Part shown: positions 1 to 64,000 of the stretch, piece by piece | How the letters are laid out: each line of letters begins with the position of its first letter | How positions within the stretch are numbered: the first letter of the stretch is position 1 | Source of the DNA: Candidatus Latescibacterota bacterium | Lineage (GTDB): Bacteria; Latescibacterota; UBA2968 | Length of the DNA stretch: 64,000 nt | NCBI GenBank assembly: GCA_965207885.1 | Contig: OZ242311.1 | Location: 2,016,001 to 2,080,000 of the forward strand | Reading direction: 5' to 3' | Position numbers and translations under genes: made by a program | Notes under the pieces: generated by a model | The model's database searches: none | The model's input: only the letters and a program-made list of their open reading frames with translations | Told to the model about the DNA's origin: nothing

Positions 1-1939
1 TGACACTGTCTCCCCGGGTTATGGCGGTCGATAGGGTCAGTGTGATGTTGGATCCGATACTGGCATTACTGGGCTCTACCACCCTGTTATTCACTGTAAT
101 CCCGGCGACTGCTTTGATGATCCGTCCCAGTTCTACGTTGAGGAATTCACTGAGCCAGGTTACCTGCGGCGACACGTCGATTTCCTCGCTGAAGGATATA
201 GTGACTGTAAGTCCATCCGTAGATGTCTCAGATCCGGTATATATCGGACGAACACCGTCAACTTTGTGATCAGAATCAGGAGGAACAAATGCCTCACCAG
301 ATCGATAGTCTATTCGATTGCCTACCAGGTCGTTGATTGTTCCTAGATCACTGGGTTGAACTCCAGGAATATCTACTGACAAAGCGGCGACGGGTAGTTG
401 AATCCCGTCAGTTGAAAAATCACCTTCTTGAATTGTATATCTGAAAACTGCTTCTGTATCAGAAGACTCAACATAGCTTGCAAGTGCAGCAACTCGATCT
501 CGCAACGCTAAGATGTACTCAGGAGAACCTGTAATGTCAACAGACTCACTAAATCTGATAGTAACTTCTACCGAGTCTCCGATAGCGTAGCCGTCCGTAT
601 CAGGAGGAGTAGAAGTCAATTCAGCAGTTGCAACAAAAGGTCGAATGCCGTCAACTTTACGTGATGAATCAGTAGCTACTGCTGTATGAGTCAATTCAGC
701 AGTATTTTCACTGCGATCCTGAATATACTCATTCTCGCCTACTGGCAAGGATAATGAGTTGGCAATGATAGAGATGCCTAAGCTATCACTAAGACCTTCT
801 GATACTTGAAATGCGAATTCATGAGTGTTAGAGTAGTTGACTGAGAAACGATGATCAGCAGGTTGATACCTTGCCTCGACAGTATCAGCACCTACAACAA
901 CAGATAACGTTGGTCCTCCACTGACTCCTACGACTTCGCTGAACTTAACTTTTGCGATGACAACGTCATCAATAGCGAAAGTAAAATCTGAACCTGCACT
1001 GGTAATAAATTCAACCGCAGTGATTGTTGGTGCAATATGATCAAGACGACCATCTACCTTGTGATCCGCCTGGGGCTCGAAACCGGCATAGATCCGATAG
1101 GCCGCTGTACTCGTTCCCACGGCAGTGACGGCAGTGTGATTGATAAAATTATGCCACGTACCGTTACTGTCCTGGTAGCCGCCGTCCATTTTTATGCCGT
1201 CGTCGTCGCGATCAGCCGATTGGACCTCATAGCCGAAGACCAGCTTGTTGGTGCCGGAGCCGCGGAGGTAACCGGCGGATTTCCAGTTGCTGCCGACCCA
1301 GAGGCCAAGTGCCGGATTGCCATCTACATCTACAGCTCTGCTGAAGGTGGCCTCGAACTCAATGGTCTCGCTTTCGCCATAGGTGTCTTCCCTGATAGGA
1401 GATGAGATTATCTCGATGTCCGTGATGTTCGGGTCATTGTCAATGATGGTGATCACGCACTTGTTGTCGCGGGTGGGATCGTCGAGATCAACCACGAGAT
1501 CGGTAGGTGTGAAGCGGGCAGTGAAGGTCTCGTTGCCTTCAATCAGAGTGTCTTCCCTGGTTGCGAAGGTGCGCTTAGCCCGGTTGGCGAGGTGCTCTTC
1601 GCGGGTGGACCATATCGACTCTGTGTTCTGATGCACGTAATCATCAGTACCAGCCGTTCCCGCATCGGTGTGCCAGTACGCAGCGAAGGGTAAGATGTGC
1701 TGGTGGTTGGTCACTCGAATCAGGAAGACATCTACTGAGTCGCCTTCCACGACTGTCGTATCCGGGCAGTCGAGGTAGAGTTTGGCCGTGTCAGCAGGAA
1801 CTTTGCTGAGAGAGAATGTGGGCAAGTCTTCCTGGGCAGCAGAAACTGCGGGCGGATCTTGAAGGCCGTTCAGTCCGATGAGGATGGTGATCGCAACGAT
1901 GCATGCCGACCACCCGAGTATGCCGGTTATCTTTTTCAA
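1..1939 (-). CDS. Secreted Ig-like repeat surface protein (Calx-beta-like N-terminus, Ig-like repeats, SwmB-like domain); 3' end runs off the window; paralog of 2149-4470
   Basis: Absent from the ORF track because it has no stop in the window. Read manually: AAGGAGG SD, then TTG at 1939 giving MKKITGILGWSACIVAITILIGLNG (signal peptide). The same frame gives LYLDCPDTTVVEG...HKVDG...LSTAITRGDSV, matching the downstream paralog. Confidence 0.85.
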   Translation of the reverse strand, partial: MKKITGILGWSACIVAITILIGLNGLQDPPAVSAAQEDLPTFSLSKVPADTAKLYLDCPDTTVVEGDSVDVFLIRVTNHQHILPFAAYWHTDAGTAGTDDYVHQNTESIWSTREEHLANRAKRTFATREDTLIEGNETFTARFTPTDLVVDLDDPTRDNKCVITIIDNDPNITDIEIISSPIREDTYGESETIEFEATFSRAVDVDGNPALGLWVGSNWKSAGYLRGSGTNKLVFGYEVQSADRDDDGIKMDGGYQDSNGTWHNFINHTAVTAVGTSTAAYRIYAGFEPQADHKVDGRLDHIAPTITAVEFITSAGSDFTFAIDDVVIAKVKFSEVVGVSGGPTLSVVVGADTVEARYQPADHRFSVNYSNTHEFAFQVSEGLSDSLGISIIANSLSLPVGENEYIQDRSENTAELTHTAVATDSSRKVDGIRPFVATAELTSTPPDTDGYAIGDSVEVTIRFSESVDITGSPEYILALRDRVAALASYVESSDTEAVFRYTIQEGDFSTDGIQLPVAALSVDIPGVQPSDLGTINDLVGNRIDYRSGEAFVPPDSDHKVDGVRPIYTGSETSTDGLTVTISFSEEIDVSPQVTWLSEFLNVELGRIIKAVAGITVNNRVVEPSNASIGSNITLTLSTAITRGDSV

Positions 1940-1952
1940 GTCATTCCTCCTT

Positions 1953-2078
1953 AAAAAGAGTGGGTTATGGTTTGCTGGACCATTCACGCTGTGTATGTTG
2001 CGGCAGAGGGCCACTGGCTGACTACCAATCCGACAGGGCCTTCTGCCGTTTCCGCTGAGAAATATCACGGCTGATTCT
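1953..2078 (-). ncRNA. Conserved structured 5' leader, copy A (candidate cis-regulatory RNA)
   Basis: One of 5 copies. Hairpin CGGCAGAAGGCCCTG-TCGGATTGGTAGTCAGC-CAGTGGCCCTCTGCCG, ending at the SD of the next gene. Confidence 0.6.
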
Positions 2079-2148
2079 TAAAATATTTGAGACGACCTGC
2101 CAGGTGGGACTTTGTTTGGCTGTGTGATTTGGGGGTATGCCATCGCGA

Positions 2149-4470
2149 TTAGTCGTCGTCGTCAATGATTACATTTACACCTACTACTACCGAGTCATAT
2201 CCACCCCCACTGGCCGTGTGCGTCAGCCGCACCCAGTAATCTATACTGTCATCGTCCTGGGCGGCTGTCACTGTCACCGTCTGCGCTGTGTTCCAGTTCT
2301 GATTAGTGAATGTGAGACTTGTGGGATCTGTCGATAGCTTGTCCGAATCAGAACTGCTGATTGTTACGGTGACATCCGCCGAGGGCTGGGTTTTTAAGGC
2401 CACAGTGTAGGTCTCGGTCGCTCCTTCTGTAACCGTGAATCCCGTCGGTGTCAGTACCAGGTCTGCTGTGCTCGTTGTACCATCGGCAACCGTAGAATTG
2501 TTCGTGACGTCCTGATAGGAAAAAAGAGCGAGCGCGTTGCCAGCCGTATCGATGAAGAATCCCGGCGCACTCTGGGCGAAGTAATTGTTGTAATCTACTT
2601 TGACACTGTCTCCCTCGGTTATGGCGGTCGATAGGGTCAGTGTGATATCGGATCCGGAAATACTGGCATTACTGGGTTCTACCACCCTGTTATTTACTGT
2701 AATCCCGGCGACGGCTTTGATGATCCGTCCCAGTTCTACATTGAGGAATGTGCTGAGCCAGGTTACCTGCGACGGCACGGTGATGTCCTCGCTGAAGGTT
2801 ATGGTGACCGTCAGGCCATCCGTGGATGTTGCAGCACTGGAGAAGGTGGGATACACACCATCTACTTTGTGATCGGAATCGAAAGGCATAGCCCGGTGGA
2901 ACAGGTCAGCGGTATTTCCCACGGCGTCCTTTATGGTACCGCCGTTGAGAGTGAGTCCACGCATGGGGAAGCCGATGCCGCGGCTTGCAGAGTCGCTCTC
3001 CTCCACTGTGTAGATAAAGACTGCGCCATCTTCATTCGCGTTAACGTAGCTGGCCTGTTCCACCGCACTATCCTCGAAGGCCAGATCAATCTGCGGCGTG
3101 CCGGTAACGGTGATGTCTTCGCTGAATGTCACTGTCACTACGATGGTATCGCCGATGGCGTAGGTGGCATCATTTTTCGGAGTAGAGGTGAATTCTATGC
3201 TTGAGATGGTAGGAGACACACCATCTACCTTGTGTTCACTGTCAGAGGCCACGGCGTCGTGGGTCAGGTCAGCGTTGTTATCATATTGGTCCTTGATAGA
3301 ACCGCCATTGAGGGTGAGTTTGTTCGCACCGATGGAGATGCCGTTGCTGTCATTGTCACCCTCCACCACCTGGGTGAGGAAGCTCACCAAGAGGGAGTCA
3401 GTAGAGACGGCGGAGTAATCCGCCCTCCTTGACTTCGCACCGATGTCCAGAGACAATAGGGGGGTGCCAGTGATGATTACTCCTTTGCTGAATGTCACTT
3501 CCACGACGATAGAGTCGCCAATGCCGTAAGCACCGTCGTCTCCTGGATCAGAGGTGATATCAATTGATGATATGGTCGGGTCTATAGCCGCCGTGATTGA
3601 GCCATCTACCTTATGACCGGACTGGTTGCCGATGCCAGAATAGATCCGATAGGCCACTGTACTCGTTCCCACGGCAGTGACGGCAGTGTGATTGATAAAA
3701 TTATGCCACGTACCGTTACTGTCCTGGTAGCCGCCGTCCATTTTTATGCCGTCGTCGTCGCGATCAGCCGATTGGACCTCATAGCCGAAGACCAGCTTGT
3801 TGGTGCCGGAGCCGCGGAGGTAACCGGCGGATTTCCAGTTGCTGCCGACCCAGAGGCCAAGTGCCGGATTGCCATCTACATCTACAGCTCTGCTGAAGGT
3901 GGCCTCGAACTCAATGGTCTCGCTTTCGCCATAGGTGTCTTCCCTGATAGGAGATGAGATTATCTCGATGTCCGTGATGTTCGGGTCATTGTCAATGATG
4001 GTGATCACGCACTTGTTGTCGCGTTCCGGATTAGTCATATCTGTGACATTGCCAGTAGTTGTAAATCGTGCAGTAAAAGTCTCGTCGCCCTCGAGCAGGC
4101 TGTCTTGTCTAGTTCGAAAGGTGCGTTTTGCCCGCCCAGCTATGCGTTCAGCATCCGTACTCCAAATCGCACCTGTATTCTGATGAACGTAATCAGTAGA
4201 ATCAGCAGTTCCAGGATCAGTATGCCAAAACGCACCGAAATTTAAACCGTGATCATGATCGGTCACAAGAACGAGAAATACATCGACATTTTCTCCTTCA
4301 ACAACTGTCGTATCCGGGCAGTCGAGGTACCAACTTGCATTGTGAGTAGCGACCTTGCTAGCTTGTTGATCTTGAGCGAATATAGTAGACGGGTTTCGAA
4401 GATTGATAAAACCTGCTGCGAGTAGTACGATGATCGCAGACCATACTAGCCTGTCAAATTTCTTTCTCAA
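2149..4470 (-). CDS. Secreted Ig-like repeat/Calx-beta/SwmB-like surface protein
   Basis: ORF track gives 2149..4533. A better start is TTG 4470 after AAGGAGG (MRKKFDRLVWSAIIVLLAAG signal peptide). Three Ig-like repeats each end in HKVDG; the C-terminal domain is Calx-beta-like. Confidence 0.85.
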   Translation of the reverse strand: MRKKFDRLVWSAIIVLLAAGFINLRNPSTIFAQDQQASKVATHNASWYLDCPDTTVVEGENVDVFLVLVTDHDHGLNFGAFWHTDPGTADSTDYVHQNTGAIWSTDAERIAGRAKRTFRTRQDSLLEGDETFTARFTTTGNVTDMTNPERDNKCVITIIDNDPNITDIEIISSPIREDTYGESETIEFEATFSRAVDVDGNPALGLWVGSNWKSAGYLRGSGTNKLVFGYEVQSADRDDDGIKMDGGYQDSNGTWHNFINHTAVTAVGTSTVAYRIYSGIGNQSGHKVDGSITAAIDPTISSIDITSDPGDDGAYGIGDSIVVEVTFSKGVIITGTPLLSLDIGAKSRRADYSAVSTDSLLVSFLTQVVEGDNDSNGISIGANKLTLNGGSIKDQYDNNADLTHDAVASDSEHKVDGVSPTISSIEFTSTPKNDATYAIGDTIVVTVTFSEDITVTGTPQIDLAFEDSAVEQASYVNANEDGAVFIYTVEESDSASRGIGFPMRGLTLNGGTIKDAVGNTADLFHRAMPFDSDHKVDGVYPTFSSAATSTDGLTVTITFSEDITVPSQVTWLSTFLNVELGRIIKAVAGITVNNRVVEPSNASISGSDITLTLSTAITEGDSVKVDYNNYFAQSAPGFFIDTAGNALALFSYQDVTNNSTVADGTTSTADLVLTPTGFTVTEGATETYTVALKTQPSADVTVTISSSDSDKLSTDPTSLTFTNQNWNTAQTVTVTAAQDDDSIDYWVRLTHTASGGGYDSVVVGVNVIIDDDD

Positions 4471-4545
4471 ACTATACCTCCTTAAACGTAGTAGGTTATG
4501 AAGGTCTTGTAGACAGGTGAGTACGGTAAGCATAACAACAAATGC

Positions 4546-4578
4546 TTACCATCCAAGTATGCCGATTGTCTTTTCCAA
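4546..4578 (-). pseudogene. Degenerate N-terminus remnant or 10-aa uORF (MEKTIGILGW*)
   Basis: AAGGAGG SD plus TTG; homologous to the MKKITGILGW start of the gene at 1939; in-frame TAA at 4546-4548. Confidence 0.6.
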
Positions 4579-4591
4579 GTCATTCCTCCTT

Positions 4592-4762
4592 AAAAAGAGT
4601 GGGTTATGGTTTGCTGGACCATTCACGCTGTGTATGTTGCGGCAGAGGACCACAGGCTGACTACCAATCCGACTGGGACCTTCTGCTGTTTACGCTGAGA
4701 AATATCACGGCTGATTCTCAGCGTAAATTAGCCTCAAAGCGGTTCAACTTTGGGTTACATAT
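4592..4762 (-). ncRNA. Conserved structured 5' leader, copy B
   Basis: Near-identical to copies A/C/D/E; directly downstream of the sigma54 promoter at 4792-4808. Confidence 0.6.
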
Positions 4763-4791
4763 TCTCTTATTTGACAATATAATTTTAACTA

Positions 4792-4808
4792 TGCAAAATC
4801 TGTGCCAA
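4792..4808 (-). promoter_or_regulatory. sigma54 (-24/-12) promoter
   Basis: TTGGCACAGATTTTGCA versus consensus YTGGCACGRNNNTTGCW; GG-N10-GC spacing is exact. Confidence 0.85.
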
Positions 4809-4903
4809 CGTGAATTTGTCACAAGATAATTTATCATAAAGCATTATTTATATTTAAGTAATTAAAAAAGAAATATAAAAATCAGTCTGGAATTTTATAT
4901 TCT

Positions 4904-4945
4904 CAATTACCATATATCGTGATATTTAGCCATATATGGTGATTG
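4904..4945. promoter_or_regulatory. Putative enhancer (UAS) dyad for a sigma54 activator
   Basis: CAATTACCATATAT-N14-ATATATGGTGATTG (13/14 dyad), ~100-140 bp upstream of the -24 box; conserved at 12525-12566. Confidence 0.65.
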
Positions 4946-5015
4946 TCGATATTAAGAAAGCCCGTCTGGAGTTGCCCGCTTGAGTGGATAGTGTAGAAGG
5001 TTTCCCACCTTATCT

Positions 5016-8000
5016 TTACCAGCGCAGGGTGCCTCGTGCGAGCACCTCATGGTCTGCGCCGTTTAGCAACGGGCTTTCGCGGCGTTGCACATCAACGCCC
5101 AATTCGAAGTGGGGACGCTCCCGGTTCAAAAGCGCAAGGCCGTACCCTGCTCGGTAGTCCCGGCCATACTCAGAGGTCCCAAATCCGATTCTCGGTGTCC
5201 CAACGAAGCGTCTGCCCACAGGCAGACCGTAGCCTAAATCGGCTTTGAGGCGTCTTTCTGAAGTGTGTCTGTCGGAGACCCTGAACTGCTCCATCGTCTC
5301 TCTGCCCCACAGCATTTCGGCACCACTTACTGCCTGACCGCCCCACGATGGTGAAACCCGCGCTACAAATCCCAGAGGCGTTGACGGCCTCGGATTGTAA
5401 CTGAACGAGATCGCCACACCCTTATCCTGGAACCCTTTCGCCTGGTGTACCAGCAGTGTCCGCACCCGCACGTCGGCCGACAGCCCGGACAAGGGATTTA
5501 ATGCGATCAGGCTACCGGCGAGGTCCACGCCCGCACCCGTTTCGGCGTCGCCGCCGTCGTGCCGCAACCCAACCTCCAGGCGCGGCTGCAACGACATTCC
5601 ATCCCCCAACGCGTAGCTGCGCGAGGCTTCCAGACCCGCACGCAACCGCGTCACCAACGCCCGTGTCGCCGCCAGATTCCCCGCTGGACCAGCTATGTCT
5701 GCGTTCGCCATCGCCACCCCCAGCGCATCCGTCTTGAATGCCAGCCCAAAGCCGCCCACCGACGTAAACTCGCCCCGCAGCCCCGCCGCGGCCATCGCCA
5801 TCGACAGCCCCGTCTCCAGCACCGCACCTGCGCCCGGCGTCAAGCACAACCCACCCTTGCCGTATCCGGTCACACCCCAGAGTGTGATGCGGTCGGTCGC
5901 CCTGTAGCCCAGCCACGGGTAGAGTCCTGTCACCGACGAAGCCAACTGGCCGTTGTCGATGTCTGCATACCTGCCCTGGCCCCGGCTGTGCGCCAGTGTC
6001 AGGCCCGTCACCAGCGGCCCCTTCGCGTAGTCAAAGCCGAACAGCAGCGAGCGCACAGCCCCGTTCAGTGACAGCGTACCTTCACGCCCGCTGAAATCCG
6101 AATGGGAACCGTTGCTCCAAAATGACAGGACGCTCCCGCGACGCATCTCACGGTTAAGCGTGAACGCAGAGCCGGTCAGCACATCGCCTCTACCACCCAC
6201 GGATATCCGGAGAAGTTTAGCGATGTCTAGGTCGCCACCACTTGTCCGGTGTCCGCCTGCTGCCATGCCGCCCAATCGATTGAGGAAACCCTGCGCTATA
6301 TCGCGCTCCAGGCTCCGTCTCAGGTGCCATCCCGCGACCCGACCTTCAAAGCCAGGATCGCGTGGGGCGGCAATGCGTTTCTTCACTTGCTCGACCACAC
6401 GCACTGCCACTGTGCGCCCGAAACGCGCCATATAGGCTTGAGGCATGGGGTCGGAGTTGGCAATCGTACCCGTTGCCTCGGCGCGGGTGATGGTGAGTGT
6501 GCGCAGCGTGTTGCCATTGCCATCCATCAGCCGTGCGTTGCTGATCTTGACCTTCACTGTCTCGCCGTTGTCATTCACCGTGTCGTCAATGATCCGGACG
6601 AATGGTCTTTGATGCACCTCTCTCTTATCCATCCAGTCCGAATACTTGGGGCGAGCCAGATAGTCCGTCCCTTCGATGGCGGTCCCTCCCGAGATGGTCT
6701 CGAAGTCGTACACGATGTAGTAGCGCTGCGAAGGGCGCGAAGCGGTGACGGTGAACCGGAGCCACCCGTCATCCTCATTCGCGGTTGCATCCCTGATCGA
6801 TAGCGTCGGGTACGAAGCGTTGAGGGTGAGCGACGGGGCGTTCAAGAGTAGTCTGCCGTCCGGGTCGCACAGCGCGCCGTCCAGGTTGCAGGCCTGATTG
6901 GCAGTCATCGCGACGATGACCTCGCCGTCATCGGTTTCTGGACGCACCTCCATCCGCCAATGGTTGCTGAAGGTCGCGAACTTCGTGGTGCCGGGAAGAC
7001 GCCTGCGTTTCTTGTGGATGCGCTGTGCCTTAACGATTTCACCGTCCGTCACTGTGAAGACGTAGTCGCGCATGTCCTTGAAGCTCTTGGAGATGGCTGT
7101 CGAGAGCTTCAGGTCAAAGACGTAGTGAAGCCGCCCGCCCGATCCGTCCACCGGGTTCTTCTCCACGAGTCTCGCGGTAAGCCCGGTGCTCGGTGTGCCT
7201 TTGACAATATCCGAGGGGGTGCTATCGCCCGTGTCGTTCGTCGCGATGACGCGGACCATGTACTCCGGGCCGTTGGTCACACCCGTGATCGTGTAGCTCG
7301 TGTCCTCATCGTCCTCCAGGATCGCCTGGCGCCCGTCTGTCTCCGCATCGGCAAAGGTCTCGCCCCCCGACTTCCACTCGACCTTATATCCTCTGGCACC
7401 TATCGGTCTCTCCCAGGTGACCTCGAGTTGTCCGTGCTTCGGGATCACCTGCACGCCAGTTACCTGGTCTGGAGGATTCGTGAACAGCTTTATGAGCACC
7501 ACCTCTCCGAAAGTCCAGTCCAGGTCAAACTGGTCCGGAAGACTGTCTCGCCAGTCCTGGACCTGATCGCCGAAGTGCACGACCACACCCGATCCGGTAA
7601 GGGATAAAATGGCAGTCAGGGCGTTCCAAGGGGGATCGAACCCAAGTGGTAACGACTTATTGATAGGGTCGTACTCCAGCCGGTTCAGGGTGTACGTATT
7701 GCCGAGGATCTCAAACGACCGTGGCACCAGCGCGCCCGTCCCGTTCGTCTTGTTGTACCCCAGGAGGTTCCCGTTGAGGTCAACCGTCAGGTTCGCGGTG
7801 AACGCCGCCATAGGGTCCGCAGTCGGCGCGCCCGCCGCGCGCGCCACCTTGATCGTGTAGGTCGCCGTGGTGTTGTCCTCGGCCGTGACCGTGATCGTGA
7901 CCGTGTTGAGACCCTCGGACAGCGCCAGTGTGGCCGTGCCCGGCGTGGTCGTGTCCGTATCGCCCGCGATCGCCACCGTCGCGCCGTCGTCGTTCTTCGT

Positions 8001-8225
8001 CGCCGTTACCACGATTGAAGTCGTGTCGTTCTGAACAAACACGCGGTAGGCCATCGTGTTCGCGGAGAATGTCGGGCTGAGCGTCAAGCTCGTGCCGCCA
8101 CCTGTCGTCAGCGCCAGCGCGCTCAGTGTGGCGTCGCCGGACTGCGCCATCACAGCGTGCGGAATCGCCAGTAGCGCGGCGAGTGCCAACAGAAGGATAC
8201 GGTGGAAAGTCGTGACTCTGTGCAT
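5016..8225 (-). CDS. Autotransporter-like adhesin: cadherin-like beta-sandwich, FN3, Calx-beta, C-terminal outer-membrane beta-barrel
   Basis: Start reassigned to ATG 8225 (AAGGAG SD; MHRVTTFHRILLLALAALLAIPHAVMA signal peptide). Motifs: DATLSAL...ITVTAED (cadherin-like), PPDQVTGVQV...YKVEWK...YMVRV (FN3); terminal TLRW beta-signal-like strand. Confidence 0.8.
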   Translation of the reverse strand: MHRVTTFHRILLLALAALLAIPHAVMAQSGDATLSALALTTGGGTSLTLSPTFSANTMAYRVFVQNDTTSIVVTATKNDDGATVAIAGDTDTTTPGTATLALSEGLNTVTITVTAEDNTTATYTIKVARAAGAPTADPMAAFTANLTVDLNGNLLGYNKTNGTGALVPRSFEILGNTYTLNRLEYDPINKSLPLGFDPPWNALTAILSLTGSGVVVHFGDQVQDWRDSLPDQFDLDWTFGEVVLIKLFTNPPDQVTGVQVIPKHGQLEVTWERPIGARGYKVEWKSGGETFADAETDGRQAILEDDEDTSYTITGVTNGPEYMVRVIATNDTGDSTPSDIVKGTPSTGLTARLVEKNPVDGSGGRLHYVFDLKLSTAISKSFKDMRDYVFTVTDGEIVKAQRIHKKRRRLPGTTKFATFSNHWRMEVRPETDDGEVIVAMTANQACNLDGALCDPDGRLLLNAPSLTLNASYPTLSIRDATANEDDGWLRFTVTASRPSQRYYIVYDFETISGGTAIEGTDYLARPKYSDWMDKREVHQRPFVRIIDDTVNDNGETVKVKISNARLMDGNGNTLRTLTITRAEATGTIANSDPMPQAYMARFGRTVAVRVVEQVKKRIAAPRDPGFEGRVAGWHLRRSLERDIAQGFLNRLGGMAAGGHRTSGGDLDIAKLLRISVGGRGDVLTGSAFTLNREMRRGSVLSFWSNGSHSDFSGREGTLSLNGAVRSLLFGFDYAKGPLVTGLTLAHSRGQGRYADIDNGQLASSVTGLYPWLGYRATDRITLWGVTGYGKGGLCLTPGAGAVLETGLSMAMAAAGLRGEFTSVGGFGLAFKTDALGVAMANADIAGPAGNLAATRALVTRLRAGLEASRSYALGDGMSLQPRLEVGLRHDGGDAETGAGVDLAGSLIALNPLSGLSADVRVRTLLVHQAKGFQDKGVAISFSYNPRPSTPLGFVARVSPSWGGQAVSGAEMLWGRETMEQFRVSDRHTSERRLKADLGYGLPVGRRFVGTPRIGFGTSEYGRDYRAGYGLALLNRERPHFELGVDVQRRESPLLNGADHEVLARGTLRW

Positions 8226-8238
8226 AGTTGGTCTCCTT

Positions 8239-8398
8239 AAACAGAGTGGGTTATGGTTTGTTGGACCATTCTCGCTCTGTATGTTGCGGCAGAAGATCAC
8301 AGGCTGACTACCAATCCGACTGGGACCTTCCGCTGTTTCCGTAAATATCACGACTCATTCTCTGAGCCTCAAAACGATTCAAATTTCGGGTCACATAT
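8239..8398 (-). ncRNA. Conserved structured 5' leader, copy C (no promoter of its own visible)
   Basis: Same hairpin and invariant loop; begins ~12 bp after the activator stop codon at 8411. Confidence 0.6.
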
Positions 8399-8410
8399 CC
8401 GATACACCAT

Positions 8411-11400
8411 TTAAGGACGTTTGATCCCCAGTTTTTTCATTTTGCCATACAGGGTAGAAGGCGGTAATCTTAGCAGTGCCGCTGCGCCCCTATTCCCGCT
8501 TATCTGATAGTTGGCGATTTTGAGCACTTCGAGAATATAGTGTCGCTCATATTCATCCAAAGGCACGACTTCGCGGTCCTGAGAAACTGTCACGGTGCGC
8601 CTTTTAGGATCAAGATCCGGACCTGTGATTCGGAAACCATACAGTCCTAGATCACCCACTTCGATTTGAGAACCGCGACACACGATGACGGCTCGCTGTA
8701 TCGTATGTTCCAGTTCCCGCACATTGCCAGGCCAATCGCAGGCTTGCAACACCTCGATAACCTCTGGCGTCAAAGGGGCTATTTGCTTGCCCAAATGTGT
8801 GGCCATGCGATTTTTGAAAAACTCAGCGAGGTGCGGGATATCCTCCTTGCGCTCGCGCAAGGGAGGGAGATAGATTGGAAAAACCTGGAAACGATAATAC
8901 AGATCCTCGCGGAATGCTCCTGAACTGACCAGTTCCTCAAGATTGCGATTCGTCGCTGCCACAATGCGCGCCTGCACCGACAGCGTCTCGCTACCTCCAA
9001 CGCGCTCAAATGTACCCTCTTCCAGTAATCGCAACATCCTGACCTGTGTTTGCGGAGCCATATCGCTGACCTCGTCCAAAAAGAGCGTACCGCCCTTAGC
9101 CAGTTCTACCTTGCCCAATCTGCGAGACACTGCACTGGTAAACGCTCCCTTTTCGTGACCAAAAAGCTCACTGTCGATCAGCGTTGCTGGCAATGCTCCG
9201 CAGTTGACCTGTATAAAAGGTCCATCGCTATTGGGACTCTGCGCGTGTAACACCCGCGCAGCCAATCCCTTGCCTACACCCGTCTCGCCTATAAACAGCA
9301 CGGACAGATCAGTGGGTACTACCTTTCTAAGTTGGAATTGAAACTGTTGCAAAACCTCGCTCTGACCGATAAACTCGTTACTCCCCTGGTTATTGAGTGT
9401 CGCAGTCAGGCCCTCAATACGCGGATCTGGCTCTACAGAGAGTTGAATTTGCGCGATCTCTGAGTAATTGAGGTCGCGATCTATCGCTCTGACCTGAAAC
9501 GTGTACTCGCCCGGTGGCAAGTTCTGATAATGTGCCCTCATTTCTCGGGTCGCAGGCTGCCAGTTGGGGTCGTATCCCTTCAGGCGATAGATATAGAGCA
9601 TGTCGCGGGGATGGGTAGAAAAACTCAGGCTCTTGTATTCAAAAATTACATCTTGATCCATCGTAGAGACGATGTCTTCCTTCGGGTTCTCATAGACCTG
9701 ACCAGCGACAACTTGAATCAGGCGAATCATGGGCGGCGTCTTTCGCAGGCGGTAGCGCACCAGCGTGTTTTGGGCTGTACCGAAATAGAAGGCGCCATCG
9801 CGGTCTTCGAGTATTTTAAGCACCGGTCCTATGTGCGGTGATTTGATGGTCTGGAAAAGCTGGCCATCGTAGTGAACTACGCCGCCGTCTGTGCCGAGCC
9901 AGAGGCGACCTTGAGAGTCCTCAAGCAAGCAATGGATGCGGTTGTTCGGCAAACCGTCTTCAGTCGTGAAGGTCTGGAAGGTGCTACCATTAAAACAGGC
10001 AAGACCGCCCTGGGTCGCCACCCACAGGTTGCCATGGCGGTCTAATAGCAGGTCACTGACCCTGTCATTGATCAGCCCGTCTTCAACCCCGTAAAATTTG
10101 AGGTCATCTTTGGGATGCCAGCGTGCGAAGCCCTTGTCGATGTCAGAGAAATGTTGATGAGCGAGATAAAAATAGACCTCGCCATTGCGCCCGGTAATCA
10201 CAGTACCGATGTAGCTGAAAGGATCCTTATTTTTATCTTTTACAATAATGGTTTGGAACTGCTCACCCCGCTGACAAGTGAGTCTCAAAGGACTGGCAAA
10301 AAGTGCTCTTTTTTCTTTGTCTTTTTTATTTTCCCAATGACCGAAAAGAAATTGCCCTTCCCGATCCTGGGCAATTGCACAAACACTGCTTGAACCTGCG
10401 GTTGTTTGCATTTTTTTTATCTTCTGCCCATCGTAGCGGAATAAGCCATTGATGCCGCCAAACCACAGATACCCGTCGTGGTCTTCGTAGATGGCAAAAC
10501 AGTTATTGATATCAAAATCATCCTCAGGGCCTATCAGGTCAATGGCCTCCCCATCAAAGCGAAAGACGCTATTGCTTTGATATGTAAAAACAGGAGACAC
10601 AGACCCCACCCATATATCACCGCGACTGTCTTGCACGATCTGCGAGACCTCACTCACGCTTTCAGAAGCCCTTGCACTGAAGTCGAAAACGCTGATACTA
10701 TGCGCATCGTAAAGACCGACACCACCCCACGTAGCAAACCAATACTGATGTTCGCGATCCTGGAACACGGCTTTGACTGCGGGATGGGGCAACCCATCGG
10801 GAGGCGTAAACTTGCTGAACCCATCACCGTCCTGATAGAGCACGCCTTCTGAGGTGCAAAACCACATCCGACCTTCTCGATCGCATTGAATTTTGCGCAG
10901 TGGACTACCCAAATCTACCTGAACAGGCTGGAAATTGCCATCGGCATAGCACCAGAGTTCGTTCTGATGTCCACGTTGACCAAACCACACCTTACCGGTA
11001 TCGTCCTGCCCCACCGCATAGCTTATATCGACTGTGGGAACCCCCTCTTTCTCTTCATAGCGATGGAAGGAAGTGCCATCAAAGCGAATGAGGTGGTTAA
11101 AGCCAAACCACAGGTGGCCTTTCGGGTCCTGGGCAATGCCCCGACACTGTTTACGACGAAGTAGCGGCTCGTAGTGCTTAAGATAGAGCGGCATCAGGTC
11201 GTGGAACACAGTCCCGTCGTAATATCCCAGGGTCCTGTGACCGCCACACCATATACGCCCCTCACGATCTTCGTAGATGAACTGCACAGCGCGGCCTGCG
11301 ATCCCCTCATCTTCCAAATGATGGAAATTTGTCCCATCGTACCAGCAGACCCCATTTCGTGTACCAAACCACAACCGATCACGTCTGTCCTTTTGAACAA

Positions 11401-11617
11401 AATAAATACTATCATTAATAAGACCGTCCTGTTGCGTAAAATTTCGAAACTCGTCTCCATCAAAGCGACTAACGCCGTTATCACAGGTGGCGAACCAGAG
11501 ATAGCCCGCGCTGTCTTCGGCAATGTGTTCAATGCGCATCCCGGCCAGACCATCGGCTATAGAATAAGTCCGCCAGGTGCCTTTGCGGTTAAGTGATTGG
11601 ATCATAAAAATCCCCAT
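8411..11617 (-). CDS. sigma54-dependent enhancer-binding protein with N-terminal two-component-regulator propeller repeats and Y_Y_Y domain (paralog 1)
   Basis: DxxGxLWF propeller repeats; YIYRLKGYD...[15 protein letters not shown] (Y_Y_Y); GETGVGK Walker [27 protein letters not shown]; C-terminal Fis-type HTH. Start may be ATG 11605 by homology with paralog 2. Confidence 0.92.
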
Positions 11618-11684
11618 GATACAGGTAAAAATTTAGTTCATAGTGGGGCTCCTTTCTAACTACTGAGAAGGTAACCGCCAAAAC

Positions 11685-11814
11685 GATGCTGTTGCCGAAT
11701 TAGTCAAGAGGGAGTCTGCGGTTGGAAAAATGGCTATTTGTGGCCTGAATGCAGGCTCTGTAAGCCCTATGTTTAGTTGTATTGAGATAGAATTCGGAAT
11801 TCGGCAACAGCATC
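11685..11814. mobile_element. MITE-like element, 130 bp, perfect 17-bp terminal inverted repeats, 6-bp target-site duplication
   Basis: GATGCTGTTGCCGAATT (11685-11701) / AATTCGGCAACAGCATC (11798-11814); CAAAAC flanks both sides (11679-11684, 11815-11820). Confidence 0.85.
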
Positions 11815-11839
11815 CAAAACGGGTCAAGTCCACTAACAC

Positions 11840-12163
11840 TTACAAGTCCTCGACTCTTTCGTACTCATTACGGGCACGACGTAATAATCCCGTCTTCTTA
11901 GTATCAACGACAGGACGAGTTTCCACATTATTCGTAACGGACATTGCCAAAGCCACAACCCATCCAATAAACGTCCATCCAAGAAATAAATTGATTACCA
12001 GGATGGAGGCTCGGTTTCTATGGTATCGAAAAAACGCAGTAATTGCCGGAGCGAAGTAAAGTGCCAGTAAGAGCACCAAAATAAACTGACCCATCCCGGT
12101 ATTTAACAAAGTGTCCCTGAGATCTGACAAGGCTAAATACAACATTAATAAGTCATAATACAT
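11840..12163 (-). CDS. Superinfection immunity-like membrane protein (T4 Imm family)
   Basis: LYFAPAITAFFRYHRNRASILVINLFLGWTFIGWVVALAMS matches the family pattern YFLPxIIA..R.H.....I..NLFLGWTxIGWxxAL. Confidence 0.8.
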   Translation of the reverse strand: MYYDLLMLYLALSDLRDTLLNTGMGQFILVLLLALYFAPAITAFFRYHRNRASILVINLFLGWTFIGWVVALAMSVTNNVETRPVVDTKKTGLLRRARNEYERVEDL

Positions 12164-12220
12164 ATCTAATTTCTCATCGTGTAGTTTGATAAGAAATAAA
12201 CCGACAAGCCTTTAACATCA

Positions 12221-12384
12221 AAAAGAGTGGGTTATGGTTTGCTGGACCATTCCTGCTCTATATGTTGCGGCAGAAGGCCACAGGCTGACTACCAATCCGA
12301 CTGGGACCTTTTGACGTTTTTGCTGAGAAATATCACGGCTGATTCTCTGAGCATCAAAACAGTTCAAATTTTGGGTCACATATT
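12221..12384 (-). ncRNA. Conserved structured 5' leader, copy D
   Basis: Same hairpin and loop; downstream of the sigma54 promoter at 12411-12427. Confidence 0.6.
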
Positions 12385-12410
12385 CTTCTTTGCGAAATAA
12401 CTCTAAACTA

Positions 12411-12427
12411 TGCAATATCCGTGCCAA
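12411..12427 (-). promoter_or_regulatory. sigma54 (-24/-12) promoter
   Basis: TTGGCACGGATATTGCA, a perfect match to YTGGCACGRNNNTTGCW. Confidence 0.9.
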
Positions 12428-12524
12428 AGTGATTTTTCACAAGATAATTTTAATCATAACGTGTTATTTATGTTGAATTAATTAAAAGAGGAGATATATA
12501 AATCAGTCTGAAATTTTATATTCT

Positions 12525-12566
12525 CAATCACCATATATCGCGATATTTAACCATATATGATGATTG
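12525..12566. promoter_or_regulatory. Putative enhancer (UAS) dyad
   Basis: CAATCACCATATAT-N14-ATATATGATGATTG (13/14 dyad), at nearly the same distance from the promoter as 4904-4945. Confidence 0.65.
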
Positions 12567-12582
12567 CCGATATTAACAGAAC

Positions 12583-15500
12583 TTAAGAGAATTTGATTCC
12601 CAGTTTTCTCATTTTGCCATACAGGGTAGAAGGCGGTAGTCCCAGCAGTACCGCTGCTCCCCTATCCCCACTTATCTGATAGTTGGTGATTTTGAGTACT
12701 TCGAGAATATAGTGTCGCTCATATTCGTCCAAAGGCACGACTTCGCGGTCTTGAGAAACTGTCACGGTGCTCCTCTTAAGATCAGGAGTCGGGCCTTCGA
12801 TTCGCAAACCATGCAGTCCGAGATCCCGCACTTCGATTTGCGAACCGTGACACACGATTACGGCTCGCTGTATCGTATGCTCCAGTTCACGCACATTGCC
12901 AGGCCAATCGTAACTTTGCAATACCTTTATAACTTCTGGCTCGAGGGGAGCTATTTGTTTACCCAGGTGTGTAGCCATGCGATGCTTGAAAAACTCAGAT
13001 AGGTCCGGTATATCTTCCTTGCGCTCGCGCAGTGGAGGTAGAAGAATTGGAAAAACCTGGAAACGATAATACAGATCCTCGCGGAAAATACCTGTGCTAA
13101 CCATATCCTCCAAATTGCGATTCGTCGCAGCCACAATGCGCGCCTGTATCGATAGTGTCTCGCTACCTCCAACGCGCTCATAAGTGCCCTCTTCCAGCAA
13201 GCGCAACATCCTGGCCTGTGTTCCCACAGCCATATCGCTGACCTCGTCTAAAAAGAGCGTGCCGCCCTTAGCCAGTTCTACTTTGCCCAGCCTGAGAGAC
13301 TCTGCGCCGGTAAACGCTCCTCGTTCGTGACCAAACAGTTCACTATCGATCAGCGTTTCAGACAGTGCACCGCAGTTGACCTGTATAAAAGGTCCATTAC
13401 AATAGTGACTCTGTGCGTGTAACACCCGCGCAGCCAATCCCTTGCCTACACCCGTCTCGCCTATAATTAGCACCGTTATATCAGTGGGTGCTACCTTTCT
13501 GAGCCGGATCTGAAATTGTTGCAAAACCTCGCTCTGACCGATAAACTCGTTATCCCCCTGATTATTGAGTGTCGCAGTCAGGCCCTCAATACGCGGATCT
13601 GGCTCTACCGAGAGTTGAATCTGCGCCATCTCTGAGTAATTGAGATCACGGTCTATCGCTCTGACCTGAAAGGTGTAGTCTCCCGGTGGCAAGTTCCGGT
13701 AGTAGGCCCGCGTCTTTCGTGTCGCAGGCTGCCAGTCGGGGTCGTATCCTTCAAGACGATAGACATAGAGCATGTCGCTGGGATGGGTGGAAAAACTCAT
13801 CCCCTTATACTCAAAAGTCACCTGTTGGTCTGTCGTAGAGCCGATGCCTTCTTTCGGGTTCTCATAGACCTGATCGGCGACAACTTGAAGCAGACGCACC
13901 CTGGGCGAGGTCTGTCGCAGGCGATAGCGCACCACCGTGTTTTGTGCTGTGCCAAACCAGAAAGATCCATAGCGATCTTCGAGTATTTTGAGCACCGGTC
14001 CTATGTGCGATGACTTGATGGTCTGGAAAAGCTGGCCATCGTAGTGAACCACGCCGCCGTCTGTGCCAAGCCAAAGGTGGCCTTGCGAATCTTCGAACAA
14101 ACAACGGATGGCATTGCTCGGCAGACCATCTTTAGTCGTAAAGTTGTGGAAGGTACTGCCATCAAAGCAACTGAGACCTCTTTGAGTAGCGACCCACAGG
14201 GTGCCATTGCGGTCTTCTATAAGATCGGTGACTCTGTCATCTATCAGTCCGTCTTCAACCTCGTAAAATTTGAGGCCATCTTCGGGATGCCAGCGTGCGA
14301 AGCCCTTGTTCGTGTCGGAGAAATTTTGGTGGATGAGATGAAAATAAACCTCGCCATTGCGCCCGGTAATCACAGTGCCAATGCGGCTGTAAGGATCTTT
14401 ATCTTTTTCCTCTGAAAAAATGGTTTGGAACTGCTCACCTTGCTGACAAATGAGTCTCAATGGGTGGACAAAAAGGTATCTTCTTCTCTTTTTATTTTCG
14501 TTTTCCCAATGACCAAAAAGGAATCTCCCTTGCGAATCCTGATCAATTGCACAAATACTGCCTGAACCTGCGGGTGTTTGCATTTTTTCGAGCTTCTGCC
14601 CTTCGTAGCGAAACAAGCCATTGACGCCGCCAAACCACAGGCATCCATCACGGTCCTCGTAGATGGCAAAACAGTTGTCTATATCGCCATCTTCAGTGCC
14701 TACAAAGTCAAAGTGTTCGCCATCAAAGCGAAAAACGCTTTTCTCCAGACGGTTGAGAAAAGGAGCGGCATATCCGATCCATATATCTCCTCGCCGATCT
14801 TGTACGAGTTGTGAGATTTCACTTACTTCTCTGGATAATTTCGCACTGAGGTCGAAAACGCTGATACTCTGTGCATCGTAGAGCCCAATACCTCCCCAGG
14901 TGGCAAACCAATACTGATATTCGCGATCATGGAATACAGCTTTGACCGCGGGATGGGGCAGGCCATTGTCAGAGGTAAACCTGTTGAACCCATCACCATC
15001 CTGAAAGAACACGCCTTGTGACGTGGAAAACCACATTCGACCTTCACTATCACACTGAATTTTGCGCAGTGTGCCCTCCAAATCTACCTGAACAGACTGA
15101 AAGGAGCCATCTGCATAGCACCAGAGTTTATTTTCGTATTCGCGATAGCCGATCCACACCTTACCGGTATGGTCCTGCCCCACAGCATAGCTCGTCAGAA
15201 TGCGTGGCGGAAACCCCTCTTCCTCTTCATAGCGATGGAAGGATTGACCGTCAAAGCGGATGAGGTAGTTAAAACCAAACCACAGGTGGCCTTTCGGATC
15301 CTGGGCAATTCCCCGGCACTGGTTGGACCACTGTGGTGAAGGAGGTTTCTCGTAGTGCTGAAGATAGAGTGGGATCAGGTCGTGAAACACAGTGCCGTCG
15401 TAATATCCCAGAGTGCGATGACCACCACACCATATACGCCCCTCACGGTCTTCGTAGATGGACTGCACGGCACGGCCTGCAATCCCGTCATCCTCCAGAT

Positions 15501-15786
15501 AGTGGAAATCTGCTCCGTCATACCAGCAGACCCCATTTAGTGTACCAAACCACAACCGATCACGATTGTCCTGTAAAACAAAATGAACGCAGTCATCCAC
15601 AAGACCATCCTGTCGCGTAAAATTCTGAAACTCATCTCCGTCGAAGCGACTGACGCCGTTGTCCCAGGTAGCGAACCAGAGATAGCCTTCGCTATCCTCG
15701 GCGATGTGTTCAATGCGCATCCCGGCCAGGCCATCGGCTATAGAATAAGTCCGCCAGGTGCCCGTGCGATCAAGTGATTTGAGCAT
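12583..15786 (-). CDS. sigma54-dependent enhancer-binding protein with propeller + Y_Y_Y sensor (paralog 2)
   Basis: Colinear and highly similar to 8411-11617; canonical GAFTGA, GETGVGK, HTH. Confidence 0.92.
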   Translation of the reverse strand: MLKSLDRTGTWRTYSIADGLAGMRIEHIAEDSEGYLWFATWDNGVSRFDGDEFQNFTRQDGLVDDCVHFVLQDNRDRLWFGTLNGVCWYDGADFHYLEDDGIAGRAVQSIYEDREGRIWCGGHRTLGYYDGTVFHDLIPLYLQHYEKPPSPQWSNQCRGIAQDPKGHLWFGFNYLIRFDGQSFHRYEEEEGFPPRILTSYAVGQDHTGKVWIGYREYENKLWCYADGSFQSVQVDLEGTLRKIQCDSEGRMWFSTSQGVFFQDGDGFNRFTSDNGLPHPAVKAVFHDREYQYWFATWGGIGLYDAQSISVFDLSAKLSREVSEISQLVQDRRGDIWIGYAAPFLNRLEKSVFRFDGEHFDFVGTEDGDIDNCFAIYEDRDGCLWFGGVNGLFRYEGQKLEKMQTPAGSGSICAIDQDSQGRFLFGHWENENKKRRRYLFVHPLRLICQQGEQFQTIFSEEKDKDPYSRIGTVITGRNGEVYFHLIHQNFSDTNKGFARWHPEDGLKFYEVEDGLIDDRVTDLIEDRNGTLWVATQRGLSCFDGSTFHNFTTKDGLPSNAIRCLFEDSQGHLWLGTDGGVVHYDGQLFQTIKSSHIGPVLKILEDRYGSFWFGTAQNTVVRYRLRQTSPRVRLLQVVADQVYENPKEGIGSTTDQQVTFEYKGMSFSTHPSDMLYVYRLEGYDPDWQPATRKTRAYYRNLPPGDYTFQVRAIDRDLNYSEMAQIQLSVEPDPRIEGLTATLNNQGDNEFIGQSEVLQQFQIRLRKVAPTDITVLIIGETGVGKGLAARVLHAQSHYCNGPFIQVNCGALSETLIDSELFGHERGAFTGAESLRLGKVELAKGGTLFLDEVSDMAVGTQARMLRLLEEGTYERVGGSETLSIQARIVAATNRNLEDMVSTGIFREDLYYRFQVFPILLPPLRERKEDIPDLSEFFKHRMATHLGKQIAPLEPEVIKVLQSYDWPGNVRELEHTIQRAVIVCHGSQIEVRDLGLHGLRIEGPTPDLKRSTVTVSQDREVVPLDEYERHYILEVLKITNYQISGDRGAAVLLGLPPSTLYGKMRKLGIKFS

Positions 15787-15903
15787 AATAAAACCTTATG
15801 ATACAGGTGAAAATTTTAGTTCACATCGGATAACACATCACGACTATAAACCCTTCTTAATCTATGTATTTTCATAACCAAATTTTAAGGAAAATGTTGC
15901 GAT

Positions 15904-15957
15904 TTACGAATCTCTTTCCCTGAAGAGTTGAACTGAAACAATCTGGTTTTTCATCAT
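15904..15957 (-). CDS. Possible 17-aa uORF/leader peptide MMKNQIVSVQLFRERDS
   Basis: AAGAGGT SD 6 nt before ATG, just downstream of leader copy E; very short. Confidence 0.3.
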   Translation of the reverse strand: MMKNQIVSVQLFRERDS

Positions 15958-16004
15958 ATTATTACCTCTTGATTTTTGAATTTTAAAACTATACATTTAA
16001 AAAT

Positions 16005-16105
16005 AGAGTGGGTTATGGTTTGTTGGACCATTCCTGCTCTGTATGTTGCGGCAGGGGGCCACAGGCTGACTACCAATCCGACATGGCCTTCTGCCGTTTT
16101 TGCTG
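16005..16105 (-). ncRNA. Conserved structured 5' leader, copy E
   Basis: Same hairpin and invariant loop; AT-rich upstream flank without a sigma54 box. Confidence 0.55.
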
Positions 16106-16198
16106 CAATGAAAAAATAAAATAAATTTGTGTTTTTTTAATCTGATACTAAATAAAGTAAAAGTCAAGATTTTCTATATTGTTACCCGTTTTTTATGA

Positions 16199-16232
16199 GA
16201 AAAGGGCGCGTTCAAAACGCGCCCTTATTTTT
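16199..16232. terminator. Intrinsic terminator after the PIG-L gene
   Basis: AAGGGCGCGTT-CAA-AACGCGCCCTT hairpin with A/T tracts on both sides. Confidence 0.7.
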
Positions 16233-16242
16233 GTCCGTGGAT

Positions 16243-17061
16243 TTAAAAAAAGGGGAAAAGTTTTGGGATGTTGTCATTTGTGAGCGCGCTGCCGTATTCA
16301 CAGCCTTCAAATGCTTCGGCATATTGGACTTTTGAGCCGCGTTCTTGTCCGTAGTATTTGATCAATAGATCGCGATAGCGATCCGCTACGGTGTGAAATT
16401 GATTGAGGCGATGCCGCAACCATTCGCGGCGGTTTTGTGGGGATTCGGGTACCTGATTGAGGTGGCCCGCGTTAAAGGGCAACCATTCGTACATTTGCGA
16501 TGTGTGGCAGTGTAGCATGTCGAGTTTTTTGTCGATGACATCGTCTATGGCTATGACGACATCGGGAGAGAAAGGTTGCGGTTTTTGGAAGTTGTCGCTC
16601 AGGTACGCGATGACGGGGTTGTACGACAGGGCGGGGGTGTCTGTGCAGATGTTGGGCACGGTGACCATGTATGCCGAGTCCTGGACGAGGATGGATGTGT
16701 AGCGGTGATCGGGATGGTAGTCGTTGGGGCGATGGGTCAGGAGGAGGTCCGGCGTATAGTTGCGAATCAGGCGGATAATTTTTTTGCGATTTTCAAGGGT
16801 GGGTTCAAGTTCGCCGTCGTGGTTGTCGATTACGTGGTATTCAATGCCAGCGACTGCACCTGCTGCCTGGGTTTCGGCGCGGCGGCGACGGGCGAGTTCA
16901 ACGCCGCCAATTTCGTGATGGCCCGCGTCGCCGTTGGTGACAGAGACAAATTTTACCTCGTGCCCGAGGTTTGCGTATTTGATGGCGATGCCGCCCGCTT
17001 TGATATCGCAATCGTCGGGGTGGGCGCCAAAGACGATGATTTTCAGGGAGTGATTGTTCAT
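16243..17061 (-). CDS. PIG-L/LmbE family deacetylase
   Basis: GAHPDDCD, VTNGDAG and HPDH motifs. Confidence 0.9.
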   Translation of the reverse strand: MNNHSLKIIVFGAHPDDCDIKAGGIAIKYANLGHEVKFVSVTNGDAGHHEIGGVELARRRRAETQAAGAVAGIEYHVIDNHDGELEPTLENRKKIIRLIRNYTPDLLLTHRPNDYHPDHRYTSILVQDSAYMVTVPNICTDTPALSYNPVIAYLSDNFQKPQPFSPDVVIAIDDVIDKKLDMLHCHTSQMYEWLPFNAGHLNQVPESPQNRREWLRHRLNQFHTVADRYRDLLIKYYGQERGSKVQYAEAFEGCEYGSALTNDNIPKLFPFF

Positions 17062-17070
17062 GGTAGTTCC

Positions 17071-18255
17071 TCAATTCGAAGGGTTTTCATTTTTTCCATG
17101 CAGGCGATAGAGGCCCACACCGCAGGCGAGTGCGCCGAGACAAAATAAGACGGAGATGCCAAAGGGCCAGATGGGTCCTCCGTCGATGAGTTTGCCGCCG
17201 CCGAGGCTGCCGGAGAGCATGCCCAGGCTCCAGGCGAGGTGGGCAGCGCCCACGACGCGGCCTTTTTCGTCTTCGCGGGCGATCAATTGTATGAGGCCCG
17301 GCATGGTGGTTGAGAGAGACCAGGCTGAGGCGGTTGCGAGAATGCCAAAGACGTAGATGCCAGTAAGGGTGTGCGCGGTCAGGGCGAGGCCGAGGGCACT
17401 GATGGCGACGAGTGACGCGGAGACGAGGATGGGACGCCAGCGCCCAATGCGGTCGCAAAGCCGACCGGTAAGTACCTGAAAACAAGCTGCGATGATCAGG
17501 CTGATGGCACTGTAATTCGTGGCTGCGGTGCTGGTGCCCGCAATGCGAAAGATGAGCAGGGGCAAGAGCAGGGTGACGGCACCCCAATAGCTGGTGGGCA
17601 GGTAGCGGATGCCCAACAGGAGGCACACGTCGAGACGGCGGAATAGTTGAATGAGTGCGGACAGGTTGCGACCATTGTCGGCAGATTTTGGCGAGGGTAT
17701 CGCAGGGAGGATCAGGATGCTCATCAGGACGAGTACTACCCCTGCGAGTGTGATGCAAAAACCGAGGGTTTGAAATCCGAATGCATCGGCGATGGGACCA
17801 GAGAGAAAATTTCCCGAAGCAGAGCCGAGGGTGTTGCCGAGGAAATAACCGGCTGATGCGATGCCGATGACAGAGGATGGGGCTGCGCTGATGAGATAGC
17901 TTTGTCCTCCGGCGCTGTTAAATCCAGAGGATATGCCGATGCCGGTACACAGAGCAGTCAGGAGGAGGGGATCGCCGCTGTAAAAAATAACGCCGGCGAG
18001 AATAGGTCCCAAGGTGCCGAGGACGTAAACGGGTTTGACGCCCCAGGTATCGGCAAGGCGGCCCGCAGGCACGGCAAAGACACCGCCTAAAATGAGAAAT
18101 GCTGCGCGCAATCCCCCGGAAAAGAGGGGCGTGCCGAGCAGGTCTGCTTCGACATATACGGGGAGGAGTGTGTTGAGCGGGGCAGAGACAAAGCTGCTGA
18201 AAAAAGAGACTATGAGCAGGGCGATGAAACGGCGATTGAGGAGTTCGGAGTACAT
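17071..18255 (-). CDS. MFS transporter
   Basis: ~12 hydrophobic segments; motif A GRLADTWGVK and GRLCDRIGRW. Confidence 0.9.
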   Translation of the reverse strand: MYSELLNRRFIALLIVSFFSSFVSAPLNTLLPVYVEADLLGTPLFSGGLRAAFLILGGVFAVPAGRLADTWGVKPVYVLGTLGPILAGVIFYSGDPLLLTALCTGIGISSGFNSAGGQSYLISAAPSSVIGIASAGYFLGNTLGSASGNFLSGPIADAFGFQTLGFCITLAGVVLVLMSILILPAIPSPKSADNGRNLSALIQLFRRLDVCLLLGIRYLPTSYWGAVTLLLPLLIFRIAGTSTAATNYSAISLIIAACFQVLTGRLCDRIGRWRPILVSASLVAISALGLALTAHTLTGIYVFGILATASAWSLSTTMPGLIQLIAREDEKGRVVGAAHLAWSLGMLSGSLGGGKLIDGGPIWPFGISVLFCLGALACGVGLYRLHGKNENPSN

Positions 18256-18280
18256 TTTTTAAGTTTTTTTATTTTCGCCC

Positions 18281-18311
18281 TTGACTCTCCAGTTACTGGA
18301 AGGTGTATATT
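18281..18311 (+). promoter_or_regulatory. MerR-type sigma70 promoter, 19-bp spacer with operator palindrome
   Basis: TTGACT-N19-TATATT; spacer contains the perfect dyad TCCAGT-T-ACTGGA. Confidence 0.85.
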
Positions 18312-18355
18312 GTCCTTTGAAGGCCTTCTACACCCGTATCACATGGAGAGAATCC

Positions 18356-19159
18356 ATGCTCAAGATTGGAGAATTTGCCAGGCTTGTCGATGTGCCTGTC
18401 AAGACGTTGCGCTACTACGACGAGATTGGTTTGTTCAAATCCGATTACATCGATGAACAAACCGGCTACCGCTTTTACTCATTCGAGCAACTCCCACGGC
18501 TCAATCGCCTGCTGGCTCTCAAAGACCTGGGTCTGTCGTTGAGCCAGATTGATCAAATGCTGAAAGAAGACCTTTCGGCCGATCAACTTCGCGATATGCT
18601 TTTGCAGAAACAGGTCGAACTCGAAGATCTTGCCAGAGATATCCGGGAACGCGTTGCCCGCGTGGGAGCCAGACTGAGTCTTATTGAAATGGAGGATAAA
18701 ATGCCAGATTATGAAGTTGTCATCAAAACAGTTGATCCGGTTCTGGTCGCTTCTAAACAGGAGGCTATTCCACACTTTGCTGCCATCGGTTCTGTGATGG
18801 ACCGCCTGTACAATGGGGTTGTCGCCCATGTTGTGAAACACAAGGGACAGTTTGCGGGACCGGGCATTACGGTATGGCATGAAAATTTTAAACCCGAAGC
18901 AAACATACCGATCAAAAAAACCATACCAGAAGGTGATGATGTCAAGGTCCACGAGTTGCCGGGTGATCAAATGGCGTGTCTGGTACATCACGGAGGCTTT
19001 GAAGGTTTTCCTCTGGCCTATCAAGCGGGCGTTCAGTGGATTGAGACCAATGGCTATGAGATCACCGGACCGAGCCGAGAAGTGTATTTGCAATTTAGAC
19101 CCGATGGCGATCCAAAGGATTTTGTGACGGAAATACAGTTCCCCATTGCAAAAGTATAA
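18356..19159 (+). CDS. MerR-family regulator with GyrI-like C-terminal domain (BmrR-like)
   Basis: Start reassigned to ATG 18356 (GGAG SD); MLKIGEFARL...TLRYYDEIGL...TGYRFY; C-terminal REVYL...TEIQFPI. Confidence 0.9.
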   Translation: MLKIGEFARLVDVPVKTLRYYDEIGLFKSDYIDEQTGYRFYSFEQLPRLNRLLALKDLGLSLSQIDQMLKEDLSADQLRDMLLQKQVELEDLARDIRERVARVGARLSLIEMEDKMPDYEVVIKTVDPVLVASKQEAIPHFAAIGSVMDRLYNGVVAHVVKHKGQFAGPGITVWHENFKPEANIPIKKTIPEGDDVKVHELPGDQMACLVHHGGFEGFPLAYQAGVQWIETNGYEITGPSREVYLQFRPDGDPKDFVTEIQFPIAKV

Positions 19160-19160
19160 G

Positions 19161-19188
19161 CAGGGGCGGGTTTAAAACCCGCCCGTAC
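19161..19188. repeat. REP-like palindrome
   Basis: Minus strand GTAC-GGGCGGGTTTTAAACCCGCCC. Confidence 0.5.
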
Positions 19189-19206
19189 ATCAGCGTCCGA
19201 CAAGAG

Positions 19207-19241
19207 AAATACCGGGATAGTTTTGTGTCCCGGTATTTTTT
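19207..19241. terminator. Hairpin terminator between convergent genes
   Basis: AAATACCGGGA...TCCCGGTATTT followed by a T run. Confidence 0.6.
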
Positions 19242-19242
19242 A

Positions 19243-19968
19243 CTATATGAAGTCCGATTTGAATTTTTCGATGCAGTCGTGTCGGGTGCCTTCAAAGAGG
19301 TAGATTTTGCCGCGGATAGTCGCGGTTTCTTCAGGCACGAGGGCACCTGCGCGAATGGATTGGTGCATGCAGCGCCAGGGGTTGTGACCCTGAACGGATA
19401 GAAAGTCCGCCCAGGCTATGCCCGCCACCCATGTACGATCTGTAGATTCGCGCATCAGAATGCCGCCTGTGGCATTGGTGGGCGATGTGGGCCATTTGTC
19501 AGACCAGACGGTTTCAGTATCTATTGCGCTGCGAAATGTGTGGTTGTAGTGAATGTCGCGGCGGATGAGGGGGACCAGACCTTCTTCGGCGAGAAACCAG
19601 GTGCGCTCGTGGTCGTCGTCAAAAAATGCTCGGGTTTCGGCAACTTCGGGCTGTTTGCCGGGGTTAAAGCATGGGATGATCGCGGCAATTTCGGGCCAGA
19701 TGCGGTCGGTTTTGTTGGTGATAGAGAGCAGCAGGTCAGCCCCGTTTTCACTGCCTGTGACGTTGAGACGCAGGCCGAGGTCGGGGTGTTCGAGGACGCC
19801 CGCATTGTCGTTTAGTGTTTTTTGCGGTACATGATCCCCGCCCGTGTGCTGGCCCGGGTGTACGGCTTCAAACATGTTCCATTCGTAGAACCAGAGGTAC
19901 ATGGTCAGATCATCTCGCCCATCGGGTGTGAATGAAAATCCGCGTCGCCATTTATTCAATGTGATCAT
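19243..19968 (-). CDS. Hypothetical protein (possibly beta-sandwich/aldose-epimerase-like)
   Basis: 241-aa ORF co-oriented 16 bp after the Nudix gene; family not recognised. Confidence 0.6.
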   Translation of the reverse strand: MITLNKWRRGFSFTPDGRDDLTMYLWFYEWNMFEAVHPGQHTGGDHVPQKTLNDNAGVLEHPDLGLRLNVTGSENGADLLLSITNKTDRIWPEIAAIIPCFNPGKQPEVAETRAFFDDDHERTWFLAEEGLVPLIRRDIHYNHTFRSAIDTETVWSDKWPTSPTNATGGILMRESTDRTWVAGIAWADFLSVQGHNPWRCMHQSIRAGALVPEETATIRGKIYLFEGTRHDCIEKFKSDFI

Positions 19969-19984
19969 TTACGATCATCCCAAT

Positions 19985-20752
19985 TCAGATATTTTTTGCC
20001 ATGCCATTGGGCATGAAAATTTCGTGGCGCTCGGGGTCGGAGTAGCCTTCGATTTCCATGTGGGTGACGCCGGGGCTTTCGATAGCGGCTTTGACTATGT
20101 GTTTGTTAAATGTGCTGACAATTTCGCTGGAGAGATACTCCGGGACGGACAACCAGAGGCATTCTTCGATTTCTTCGGCCTGGATAGAAATGTCTTCGCT
20201 CAAGGGCGAGAGGCGGCAGACAAAGTAGATGTCCGATTTGTCGTAGCGGTAGCCGTGCCAGTGCCGGAAGCAGACCAGTTTTTCAAATTTTGTACGCACG
20301 CCGGTTTCTTCAAAGACTTCGCGCTGGACGCAGTCGGCAATGTGCTCGCCCGGGTGCAGAGCGCCCCCGGGAAGTTTGTAGTAGGGTCTTGTGGAGCTTC
20401 GGTGTAATTCGCTGACGACCAGGAGTTCTTCGCGCTCGTTGATGACGACCCCGCCAGCGCCTATGTAATGCGTGGCGTATTCGGGTATGAAGGCATTGGG
20501 ATCGAGGGGTTTGGTGAGCAAAAGATAGTCTATTCCTGAGTGGTGAAATGTAAATCCCGCTTGTGTTGCCACTGGAATGAGTGCTGCCCGTTCAATGGGG
20601 ATGTTGATCCAGACGAGCTTGAATGCCTCGCGTTTCCACTCCTGGAGGGATGCTGAAAGGCGCGTGCGAAATTCCTCGGGATTGTGCGGCAGTGCTGCTG
20701 GATCTAATTCAATGCCTTGAAAGCGATTTGGCGTGGCTTCGAGTATTTGCAT
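19985..20752 (-). CDS. Nudix hydrolase (NUDT6/plant NUDX2-like, with N-terminal accessory domain)
   Basis: LPGGALHPGEHIADCVQREVFEETG Nudix box; GFTFHH and KSDIYFVCRL motifs. Confidence 0.85.
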   Translation of the reverse strand: MQILEATPNRFQGIELDPAALPHNPEEFRTRLSASLQEWKREAFKLVWINIPIERAALIPVATQAGFTFHHSGIDYLLLTKPLDPNAFIPEYATHYIGAGGVVINEREELLVVSELHRSSTRPYYKLPGGALHPGEHIADCVQREVFEETGVRTKFEKLVCFRHWHGYRYDKSDIYFVCRLSPLSEDISIQAEEIEECLWLSVPEYLSSEIVSTFNKHIVKAAIESPGVTHMEIEGYSDPERHEIFMPNGMAKNI

Positions 20753-20945
20753 AGATTACCTCGTTCATAGGATGGTTGTGAACCGGCACATGGTAAGGAA
20801 CATCACAAAATCGGGCAAGGGGTTTGCGGTGGGCAGTTCTACTTGACAGCGGTCATGAGGACAATCATATTGAATGAAATAAAAAATGATGCGCGAGGTT
20901 GAAACAGTTGATGGGTTGGAGGCGTTAAATTGAGGGAGGGATAAC

Positions 20946-22142
20946 ATGGTGTCTATTTTTGAACAGTTGGGCGTGCGCACGATTATCAATGCTGCTGGTC
21001 CGGTTACGCGTTTGAGCGGGGCGCGCATGGATGAGGATGTGATTGATGCCATGCGCGAGGCATCGCAGGTGTGTGTGGATATAGCAGAGCTACAGGCAGG
21101 GGCAGGAAAGTTGATTGCCGAGGTGACAGGTGCCGAAGCCGGATATGTGACATCGGGTGCTGCGGCGGGTCTGGTGCTCGCAACGGCGGCATGTGTTACG
21201 GGTATGGATCCGGGAAAGATGAACCGGTTGCCCGATACTTCGGGGATGAAAAATGAGGTGATTATGCCCCGGTCGCATCGCAATTTTTACGATCACGCGG
21301 TGCGTTCAGTGGGTGTGAAGCTCATCGAGGTGGGCATTCCCGATCGGTTTAGTGGCGCGGGCGTGCGCGATACAGAGGCCTGGGAAATTGCGGATGCGAT
21401 GACCGATCAGACTGCGGCGATTGTTTATGTGGCGCAGTCTTTTGCGCAGCCGCCTTTGCCACAGGTGACGGCTGTGGCGCGCAAACACGGCGTGCCCGTC
21501 ATTGTCGATGCTGCAGGACAGTTGCCGCCTGCGGCAAATTTGAAGCGGTTTATCAGCGAAGGTGCCGATGCGGTTTGTTTTAGCGGCGGGAAAACTATTG
21601 GCGGGCCTCAAGGTGCGGGCATTTTGTGCGGGCGTCGGGATCTGATTTCCTCGGCGGCATTGCAGCATCTGGATCTGGATGTATATTATGATTTGTGGGA
21701 TCCTCCGCCTGAATTGATCGATAAATCCGCGCTGCCGGGGGCGCCGCAGCATGGGATTGGGCGACCGTGCAAGGTGGGAAAGGAGCAGATTGCGGGGGTG
21801 ATGGTTGCACTGCAAAAGTTTGTCGCAGAAAGCGACGAGGCGCGACAGGCCCGCTGGTCGCAGTGCCTTCAGAATTTGGCAGATGAGATAAGTGATTTGC
21901 CGGGGTGCGATATGAGTATGGATGCCTACCGCACAATACCCATTTTGCGGCTCGAGCTTTCTCCGGCGGAAAGAGGCGTGGCGGTGGCGCGGCAATTAAT
22001 GGAAGGTGATCCGAGTATTCATATTAGTACATCGGGCGTTTACGATGGCGTGTTGATTTTTAATCCCATGTGTTTATCAGAAGATATGATCAAACCGATT
22101 GCCGATCGGTTAAAAGTGTTAATCACGAGTTGCGATTCGTGA
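20946..22142 (+). CDS. SelA-like/DgaE-family PLP-dependent enzyme
   Basis: IINAAGPVTRLSG, VDAAG and FSGGKTIGGPQ (PLP lysine). Confidence 0.85.
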   Translation: MVSIFEQLGVRTIINAAGPVTRLSGARMDEDVIDAMREASQVCVDIAELQAGAGKLIAEVTGAEAGYVTSGAAAGLVLATAACVTGMDPGKMNRLPDTSGMKNEVIMPRSHRNFYDHAVRSVGVKLIEVGIPDRFSGAGVRDTEAWEIADAMTDQTAAIVYVAQSFAQPPLPQVTAVARKHGVPVIVDAAGQLPPAANLKRFISEGADAVCFSGGKTIGGPQGAGILCGRRDLISSAALQHLDLDVYYDLWDPPPELIDKSALPGAPQHGIGRPCKVGKEQIAGVMVALQKFVAESDEARQARWSQCLQNLADEISDLPGCDMSMDAYRTIPILRLELSPAERGVAVARQLMEGDPSIHISTSGVYDGVLIFNPMCLSEDMIKPIADRLKVLITSCDS

Positions 22143-22210
22143 GTTTCCCAACCATTGTACGCAGGCTTTGCCTGAGCACTAATTCCCCCATTTTACAAAG
22201 GAGGCGTGCC

Positions 22211-22891
22211 ATGGGTGTTATCACTATTTCAAGGGAATACGGAAGTGATGGACGTACTGTTGCCCGGAAGGTTGCCGAGACACTGTCTTATCACAATATA
22301 GATAAAGATTTGCTCGTTGAGGTGGCACAAAAAGCCCAGGTGCCCGTGTCAGAAGTCGAACGCTATGACGAGCTACCCGAACATCCCGCTCTGAGAATTT
22401 TGCGAAAATTTCTCACGCCTGGATACGCAGATACCTTGACGGGTTTGTCGGAATACGAATGGTGGGCTGCGGCGACCGTGCCCGAGTTGTCCGACCACCG
22501 AGATCAGGCACTGATAACCATGGATGAAGAGGTGTACGCGAAGTTGACCGCAGAAGTGGAGATGCAGATGGCCGATCAGGGCGATGTGGTTATATTGGGG
22601 AGAGGTGGGCAAGCCGTCTTGAAGGGCCGCGAAGATACGTTGCATGTGCGCGTGGTGGCGACGCAAGACTTTAAGCTGGATGTGGTGAAAGACCGCGATC
22701 AATTGACCAATGACGAGGATGCAATAAGGCGAATGAGAGGCGTGGATGAGCGCCGCAGGACGTATATCAAACGCCATTATAAGGTGGCCTGGGATAATCC
22801 ACATCTATACTCTGTCATAGTGAATACCGGCTTTTTGGGCGTTGATGGAGCCGTAGATGCGATTGTTTGCGCTGCTCATAAGGTGTTGTGA
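22211..22891 (+). CDS. Cytidylate kinase-like family protein
   Basis: AAGGAGG SD plus ATG 22211; VITISREYGSDG, VILGRGG and DERR..Y motifs. Confidence 0.85.
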   Translation: MGVITISREYGSDGRTVARKVAETLSYHNIDKDLLVEVAQKAQVPVSEVERYDELPEHPALRILRKFLTPGYADTLTGLSEYEWWAAATVPELSDHRDQALITMDEEVYAKLTAEVEMQMADQGDVVILGRGGQAVLKGREDTLHVRVVATQDFKLDVVKDRDQLTNDEDAIRRMRGVDERRRTYIKRHYKVAWDNPHLYSVIVNTGFLGVDGAVDAIVCAAHKVL

Positions 22892-22896
22892 AGCTA

Positions 22897-24309
22897 TCAA
22901 AGCCCCATTTCTATATACGCCCGTGCGATTTTTTCTATGGCGATGACAAAAGCAGCTGTGCGTAAATCCGGCACGTTGTCGCGAGATTTGTGGATTTCAC
23001 TCATGGTTTGATAGGCAGTGCTCATGGTGTCTTCGAGGCCAGAGCGCACGAGGTCCAGTTCATCTGATCCGTAAGAGAGTCTTGCTTTGAGGTGGTCGGG
23101 AACGGGTTTGCCAACCATTTCTTCCAGGGCGGTGATGATTTGCGCACCGCGATGTGCTTCGTGGCGTCTGTCGAGGCGCCCGAACCGGATGTGCGAGAGG
23201 TTCTTGATCCATTCAAAATAAGAAACTGTGACGCCGCCCGCATTGAGGTAGGCGTCGGGGATGATGGTTTTTCCCGCTTTGCGCAATACGTTGTCTGCCA
23301 TGTAAGTGACGGGACCGTTGGCCGCTTCTGCAATTACTGGCGCTTTGATGCGTCTGGCATTTTCAAGTGTGATCTGGCCTTCAATAGCGGCTGGTATGAG
23401 CATGTCGCATTCTGCTTCGAGCAGGCTTTTGCCATTTGCAATATAGGTGGCTCCCGGAAAGTGTTTTAATGAACCGCGTTCCGCGCGGTAAGCAGCGACT
23501 TCTTCAATTGAGAATCCCTCCTCTGATAGGATTGCTCCTTCGCGTTCAATAATGCCGATGATGCGCGCGCCACCTTCTTCTTCGAGATATTTGGTCGCGT
23601 GAAAGCCCACATTACCCAATCCTTGCACGATTATGCGTTTGCCTTCCAAATTGCCTTTCAGGCCCGCGTTTTTGACGTCTTCTGAGTTGTTAAAAAATTC
23701 CTTGATGCCGTAAAATACACCCCGTCCGGTTGCTTCGACGCGCCCCTGAATGCCGCCCTGGGAAAAGGGTTTGCCCGTTGTGCAGGCAATGGCGTTGATG
23801 TCTTCCGGGTGCAGGCTGCGATACGTGTCTGCGATCCAGGCCATTTCCCGTTCTCCTGTTCCCATGTCGGGTGCCGGGACGTTGAGAGCTGGATTGATAT
23901 ATCCCTTTTTGATCAATTCCTGTGCAAAACGTCGGGTAATGAGTTCGAGTTCATACTCGTTGTATTCGCGGGGATCAATGCATAGCCCACCTTTGGCACC
24001 GCCAAAGGGCACATCGACGATCGCGCATTTGTACGTCATGAGTGCGGCGAGTGCTTCCACGTCATCCTGACTGACAGTGGGGGCGTAACGGATGCCTCCT
24101 TTGACGGGCAGGCGATGTTCACTGTGAACAGAGCGCCATCCCGTGAAGATGCGATAGCTGTCGCGGAGTTTGACAAAGAAGCGCACCAGGTAAATGTTGT
24201 TGTTGATTTTGATCTGGTCAGCCAGCCCTGGAGGCAAATCGAGCGTTGCCACTGCGCGGTCAAACATGAGGTCAACGCTTTCTTTGAACCTGGGTTCATG
24301 TGAGGCCAT
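22897..24309 (-). CDS. gdhA: Glu/Leu/Phe/Val dehydrogenase (glutamate dehydrogenase)
   Basis: KGGIRY, PFGGAKGG, PAPDMGT, QGLGNVG and NAGGVTVSYFEW motifs. Confidence 0.92.
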   Translation of the reverse strand: MASHEPRFKESVDLMFDRAVATLDLPPGLADQIKINNNIYLVRFFVKLRDSYRIFTGWRSVHSEHRLPVKGGIRYAPTVSQDDVEALAALMTYKCAIVDVPFGGAKGGLCIDPREYNEYELELITRRFAQELIKKGYINPALNVPAPDMGTGEREMAWIADTYRSLHPEDINAIACTTGKPFSQGGIQGRVEATGRGVFYGIKEFFNNSEDVKNAGLKGNLEGKRIIVQGLGNVGFHATKYLEEEGGARIIGIIEREGAILSEEGFSIEEVAAYRAERGSLKHFPGATYIANGKSLLEAECDMLIPAAIEGQITLENARRIKAPVIAEAANGPVTYMADNVLRKAGKTIIPDAYLNAGGVTVSYFEWIKNLSHIRFGRLDRRHEAHRGAQIITALEEMVGKPVPDHLKARLSYGSDELDLVRSGLEDTMSTAYQTMSEIHKSRDNVPDLRTAAFVIAIEKIARAYIEMGL

Positions 24310-24351
24310 AAGTATTTCTCCGGAAATGGTGGGGCATGGGATGAAGTGTTC

Positions 24352-25242
24352 TTATAAAAGATGATGCAGAGCAGGCTCAAGGTGGGGATGGGCAAAGGAA
24401 AAGCTGGTGTTTTCGAGGCGTGAAGGGATAACGCGGGTGCTTGCGAGTAATAGGGCATCGGCCATTTCGCCCAGTGCGAGTTTGGCGGCAAAGGCGGGTA
24501 GCGGAAAAATTGTCGGGCGAGATAAGACGCGTCCGAGGGTTTTGGTAAATTCGCGATTGGTAACAGGTGTTGGGGATACGGCGTTGATGGCACCGCTGAT
24601 AGATTCATGGTCTATTGCAAAGAGGAATAGAGAGATCAGGTCGTCGAGGGTGATCCAGCTCATGTACTGATTGCCCGATCCGATGATGCCGCCCAATCCC
24701 AATTTGAAGGGCAAGAGCATTTTGCCGAGCGCCCCGCCTGTGGGGGATAGAACAATGCCAATGCGCGGGTGAACGGTTCGTATGCCGGCTTCTGTAGCGG
24801 GTTTGGCGGCGTTTTCCCAGGCGACGGATACGTTCGGGAGAAAGCCTTCTCCTGGCTGGCTGTCTTCGGTGAGGATTTCGTCGTCGCGGTTGCCGTAATA
24901 ACCGATGGCAGAAGCGGAGAGAAAGACTTTTGGCGGCGGAGATATAGACGCGAGTGTTTGGGCGAGCAGTGTGGTGCCCTGTACGCGACTGTCGCGGATG
25001 CGCGCCTTTTGCGCTGCGGTCCAGCGTCGGGAGGCGATGTTTTCTCCGGCGAGGTGTATGATGCCATCTATATTGGTGAGGCGCGAGGGATCAAGGGTAT
25101 CAGAAGATGGGTCCCAGGTGATTTCATCGGTGTTGTGGGTATTGCGTCGAGTGAGAGACAAGACGCGGTCACCTCGCGCGCTCAGTGCGGTTTTGAGTGC
25201 CGAGCCAATGAGGCCAGAGGCACCGGATATCAGAATTTTCAT
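24352..25242 (-). CDS. TIGR01777 family NAD-dependent epimerase (YfcH-like)
   Basis: MKILISGASGLIG, HLAGENIA, SASAIGYYG and PFKLGLGG motifs. Confidence 0.9.
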   Translation of the reverse strand: MKILISGASGLIGSALKTALSARGDRVLSLTRRNTHNTDEITWDPSSDTLDPSRLTNIDGIIHLAGENIASRRWTAAQKARIRDSRVQGTTLLAQTLASISPPPKVFLSASAIGYYGNRDDEILTEDSQPGEGFLPNVSVAWENAAKPATEAGIRTVHPRIGIVLSPTGGALGKMLLPFKLGLGGIIGSGNQYMSWITLDDLISLFLFAIDHESISGAINAVSPTPVTNREFTKTLGRVLSRPTIFPLPAFAAKLALGEMADALLLASTRVIPSRLENTSFSFAHPHLEPALHHLL

Positions 25243-25255
25243 AATTTTCAACTTT

Positions 25256-25325
25256 CGGGACGGCACAGGGGCCGTCCCCTAAGGTGATATTGTGGTTTGT
25301 AGGGGCGACCCCCTGTGGTCGCCCG
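25256..25325. repeat. Divergent pair of GTAG-type REP-like palindromes
   Basis: Minus strand TTAGGGGACGGCCCCTGTGCCGTCCCG (25256-25282); plus strand GTAGGGGCGACCCCCTGTGGTCGCCCG (25299-25325). Confidence 0.6.
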
Positions 25326-25329
25326 CTGA

Positions 25330-25743
25330 TTACTGTTGATAGAGCATGAGATAGATGATGACGCCGGTAATTGAGACAAATATCCAACTGGGCCAAACCC
25401 ATCGCGCCAGGCGGCGGTGGCGATCAAATTCGCCTTTGTAGGCTCGCCAGACCAGCGTGATGATGAAGGGTACATTGACGGCAGCGAGGATGATGTGCGG
25501 AATGAGTATGGCAAAGTAGATCGGGCGCGTCCAATCGCGGTGTGGATAAGGCACAGAGCCGACCTGACTGTGATAGATGAGGTATGAGGTCAGAAACAGA
25601 GCCGATAAGATCAACGCTGTGACCATGCATTTTTGATGCGTTTTGATGTCGCCGCGTTTGATATAGATGAATCCCAACACAAGAAAGATGGTGCAAAGTC
25701 CGTTGAGAAAGGCGTTTGCCGCGGGCAAGTCTGTGATGGACAT
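25330..25743 (-). CDS. DUF420 membrane protein
   Basis: LPAANAFLNG, LFLTSYLIYH, HIILA and HRRLARW...VSITGVIIY motifs. Confidence 0.88.
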   Translation of the reverse strand: MSITDLPAANAFLNGLCTIFLVLGFIYIKRGDIKTHQKCMVTALILSALFLTSYLIYHSQVGSVPYPHRDWTRPIYFAILIPHIILAAVNVPFIITLVWRAYKGEFDRHRRLARWVWPSWIFVSITGVIIYLMLYQQ

Positions 25744-25746
25744 AGT

Positions 25747-28326
25747 CTAACGTTTATCCAGTGCTTGTTCAATTAAGTGGAGGATATAGCCGGTGTGAGC
25801 TTCGGTGCTTGCATCGATTGTTTTTTTGTTTTTGAGCATGCTTTGTATGGCTTTGAGATTGTGCAGGGCGATGGCGCGAGAAGCATAGATCCGCTTGCTT
25901 TCGGGGTCGATGATGTCGATGAGTCGATTGACGTATTCAGCCTGCAAGTTCTGGCGGAAAGAATTGACTGTGCCTTCGGCATCTGCCTCAAAGACGGCAT
26001 TGGTCAAATCGGTCATCATATCGGATAGTGCGTATTCGTTGCCATAAAGCGCGGTGTCGAGCAGGCGGCCTTGCACTGTGGAGTGTAAGAGATGGCTGAA
26101 GACGCGCTGTTGAATGCCGATTACGCGGTCGTGAATTTTAGGATCTTCTGGGGCGCGGGAGAAGCCGAATCCGCGTCGCTGTTCCTGCAAATGGTTATAG
26201 AGCCTGGGCGGCATATCAAATGCATTGGGCGATAGGACGTATTTGGCGATTGCGTCCATCGCGCGTTTCTGGTCGGCGAGAGCTACTGGCGTGAATGGCC
26301 GGGTTGCGCCGGTTTGACCGATGACTGCGCGGTCAACGTAAATGCCGCCGATATAACGGGAGAGTACGATTGCGGCATTGCGGTGCTGCGCAGTGAGAAT
26401 GAGGTAGGCCGTTTTCAGTTCGTGATAGGTGTTGCCTGGCGTGTTGTACTTTGCGAGGATTTTGTTTTTGACGTCGTTTACCAGTTCAATCCGACCCGTG
26501 GCGTGGACGATGGCATCGCTGCTGAGGTCGTAGATCATCACGCGCGGGTCAATGCCGCGATTCGACGAGCGCATGTCGTCGGCGTCATTGCCAAACATGA
26601 GTTCGGGTTCTGTGGAGCGTGCGAGAATTTTTTCGAGGCGTTTTTGTTCGTCTTTGATATTGTCCCACCCGGGAGAATATCCAAATTCAATAGCCCAAAT
26701 ATCGTAGGGACCAGGACGCGTGGTATAGTAATGCCCCTGTTTTTGCCCGGGCAATGCGAGGTTGACACTTGGATAGTCCATTACCGAACCCGTGAGGCCC
26801 ATTTTGCCGGTTCGGCTTTTGTCGTGCAGTTGTGCTGGGGTGTGAAGTTGACTGGATTTCATGTTGTGGTTGAGACCGAGCGTGTGGCCGATTTCGTGCA
26901 GGATGAGAAAGTAGATGCTTTCTTTGAGCAGTGCGTCAACTTCAATTTTGGACGCGCCAGAAACGCGCAGGGCCTGTGTGCCAAAGAGGTTGGATGCGTG
27001 TAACTCGTGGCCCAGGGAACAGTATTGAGGCATGTCCGAATCGGCATTGCGTGTCGCATTGTCAAAGAGCTTGTCATAGCGCAGGCTGCTCGTGAGAAAT
27101 GCAAATTCGAGCATGATGTCGGCACCCAATATTTGCCCGGTTCGCGGGTTGACAAAGCTCGGCCCATATCCGCCAAATGGCGGATTGGGCGACGAGGTCC
27201 AGCGCAGGACATTGTATCGGATATCGCCGGCTTCCCAATCGGCATCATCGGGCTGTTCTTTGACATGTACGGCGTTTTTGAAGCCAGCGGCTTCAAAGGC
27301 GATATTCCAGGCAAGAGCTGCTTTTTTGATGGTTGGACGCAATTCGTGCGGGGTGGTGTTTTCGATCCAATAGGTGATTGGCACGACTGGTGCAGAGCGT
27401 TTGGCTTTGGGATCCCTTTTTTTCAGATGCCAGCGGTGAATTAAATCGCGATAAGGTGTCGCGCTTTTGGAGGTTAGATCAGTCACTTGTGTGCTGAAGT
27501 AGCCGACGCGCGGGTCGTCAAATCGCGGTTGATAATCATTTTTGGGCATTTCGATCAGGGTGTGTTGCAGGGCAATCGTCACATTGCGGGCATCGGTTAT
27601 GCCGTCGCCACCGCCTTTGGGATTGGGATTTTCATAGGTGTAGGCGATGATGAAATCCGTGTTTTTGGGATAATTTGTGATGGATAGACATTTGGTTTTG
27701 GTTTTGCTGAGTCTGCCCAGGGAGAAATTGTTGCGGTTCTGCGTTCGGTTGACGCGATGGAGTGCTTCTGTGAGGAAAATACCATCGGCTTTGATGAGGA
27801 TATTGCCCGTGGAGTCATTGCGTGCCGCGATTTTTTCCGATACGAGAATAGAAGGGCTGATGTTGGCTTTGGCTGCGCGGCTCAGGGCGTTTTTGGGATC
27901 GAAATAATACGCGGTGTTTTCAGAGATGATTTCGATTTTGTCAAAGTGCTTTTGAATGGAAAGCACGCGGCTACCGCGATAATTGCCCCTGTATGTTCCC
28001 GCTGATACGGGGGCGTTGACAGTGTGGGTGAAGTAGATGTATTCTTTGCCGATTTGCGATTCGCGGATTTGCAATTGCAACGCGCCTGTGGTCGTGTCTT
28101 CATAAACGGTGAAGAGACCGGGGTACTTGCGGCTGGATTTGGTGAGGTCGGCTATGGTTTTCTTTGGTGTGTCTTTTTTGGGTGTTCCCTTTTTTTGAGT
28201 TTTTGCGGAGTCTCGTTTGGCGACCTTTGTCGAATCCGCAGGTTGTTTTTCCTGCGCTTGAACGGAGAATGCGATTCCAAAGACGAGAGCGACTGCAATT
28301 AATAGGCGTTGAGAATTCACGGTCAT
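25747..28326 (-). CDS. Secreted zinc-dependent metalloprotease (DUF5117/DUF4953, EcxA-like)
   Basis: AAGGAG SD plus ATG 28326; signal peptide; PRFDDPRVGYF, HEIGHTLGLNHN and SVMDY (Met-turn). Confidence 0.9.
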   Translation of the reverse strand: MTVNSQRLLIAVALVFGIAFSVQAQEKQPADSTKVAKRDSAKTQKKGTPKKDTPKKTIADLTKSSRKYPGLFTVYEDTTTGALQLQIRESQIGKEYIYFTHTVNAPVSAGTYRGNYRGSRVLSIQKHFDKIEIISENTAYYFDPKNALSRAAKANISPSILVSEKIAARNDSTGNILIKADGIFLTEALHRVNRTQNRNNFSLGRLSKTKTKCLSITNYPKNTDFIIAYTYENPNPKGGGDGITDARNVTIALQHTLIEMPKNDYQPRFDDPRVGYFSTQVTDLTSKSATPYRDLIHRWHLKKRDPKAKRSAPVVPITYWIENTTPHELRPTIKKAALAWNIAFEAAGFKNAVHVKEQPDDADWEAGDIRYNVLRWTSSPNPPFGGYGPSFVNPRTGQILGADIMLEFAFLTSSLRYDKLFDNATRNADSDMPQYCSLGHELHASNLFGTQALRVSGASKIEVDALLKESIYFLILHEIGHTLGLNHNMKSSQLHTPAQLHDKSRTGKMGLTGSVMDYPSVNLALPGQKQGHYYTTRPGPYDIWAIEFGYSPGWDNIKDEQKRLEKILARSTEPELMFGNDADDMRSSNRGIDPRVMIYDLSSDAIVHATGRIELVNDVKNKILAKYNTPGNTYHELKTAYLILTAQHRNAAIVLSRYIGGIYVDRAVIGQTGATRPFTPVALADQKRAMDAIAKYVLSPNAFDMPPRLYNHLQEQRRGFGFSRAPEDPKIHDRVIGIQQRVFSHLLHSTVQGRLLDTALYGNEYALSDMMTDLTNAVFEADAEGTVNSFRQNLQAEYVNRLIDIIDPESKRIYASRAIALHNLKAIQSMLKNKKTIDASTEAHTGYILHLIEQALDKR

Positions 28327-28506
28327 ATCTCCTTTCTTCTGGTCATTATGGATATCTTCGCTACGCAAAATTACCCAATTATTTTAAAATTTTCAAGTGT
28401 GTATTGTATATCGGCTATATGCGCTATCAATTGACTTTATGTTTTTTTTCCGTATCTTTTCCGTTCAATTTTTTGAAAGGTTAGATCATTAGCACGAGGT
28501 ATAACA

Positions 28507-28701
28507 ATGGCAGAGGCGGGAAGCGCGTGGTTGACGCCTAAGGAGATCGCGGATCGGTTGAGTAGTCGAAAAGCGAGAGAAGTACAGGAAGATTTGCTTT
28601 ATGGGCGCCGAACTCGTCGGGAGATATTGGATCTGGTGATGGAAGCTGTGGGCTGCAATGAATATTCTGCGGAAGATTTTTTGCGTGAAATTGTGAAGTG
28701 A
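28507..28701 (+). CDS. Small hypothetical protein (64 aa, possibly helical DNA-binding)
   Basis: GAGG SD; charged helical sequence WLTPKEIADRL. Confidence 0.6.
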   Translation: MAEAGSAWLTPKEIADRLSSRKAREVQEDLLYGRRTRREILDLVMEAVGCNEYSAEDFLREIVK

Positions 28702-28787
28702 GTAAAAACTGACCGCTATTTATGTTTGCCGCGTATCGAATCGTCAATACGCGGCTCGATATTTTTTGACCTGTAGGGTACAACGCC

Positions 28788-30458
28788 ATGTCTGAGGTTT
28801 CTAAATCTGATTATCTGGTCATTGGCAGTGGTATTGCTGGCCTCTCGTTTGCGCTTAAAGCGGCAGAGACGGGGTCTGTTACTCTGATTACTAAAAAAGA
28901 GTTTCAGGAATCCAATACCAATTACGCACAGGGCGGTATTGCTTCTGTTTTGCACCCAGACGATTCGTTTGAGCTTCATAGGGAGGATACGATTCAGGCT
29001 GGCGCGGGTTTGTGCCGCGAAGATGTGGTGGATATGGTGGTGCGGGCAGGTCCCGATATGGTTAAGGCGCTCATTGCATGGGGGGCAGAGTTTACGCGAG
29101 GAAGCGAGGAGGGTGTGAAGGCGAGTGAACAGCGTACAACTCAAAATCTCGCGCTTGGGCGCGAGGGCGGACATTCAAAGAATCGCATTGTGTATGCCGC
29201 CGATCTGACCGGGCGAGAGATTGAGCGGGCGTTGTCTGAAGCGGCGATAGCACATCCCAATATCGCGTTGTACGAGCATCACATGGCGATTGATTTGATC
29301 ACGGAACACCATGTGTATGGTTCGAAAATTTCAACGCCGGGAAAGATTCAGTGTTGGGGTGTTTACGCACTGGATGCCGTGCATGGAGAGGTGAAGACTT
29401 TTTTAGCAAAATTTACGCTGTTGTGTAGCGGCGGGTGTGGTCAGATTTATTTGCATTCGACCAATCCTGCCATTGCAACGGGTGATGGTATTGCCATGGC
29501 GTATCGCGCGGGTGCAAGTGTGGGCAATTTGGAGTTTATGCAGTTTCATCCCACGACGCTTTACCATCGGGATGCCGATTCATTTTTGATTTCTGAAGCG
29601 GTGCGCGGGCATGGCGGGATTCTGGTGGATCGGGCGGGGCGGTCGTTTATGGCTGATTATCACGAGATGGGGCCGCTTGCACCTCGAGATGTGGTTGCGC
29701 GGGCGATTGATAGCGAGTTAAAAAAGAGCGGTGATCCCTGTGTGTTTCTCGATATTACGCATTGTCCGAACGCAGAGCTTCAGGCGCGTTTTCCCACGAT
29801 TTATGAGCGGTGTTTGAAATTTGGCATTGATATAACGCAGGAGCCCATTCCGGTTGTGCCCGCGGCGCATTATATGTGTGGTGGGGTGTTCACAGATACG
29901 CAGGGGCGCACGGATATCGAAAGGCTTTACGCTTCGGGTGAGGTCGCTTGTACGGGGTTACACGGTGCGAATCGCCTGGCGAGCAATTCGCTGTTAGAAG
30001 CTCTGGTTTTTTCCGATCGCGCGTTTTCCGATATCCGACAGCACATAGATGCGCGGCTCGATTTTCCCGATGTGCCGGCCTGGCAAGACGATGATGTGTT
30101 TAATACAGAAGAATGGGTGTTGCTATCACACGACCGGCAAGAAGTACAGCGTTTGATGTGGGATTATGTGGGGATTGTGCGGTCGGATTTTCGATTGAAG
30201 CGCGCAGCCCGTCGCATTGGCGTGATTGTGCAGGAGGTCGAAGAATTTTATAAGCGCACACAAGTTACCGAGGCATTGCTGGAGTTGCGCAATATGATGA
30301 CTGTTGCCGCGCTGACTGTGCGCTGCGCATTGTCTCGCCGCGAAAGTCGGGGTTTGCATTATACGCTCGATTGTCCTGCACCATTCAAATCTGTAGATGA
30401 TACGGTGGTATCTGCCTGGGAAACGTGGGGTGCGGGGCTGCCGGTTATTGAAGTGTGA
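28788..30458 (+). CDS. nadB: L-aspartate oxidase
   Basis: GSGIAG, NTNYAQGGIA, EGGHS, QFHPT, LISEAVRG and GLHGANRLASNSLLE motifs. Confidence 0.95.
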   Translation: MSEVSKSDYLVIGSGIAGLSFALKAAETGSVTLITKKEFQESNTNYAQGGIASVLHPDDSFELHREDTIQAGAGLCREDVVDMVVRAGPDMVKALIAWGAEFTRGSEEGVKASEQRTTQNLALGREGGHSKNRIVYAADLTGREIERALSEAAIAHPNIALYEHHMAIDLITEHHVYGSKISTPGKIQCWGVYALDAVHGEVKTFLAKFTLLCSGGCGQIYLHSTNPAIATGDGIAMAYRAGASVGNLEFMQFHPTTLYHRDADSFLISEAVRGHGGILVDRAGRSFMADYHEMGPLAPRDVVARAIDSELKKSGDPCVFLDITHCPNAELQARFPTIYERCLKFGIDITQEPIPVVPAAHYMCGGVFTDTQGRTDIERLYASGEVACTGLHGANRLASNSLLEALVFSDRAFSDIRQHIDARLDFPDVPAWQDDDVFNTEEWVLLSHDRQEVQRLMWDYVGIVRSDFRLKRAARRIGVIVQEVEEFYKRTQVTEALLELRNMMTVAALTVRCALSRRESRGLHYTLDCPAPFKSVDDTVVSAWETWGAGLPVIEV

Positions 30459-30476
30459 AGTATAAAGGGAGTTTTT

Positions 30477-32291
30477 ATGCGCGACGGCATTGCCGTGATT
30501 GATTTTGGCGGGCAATATGCCCATTTGATTGCCAATCGGATTCGCAGGTTGCGGGTTTATTCCGAGATTTTTCCTCCGGATGTTGATCCTGCGGCATTGC
30601 AGGGTGCGTCGGGCATGATTTTTTCGGGTGGTCCATCCAGTGTATATGATCCCGATCCGCCTGCGTTTAATCCCGGATTGCTCAGTACCAATTTGCCCGT
30701 GCTCGGGCTGTGTTATGGGCATCAGTTGTTGTGCATGCATTTGGGAGGCGAGGTTGTTGCTGGTGAGGTGCGAGAATACGGTTCTGCCAGGTTGAATATT
30801 GCAGGTGGGTCGGATTTGTTTGCTGGGCTTGGCGATTCCCAGGTGGTTTGGATGAGCCATGGTGATGTGGTCGCAACGCTGCCAGAGGGTTTTGAAATTT
30901 TGGGGGCGACCGAGGATTGTCCTTCGGCAGCGGTTGGCGATGTCAAGCGCAGGATTTATGGCTTGCAATTTCATCCCGAGGTGGCACATACGCCGCGTGG
31001 ATTGGATATTCTCGATAATTTTTTAACGATATGCGATGCGCCTCGAACCTGGACTATGGGCAATTATGCCGAGGTGGTTATGGAGGAGATGCGGGAGAAG
31101 GTGGGGGAGCGCAATGTGTTTTTGCTGGTGTCGGGTGGGGTCGATTCTTCGGTGGCTTTTGTGCTGTTTAACAGGGCGTTGGGCGCAGACCGGGTGTTGG
31201 GGTTGCATATTGACAATGGTTTTATGCGAAAGGGCGAGACGGCTGCGGTGGAGGTTTTTCTGAAGGAAGAGGGGTTTGACAATCTGATTGTCGAGGATGC
31301 CAGTGACGATTTTTTGTTGGGTGTGGAGGGTATGGTCGATCCAGAAGCAAAGCGCGAGGCGATTGGACAAATATTTTTAGAGGTGAAGGACGAGGTGATG
31401 GCGCACTTGCATTTGGATGCAGATCAATGGGTTTTGGGGCAAGGTACGCTTTATCCCGATACCATAGAATCGGGAGGGACAGAGCACGCTGCGTTGATTA
31501 AGACACACCACAATCGCATTGATTTGATTGATGAGTTGATTGCACAGGGCAAGGTTGTCGAGCCTTTGGCACAGTTGTACAAGGATGAGGTGCGCGAGTT
31601 GGGGAGCGAGTTGGGGTTGCCCGATCATCTGGTGTGGCGACATCCGTTTCCCGGTCCCGGTCTGGCTGTGCGCTGTTTGTGCTCAGATGGTGCGGTGGAT
31701 GGGGTTGATATTGCAGCAGCAGAGCGAGCCGCTGCTGAGATCGCTTCTGAGGCGGGTTTGCAATTGCAGATTTTGCCCGTTAAGAGTGTGGGGGTTCAGG
31801 GGGATTTTCGCACGTATTCGCATCCCGCGATTGTTTCGGGTTTCACAGCCGAAAGTAATGGCGATTGGCGCGTACTCGAAGATCTGTCAACGCGGATTAC
31901 CAATAGCGTGTCGGGTATTAATCGCGTGGTTTGTCTTGTCGCGCCAGATGTGTTGCCCAGGGTGCGTCTCAAACGCGCATTTTTGACCTATCAGAGGCTC
32001 GATGTTTTGCGGGAGGCAGATGCTATTGCCATGCGAATACTCGACCGCGCGGGTCTTATGCCTGCTGTGTCTCAGATGCCGACTGTTCTGGTGCCGTTGA
32101 CGACAGATGGACAAGATGAAATTGTGATTTTGCGCCCGATTACGACTCCGGATTTTATGACTGCGCGATTTGCTGAATTGCCCCACAATCTGGTGCGCGA
32201 TATGGCGGATGAAATACTGAATCTGCCCGGTGTCGCTGCCGTGGGGTACGACATTACACACAAACCGCCGGGAACTGTGGAATGGGAATGA
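30477..32291 (+). CDS. guaA: GMP synthase (glutamine-hydrolysing)
   Basis: DFGGQY, GLCYGHQ, QFHPEV, SGGVDS, IKTHHN, RHPFPGPGL and KPPGTVEWE motifs. Confidence 0.95.
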   Translation: MRDGIAVIDFGGQYAHLIANRIRRLRVYSEIFPPDVDPAALQGASGMIFSGGPSSVYDPDPPAFNPGLLSTNLPVLGLCYGHQLLCMHLGGEVVAGEVREYGSARLNIAGGSDLFAGLGDSQVVWMSHGDVVATLPEGFEILGATEDCPSAAVGDVKRRIYGLQFHPEVAHTPRGLDILDNFLTICDAPRTWTMGNYAEVVMEEMREKVGERNVFLLVSGGVDSSVAFVLFNRALGADRVLGLHIDNGFMRKGETAAVEVFLKEEGFDNLIVEDASDDFLLGVEGMVDPEAKREAIGQIFLEVKDEVMAHLHLDADQWVLGQGTLYPDTIESGGTEHAALIKTHHNRIDLIDELIAQGKVVEPLAQLYKDEVRELGSELGLPDHLVWRHPFPGPGLAVRCLCSDGAVDGVDIAAAERAAAEIASEAGLQLQILPVKSVGVQGDFRTYSHPAIVSGFTAESNGDWRVLEDLSTRITNSVSGINRVVCLVAPDVLPRVRLKRAFLTYQRLDVLREADAIAMRILDRAGLMPAVSQMPTVLVPLTTDGQDEIVILRPITTPDFMTARFAELPHNLVRDMADEILNLPGVAAVGYDITHKPPGTVEWE

Positions 32292-32914
32292 AAGACAAAA
32301 GCGGAGGTTCTGGCCTGGGACCTCAAGGGGAATCCAATCACGACAAGGATCAGGAAATTATTGAAGTCCGCGTGGGACAAATTTCTATGAACCTTCTTTC
32401 ACTCCTTATGCTTTTTTTCGCGTTTAATATCGCCATTGCTGTTCAATTTTTATTTTTTAGGGAGATCGAATTGCGTTTTCCGGGAATTGATAGTTGGAAG
32501 TTATTGGGGTCTGTTATTTTGCTTATTATTTTTCACGAAGGACTCCATGCTGTTGCCGCGCTACTGTGGGGGAGGGTCCAGTGGCGTTCAATACATTTCG
32601 GAGTCAAATGGCGACAGCTCATGTTTTATTGTCATTGTGATAAACCGCTAAAAGTGAATACGTATCGAATTTTTGCTCTTTTTCCTCTCCTTGTCACCAC
32701 ACCCATTGCAGGTTTTATCCTGTGGTTAGATCCATCTACCTGGTCGCTATTGTTCTTCAGTCTAACAATAGCTGTCTGTGCCGGAGATGTCTTGTTGTTT
32801 GTCAAGACCCGCCAGATTGAAAATGACAAATGGATTCAAGATCACGACTCAGAACCCGGTTTCTATATCCTGCCAGAAGCTATCGCTGCATCCCCTGAAG
32901 AACACCACAGATAG
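32288..32914 (+). CDS. DUF3267 putative zincin membrane peptidase
   Basis: HEGLH in a TM context, ...AGD and C-terminal DH...GF; ATGA overlap with guaA. Confidence 0.75.
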   Translation: MKDKSGGSGLGPQGESNHDKDQEIIEVRVGQISMNLLSLLMLFFAFNIAIAVQFLFFREIELRFPGIDSWKLLGSVILLIIFHEGLHAVAALLWGRVQWRSIHFGVKWRQLMFYCHCDKPLKVNTYRIFALFPLLVTTPIAGFILWLDPSTWSLLFFSLTIAVCAGDVLLFVKTRQIENDKWIQDHDSEPGFYILPEAIAASPEEHHR

Positions 32915-32954
32915 CTCAGATTTTACACCTGTGGGAATGGAGTAACTTACAAAA

Positions 32955-33473
32955 ATGGGAAAAAATACAGCCTATTACGAGACCATAACGCCTATAACGG
33001 TCTGGTCGGTAATCCTGTCTATCATTATTGTTGCTTCCCCCTGGATTTATTTTTATAGTCCGAAATTTATGTTCTCTTTGGTTATAGCGGCTGTATATGT
33101 GATGTTTTTGGTTATATTCTTGCTTTACGGGCGTTATACGATTCAGATAGACGATACAGCAATCGCATTTGGTTATCGATTTACCAGTAAAGAAAAAGTT
33201 TTATTGAATACAATTGCGTATGCTGAGATTTTCATTTTGGATCTAAAAAATCCCATCAGACGCTTCGCCATTAATACACTCGGAGGACCTCCCGTTTGGA
33301 TTTCGGGTGCTTTGATCAGGTTGAGATTAAACGAAGAATACCTTACTCGATATAAATTCAGGCGAAAAAAGAGAGTGAAACAATTGGTCCTTGTATCGAG
33401 ACAACCCGAATCGGTCTTGTCCGTGCTGTCAGAAAAAGGTGTGCCCGTTCAATCGCGATGGAGAGCAAAATAA
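32955..33473 (+). CDS. Hypothetical membrane protein (2 TM + PH-like tail)
   Basis: Two N-terminal hydrophobic segments; C-terminal LVLVSRQPE; GGAG SD. Confidence 0.65.
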   Translation: MGKNTAYYETITPITVWSVILSIIIVASPWIYFYSPKFMFSLVIAAVYVMFLVIFLLYGRYTIQIDDTAIAFGYRFTSKEKVLLNTIAYAEIFILDLKNPIRRFAINTLGGPPVWISGALIRLRLNEEYLTRYKFRRKKRVKQLVLVSRQPESVLSVLSEKGVPVQSRWRAK

Positions 33474-33665
33474 ATGGACAGGACGAGGTTGAGATTTTGC
33501 GTCCGATAGGGTTGTTTTTTTCATTTTTAAAAATTGAAATGGAACAAAATGAACACCTTTTTTTAAATAGTTAGCAAGCGTGGGTCTGATAGCGCAAATT
33601 ATATATCCTTGTTTTTTTAGTGCCTTAGAATATTCTGAGGCACTTTTTTTTGTTTTTTTTGAAAA

Positions 33666-33682
33666 TGGGCACGGCATTTGCA
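33666..33682 (+). promoter_or_regulatory. sigma54 (-24/-12) promoter for the glycosyltransferase/peptide operon
   Basis: TGGGCACGGCATTTGCA, one mismatch to YTGGCACGRNNNTTGCW; AT-rich upstream region. Confidence 0.7.
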
Positions 33683-33755
33683 GAGATGTTGTGTGCAAAT
33701 CGCGTGAACGGGATTGAGGCGGACGAGATGTCCGCGATGATAGAGGGGTGAAATT

Positions 33756-35003
33756 TTGAAAAATACTACAGTTGCGTTTTACAGCCAGCACCTCATTGGC
33801 GTTGGGCACCATTTTCGCAATCGACAGATTGTCAATGAACTGGTCAAAACATGCGATGTGTTTTTCATCGATGGAGGGCGACCAATTCCCGAAGCCGATC
33901 TTGATGAACAGGTGGTACGTATTCCTCTGCTGCCGCTTCGCACGGGCGCACAGGGTATTGAGTCTGTCGATACGGAGAGTGATTTGCAGGCTGTGATGCG
34001 CGAGCGTCAGACACAGCTTTCCGAGGCGATGGAGCAGATTCGCCCCGATGTGTTTTGTGTTGAGTTTTTCCCTTTTTCTCGGTGGTCGCTCAAGAGCGAG
34101 ATCCTCAATACTATTGTCAGACTCAATGAGGTCAATCCCGGTGCGAAGGTGCTGTGTTCTCTGCGCGATATTCCAACGCGGGCAAAAAGCAATGTGTTGC
34201 AGCCGACTGTCGCGCTTGTCCAGAGACGCGATGGAGATGCGATGCGGTTTTATTCAGTGCCTTTTGGTGGGATACATCACGAGTATTTGGCTTTTAATCG
34301 GCGGTATTACGAGGAGGTCGTGCCCGTGTTGAATCAGTATTTCGATGCGGTACTGGTGCATGGCGATTCCCAACTATCCCGGTTGGAAGATCACTTTCCC
34401 TGGACTGCTGATATCGGTATTCCCGTGGTTTATACAGGGTTTGTTTCTGAGAAACTCGGTGACGCATCTCGGCCTGGTCGTGCGCCTGATCGGTATGTGC
34501 TGGTCAGTTCTGGCGGTGGGGCTGAGGGGCTTGCGCTTGTCGCGCCGTGTATTGAAGCGTGGAAACAATTGGAGCGGGACGATGCGCACGATGGACGCGA
34601 GATGGTGATTTTTGCTGGTGCGTTTATAGATGAAAAGCATTTTGACGCTTTGTGTGGGTTGTGCGGTGATGGTCCGTTTCGCATTGAACGCTTTACGTCC
34701 AATTTTTTGGCGTGGATGAAACACGCGGATTTGTCGATTAGCCGGGCGGGCTACAATACGTGTATGAATGTGCTCGAGACACAGGTCCCGTCGATTCTGG
34801 TGCCGAGTATTGCGATGGATGATCAGGTATTTCGCGCGCAGGAGTTGATGGGATTGGGCATTGCCGGGGTGGTACATCCGGATCAACTCGGTGTGGGAAA
34901 GATGACAAAAGCTATTGCCAAAATGCTCGAGAGTCCTGTGCCCGAACACGATCTATTCCTGGATGGTGCCGAGCAAACGCGAAAGTTTATAGAATCAGTC
35001 TGA
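33756..35003 (+). CDS. GT-B glycosyltransferase (COG4671-like, GT28 C-terminal-like)
   Basis: YSQHLIGVGH, VEFFPF, CSLRDI, VLVHGD, VSSGGG and ISRAGYNT motifs. Confidence 0.85.
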   Translation: MKNTTVAFYSQHLIGVGHHFRNRQIVNELVKTCDVFFIDGGRPIPEADLDEQVVRIPLLPLRTGAQGIESVDTESDLQAVMRERQTQLSEAMEQIRPDVFCVEFFPFSRWSLKSEILNTIVRLNEVNPGAKVLCSLRDIPTRAKSNVLQPTVALVQRRDGDAMRFYSVPFGGIHHEYLAFNRRYYEEVVPVLNQYFDAVLVHGDSQLSRLEDHFPWTADIGIPVVYTGFVSEKLGDASRPGRAPDRYVLVSSGGGAEGLALVAPCIEAWKQLERDDAHDGREMVIFAGAFIDEKHFDALCGLCGDGPFRIERFTSNFLAWMKHADLSISRAGYNTCMNVLETQVPSILVPSIAMDDQVFRAQELMGLGIAGVVHPDQLGVGKMTKAIAKMLESPVPEHDLFLDGAEQTRKFIESV

Positions 35004-35015
35004 ATGAGGTGAAAG

Positions 35016-36419
35016 ATGAAAATTTATGTGTCACATCCATATCACGACCGCGAGAAAGTGATAGCGTCGAATAGCGGGGCGTCCCTTTCGGGTTTTAACC
35101 ATGTGCAGGCGTTATCGAAGTATTGCGAGGTGTATATGCCAGCGTCTGAAGCAGTGGATTATGGTCCGAATGTGCACGGTATTCGACCTGAGTTTGAGAC
35201 GATTGATGCGTCTCGCCAGTGGTTTGCGCGGCAGGATTTTGATGGCGTGCTGATGTTTGAACCCAAAGTAGATGACTTGGCATTTTTTCGCCATGTGTGT
35301 CCCGCACCCATTGTGATTCGGCTGTCGTGTTCTTTTGGGCACAATCGGGATTTTGTCGATAAGGTGCTGAATTGTTATTCACTGCTGCGGCCTTATGATG
35401 CCCTGTCACCCAAGTCGGCGTATGTCGCTGATGAGGTGGGCAAGCTGGTGTTTGACAGATCGTATTTGCACGCGATTACCAATGGGGTAGATGCCGAGGT
35501 GTTTGTGCCGATGGATAAGTTGCAAGCGCGCAAAGAGGTCGCGGATAAGACGGGTGATCAACGTTTTTTAGAGATGCCTGTCGTGGGTTTTTGCGGGCGG
35601 TTTGAGCCGGGCAAGGGTGCGTATCCGTTTTTGCGGATGGCCGATCTGAATCCCAATGTGCTGTTTGCGGTGATTGGCAAGCAGTTCGCACCCGTGACAC
35701 ATGCGCCCAATGTGATCTTTCTGGGCGCGCAACCCTATACGGATATGCCGCTGTATTACAATATGCTGGATGTATTGTGCGCGCTGTCGGTGTATTCGTA
35801 TGAGTCGTGTCCCTCCACTGTGATAGAGGGCATGGCGTGTGGTCTTCCGGTTGTGGCGACAAATTTTGCGGGTGCGCCAGAGTTGTTGGGCAGTTGTGGG
35901 CGGTTGATCGAGATTGAGCGATTTGAAGACGAGCCATTGAATGTGACGGGGTATATCGCTCCTGAAGTGATTTCAGATGCTGTGCGCGATTTTTTGGATA
36001 GCAAGACGGAGCGTGTAGAAATGGGTGAGTCTGCTCGCAAACGCGCACTAGAATTTTCCTGGGATCATACGGCACAGCAGCACATGGCACTGTTTGAAAG
36101 TCTGCGGACCAAACGCGATGCACCTGCCTGCCCGATACCAATAACCGTGAGTTTTACACAGGGGTGTGATATGTCCGGTGTGCCGAAAAGTGTGTCCAAA
36201 GGATTTAACTATTTGGGAAGCGCGCAAGGTCCGTTGCCGCGCATTTCGTTTTTTGGGCAAGATATGTCCCTTATTGAAGGCCTGGGCCTTCACTTGATGC
36301 AACATTTACACCCAAACGAAGTCGAAGCTGCTCTGATAGGCTTATGCGAGACGCGCGATAGAGCTTATAAGACGCTTCGCAAAATCCGACACTTCAGCGA
36401 TATGCTCACGGCTCCCTGA
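35016..36419 (+). CDS. GT4 family glycosyltransferase with C-terminal extension
   Basis: ITNGVD, GRFEPGKG, ESCPSTVIEGMACGLPVV (EX7E) and FSWD, followed by ~100 extra residues. Confidence 0.88.
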   Translation: MKIYVSHPYHDREKVIASNSGASLSGFNHVQALSKYCEVYMPASEAVDYGPNVHGIRPEFETIDASRQWFARQDFDGVLMFEPKVDDLAFFRHVCPAPIVIRLSCSFGHNRDFVDKVLNCYSLLRPYDALSPKSAYVADEVGKLVFDRSYLHAITNGVDAEVFVPMDKLQARKEVADKTGDQRFLEMPVVGFCGRFEPGKGAYPFLRMADLNPNVLFAVIGKQFAPVTHAPNVIFLGAQPYTDMPLYYNMLDVLCALSVYSYESCPSTVIEGMACGLPVVATNFAGAPELLGSCGRLIEIERFEDEPLNVTGYIAPEVISDAVRDFLDSKTERVEMGESARKRALEFSWDHTAQQHMALFESLRTKRDAPACPIPITVSFTQGCDMSGVPKSVSKGFNYLGSAQGPLPRISFFGQDMSLIEGLGLHLMQHLHPNEVEAALIGLCETRDRAYKTLRKIRHFSDMLTAP

Positions 36420-36472
36420 TTGGCATAGGGATACGGCTTGTGTTGAAGTGGTAAAGAAAGGAGGTGAGAGAA

Positions 36473-45376: not shown

Positions 45377-46032
45377 TTTTCTCTCTGCTTTTTTTTTCGT
45401 CGCCACCACCAGAATCCGAGTATGCCCACAACCATTAAAATTGCCAGTATGCGATTATAAGTTTTCAGTACAGCGACTACGATTTGCCAGTTTTCGCCGA
45501 CCGTAAAGCCAAAGTAGATCAGCAGACTATTCCACAATAATGTGCCAAATAACACGTAAAGCGTCATGCGCAGGGGGTGCATCTGGCTGATGCCAGCCAC
45601 AATACCGACAAATATCCGCACAGCGGGCAAAAAGCGGTTGAAAATGACGATTTTGTCGCCATAGCGATTGAACCATGTTTCGGTGCGGTGCAGGTTTTCT
45701 TCATTTAAGAACTTTATATTGAGCCGTAAGAAGAACGATCGCCCTTTTACAAATGCGATGGCGTAAAGGAGCAAACAGCCCACTGCGCTGCCTATCCACA
45801 TTGCAAAATACGCAGGCCAGACAGCGATTATCCCAATGCCGGCCAAATATGCGCCGAATACAATCAGGGTATCACCGGGAATGATAGGTACTATGTTCTC
45901 TAAAAAAGCACCCAGAAACAAAAAAAAGTAAATCCACTCTGGTGGTTGGTCTCTCAAATAGGCGAGAAAAGAATTCCAGAGTTCAGTAAAGTAAGGAAAA
46001 AACGAATTCCAGAGTTCAGTAAAGTACTCCAA
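45373..46032 (-). CDS. DedA family membrane protein
   Basis: IPGDTL and FNRYG...NRFLPAVR motifs; probable TTG start at 46032 after AAGGA. Confidence 0.88.
   Translation of the reverse strand: MEYFTELWNSFFPYFTELWNSFLAYLRDQPPEWIYFFLFLGAFLENIVPIIPGDTLIVFGAYLAGIGIIAVWPAYFAMWIGSAVGCLLLYAIAFVKGRSFFLRLNIKFLNEENLHRTETWFNRYGDKIVIFNRFLPAVRIFVGIVAGISQMHPLRMTLYVLFGTLLWNSLLIYFGFTVGENWQIVVAVLKTYNRILAILMVVGILGFWWWRRKKKQREK
45971..46026. repeat. 33-bp-period duplication at the DedA N-terminus (YFTELWNSF x2)
   Basis: GAATTCCAGAGTTCAGTAAAGTA at 45971 and 46004. Confidence 0.85.
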
Positions 46033-46093
46033 TTTGTATCCTTTGGATGTGACACAGGAGGCGATTACATTTTTGAATAAACTGCACAATAAG

Positions 46094-47260
46094 TCAATAA
46101 CTTTTTATTAACGCTACCGCCTGTGCTGCTATGCCTTCTTCGCGTCCGATAAAACCCATGTATTCGGTTGTGGTTGCTTTTACCGATATGAGGTCAACCG
46201 ACACTTCCAATGCGCGTGCTATGTTTTCGCGCATTTGTTCAATATACGGCGATAGTTTTGGGCGTTGCGCCATCACGGTTGCATCCACATTGAGCACCTG
46301 CGCGTGTGATTCTTTCAGGATGTGAGTCACGTGCGCCAGCAATGTGAGACTCGATATATCTTTGTACGCGGCGTCTGTATCGGGAAAGAGTTGACCAATG
46401 TCGCCGGCACCCAGTGCGCCCAACAGGGCATCGATGACGACATGGGTCAATACATCTGCATCTGAGTGACCCTGTAGCCCTTTTTCGTGGGGAATGTGTA
46501 CGCCACCCAAAATTAGCGCACGGTCCTCCGCGAGTTGATGCGCGTCATAGCCCTGACCAATTCGCAATGTCGGTGTCACTTCGCCTCGTTGTGCTAAAAT
46601 GTGCAAACCCATGTCGAGGTCTTCTATCGATGTAATTTTGATATTGTCCGCTCGCCCGGGCACAATGGTTACTGCTTCGCCCAAACGCTCTACCAGAGCC
46701 GTATCATCTGTGCCCAGATATCCCGATTCGCGCGCGGCACGATGGGCGCGGAAGATCACGTCGCGGCGAAATGCCTGGGGTGTTTGCACGGCTCGCAATG
46801 TCGATCTGTCCAGAGTTTTTGCGACTTGATCGCCCTGCACGCGTTTTATTGTATCTGTTACTGGTGTACCCAAAACAGCGGCGCCGTGTTCAGTTGCTGC
46901 CAGGACTACGGCATTGATCTCTTCGGGTGTTACATAAGCTCGCGCGCCATCGTGGATAGCAACTACGTCGGCATCTTGCGGGATCGCGTGTAGGCCGCAG
47001 GCCACAGAATCCTGTCGTTCTGCACCGCCAGCGATCACTTCGACGACTTTGGAAAATTTTTTCTTTCCGAATTGTTCTCGACAAGTATCGATGTCCTCAC
47101 GCCCCACGACCAACACAACGCGGTCAATGCGGTCTGCGCGTTCAAATGCGGTCAATGTCCAGGCCAATACGGGACGTCCGGCAAGGTCGAGAAATTGCTT
47201 GGGAATATGCGTGCCCATTCGTTTTCCCGATCCAGCAGCGAGAATGATGGCGTAGTTCAT
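46094..47260 (-). CDS. ispDF: Bifunctional IspD/IspF
   Basis: AAGSGKRM, HDGAR and QTPQ (IspD); GQGYDAH, HSDADV, DIGQLFP and KATTTE (IspF). Confidence 0.95.
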   Translation of the reverse strand: MNYAIILAAGSGKRMGTHIPKQFLDLAGRPVLAWTLTAFERADRIDRVVLVVGREDIDTCREQFGKKKFSKVVEVIAGGAERQDSVACGLHAIPQDADVVAIHDGARAYVTPEEINAVVLAATEHGAAVLGTPVTDTIKRVQGDQVAKTLDRSTLRAVQTPQAFRRDVIFRAHRAARESGYLGTDDTALVERLGEAVTIVPGRADNIKITSIEDLDMGLHILAQRGEVTPTLRIGQGYDAHQLAEDRALILGGVHIPHEKGLQGHSDADVLTHVVIDALLGALGAGDIGQLFPDTDAAYKDISSLTLLAHVTHILKESHAQVLNVDATVMAQRPKLSPYIEQMRENIARALEVSVDLISVKATTTEYMGFIGREEGIAAQAVALIKSY

Positions 47261-47283
47261 GATAAGCTTTCAGATTTTTGCGC

Positions 47284-48465
47284 TCATATGTTATACTGGT
47301 CCTGTTCCCGTTTGGCCCAGTCGGCGTTGACAAACATGTTCAGGCCGGGATCGGCGTATATGCCGTCTATTTTGTCGCCGTCGTGCTGTCGCAAGAAGTC
47401 GATGTCGATCTCTACGCCCCAGCCCGGGCCACCGGGCAATTCGAAATGACCATCTACGACTTCGGGGTACGGCGTTCCCGCGCGTTTGACGTGCTCATCT
47501 GCAAAATCATTAAAATGTTCGAGTACTTTGCCATTGCGGAGAGTTGCCATCAGGTGAAGGGTCGCAACGGTGGTGATAATTCCGCCGACATTGTGTGGCG
47601 CAACCATCACGTTATAGGTTTCAGCCGTGGAGGCGATTTTCTTGGTTTCCAGCAGGCCGCCACACTGGTTCAGATCCGGCTGGATGATATCCACGACCCG
47701 CATGGGAAATAGGTCTCTAAATTCCGCGGCTTTGTAAAGCCGTTCTCCGGTCGCAATTGGGATGGATGTATGTTGCGCTACTTTGGTCAATGCGCCCAGG
47801 TCTTCCGGACGCGTCGGTTCTTCAATCCATCCCGGACGCAGGTGTTCAATTGCTTTGGCGATTTCGATGGCTTGATGGGACGCGAACCGACCGTGCATTT
47901 CCACAAATATCTGTACGCGGTCACCCACGACGGAATGCACGGCTTCGATCAATTCAACGGATTTGAAAAATTCGTCGCGCGTCAGTTCCAGGTTGCCATT
48001 ACCAAATGGATCAAATTTTAGACCGATATATCCGCGGTCGATCACTTTTTGAGCTGCTTTGGCAAATTCTTCTGGCGAACGCTCCACTGTGTACCAGCCA
48101 TTTGCATAAGCGGGTACGCGTTCAATGGTTTTGCCGCCGATGAGATTGTACACGGGCTGATTGGTCAATTTGCCAATGCAATCCCAGCACGCCATCTCTA
48201 CGAGTGCCAGCCCCGTCATCACAACTTCACCTGGCACACCAAAGTCGTGGAGTGTGAATCGGCAATATAGGTCCTCTATATCGTACACACTGTGCCCGAT
48301 AAAATGTCGTCTGGTATCTTTCAGAAACTCCAGCACGGTATGTGTTTTGCTCAGGACGCGCGCTTCCCCAACCCCGCGCGTGCCGTCTTCCAATTCGATA
48401 AATACATACGTCAAATTGCGCCAGGGCGTTCCCAGCACATAAGTTTCGTAATTTTTGATTTTCAA
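47284..48465 (-). CDS. Mandelate racemase/enolase superfamily dehydratase (DgoD-like)
   Basis: AAGGAG SD plus TTG 48465; YANGW, KFDPF, EMHGR, IEEP, ATGER and APHN motifs. Confidence 0.88.
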   Translation of the reverse strand: MKIKNYETYVLGTPWRNLTYVFIELEDGTRGVGEARVLSKTHTVLEFLKDTRRHFIGHSVYDIEDLYCRFTLHDFGVPGEVVMTGLALVEMACWDCIGKLTNQPVYNLIGGKTIERVPAYANGWYTVERSPEEFAKAAQKVIDRGYIGLKFDPFGNGNLELTRDEFFKSVELIEAVHSVVGDRVQIFVEMHGRFASHQAIEIAKAIEHLRPGWIEEPTRPEDLGALTKVAQHTSIPIATGERLYKAAEFRDLFPMRVVDIIQPDLNQCGGLLETKKIASTAETYNVMVAPHNVGGIITTVATLHLMATLRNGKVLEHFNDFADEHVKRAGTPYPEVVDGHFELPGGPGWGVEIDIDFLRQHDGDKIDGIYADPGLNMFVNADWAKREQDQYNI

Positions 48466-48482
48466 AGGGTACTCCTTTTTCG

Positions 48483-49520
48483 CTATAATATCATCATTGC
48501 ATCGCCATAACTGTAAAACCGATAGGCTTCGCGCACGGCTTCCCGATATGCTCGCATCACAAAATCGCGCCCCATGAATGCGGCGATGAGCATGAGTAAA
48601 GTAGATTCTGGCAGATGGAAATTTGTGATTAGACCATCTACCAATCGAAAATTGTAGGGTGGATAGATAAAGATATGCGTCCAGTCCGAGCCGGATTTTA
48701 GTTGCCAATTTGATCCGATTTTTACCGCTGCGGACTCGAGTGTTCGCACCGATGTCGTTCCCACTGCGATGACGCGCCCGCCATTTGCCCGGCATCGGTT
48801 GACGGTTTCTGCCGCGCTTTCATCAATTTTCCAAAATTCCGCACCCATTTTGTGATCGCGCACATCGTCTGCTTTCACTGGTTTGAATGTGCCGGGTCCT
48901 ACATGTAGCAGGATTCGCGCTAAACCTATGCCCAATGCTTCAATTTTTGCCAACAGAACGGGGGTAAAATGAAGCCCCGCAGTGGGAGCAGCGATAGACC
49001 CGTGCACGCGCGCATAGACCGTCTGATACCGCTCTTTGTCAGAGGCGCAATCTTCCCGCCGAATATAGGGCGGCAATGGTACATGGCCATGTGTTTTTAG
49101 GAGTTCATCCAGCGATCCTTTGCCCTCAAACCGCACGCGGCGGTTGCCCGAATCGAGTACGTCTTCGACCGTGGCAATCAGGTCAGATCCTTCAAAAGCA
49201 ATTTCAGCCCCAATTCGCAATCGCCGTCCAGGCCGCGCCATTACTTCCCAGCTATCGCCATTGGGATGCAGGAGCAAAAGTTCTACTGCACCTCGAGTGA
49301 TTGGCCGGTATCCTTTTAGACGCGCGGGAAATACCCGCGTTTCGTTCAATACCAGACAATCGCCTGCGCGCAAAAAGTTGGGCAGTTCTCGAAATGTTCG
49401 ATGTACAATCTCGCGGTGCGTGCGATTTGCTACCATCAAACGCGATCCATCGCGCTCAGCCGTTGGGTATTGTGCGATCAGGTGATTGGGTAATTCGTAA
49501 TAAAAATCAGAACGTTTCAC
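48483..49520 (-). CDS. queA: S-adenosylmethionine:tRNA ribosyltransferase-isomerase
   Basis: PLPPYI, YQTVYA, AAPTAGLHF, LHVGPGTF, TNFHLP and YRFYSYGD motifs. Confidence 0.95.
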   Translation of the reverse strand: MKRSDFYYELPNHLIAQYPTAERDGSRLMVANRTHREIVHRTFRELPNFLRAGDCLVLNETRVFPARLKGYRPITRGAVELLLLHPNGDSWEVMARPGRRLRIGAEIAFEGSDLIATVEDVLDSGNRRVRFEGKGSLDELLKTHGHVPLPPYIRREDCASDKERYQTVYARVHGSIAAPTAGLHFTPVLLAKIEALGIGLARILLHVGPGTFKPVKADDVRDHKMGAEFWKIDESAAETVNRCRANGGRVIAVGTTSVRTLESAAVKIGSNWQLKSGSDWTHIFIYPPYNFRLVDGLITNFHLPESTLLMLIAAFMGRDFVMRAYREAVREAYRFYSYGDAMMIL

Positions 49521-49558
49521 TGGATGAATTTTAAAAAAGTGAGAATATGGCAATCGTA

Positions 49559-50338
49559 TCACTCAAAGAGCGATGGAAAGTGACGATGGGGTTCTGCTGG
49601 CTCTCTGAAGAGTATCTGCTGGCGCGGTGTCAGTTCTGTGTTGGTTGGCGGTTGGACGCGATTGGGTCTCCAGGCTGTGTGCGCTACGCAATATTTGTAA
49701 AGGAGAGAGCGGCGTTCGTGCTTGCTGTACCAGGCCGATGTCCCGTGCGTTAGAGCTTCGGAAAATAAAATAGCGGAGCCAGCAGGTGCATGTGGAATGA
49801 TTATAAGGGGCGATTTTTCGGGAGCATCGAATATCTTTTGGGGTAATCGGTAGTTGCTTTTGTGGCTACCGGGAATGCAGCAGAATCCCCCGTGGTCTGG
49901 CCCTGCGTCTGTGAGGCTCCACGCTACAACCATGAATCCGTCGGTGATCTCGTGTTTGGGAAAATTAAAGTATTTGCCCGGCATCGATCCAGAAATGGGT
50001 GACATGGCGCCGTAGTCGGCGTGCAGACGCCCTCTTCCCATGCCCGCTTTCATGTACATGCCATAGAGGCGGTCAAGGCGAAAGCAGTCGCCCAATCGGA
50101 AGCGCAATATAGACATAATTTGAGGGTGATCAAGGAGGTCGCAAAAGGGTTTTCCCCATTGCAGAAAGCCCGGCCCGTCTGGCGCGCTGCCAAATCGCTG
50201 CGTTTCGCCCGGTGGGGGCAGTTTTTGTCGGTCAAATAGTTCATTGAGTGTTGCTACTTCGTCTGCGGTTAAGACGTTTTCAACGACGAGATAGCCCTGC
50301 AAGTCGAGCAGGTATTGTTGTGTTTCAAGGTCCTCCAT
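49559..50338 (-). CDS. PhyH family dioxygenase
   Basis: DLQGYLVVENVL, LHAD, IPGSHKSN and EALTHG motifs. Confidence 0.85.
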   Translation of the reverse strand: MEDLETQQYLLDLQGYLVVENVLTADEVATLNELFDRQKLPPPGETQRFGSAPDGPGFLQWGKPFCDLLDHPQIMSILRFRLGDCFRLDRLYGMYMKAGMGRGRLHADYGAMSPISGSMPGKYFNFPKHEITDGFMVVAWSLTDAGPDHGGFCCIPGSHKSNYRLPQKIFDAPEKSPLIIIPHAPAGSAILFSEALTHGTSAWYSKHERRSLLYKYCVAHTAWRPNRVQPPTNTELTPRQQILFREPAEPHRHFPSLFE

Positions 50339-50560
50339 AATATCCTCCTGTTGTTTTTAAATGATGTGGTGTAATGTCCTGGGGAATGATATTGATTGGA
50401 CTATATTAGATTTCGACTTTGGACGCAAGGAGAAAGACCAGCAAATGGTCAGTTGCAAAATCAGGTAGGTGGTATTATATTTTGCTGTGTCTTATTATTT
50501 TACGCAAAGAAACGGTGTGTATCACGCCGTTTCTTTTTTTCCAAATAACAGGAGTGTGCT

Positions 50561-51601
50561 ATGGCAGTTAAAACGTGTCTTATGGTGGGCGGTGGTGGTA
50601 TGGCAGGGGGCTGGATCAATCGCATGACGCAAAAATTTGGAGATCGCATCAAAATTATCGGTCTCGTCGATGTCAATCGGGATGTGCTGGATCGTCAGGC
50701 GCAGACACTTGGTCTGTCTAAAGATCAACTTTTTACTTCACACGAAGATGCTGTGTCCACTGTCAAAGCCGATTTTTGTGGTGTGGCAACGCCGCCGCCG
50801 TTTCACGCGCCGGCAACAGTTGCCGCGCTTGAGGCGGGCATGCCCGTGATATCCGAGAAGCCGATTGCAGATACGCTCGATGCGGCTAAAGACATGGTTC
50901 GCGCTGCCCAAAAGACGGGCTTGCCCTGCGCCATTATTCAAAATTATCGCTATGCCCGAAATAAGCAGGAACTCGTTCGAATTCGCGATGAGGGACGCCT
51001 CGGTCGGCTGCAGCATATTGTTGGACGATATGCTTGCGATTACCGAGAATTTGAGTCGTGGGGCAAAGCCTGGCGGCATACGATGGAATTTGGTCTTCTC
51101 TTTGAAGGCTCGGTGCATCATTTTGACATGCTGCGTTTTCTTTCAGGTGGCGATCCCGATACGCTTATGGGATTTGGCTGGAATCCCGAATGGTCGAGTT
51201 TTGATCACCATTCGAGCGGGATGTATCTCGTGAATATGGACAATGGTACGCATGCGTTTTACGAGGGTAATAGCTCAGCGGCGGGTATTACCAACTGCTG
51301 GCATCGGGAACACTACCGCGCTGAATTTGAAGAGGGGACGGTCGAGATTGCCGAGGGTGCTACTGTGACTATTCACCGCGTTGGGCAAGAGCCAGAAGTT
51401 TATGAAGCGCCTGAAATTGAATGGGAAGGTCACGATCATCTTTTCGATGAGTTTCTCGACTGGCTCGATGGGGGGCCGCCTTCCGAGACGCGCATTGAAA
51501 AAAATATTATTTCGTATGCTATGGTCATCGCCGCAATGGAGACGACGCTGGATGGACAGCCGAAGAAAATCGCAGATTATGTTTCGGATCTCGATTTGTA
51601 G
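50561..51601 (+). CDS. Gfo/Idh/MocA oxidoreductase
   Basis: VGGGGMA, SEKP, QNYR and HHFD motifs. Confidence 0.88.
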   Translation: MAVKTCLMVGGGGMAGGWINRMTQKFGDRIKIIGLVDVNRDVLDRQAQTLGLSKDQLFTSHEDAVSTVKADFCGVATPPPFHAPATVAALEAGMPVISEKPIADTLDAAKDMVRAAQKTGLPCAIIQNYRYARNKQELVRIRDEGRLGRLQHIVGRYACDYREFESWGKAWRHTMEFGLLFEGSVHHFDMLRFLSGGDPDTLMGFGWNPEWSSFDHHSSGMYLVNMDNGTHAFYEGNSSAAGITNCWHREHYRAEFEEGTVEIAEGATVTIHRVGQEPEVYEAPEIEWEGHDHLFDEFLDWLDGGPPSETRIEKNIISYAMVIAAMETTLDGQPKKIADYVSDLDL

Positions 51602-51625
51602 CCATAGATCAACTTACCAAATCGC

Positions 51626-51660
51626 AAAAAAGCCCCCGTAACACTGTTGCGGGGGCTTTG
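51626..51660. terminator. Bidirectional terminator
   Basis: AAAAAGCCCCCGTAAC-ACT-GTTGCGGGGGCTTT between convergent genes. Confidence 0.75.
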
Positions 51661-51680
51661 AATTGGTCGTTTTTCGCCTA

Positions 51681-52493
51681 TTAGCAACACCCTGTGCTCG
51701 ACAAGATGCCTCTGATATATCCGAGCGTGAATGCGAGGTCACGGTCGATACCTTCAGGCGTTTTGGAGCCGACGCATTCTACGTAGAGTGGACCTGTGAA
51801 TCCCCCGCCGATTAGTCCGGATAAGATGCGGTGAAAATCGACTTCACCATCTCCTGCTGTGGTCTGTACATTGGGGTTGTTCTCAGAGTCCAATGCACAA
51901 TCTTTTACAATCGCTGTTGAGGTGTATTTTGCAATATCATCCACTTCCTGCTCTGGGCGCACTTCGCCGCGCGTGTAGTGAATGATGTTGCCCGGGTCGT
52001 AGCTTACCGCAAATGCGGGGTGATTGACCTGGTGATACAGATCGATCAATTCTTTTGCTGTCAGGCTGATACCCCCATGAGGCTTGAGGGAGATGCCCAG
52101 ATCTAAGGTATCCGCGTGTTCGGCTGCACGGCGCATGACTTCGGGATAGATGCCGTAATATTCTTTTTTTCCCGTTCCCAATTCCAATATCCACTTTGCG
52201 CCGAGTTCGGCGGCGTTATCCAATAATTGTTTATACGCATCTGCTGCACCATCCACACCGTGCTCCAACAGCGCTCTGCCGAGCAACATGGATGGATTGA
52301 CGCCCGCCTGGGTAGCGGCTTTTTTGGCGGCTGCGATTTGCGCGGCACTGCTTTCATTATTTACGGGTATAACCCCATCGTGTGCAAATACAGCTACGTC
52401 TGTATATCCAGCGCTTGCGATGTGTTCACACGCCTCTGCAAATGACAGGGCGTTGAGAGGTCGCGTTGTGCTGCCAATGACCAGTTCCATCAT
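51681..52493 (-). CDS. Sugar phosphate isomerase/epimerase (xylose-isomerase-like TIM barrel)
   Basis: LKPHGG, YDPGN, VKD, GDGEVDF and GPLYVEC motifs. Confidence 0.8.
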   Translation of the reverse strand: MMELVIGSTTRPLNALSFAEACEHIASAGYTDVAVFAHDGVIPVNNESSAAQIAAAKKAATQAGVNPSMLLGRALLEHGVDGAADAYKQLLDNAAELGAKWILELGTGKKEYYGIYPEVMRRAAEHADTLDLGISLKPHGGISLTAKELIDLYHQVNHPAFAVSYDPGNIIHYTRGEVRPEQEVDDIAKYTSTAIVKDCALDSENNPNVQTTAGDGEVDFHRILSGLIGGGFTGPLYVECVGSKTPEGIDRDLAFTLGYIRGILSSTGCC

Positions 52494-52522
52494 TTACTCC
52501 TTCCTCGTTTTATCCGGATTGT

Positions 52523-53344
52523 TTACCCGTGGTTGTTAAGGTCTTTCCCGCAATGCGGGCATTTATTTTCGCGATGAGATTCCTGCATGGCTTCGACAAA
52601 GCCAGAACTCAAGATGCCGGCGGGTAAGGCAAACATCCCAACGCCCAGTACGGCAATTATTGCCCCCAGGAATTTGCCCAATGACGTTATGGGAAAGACA
52701 TCGCCATAGCCCACGGTTGTCAGGGTTACTATTCCCCACCACATGGTTGTTGGAATACTCGAAAAGGCTTCGGGTTGTGCATAGTGTTCGACAAAATACA
52801 TCAGGCTGGATACGATGACTAATAAGAGCGTCAATGCAAATGCTACGATATAAAGTTCATGGCGTTTTTGCCATATTACCCGGCCAAACATTTGCATTGA
52901 ATGCGAATAGCGGCCCACTTTGAGCAGGCGAAATAATCGCAACAAGCGCAGGGGCAGCGTATATTCGGGCGGTATTGTGACGAGTAAAAAGACATAATAG
53001 GGAAATATGGCGATGAAATCAATCAGCGCCAGAGGCGTCAGCATAAATGCCAACCGCCCAGTCAGGGGGCGCGCAAATTTTTTATCTGCGGTACAACACC
53101 AGATACGCAGCAGGTATTCAACAGTGAAGATCAGCACGCATATAGTTTCAAAAAGCTCGATAAACTCGCCATAAGTCTCATTAATTCCCTCGACGGTTTC
53201 GAGTATGACCATTGTCACATTCAGGACGATGAGGGTGATTATAAAAAGATCAACTATGCGGCTCAGCAGATCACCTTCTTCGGCTTTTTCCAGGATTGCG
53301 TACAAGTGTGTTTTTGCGGTCATCGCGTTTACCTCCCGCTCCAA
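52523..53344 (-). CDS. Voltage-gated potassium channel (ion transporter)
   Basis: S4 LRLLRLFRLLK; TTVGYGD selectivity filter; C-terminal CPHCG. Confidence 0.92.
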   Translation of the reverse strand: MEREVNAMTAKTHLYAILEKAEEGDLLSRIVDLFIITLIVLNVTMVILETVEGINETYGEFIELFETICVLIFTVEYLLRIWCCTADKKFARPLTGRLAFMLTPLALIDFIAIFPYYVFLLVTIPPEYTLPLRLLRLFRLLKVGRYSHSMQMFGRVIWQKRHELYIVAFALTLLLVIVSSLMYFVEHYAQPEAFSSIPTTMWWGIVTLTTVGYGDVFPITSLGKFLGAIIAVLGVGMFALPAGILSSGFVEAMQESHRENKCPHCGKDLNNHG

Positions 53345-53379
53345 AATAGAATTGTTTTGTGATCTTTACAAGTGAATAT

Positions 53380-53413
53380 TAAGAGGTGAGATGTAAGACG
53401 TAAGAGGTGAAGG
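53380..53413. repeat. Degenerate heptamer tandem repeat
   Basis: TAAGAGG TGAGATG TAAGACG TAAGAGG TGAAGG; reverse complement of the unit at 40410. Confidence 0.55.
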
Positions 53414-53472
53414 TCGCAGTCCCCAGTCCCCTGGGATGGATTGTGGGGCGAGGCTCATCAAAGGAGTTTTAT

Positions 53473-55416
53473 TTGTCTGATCTTTTAAAAAATCCAATTG
53501 TCCGAGTTATTTTTGCGCTTATTTTTGCGGTGGTTCTGGTGAGCGTTTTGCCGGGGAACCGGGAGCGCGTTTTACACGAGCAACTGTTGACTGCGATTCC
53601 CAAATTGGCGGAACAGTTTGGCGATTATCCATGGATGCTATCGCCGGATGCGGATCGCGTGTTGCAGAAGGCTTTTGCCGAAGCACAAGGTCGTCGGCCT
53701 GATGCGTCTGATGAGGGTGCAGAGATTGTATTTCGCAGCGTGGCAATCTCCGAGGATTATCACCTCGTTGCTGTGCGCGGTTCTGATGAACGCGGGGAAG
53801 TTTTGTCGCCTGTTACGGCGTGGAGTCTTTTTCCACCTGTTGCTGCGATTCTGGTGGCTATTATCAGCGGGCGTCTTATTCTGGGGCTTTCGCTTTCTAT
53901 TCTCGCGGGGGGATTTCTCGCGTCGCTGGGTGAACCTCTTTATTATTTGCCGATTATTGCGCTGCAAAAATCCCTGATTGGCTATGTTTGGACGCCTTTG
54001 GAAAGTTCGTTTCAGCTCTATATTCTCGCGTTTACTGCAGGGCTTATCGGTATGGTACGCGTTACCACGCTTTCGGGTGGCAATCTCGGTATTGCCAATG
54101 TGCTCGCCCGACGTGCCGAGGGCGCGCGTTCAACGCGGTTGGCGGCATTTTTTATGGGGCTTGCTATCTTTTTTGACGACTATGCCAATTCTATTGTCGT
54201 GGGTTCTACGTTGCGCCCGATAGCGGACCGATTCAGGGTGTCGCGCGAAAAACTCGCGTATATTGTCGATTCAACTGCCGCCCCTATTGCGGGTATTGCG
54301 ATTATCAGTACGTGGATTGGATACGAAGTTAGCCTTTTTCAGGATTTAATGACGGATCTCAAGACCGGGTTGTCGGGATACCAGCTTTTTTTTAATGCTC
54401 TGCCTTTGCGTTTCTATTGTTTGCTTACGCTTACTTTTGTGTTGCTTTCTGCTTATCTGCGCCGCGATTACGGGCCTATGCTCGCCGCAGAACGCCGCGC
54501 ACAAACAACGGGTCAGGTGATGCGCCCTGGCGCGACGCCAATGACCGGACGAGCACAGGACGAAATTGGTCCTGTTGAGGGCGTCCGTCCCGTGTGGTGG
54601 GCGGCTGTTTTGCCCGTACTTCTCGTTATTGTGTGCGTCATTGGGGGGATGGCTTTTGATACTTGGGATCACGAGAGGGTTCTCGCTGCGCGGCGGGATT
54701 ATGGCTTGATGAGTAGCGCGTTTTGGAGTGCGTGTTTTTCAAATGCCAATACTGCGCAGGTTCTTTTTGTGGCGGCAATGCTTGGTTCTGCACTCGCGAT
54801 TGCGATAGCTATTACGCGCAGGCAGGTTGAGACGGGTGCGCGGGTTATTTCTGTGGGGGATGCTGTCTCGACATGGGCGCGCGGTATTGTCGGCGTGTGG
54901 TATGCGATTGTTATTCTGATTCTCGCATGGGCGATCAAAGAGGTCTGTGCAGATGCGGGTACGTCAACTTATCTCACCGCGGCACTTTCTCCGCTTATTT
55001 CTCCGGGGCTGCTGCCTTTGCTGATTTTTCTGCTCGCTGCTCTTGTTGCATTTTCAATTGGCACGTCCTGGACGACGATGGCGATTCTCATTCCTACAGT
55101 TGTTCCGCTCGCACATGCGGTGGGGGGGCTACCACTGACTATCCTGGCAGCCGCGGCTGTGCTTGATGGGGCGATTTTTGGCGATCATTGCTCGCCTATT
55201 AGCGATACTACGGTGATGGCGAGTATCGCGTCGTCGTGTGACCACCTTGATCACGTTAAAACACAACTTCCCTACGCGCTCACGACGATGAGTGTCGCGG
55301 GTATTTTTGGCTATTTGGGGACGGCGCTGATTTATCCAGGGTGGGTTGGTCTCGTTCTGGGCCTGATTACCATTCCAATAATTCTTCTCGCTATAGGCAA
55401 AAATCCGGATGAATAG
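53473..55416 (+). CDS. Na+/H+ antiporter NhaC family protein
   Basis: FFDDYAN, SREKLAYIVDSTAAP, GTSW and GDHCSPISDTT motifs; AAGGAG SD plus TTG 53473. Confidence 0.9.
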   Translation: MSDLLKNPIVRVIFALIFAVVLVSVLPGNRERVLHEQLLTAIPKLAEQFGDYPWMLSPDADRVLQKAFAEAQGRRPDASDEGAEIVFRSVAISEDYHLVAVRGSDERGEVLSPVTAWSLFPPVAAILVAIISGRLILGLSLSILAGGFLASLGEPLYYLPIIALQKSLIGYVWTPLESSFQLYILAFTAGLIGMVRVTTLSGGNLGIANVLARRAEGARSTRLAAFFMGLAIFFDDYANSIVVGSTLRPIADRFRVSREKLAYIVDSTAAPIAGIAIISTWIGYEVSLFQDLMTDLKTGLSGYQLFFNALPLRFYCLLTLTFVLLSAYLRRDYGPMLAAERRAQTTGQVMRPGATPMTGRAQDEIGPVEGVRPVWWAAVLPVLLVIVCVIGGMAFDTWDHERVLAARRDYGLMSSAFWSACFSNANTAQVLFVAAMLGSALAIAIAITRRQVETGARVISVGDAVSTWARGIVGVWYAIVILILAWAIKEVCADAGTSTYLTAALSPLISPGLLPLLIFLLAALVAFSIGTSWTTMAILIPTVVPLAHAVGGLPLTILAAAAVLDGAIFGDHCSPISDTTVMASIASSCDHLDHVKTQLPYALTTMSVAGIFGYLGTALIYPGWVGLVLGLITIPIILLAIGKNPDE

Positions 55417-55539
55417 TGGTGTAGCCCATCCCGCCTCTGCCGGTTTTTTATACCTGCGCTCTATTGTTTTCTTGACTTCTATTTTTGAGTGATTCATGCA
55501 TGCCTTGTCACATATTGAGGATTTGAGATTTTAACGGAG

Positions 55540-64000: not shown

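Follow-up and report, generated by a model that had tools for sequence, protein, structure and literature searches.

The genes in the first 16,105 nucleotides of the window (the window being the whole 64,000-nucleotide stretch of DNA that was analyzed) appear to be controlled at two levels, one of them a sigma-54 switch operated by propeller-type sensors and the other a separate, portable leader RNA. We consider this two-layer reading to be reasonably probable. As judged from their sequences, the two activators of the locus are cytoplasmic, one-component relatives of the Bacteroides HTCS glycan sensors, and the leader is a portable RNA module of its own, previously undescribed. The DNA is from a MAG of an uncultivated Candidatus Latescibacterota bacterium, and the public sequencing runs that contain the window sequence are mostly labeled as sponge metagenomes.

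Organization of the Gene String

All of the genes in the region are on the minus strand (Table 1). The ORFs and Pfam matches agree with the order in which the genes were first read, and the initial inventory of two paralogous sigma-54 activators, two promoter/dyad pairs, five leader copies and one MITE was borne out. The region makes up the upstream two thirds of a co-directional gene string of about 20 kb; outside the window, on its left side, the surface protein A gene is followed by a sixth leader and by a gene for a PL8 polysaccharide lyase (Lyase_catalyt, 244.8 bits in Pfam), and no leader is found 3' of the last gene of the string. The initial annotation described the locus as a self-contained regulon. 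That description does not hold, because the string runs on to the PL8 lyase outside the window and because a third control block is located 760 kb away.

Table 1. Features in positions 1 to 16,167 of the window
Feature	Position	Strand	Basis and remarks
Ig-like surface protein A, paralogue of B, cut by the window edge	1..1939	-	Similarity to B; no Pfam family
Leader A, P0 and P1-P3, intercistronic	1953..2080	-	Covariance model, 114 bits, core 1953-2051
Ig-like surface protein B, 794 aa	2149..4533	-	Weak: DUF4625 under cut-off; Atlas Big_5/Calx-beta ≤0.85
Leader B, P0 and P1-P3	4592..4722	-	Covariance model, 103.5 bits, core 4592-4691; fold
Sigma-54 promoter B	4792..4807	-	TGGCACagattTTGCA; read from the sequence, consensus scan
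Dyad B, predicted enhancer/UAS	4904..4945	-	CAATCACCATATATGG-N10-CGATATATGGTAATTG, 16-bp arms
Secreted Cadherin-like/fn3/Calx-beta protein	5016..8225	-	Pfam; signal peptide
Leader C, with spacer UTR and without promoter, right behind the activator 1 stop	8239..8398	-	Covariance model, 108.9 bits, core 8239-8338; alignment
Activator 1, paralogue of activator 2 (79% identity), GAFTSA	8411..11617	-	Pfam, translation
MITE	11678..11813	-	Terminal inverted repeats of about 17 bp; 8-bp target duplication CGTTTTGG
Imm_superinfect family protein, 107 aa, two-TM	11840..12163	-	Pfam, 59.6 bits; two hydrophobic segments
Leader D, P0 and P1-P3	12220..12350	-	Covariance model, 107.4 bits, core 12220-12319
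Sigma-54 promoter D	12411..12426	-	TGGCACggataTTGCA; read from the sequence, consensus scan
Dyad D, predicted enhancer/UAS	12525..12566	-	Counterpart of dyad B; centre about 120 nt 5' of the -24 GG
Activator 2: Reg_prop/Y_Y_Y sensor, Sigma54_activat AAA+ (GAFTGA), candidate HTH_8	12583..15786	-	Pfam, translation
Leader E, P1-P3 core, no P0, 214 nt 5' of activator 2	16001..16099	-	Covariance model R1, 118.8 bits
Weak sigma-70-like promoter candidate for leader E and activator 2	16139..16167	-	TTGACT-17-CAGATT, by eye; unlisted by the promoter scan

The cargo genes are a varied group. The secreted Cadherin-like/fn3/Calx-beta protein had been read as an autotransporter-like adhesin. The one lead to this comes from the ESM Atlas (0.96, with 30 of 30 matches in PF03797 clusters), and Pfam gives no such match at E ≤ 10. 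Its C-terminal 450 or so amino acids may be an autotransporter beta-domain. Surface proteins A and B have no Pfam family over the cut-off, and their Ig-like leads in the Atlas are weak (≤0.85). The small Imm_superinfect protein has a homologue in genome G013 that is likewise preceded by a leader. The ORF starts that the program gave at 2068 and 8351 extend into leader sequence; the true starts are likely a TTG at 1939 and an ATG at 8225, each 13 nt past a leader and with AAGGAG in front.

The element between the Imm gene and activator 1 has everything expected of the MITE that it was taken to be, namely the inverted repeats, the target duplication, an empty site (in genomes G008 and G010) and further copies elsewhere in the genome (87% and 74% identity).

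The Propeller-Sensor Activators

Pfam recognizes the same domains in both activators, these being Reg_prop (PF07494, 174.4 and 164.4 bits in the two proteins), Y_Y_Y (PF07495, 50.8 and 58.6 bits), Sigma54_activat (PF00158, 212.7 bits in each) and AAA_lid_14 (PF25601, 82-83 bits). The match to HTH_8 (PF02954) is 18.1 and 21.3 bits against a cut-off of 22. The sigma-54 contact loop, the GAFTGA motif, reads GAFTSA in activator 1 and GAFTGA in activator 2. Compared with PDB entries, the sensor region gave matches to structures of HTCS sensors, namely 4a2l (E 1.4e-39) and 3v9f (E 4.4e-38), and the AAA+ region had its best matches in FlrA, NtrC, NifA, FleQ and ZraR (E of about 1e-72 to 1e-74). HisKA, HATPase_c, REC and AraC-type output domains are absent from both activators (Pfam, E ≤ 0.01).

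The view that the activators are soluble is supported by their hydropathy. The highest mean Kyte-Doolittle value over 19 residues is 1.05-1.18 and is located in the Walker A region, and the scan reveals neither a signal peptide nor a transmembrane segment in either protein; therefore, the sensor is predicted to be cytoplasmic.

Eight members of this activator family are encoded in the window's genome, and up to 11 occur per genome. Four of the eight have a sigma-54 promoter 165-307 nt past their own stop codon, as do 18 of 32 paralogue loci elsewhere (166-457 nt past the stop), where the promoters are accompanied by long dyads. These dyads are distinct for each paralogue and are in the same relative position.

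Sigma-54 Promoters and Control Blocks

Promoters B and D match the -24/-12 consensus at 11 of 11 positions, and the dyads are about 100-140 bp upstream of them. A repeat search of the window aligns a 92-nt segment at 4864-4955 with 12485-12576 (89% identity), and with BLAST the 421-nt block at 4540-4960 is 84% identical to the D block over 364 nt, so that the control block is indeed conserved, as the initial annotation had it. Dyad D begins 17 nt after the stop codon of activator 2, and this spacing is the same in all of the syntenic genomes. At the site of the third full control block there are genes for an FGE-type sulfatase-maturing enzyme (FGE-sulfatase, 175.6 bits in Pfam) and for an unknown exported protein.

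When up to three mismatches are allowed, the dyad pattern is present at 13 sites in seven of the 21 genomes of the genus, and a reversed control pattern at none. As for the predicted association of the block with these activators in other genomes, orthologues with at least 79% identity are encoded in six of the seven genomes that have the dyad versus none of the 14 that do not, counts that come from close kin and so are not independent.

The proposal that the local activators switch on the cargo genes fares well in one respect, since all of the sequence-level requisites of enhancer-dependent sigma-54 control are present: a single rpoN in the genome (PF04552, 196 bits), GAFTSA/GAFTGA loops, -24/-12 boxes with a perfect match and a dyad as far upstream as an enhancer would be. 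The parts of it that fail are the self-containment, as noted above, and the inclusion of the leader, as described below. The layout that suggests feed-forward, in which promoter D is followed by the Imm gene and activator 1, is kept in G008 and G010.

The Leader Element

The leader was seen in the window as a 128-nt repeat with five copies (at 1953, 4592, 8239, 12220 and 16001) that are 70-100% identical to the reference copy. Eight copies are present in the window's genome and one to eight per genome in the genus, where 16 of the 21 genomes have the element; none of 131 genomes outside of the genus has it. Rfam 15 has no match at E ≤ 1 for the window or for eight loci with group 2 or group 3 copies.

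The leader had been thought to be part of the sigma-54 device, and the distribution of the copies contradicts this. Only 11 of the 60 distinct copies have a co-oriented sigma-54 promoter ahead of them, at a distance of 44-157 nt, and the other 49 have none within 400 nt; conversely, a leader is within 6 kb of only four of 33 paralogue-activator loci. In G008 and G010 no leader is present at the orthologue of the D site, where it is dispensable, and this also weighs against the proposed second layer. The modules occur in several combinations: promoter, spacer and leader; spacer and leader; leader alone; promoter and spacer without leader; and promoter and leader without spacer. The position of the leader before the activator 2 orthologues is kept in six genomes, i.e., that of the window and five others.

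A same-strand ORF of at least 90 aa starts within 420 nt of each leader examined (42 distinct copies, with some of the ORFs doubtful), and the distance from leader to start codon varies between 13 nt and over 300 nt. Across the genus, the genes behind the leader encode variable surface proteins, secreted proteins and eukaryote-like repeat proteins (ankyrin, LRR and WD40 proteins), and they are served by differing promoters.

The leader is modeled as four helices, P0, P1 and P2 enclosing P3, in about 100-130 nt. In the 60 distinct copies, 92.8% of the cells pair compared to 33-54% with slid partners, in an alignment that was fitted to the model. Compensatory changes occur at 14 of the 23 modeled pairs, in three helices, and none of 500 shuffles reaches the observed values. 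Folds of single sequences also recover P0-P3, with z-scores of -2.4 to -6.2. P0 is constant in position and varies in sequence with the leader group. The activator 1 gene of G010 shares its final codons with the 5' strand of P1, where a compensatory U-A preserves the pairing. Two unpaired stretches, GCAACAUACAGAG and AAACC-N2-AACCC, are highly conserved even though the identity between groups is only 74%. To look for a pseudoknot or a kissing interaction of the P1 loop with the P3 loop, covariation was searched all against all; differences between groups dominate the result, and no convincing extra pair emerged.

With respect to an attenuator of the intrinsic-terminator type, in which a GC-rich hairpin would run straight into a U-run, the copies differ: P2/P3 leads into UUUUU, GUUU or AUUU in the majority of group 1 copies and into GUGA, GUUC or ACCU in others. 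The U-run after P2 is not conserved; the terminator scan of the window left P2 unflagged, and no recognizable expression platform was found in the leader.

Several other identities were considered for the element. It is not a small ORF, because group 2 has ACG in place of the ATG in P3 and a 17-codon ORF past leader E is broken in copy L023. An integron attC site was also rejected; the four PF00589 genes are all more than 300 kb from leaders, and there is no copy after the last gene of the string. A hidden sigma-54 promoter in the A-run/P0 of group 2 (TGGTAC-N5-ACGCA) fits only the related copies L018, L025 and L027.

Alternative Explanations

The leader is probably transcribed from the gene strand, either as a 5'-UTR or as an intercistronic element. 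The balance of G-U over A-C cells is nearly even overall (64 vs 61) and favors the gene strand in P1 (41 vs 29) and P3 (11 vs 6), but in P2 it favors the opposite strand (10 vs 26). The element might instead be the gene for a small antisense RNA, made from the opposite strand against the 5' end of the cargo and terminated by P0 in reverse complement together with a U-run. Many group 2 and 3 copies have an AAAAAA run before P0 that would look like an intrinsic terminator, i.e., a GC hairpin with a U-run, on that strand, and leader E has a plus-strand sigma-70-like site at 15933-15962 that points into the element. Nevertheless, window copies A-D have neither the A-run before P0 nor a comparable plus-strand promoter just below them, and the copies behind co-oriented sigma-54 promoters, as well as a tandem G-U/U-G in the middle of P1 in about nine copies that on the opposite strand would give A-C mismatches in tandem, argue for the sense strand. 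The reverse complement is the more stable fold in 36 of the 60 copies, but greater stability is a general property of G/U-rich strands. An antisense RNA is quite improbable in our opinion. BOX, ERIC and Correia elements are palindromic repeats, and a genus-specific intergenic repeat of this kind is a second way to view the element. It would have spread by recombination or insertion and merely be co-transcribed, with effects that are at most generic (protecting mRNA ends, for instance, or providing a processing site) and with no dedicated trans-factor or signal. We think this unlikely, even though the element is either present or absent at one orthologous site with clean edges (the copy in genome G000 is flanked on both sides by TTTTGATG), its junctions vary among genomes, it is confined to a single genus and a true MITE is located 400 nt away. 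Copies of the element are few, no terminal inverted repeats were seen on the leader, and a same-strand ORF follows every copy examined; the conserved unpaired stretches, the compensatory changes in three helices and the constant place before the activator 2 orthologues also speak against it.

With regard to the first layer, the dyad might be bound by some other regulator, in which case the propeller activators would serve other promoters and their adjacency to the blocks would be incidental. The third control block has no adjoining activator (a glgB-like gene lies upstream of it), sigma-54 activator genes number about 28 in the genome, and G014, an assembly in 50 contigs, has the dyad while its best activator match has only 73% identity. 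Against this are the joint occurrence of dyad and orthologues (six of seven genomes versus none of 14), the fixed 17 nt after the activator 2 stop and the paralogues having dyads of their own in the same relative place, and we give the idea very little credence.

Proposed Mechanism

In the two-layer reading, a tandem Reg_prop beta-propeller and Y_Y_Y sensor, fused straight to a sigma-54 AAA+ domain and a candidate Fis-type HTH, would bind as an activator to the dyad with 16-bp arms about 120 bp before the -24 box, and ligand would lead to promoter opening. The predicted targets in or near the window are the two Ig-like proteins, the cadherin/fn3/Calx-beta protein and the PL8 lyase, and those at the 760-kb site would be the unknown exported protein and the FGE-type sulfatase-maturing enzyme. 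Promoter D also faces activator 1; therefore, reading on into this gene would be expected to create a positive feed-forward. Our guess is that a fragment of a sulfated or uronic-acid glycan, once imported, might be the signal, because a lyase and a sulfatase maturase are nearby and the sensor fold is homologous to that of HTCS.

The leader, which comes before every cistron of the string, the sensor genes included, would act in cis as an RNA and place them all under a single common step of control that follows initiation. Most likely, a common trans-factor would dock on the leader and set read-through, stability or translation. A bolder version, for which we hold out little hope, is that the leader is a new ligand- or protein-sensing RNA (riboswitch-like, self-processing or processive-antitermination) controlling the host-interaction secretome of a sponge symbiont, i.e., ankyrin/LRR/WD40 proteins, adhesins, a glycosaminoglycan-type lyase and the inducing sensors, and that the propeller sensors read imported fragments of host-matrix glycans.

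Comparison with Known Systems

NtrC/glnAp2, NifA/nifH and XylR/Pu are enhancer-dependent sigma-54 promoters with activators of the NtrC family. Like these bEBPs, the activators described here have an AAA+ domain with a GAFTGA-type loop and perhaps also a C-terminal Fis-type HTH (a candidate here, under the Pfam cut-off), and the dyad is about 100-150 bp before a GG-N10-GC promoter with an AT-rich stretch in between. Unlike them, they have a tandem beta-propeller plus Y_Y_Y of about 730 residues instead of REC, GAF, PAS or V4R; the family is expanded; and the target promoter is typically 3' of the activator gene and not 5'.

The resemblance to the Bacteroides HTCS (sensors 4a2l/4a2m and 3v9f) and to the regulator BguR is in the Reg_prop propellers with Y_Y_Y and in a polysaccharide-degrading neighbor, PL8 in this case. 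However, the HTCS sensor is periplasmic, whereas the sensor here would be cytoplasmic, and HTCS proteins have a HisKA/HATPase/REC/AraC output instead of a sigma-54 AAA+ ATPase with a candidate Fis HTH. BguR is reported to be a membrane one-component regulator with a GerE output and no phosphorelay (bioRxiv 10.64898/2026.01.10.698779); the activators here also lack a phosphorelay, but differ from BguR in being soluble and in their output, a sigma-54 AAA+ ATPase with a candidate Fis HTH. Unlike in the Bacteroides HTCS and BguR systems, no SusC/SusD pair was seen in the locus. A full-text search for literature on regulation in Latescibacterota or sponge symbionts found only genome surveys and the HTCS and BguR work.

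As for the leader, the c-di-GMP-I (GEMM) riboswitch is a multi-copy leader before surface-protein genes, and EAR is an operon-internal read-through RNA. The leader is similar to these in being structured and about 100 nt long, with conserved unpaired nucleotides and several copies per genome, and in its location before genes for adhesin-like and secreted proteins and also between cistrons of long operons. It differs from them in having no Rfam match at E ≤ 1 and no recognizable expression platform, with the start codon at variable distance and the U-run not conserved. Its restriction to one genus is far narrower than the distribution of known riboswitch classes.

Conclusions

Regulation in Latescibacterota and in sponge symbionts is essentially an unstudied field. 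The leader adds to it a well-populated motif, with 60 distinct copies and clear helices, that is absent from Rfam and that marks genes for eukaryote-like proteins of a symbiont. The natural variants in which leader, spacer or MITE is present or absent amount to deletion constructs provided by nature. The locus itself would represent a compact, testable circuit, in which a soluble HTCS-type sensor acts on sigma-54 through a defined enhancer and the cargo resembles that of host-matrix degradation and host interaction.

Organization of the Locus

Every gene at positions 1-16105 of the window is on the minus strand (Table), and open reading frames, Pfam, repeats and direct sequence inspection confirmed the inventory and gene order of the initial annotation. 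The 128-nt repeat unit was found in five copies by a repeat search of the window, and the 421-nt control block B aligns with block D at 84% identity over 364 nt; these repeats far exceed chance. Promoters B and D each fit TGGCAC-N5-TTGCA at 11 of 11 positions. Between enhancer and promoter lies a short conserved motif (TTCAGACTGATTT, at 4850-4900 and 12470-12520), also seen at promoters of activator paralogues (CAGTCTGGTTTTTT, ATCGGTCTGGCTC, ATCAGGCTAATTT), which may be a bend or an IHF/HU-type site.

Table. Features of the locus and their positions in the window
Feature	Position	Strand	Remark
Terminator of unrelated PIG-L gene	16228-16196	-	
Leader E	16099-16001	-	
Activator 2	15786-12583	-	
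Dyad D	12566-12525	-	predicted enhancer
Sigma-54 promoter D	12426-12411	-	predicted
Leader D	12350-12220	-	
Imm_superinfect protein	12163-11840	-	107 aa, two-TM
MITE	11813-11678	-	
Activator 1	11617-8411	-	
Spacer and leader C	8398-8239	-	
Cadherin-like/fn3/Calx-beta protein	8225-5016	-	secreted
Dyad B	4945-4904	-	predicted enhancer
Sigma-54 promoter B	4807-4792	-	predicted
Leader B	4722-4592	-	
Protein B (Ig-like)	4533-2149	-	
Leader A	2080-1953	-	
Protein A (Ig-like)	1939 to past window edge	-	

Several smaller observations concern the cargo. The TTG at 4578, 13 nt after leader B, is homologous to the start of protein A and gives only 10 codons before a stop (..TGG TAA). The start of protein B is instead ATG 4533, and the N-terminus of this protein, which differs but still contains a hydrophobic segment, is by this comparison remodelled relative to paralogue A. 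The cadherin/fn3/Calx-beta gene has a G+C content of 59-68% (window 5000-8000) compared to 38-54% in its neighbours, which suggests that this cargo was recently acquired. Downstream of leader E is a 17-codon ORF with a good SD (MMKNQIVSVQLFRERDS, 15905-15957); its orthologue in genome G008 is broken (ATG TAG), and the ORF is probably not conserved.

Extent of the Proposed Regulon

The window (G000:C1:2016001-2080000) comes from a genome assembled as one contig of 6.23 Mb. The initial annotation saw a self-contained regulon. However, the regulon extends past the window, because a sixth leader lies downstream of protein A (genome 2015350-2015478), followed by a 1096-aa PL8 lyase (Lyase_N, Lyase_catalyt and Lyase_8 domains), and because a third complete block (dyad, TGGCACggataTTGCA promoter and leader) is present at 1,257,100-1,257,441. 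The genes behind this distant block encode a 347-aa protein that fits no family clearly, an FGE-type sulfatase-modifying enzyme and a coiled-coil protein. The window MITE recurs there as a partial copy, just past the FGE-sulfatase gene (G000:C1:1259436-1259488).

Close relatives of the activators occur almost exclusively in Candidatus Latescibacterota MAG records. An activator of 70% identity is on a 12.7-kb contig of an uncultured Rhodothermaceae MAG (CAZCYQ010000079.1), which could be a binning error or a gene transfer. Most public runs in which some of the stretch occurs carry the label sponge metagenome, which we take only as a lead to a sponge origin.

Activators and Their Predicted Enhancers

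Both activators have the domain order multiple Reg_prop, Y_Y_Y, Sigma54_activat (212.7 bits), AAA_lid_14 and a sub-threshold HTH_8, and their sigma-54 contact loops are GAFTSA and GAFTGA. By sequence, the AAA+ part matches the NtrC, FleQ, NifA and FlrA structures (E of about 1e-72 to 1e-74) and the sensor part matches periplasmic sensors of Bacteroides hybrid two-component systems (HTCS; 4a2l, E 1.4e-39; 3v9f, 4.4e-38; 3ott, 8.9e-21). A 19-residue Kyte-Doolittle scan found no hydrophobic segment above 1.18 in either protein and therefore they are placed in the cytoplasm.

The source genome has one rpoN and 30 Sigma54_activat matches. Eight of its proteins match the propeller type, seven of them full length, and other genomes of the genus have up to 11; of 151 sampled genomes of the phylum, 49 (13 of 46 genera) have the type at E<=1e-150. 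Three more sigma-54 activators in the source genome (1387404, 1889614 and 5337011), with open frames spanning about 1610-1640 aa, are larger still than the propeller type. A sigma-54 promoter follows 165-307 nt past the stop in four of the eight paralogues and, with the strict pattern, 166-457 nt downstream in 18 of 32 paralogue loci of other genomes; in each of the 18, a long dyad of its own precedes the -24 box by roughly 100-185 nt. The habit of the family is thus a sensor gene trailed by an enhancer and promoter of its own and, behind these, the cargo. Behind the paralogue 82% identical to activator 1 (G000:C1:832755-840000) stand different palindromes (GGACCATATAAGG..., GGGGCCATTTATGGCCCC), next the identical promoter core (TGGCACGGATATTGCA) without a leader, and then DUF1800 fragments and an LRR/EF-hand protein.

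The dyad pattern, searched with up to 3 mismatches, is present in seven of the 21 genus genomes (G000, G003, G005, G007, G008, G010 and G014); the reversed pattern, used as a control, had no match in the 21. Full-length proteins at least 79% identical to activator 1 are encoded by six of these seven and by none of the 14 dyad-less genomes, in which no full-length match exceeds 77%; a single partial match of 83% in G013 covers the conserved AAA+ part only. The exception, G014, has the dyad and a best activator match of 73%, in an assembly of 50 contigs. Since the genomes are close kin, this co-occurrence is an association and not statistics. G008 and G010 keep the order activator 2, dyad, promoter, Imm gene and activator 1, so the proposed feed-forward through promoter D, which would also serve activator 1, stays alive. 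The terminator scan gave 19 sites compared to 14.9 +/- 5.0 in shuffles, which is no excess, and found no minus-strand terminators between cistrons except the P0 hairpins of the leaders themselves.

The Leader as a Separate Module

Blocks B and D and the distant block join enhancer and promoter to a spacer UTR and a leader. Other combinations occur: leader C, with its spacer, is promoterless and directly past the activator 1 stop; helices P0-P3 make up nearly all of leader A and of the sixth copy; leader E is without P0, and the AT-rich region upstream has only a weak sigma-70-like match; in G003 and G005 the promoter is joined to the leader with the spacer missing; and the orthologous D site of G008 and G010 has enhancer, promoter, spacer and Imm gene and no leader. 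These natural variants indicate that the leader is a module in its own right. Sigma-54 promoters that fit at 10 or more of 11 positions lie within 400 nt upstream of only 11 of 60 distinct leader copies, and a leader is within 6 kb of only four of 33 paralogue-activator loci. The association with sigma-54 is thus weak, and the leader is not part of the sigma-54 device.

The source genome has seven leaders by BLAST and eight by a covariance model built on 30 copies; the eighth (4,180,884) precedes an LRR/EF-hand protein, which adjoins RR-AraC regulators. The model matches 16 of the 21 genus genomes and none of 131 phylum genomes sampled outside the genus. No Rfam 15 family matches the leader at E<=1, and it is outside every described RNA family.

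The leader consists of a long hairpin, P1, a conserved linker (GCAACAUACA) and a helix, P2, that encloses the P3 hairpin, with highly conserved loop and junction nucleotides. The additional hairpin upstream of P1, P0, is group-specific. The group of the window has GAGAAUCA..UGAU..UUCUC; elsewhere the form is CGCAGGCAUG..UGCCUGCG, with compensatory changes of its own. In the structural alignment (63 hits, 60 distinct), which is fitted to the model, paired cells amount to 92.8% compared to 33-54% with slid partners, 14 of 23 pairs have changes on both sides and none of 500 shuffles reached the observed pairing values. Single-sequence MFE folds recover all four helices; the z-scores lie between -2.4 and -2.6 in three copies from the window and between -4.2 and -6.2 in three from other groups.

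The genes behind the leaders are diverse. They encode Ig-like proteins, the cadherin/fn3/Calx-beta protein, the PL8 lyase, Imm_superinfect (twice), ankyrin, LRR (at least four), WD40+CARDB+dockerin, Calx-beta, PEGA (twice), OMP beta-barrel, WG-repeat, dockerin and GPP34+P450 proteins, at least eight proteins without a Pfam family and, in six genomes, the propeller activator itself. Eukaryote-like proteins of such kinds are reported to be abundant in sponge-associated Latescibacterota (PMC12993501).

Strand and Role of the Leader

The weak point of the analysis is the strand, where the evidence points both ways. An antisense sRNA would account for the A-run and P0 of many group 2 and 3 copies, a would-be terminator on the other strand, and for the excess of A-C over G-U in P2 (26 vs. 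10). The equal totals over the whole leader (64 G-U vs. 61 A-C) are also listed on that side, as is the greater stability of the reverse complement in 36 of 60 copies; however, the complement folds better anyway because the unpaired parts of the gene strand are C/A-rich and become G/U-rich. Against an sRNA, the promoter scan found no plus-strand promoter just below copies A-D, and 11 copies have co-oriented sigma-54 promoters 44-157 nt upstream. The gene strand also has tandem G-U/U-G pairs in mid P1 (about nine copies) and more G-U than A-C in P1 (41 vs. 29) and P3 (11 vs. 6). We favour a putative gene-strand cis element over an antisense sRNA and over a BOX/ERIC-like repeat.

As for the role of such a cis element, the distance from leader to start codon varies from 13 to >300 nt and the U-run past P2 is not conserved, which speaks against both simple SD-sequestration and a plain terminator. 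With modest odds, the leader would dock a shared factor or ligand, and read-through, stability or translation would be set in this way.

Comparison with Known Systems

The sigma-54 layer of the window would work like NtrC/NifA/XylR-type enhancer-dependent promoters, whose sequence-level features it shares; the HTH_8 of its activators scores just below the Pfam cut-off. The propeller sensor is new among enhancer-dependent sigma-54 activators, as far as literature searches show. This sensor is an HTCS-type module; however, the activators lack a TM segment, kinase, receiver and AraC domain and therefore fall outside the HTCS definition. Among described simplifications of the HTCS design, BguR comes closest; it is membrane-spanning, whereas the window activators are cytoplasmic (bioRxiv 10.64898/2026.01.10.698779). 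In conclusion, the locus combines a variant of a known switch type with an undescribed, genus-restricted RNA motif.

Follow-up and report, generated by a model that had tools for sequence, protein, structure and literature searches.

The window analysed here, a 64-kb stretch of the genome of an uncultured Latescibacterota bacterium, carries five copies (A-E) of a non-coding repeat. They raise the question of whether the repeat encodes a regulatory RNA, from which strand it would be read and what it would act on. According to the original prediction, every copy is a cis-regulatory leader RNA read from the minus strand.

A repeat family of one genus

Repeat detection recovered the five copies as one repeat, D1, at 1953-2080, 4592-4719, 8239-8366, 12220-12347 and 16001-16128; all lie in the same sense and 5' of genes, as had been claimed. 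Their identical 19-nt core, GTCGGATTGGTAGTCAGCC, matches five times in the window, always on the minus strand and with zero mismatches, against a chance expectation of 0.02, and five copies were reached in none of 100 shuffles. Whole-genome search gave seven to eight copies of the element in the host genome. By covariance model it occurs in 14 of 19 genomes of one Latescibacterota genus versus none of 131 other genomes. Covariance model R1 yielded 67 matches, 49 of them distinct, and these represent two forms: an opposite-strand form (29 copies, including E) and a sense form (20 copies, including A-D).

When the whole window was compared with Rfam 15, tRNA alone was matched, and the element reached the gathering score of no family. 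Copy A at E≤10 gave only RMST_5 (E 6.7), eight related loci gave no match, and locus L047 at E≤5 gave, over the element, nothing but noise (CssrA, 16.4 bits). The novelty claimed for the element is therefore upheld as far as Rfam is concerned. Comparison at the sequence level establishes the family, its structure, its two forms, its strand signals and the complementarity between them; judged in this way, the five repeats are true copies of a structured RNA family not previously described, from a single genus of uncultured Latescibacterota.

Structure and conservation

Alignment of the five copies gives a long hairpin P1, GGCAGAAGGCC.../...GGCC(C/U)UCUGCC around an identical loop, and a second hairpin P2, AUGGU-CCARCAA-ACCAU, which is present in the copies as first described. 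The reported swap in the innermost P1 stem, CUG/CAG in A versus CAG/CUG in B, C and D, is genuine and amounts to one U-A to A-U flip, E being mismatched there; the G.U pairs noted in copy B also appear in the alignment. After genomes had been added, the covariation expected in a larger alignment was seen: compensatory changes affect 17 of the 25 pairs of the two hairpins versus 7.7 +/- 1.6 in shuffles (0 of 500 as high). In the R1 alignment 85.7% of cells are paired, versus 35-60% in slid controls, and at loci L051, L064, L053 and L080 the stem sequences are wholly replaced yet pairing is kept.

The 17-nt loop, which had been called invariant, is so in all five window copies and in one sub-clade (20 of 21 long-loop copies, seven genomes), whereas other species have a shorter loop, for example GCUCGGGUUGGCAGC; loop length varies from 9 to 17 nt across copies, with a 4-nt indel. 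The loop does not diverge as fast as its surroundings. The 15 sense copies compared, from seven genomes, show no pairwise differences in the loop (diversity 0.000), few in the linker (0.060) and the second loop (0.087), and more in the stems (0.18-0.26). Loops and linker so much better conserved than stems fit a loop-loop antisense pairing.

These data also bear on a possible role of the element at the DNA level, whether as operator palindrome, recombination site or miniature mobile element, and on the possibility that P2 is a plain intrinsic terminator or attenuator. A long inverted repeat with copies at many loci would agree with this, as would the U-run found 3' of P2 in all five window copies. 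However, the spacing of the arms is as variable as the loop and orientation is non-random, while the half-compensated G.U/A.C states and the four loci with replaced stems fit RNA and not a protein operator. P2 was not flagged in a terminator scan, its stem base is AGAG/CUCU, and its U-run is absent in L046, L063, L059 and L055. We rejected P2 as a sense-strand intrinsic terminator or attenuator, and likewise a miniature mobile element or REP-like repeat, the inverted repeat being internal and the downstream gene co-oriented in 44 of 46 listed copies. Taken together, an action as DNA or as a terminator appears very improbable.

Sense copies in leaders and between cistrons

Copies A-D and the features around them are as follows.

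1953-2062, minus strand: copy A, sense copy (P1 about 2001-2048, P2 about 1957-1993), 88 of 96 positions identical to E
4592-4702, minus strand: copy B, sense copy in a sigma-54 transcript leader, with gene 2149-4533 downstream, 86 of 97 identical to E
4792-4807, minus strand: sigma-54 promoter of B, TGGCACAGATTTTGCA, 5' of copy B
4864-4955, minus strand: upstream activator-site-like repeat (repeat D11), ACCATATATGG-type palindromes, 5' of B's sigma-54 promoter
8239-8349, minus strand: copy C, sense copy without its own promoter, 85 of 97 identical to E
8411-11617, minus strand: sigma-54 activator 1, a Reg_prop/Y_Y_Y sensor with Sigma54_activat (Pfam Sigma54_activat 3.6e-63, Reg_prop 3e-54)
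12220-12330, minus strand: copy D, sense copy in a sigma-54 transcript leader (covariance model 122.4 bits), 87 of 97 identical to E, longest exact run 26
12411-12426, minus strand: sigma-54 promoter of D, TGGCACGGATATTGCA, an 11/11 match to TGGCAC-N5-TTGCA
12485-12576, minus strand: second copy of the upstream activator-site-like repeat (D11), 5' of D's sigma-54 promoter, 89% identical to 4864-4955
12583-15786, minus strand: sigma-54 activator 2, with the architecture of activator 1 plus HTH_8 (Pfam), divergent from the predicted E small RNA

Copies A and C are intercistronic and have no promoter. The former lies between gene 2149-4533 and the TTG start (1939) of that gene's paralogue, 13 nt before the TTG; the latter follows activator gene 1, whose stop is at 8411, and precedes a gene for a cadherin-like/fn3/Calx-beta protein that starts at 8225, with the ATG 13 nt downstream. 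Copy B has an ATG 58 nt downstream and also a stop-interrupted TTG frame 13 nt downstream, and copy D is followed by an Imm_superinfect gene (107-aa), which starts 56 nt on, and then by activator gene 1. In A-C the element ends 4-6 nt 5' of the ribosome-binding site. Thus, the predicted placement in mRNA leaders or between cistrons stands for A-D. In the family, a perfect sigma-54 promoter lies at most 130 nt upstream of 10 of the 20 sense copies versus none of the 29 opposite-strand-form copies. Proteins scanned downstream in relatives (n = 25) include four with Dockerin_1, three with LRR_4 and two with WD40.

The sense form lacks the promoter and terminator signals of the opposite strand, and an A-run adjoins the upstream hairpin in only 2 of its 20 copies. 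It has no strand preference in its wobble pairs (32 A.C versus 24 G.U); minimum free energy favours the opposite strand in 15 of 20, which a GU-rich complement would give anyway.

Copy E and the opposite strand

The reading of copy E differs, and the features concerned are these.

15969-15997, plus strand: sigma-70-type promoter-like site for E RNA, TTGATT 15969-15974, 17-nt spacer, TACATT 15992-15997
16001-16110, minus strand: copy E in the sense first proposed (covariance model 121.3 bits), 214 nt upstream of activator gene 12583-15786
16003-16101, plus strand: predicted small RNA of E, about 100 nt (P2' 16003-16042, linker AUGUU 16043-16047, P1' 16048-16097, U-run 16097-16101)

Folding of E gives -46.5 kcal/mol for the plus strand (z -3.74; none of 200 shuffles as stable) and -33.4 kcal/mol for the minus strand (z -2.39; 5 of 200), and two A.C mismatches in the minus-strand P1 read as G.U pairs on the plus strand. 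Copy E thus looks like a candidate small-RNA gene on the strand opposite to that originally chosen. It may also lie within the leader of gene 12583-15786, should the conserved TTGACT (16162-16167) serve as a promoter.

The same signals recur in the commonest form. Its 29 copies carry TTGnnT/TAnnTT hexamers spaced by 17 nt (27 copies) or 16 nt (two), although this frequency is circular and no test, because the promoter pattern (a pattern match only) served to define the class. The hexamers end 6-8 nt before the first hairpin on the opposite strand, and information content peaks on them. On that strand the 29 copies have 61 G.U versus 12 A.C pairs, the reverse holding in the sense direction (61 A.C versus 12 G.U). 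An independent RNAalifold alignment of 20 short-loop copies gave three clean hairpins and a U-run on the opposite strand, with 72 G.U versus 12 A.C, and therefore 95.7% of cells paired there versus 86.8% in sense. A GC-rich hairpin and a U-run follow hairpin P1 in the layout of a terminator: the A-run adjoining the upstream hairpin, a U-run on the opposite strand, is found in 24 of 29 copies; in 16 of 23 short-loop copies a hairpin (-6.7 to -21.4 kcal/mol) leads directly into the first T-run; and P1' is followed by U5 in four of six E-type copies. A promoter-like pattern at a fixed distance, a Rho-independent terminator and a structure better kept on that strand, the marks of a small-RNA gene, are all present. 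For the commonest form and copy E, then, promoter, terminator and wobble asymmetry point to an RNA from the opposite strand (plus for E), and the prediction of a minus-strand RNA everywhere has no support in these copies.

Of the 46 copies with a listed ORF, 44 have their closest downstream gene in the sense direction, and upstream genes stand either way (16 of 48 opposite). This co-orientation is what a cis leader predicts; the small-RNA reading must invoke divergent or bidirectional promoters.

Every copy could still be a sense-strand leader RNA, a riboswitch or a protein platform for translation, stability or readthrough, with the opposite-strand signals incidental. Besides gene orientation, such a reading would account for the ribosome-binding sites adjoining A-C, for loops and linker more conserved than stems, and for the common theme of the downstream genes, secreted or surface proteins and sensor regulators. 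In short-loop copies, moreover, the element is followed on the sense strand by a conserved tract ending GAGAAAGGAGG, with a CA-rich stretch, another hairpin and a ribosome-binding site, so these copies may also be leaders. However, the wobble asymmetry of both alignments favours the other strand, an A-run and GC-rich hairpin have no sensible role at a leader's 5' end but form a terminator on that other strand, and at least 11 loci in other genomes have strong sense-direction terminators of a neighbouring RNA directly upstream. The suggestion of a riboswitch found no support: the two or three hairpins are independent, without a multi-helix junction or pocket, a supported pseudoknot or a conserved terminator/antiterminator switch; the sole alternative pairing (loop GGAUUGG with CCCRCUCU) has one-sided changes and no two-sided compensatory one; A.C exceeds G.U on the mRNA strand, by 96 to 60 over all copies as well as in the commonest form; and restriction to one genus is unusual for a metabolite riboswitch. 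We therefore consider a cis leader in every copy unlikely.

Complementarity and a proposed mechanism

The predicted E RNA is 86-92% complementary to A-D. Compared with the six sense copies in the host genome, E is identical at 83-88 of 96-97 positions and shares exact runs of 20-29 nt, and a genome-wide target search found no other convincing target. Among E-type copies only L040 has a change in the loop (U to C in sense), and this would pair as G.U with the leaders of its own genome. Between E-type RNAs and leaders, transitions that keep a wobble number 68 versus 26, an excess which comes mostly from three shared columns and related sequences.

The best explanation, to which we give an even chance, is a free-standing opposite-strand small RNA together with sense leader copies that it pairs with. 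The first form would be a small-RNA gene on the other strand from the adjoining gene, in which a promoter of sigma-70 type precedes two hairpins with a short linker between them and a Rho-independent terminator ends the transcript; the second would consist of the sense copies inside mRNAs, 3' of sigma-54 promoters or between cistrons. E RNA would pair with the leaders by loop-loop kissing, first at the invariant 17-nt loop, linker and second loop, and so lower or gate the translation or stability of each cistron in sigma-54-activator operons; the leaders in turn would titrate the small RNA. Production of the plus-strand RNA, its pairing with leaders and the direction of the effect are what we infer from the features above.

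Alternatively, the opposite-strand small RNA alone could be functional, with other targets, and A-D could be relics of duplicated small-RNA genes spread with a sigma-54 promoter cassette. Promoter, upstream site and leader were indeed duplicated en bloc (repeats D1 and D11), in other genomes some sense copies (L062, L036, L058) have been truncated or have decayed, and sense copies carry no strand-specific structural signal. Against this, loop diversity is zero in the 15 sense copies while their stems differ at 18-26% of sites, and sense copies are kept right before each cistron's ribosome-binding site, including the promoterless A and C. Such relics seem improbable.

A fuller version of the pairing between small RNA and leaders can be offered tentatively, as possible and rather doubtful in its entirety. 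It would be a circuit built by duplication, in which a sigma-70 small RNA, divergent from and probably antisense to an activator leader, pairs in trans through the invariant kissing loop with six sense copies before the ribosome-binding sites of activator-induced cistrons. The small RNA would impose a threshold on the regulon, and leaders soaking up the RNA would give a switch-like response.

Comparison with known systems

Latescibacterota and Bacteroides belong to the same FCB superphylum. An account of the DonS-type RNAs (PMC7366714, citing Cao et al. 2016) describes a family of 78-128-nt cis-antisense RNAs in Bacteroides polysaccharide utilization loci, divergent to susC homologues (surface proteins), whose expression they lower. 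The Latescibacterota family is similar in being multi-copy, in size and in its divergence from adjoining secreted or surface-protein genes. It differs in that no sequence or Rfam relation was found and in the predicted dependence of its partner operons on sigma-54 and activators; pairing would be in trans, unlike that of DonS, because some copies are embedded in sense in other operons.

As in CopA/CopT, RNA I/RNA II and hok/sok, both RNAs are predicted hairpins with complementary loops far more conserved than stems; UUGG in the leader and CUGA in the small RNA are what we take to be YUNR-type loop motifs. Those are cis-acting modules of plasmids or of the toxin-antitoxin type, whereas this system is chromosomal and its host genome has one or two predicted small-RNA genes and six leader copies. 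As with Qrr1-5 and GlmY/GlmZ, multi-copy RNA elements adjoin sigma-54 promoters and an activator gene. Here, however, the sigma-54 promoters drive sense leaders into genes and not a terminated small RNA, and the predicted small-RNA promoter is of sigma-70 type. The TGGTAG in the loop loosely resembles the ops core, which had suggested JUMPstart/ops. A link to this element and RfaH was not borne out: a UAGU deletion removes TGGTAG from short-loop copies, and a search with PF02357 found one match per genome, hence no NusG paralogue, in 21 of 21 genomes of the genus.

Significance

To our knowledge, Latescibacterota have no cultured model, and a full-text literature search found no paper on regulatory RNAs of the phylum. 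For genome scanning, the locus illustrates that a leader-like repeat 5' of genes can be a gene on the opposite strand; here, the asymmetry of the wobble pairs and the signals for promoter and terminator jointly separated the two strand readings. The system would also offer a clean and testable example of how one sequence, duplicated in both orientations, can yield a small RNA as well as its targets. If the proposal is true, the phylum Latescibacterota would gain a first small-RNA family, one linked to sigma-54 activators of the sensor type and to genes whose products are secreted or sit at the surface: cadherin-like, fn3 and Calx-beta proteins in the window, and dockerin and LRR proteins in its relatives.

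Copies of the element and their genes

Repeat search recovered five copies of the element in the window, interspersed with genes; every large gene in this stretch lies on the minus strand.

Features of this part of the window
2-1939, minus strand: paralogous protein without clear family (paralogue A)
1953-2080, minus strand: copy A of the element (repeat search)
2149-4533, minus strand: paralogous protein without clear family (gene B)
4592-4719, minus strand: copy B of the element (repeat search)
5016-8225, minus strand: cadherin-like/fn3/Calx-beta protein
8239-8366, minus strand: copy C of the element (repeat search)
8411-11617, minus strand: sigma-54 activator with Reg_prop/Y_Y_Y sensor domains, in tandem with 12583-15786 (1067/1068 aa for the pair)
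11840-12163, minus strand: Imm_superinfect protein, 107 aa
12220-12347, minus strand: copy D of the element (repeat search)
12583-15786, minus strand: sigma-54 activator with Reg_prop/Y_Y_Y sensor domains, in tandem with 8411-11617
16001-16128, minus strand: copy E of the element (repeat search)

The 19-nt core GTCGGATTGGTAGTCAGCC occurs exactly in all five, on the minus strand each time, where 0.02 occurrences would be expected by chance, so that the original prediction of five copies in one orientation is borne out. Seven copies in the genome (6.23 Mb, 51% GC, a single contig) carry the exact core, and a covariance model, R1, adds an eighth, diverged one.

Copies B and D, and the copy at genome position 1257358, each have a perfect sigma-54 promoter, TGGCAC-N5-TTGCA, upstream of them, preceded in these cases by a 92-nt duplicated block with palindromes (repeat D11). 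The element is not part of sigma-54 promoters in general, since only 3 of the 39 promoter matches in the genome carry it. Copies A and C have no promoter, and each lies between a stop codon and the following start. A sigma-54 promoter inside the element was ruled out by its wrong spacing, and one in TGGCATTTGACCGGC because that sequence belongs to another structured RNA. Family-wide, the downstream genes encode secreted or surface proteins, lipoproteins and activators; among 25 downstream proteins scanned, Dockerin_1 was found in four, LRR_4 and LRR_8 in three each, and WD40 and CARDB in two each.

At 4540-4578 (minus strand), gene B has a TTG start with the same signal-peptide beginning as in paralogue A, interrupted by TAA after about 10 codons; the long frame resumes at the ATG at 4533, without that signal peptide. 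This may mark either a pseudogene start or a start that has shifted.

An RNA family specific to one genus

None of four Rfam searches in all matched the element, in agreement with its predicted novelty: Rfam 15 gave only a tRNA for the whole window (44143-44215, minus strand, 69.9 bits), a single noise match for copy A at E≤10, and no match to the element for eight related loci. A pattern scan returned 17 related stretches, 15 from Latescibacterota metagenome-assembled genomes and two from an 'uncultured bacterium' assembly, and a metagenome scan with a 21-nt pattern yielded one contig, an AT-rich chance match without hairpins. BLAST detected the element in 13 of the 20 other genus genomes searched and in none of 40 further relatives. 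With R1 the count was 15 of 20 for other members of the genus and 0 of 10 for genomes from five further genera in the family; in a phylum-wide sample the figures were 14/19 for the genus and 0/131 for genomes from 45 other genera. The element is an undescribed RNA family confined to one genus of the Latescibacterota, a phylum of the FCB superphylum. Literature searches found no relevant paper on Latescibacter riboswitches (title/abstract) and none on Latescibacter sigma-54.

Structure and covariation

In the minus-strand alignment of copies A-E, the first hairpin (P1) is a long one, GGCAGAAGGCC.../...GGCCYUCUGCC, round an identical loop; a linker, CGCAACAUACAGAG, leads to the second hairpin (P2), AGAG..GGG-AAUGGU-CCARCAA-ACCAU-..CCC.CUCU, which is the predicted mini-hairpin with its CCARCAA loop. 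The inner-stem swap between CUG/CAG and CAG/CUG is also there, and amounts to one U-A to A-U flip. The 17-nt loop, identical in the five window copies, is not universal: most species have a shorter one, and only YGGRUUGG is common to both kinds. A hidden peptide was rejected, as expected from the indels, the UUG frame of the loop being soon stopped in A and B and shifted by a 4-nt indel (by eye).

The structure of the element is real. In the R1 alignment (67 matches, 49 distinct), which was fitted to the model, 85.7% of cells are paired and 17 of 25 pairs show compensatory changes, compared with 7.7 ± 1.6 in shuffles, none of 500 reaching the observed value. Sliding the partners lowers pairing to 35-60%, and P1 or P2 is kept with wholly different sequence in some copies (L051, L064, L053, L080:3732 and L052). 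Tertiary pairings between loops 1 and 2, and between the linker and the AAUGUA block, found no supporting covariation by eye. P2 was rejected as an intrinsic terminator, as the terminator scan did not flag it and its U-run is unconserved. The suggested ops/JUMPstart likeness, a comparison of the loop with the ops consensus, fails on the partner: each of 21/21 genus genomes has a single NusG-family gene, and an RfaH- or LoaP-type protein is therefore ruled out.

Signals on the opposite strand

On the sense strand, the one chosen in the original prediction, 96 A.C mismatches stand against 60 G.U pairs, and this excess led us to examine the other strand. Just 3' of P2, most copies carry a conserved AAUGUA-N17-AAUCAA block, which on the opposite strand reads as promoter-like TTGATT-N17-TACATT ending 6-8 nt before the hairpin; 27 of 29 copies share a 17-nt spacer, and information content is highest on both hexamers. 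On the other side of P1, block-carrying copies have an A-run and then a GC-rich hairpin, that is, on the opposite strand, a terminator-like hairpin followed by U6-8. In 16 of 23 short-loop copies a hairpin of -6.7 to -21.4 kcal/mol stands immediately before the first T-run.

Comparison of 49 copies with and without the promoter block (the split is circular for the block, not for the features compared)
Feature; with block (29); without block (20)
A.C versus G.U, sense strand; 61 versus 12; 32 versus 24
A-run beside upstream hairpin; 24/29; 2/20
Sigma-54 promoter ≤130 nt upstream; 0/29; 10/20

With a 260-nt search window, a perfect sigma-54 site appears at -162 in two block-carrying copies of one genome. 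An independent MAFFT/RNAalifold analysis of 20 short-loop copies gave three clean hairpins and a U-run on the opposite strand, with 12 of 34 pairs compensatory, 72 G.U against 12 A.C, and 95.7% of cells paired versus 86.8% on the sense strand. A DNA-level element or a plain terminator is considered very improbable.

Copy E belongs to the block-carrying class. It folds at -46.5 kcal/mol on the plus strand (z -3.74) and at -33.4 on the minus strand (z -2.39), and two A.C mismatches in its P1 become G.U on the plus strand. Its promoter-like site, TTGATT-N17-TACATT, lies at 15969-15997 (plus strand), and the predicted RNA of about 100 nt would start near 16003-16005 and end at the U-run near 16101. 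Copies A-D are without opposite-strand promoter and terminator and are predicted, from their context, to be transcribed in sense, either sigma-54-driven or as intercistronic RNA. The minus-strand reading fits copies A-D; the signals of copy E favour the plus strand.

A purely cis-acting leader on the sense strand is a rather unlikely explanation of the whole family, although several features speak for it. Where a downstream ORF (≥100 aa) was listed (46 copies), the nearest one is co-oriented in 44, one of the two exceptions being a spurious frame over the real Imm gene; three further copies have a co-oriented gene starting beside the element; on the upstream side, 16 of 48 copies have an ORF in the opposite orientation; and beyond the element the short-loop sense strand shows a CA-rich tract, then a hairpin and GAGAAAGGAGG. 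A sense leader only would leave the terminator, promoter and wobble signals hard to explain, as well as the finding that at least 11 loci have, directly upstream, strong terminators that belong to a neighbouring RNA and point in the sense direction. For these reasons the co-orientation is taken as probably reflecting a divergent gene pair or a cis-antisense one, which divergent or bidirectional -10 promoters would explain, and does not by itself establish an element that works in sense only.

Neighbouring features

Another conserved block, structured, RNA-like and about 170 nt long, was seen at L047:1680-1960 (minus strand), a locus in a related genome, upstream of the element at further such loci (L082, L046, L084, L048, L072, L060, L052, L083, L068 and L061), and in the present genome at C1:354716-354776, outside the window. 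It has its own promoter-like site, TTGCAA-N17-TATTGT, and a long-range helix of CCGGUUAAAUGC with GCAUUUGACCGG; one or two strong terminators come after the block, which converges on the element at many loci. BLAST found it in 12 of 21 genus genomes, two of them without the element. Rfam gave no match at gathering, the best sub-threshold one being c4-2 RNA (23.4 bits against a cut-off of 41, E 0.02).

Just past copy E, at 15904-15957 (minus strand), a short frame with a good ribosome-binding site (AAGAGG) encodes MMKNQIVSVQLFRERDS in the window and M(M/I)(K/T)(N/D)Q(I/V/N)VSVQ(L/F)FR-stop in four of five related species; in the fifth (locus L042), where a stop comes right after ATG, a GTG frame encodes VKNQLVSVQPFR-stop. 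The short frame may specify a leader peptide for the activator gene, or it may be conserved on account of a promoter on that strand. All six E-type copies are preceded by a conserved TTGACT, which in the window lies at 16162-16167 (minus strand) within TAGAAAATCTTGACTTTTAC. This could be a sense promoter; the activator gene's leader would then include copy E, and E would also be a cis-antisense pair.

The eighth copy (C1:4180874-4180985, plus strand, outside the window) is of the short-loop kind and scores 38 bits. Since it carries the opposite-strand promoter block and the upstream hairpin, the genome probably has two predicted small-RNA genes of this family.

Predicted pairing between copy E and the sense copies

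The six sense copies of this genome are identical to E at 83-88 of 96-97 positions, with exact runs of 20-29 nt, and are therefore complementary to the predicted E RNA. Copies A-C stop 4-6 nt short of AAGGAGG. Among 15 sense copies from seven genomes the loop shows a diversity of 0.000, the linker 0.060 and the P2 loop 0.087; the stems reach 0.18-0.26 and the stretch just upstream 0.34. Loop-initiated antisense pairing predicts this combination of conserved single-stranded parts and drifting stems, and the loops carry YUNR-type motifs (UUGG in the leader, CUGA in the predicted small RNA); the same pattern of conservation argues against the sense copies being neutral relics, which we consider improbable. 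Between E-type copies and the sense copies of their own genome, 68 transitions keep a wobble pair and 26 break it, a ratio on which we lay little weight because much of the excess can be put down to three shared columns and to common descent. A blastn-short search of the genome with copy E for other trans targets gave only scattered 12-20-nt matches, mostly within genes.

The closest described analogue is the DonS-type antisense RNA family of Bacteroides (PMC7366714, which cites Cao et al. 2016). The reading we favour, with about even confidence, is that copy E is a small-RNA gene encoded on the other strand from that first chosen, and that copies A-D are complementary copies embedded in sense in sigma-54-dependent leaders; with expression and effect inferred, the E RNA would pair with copies A-D.
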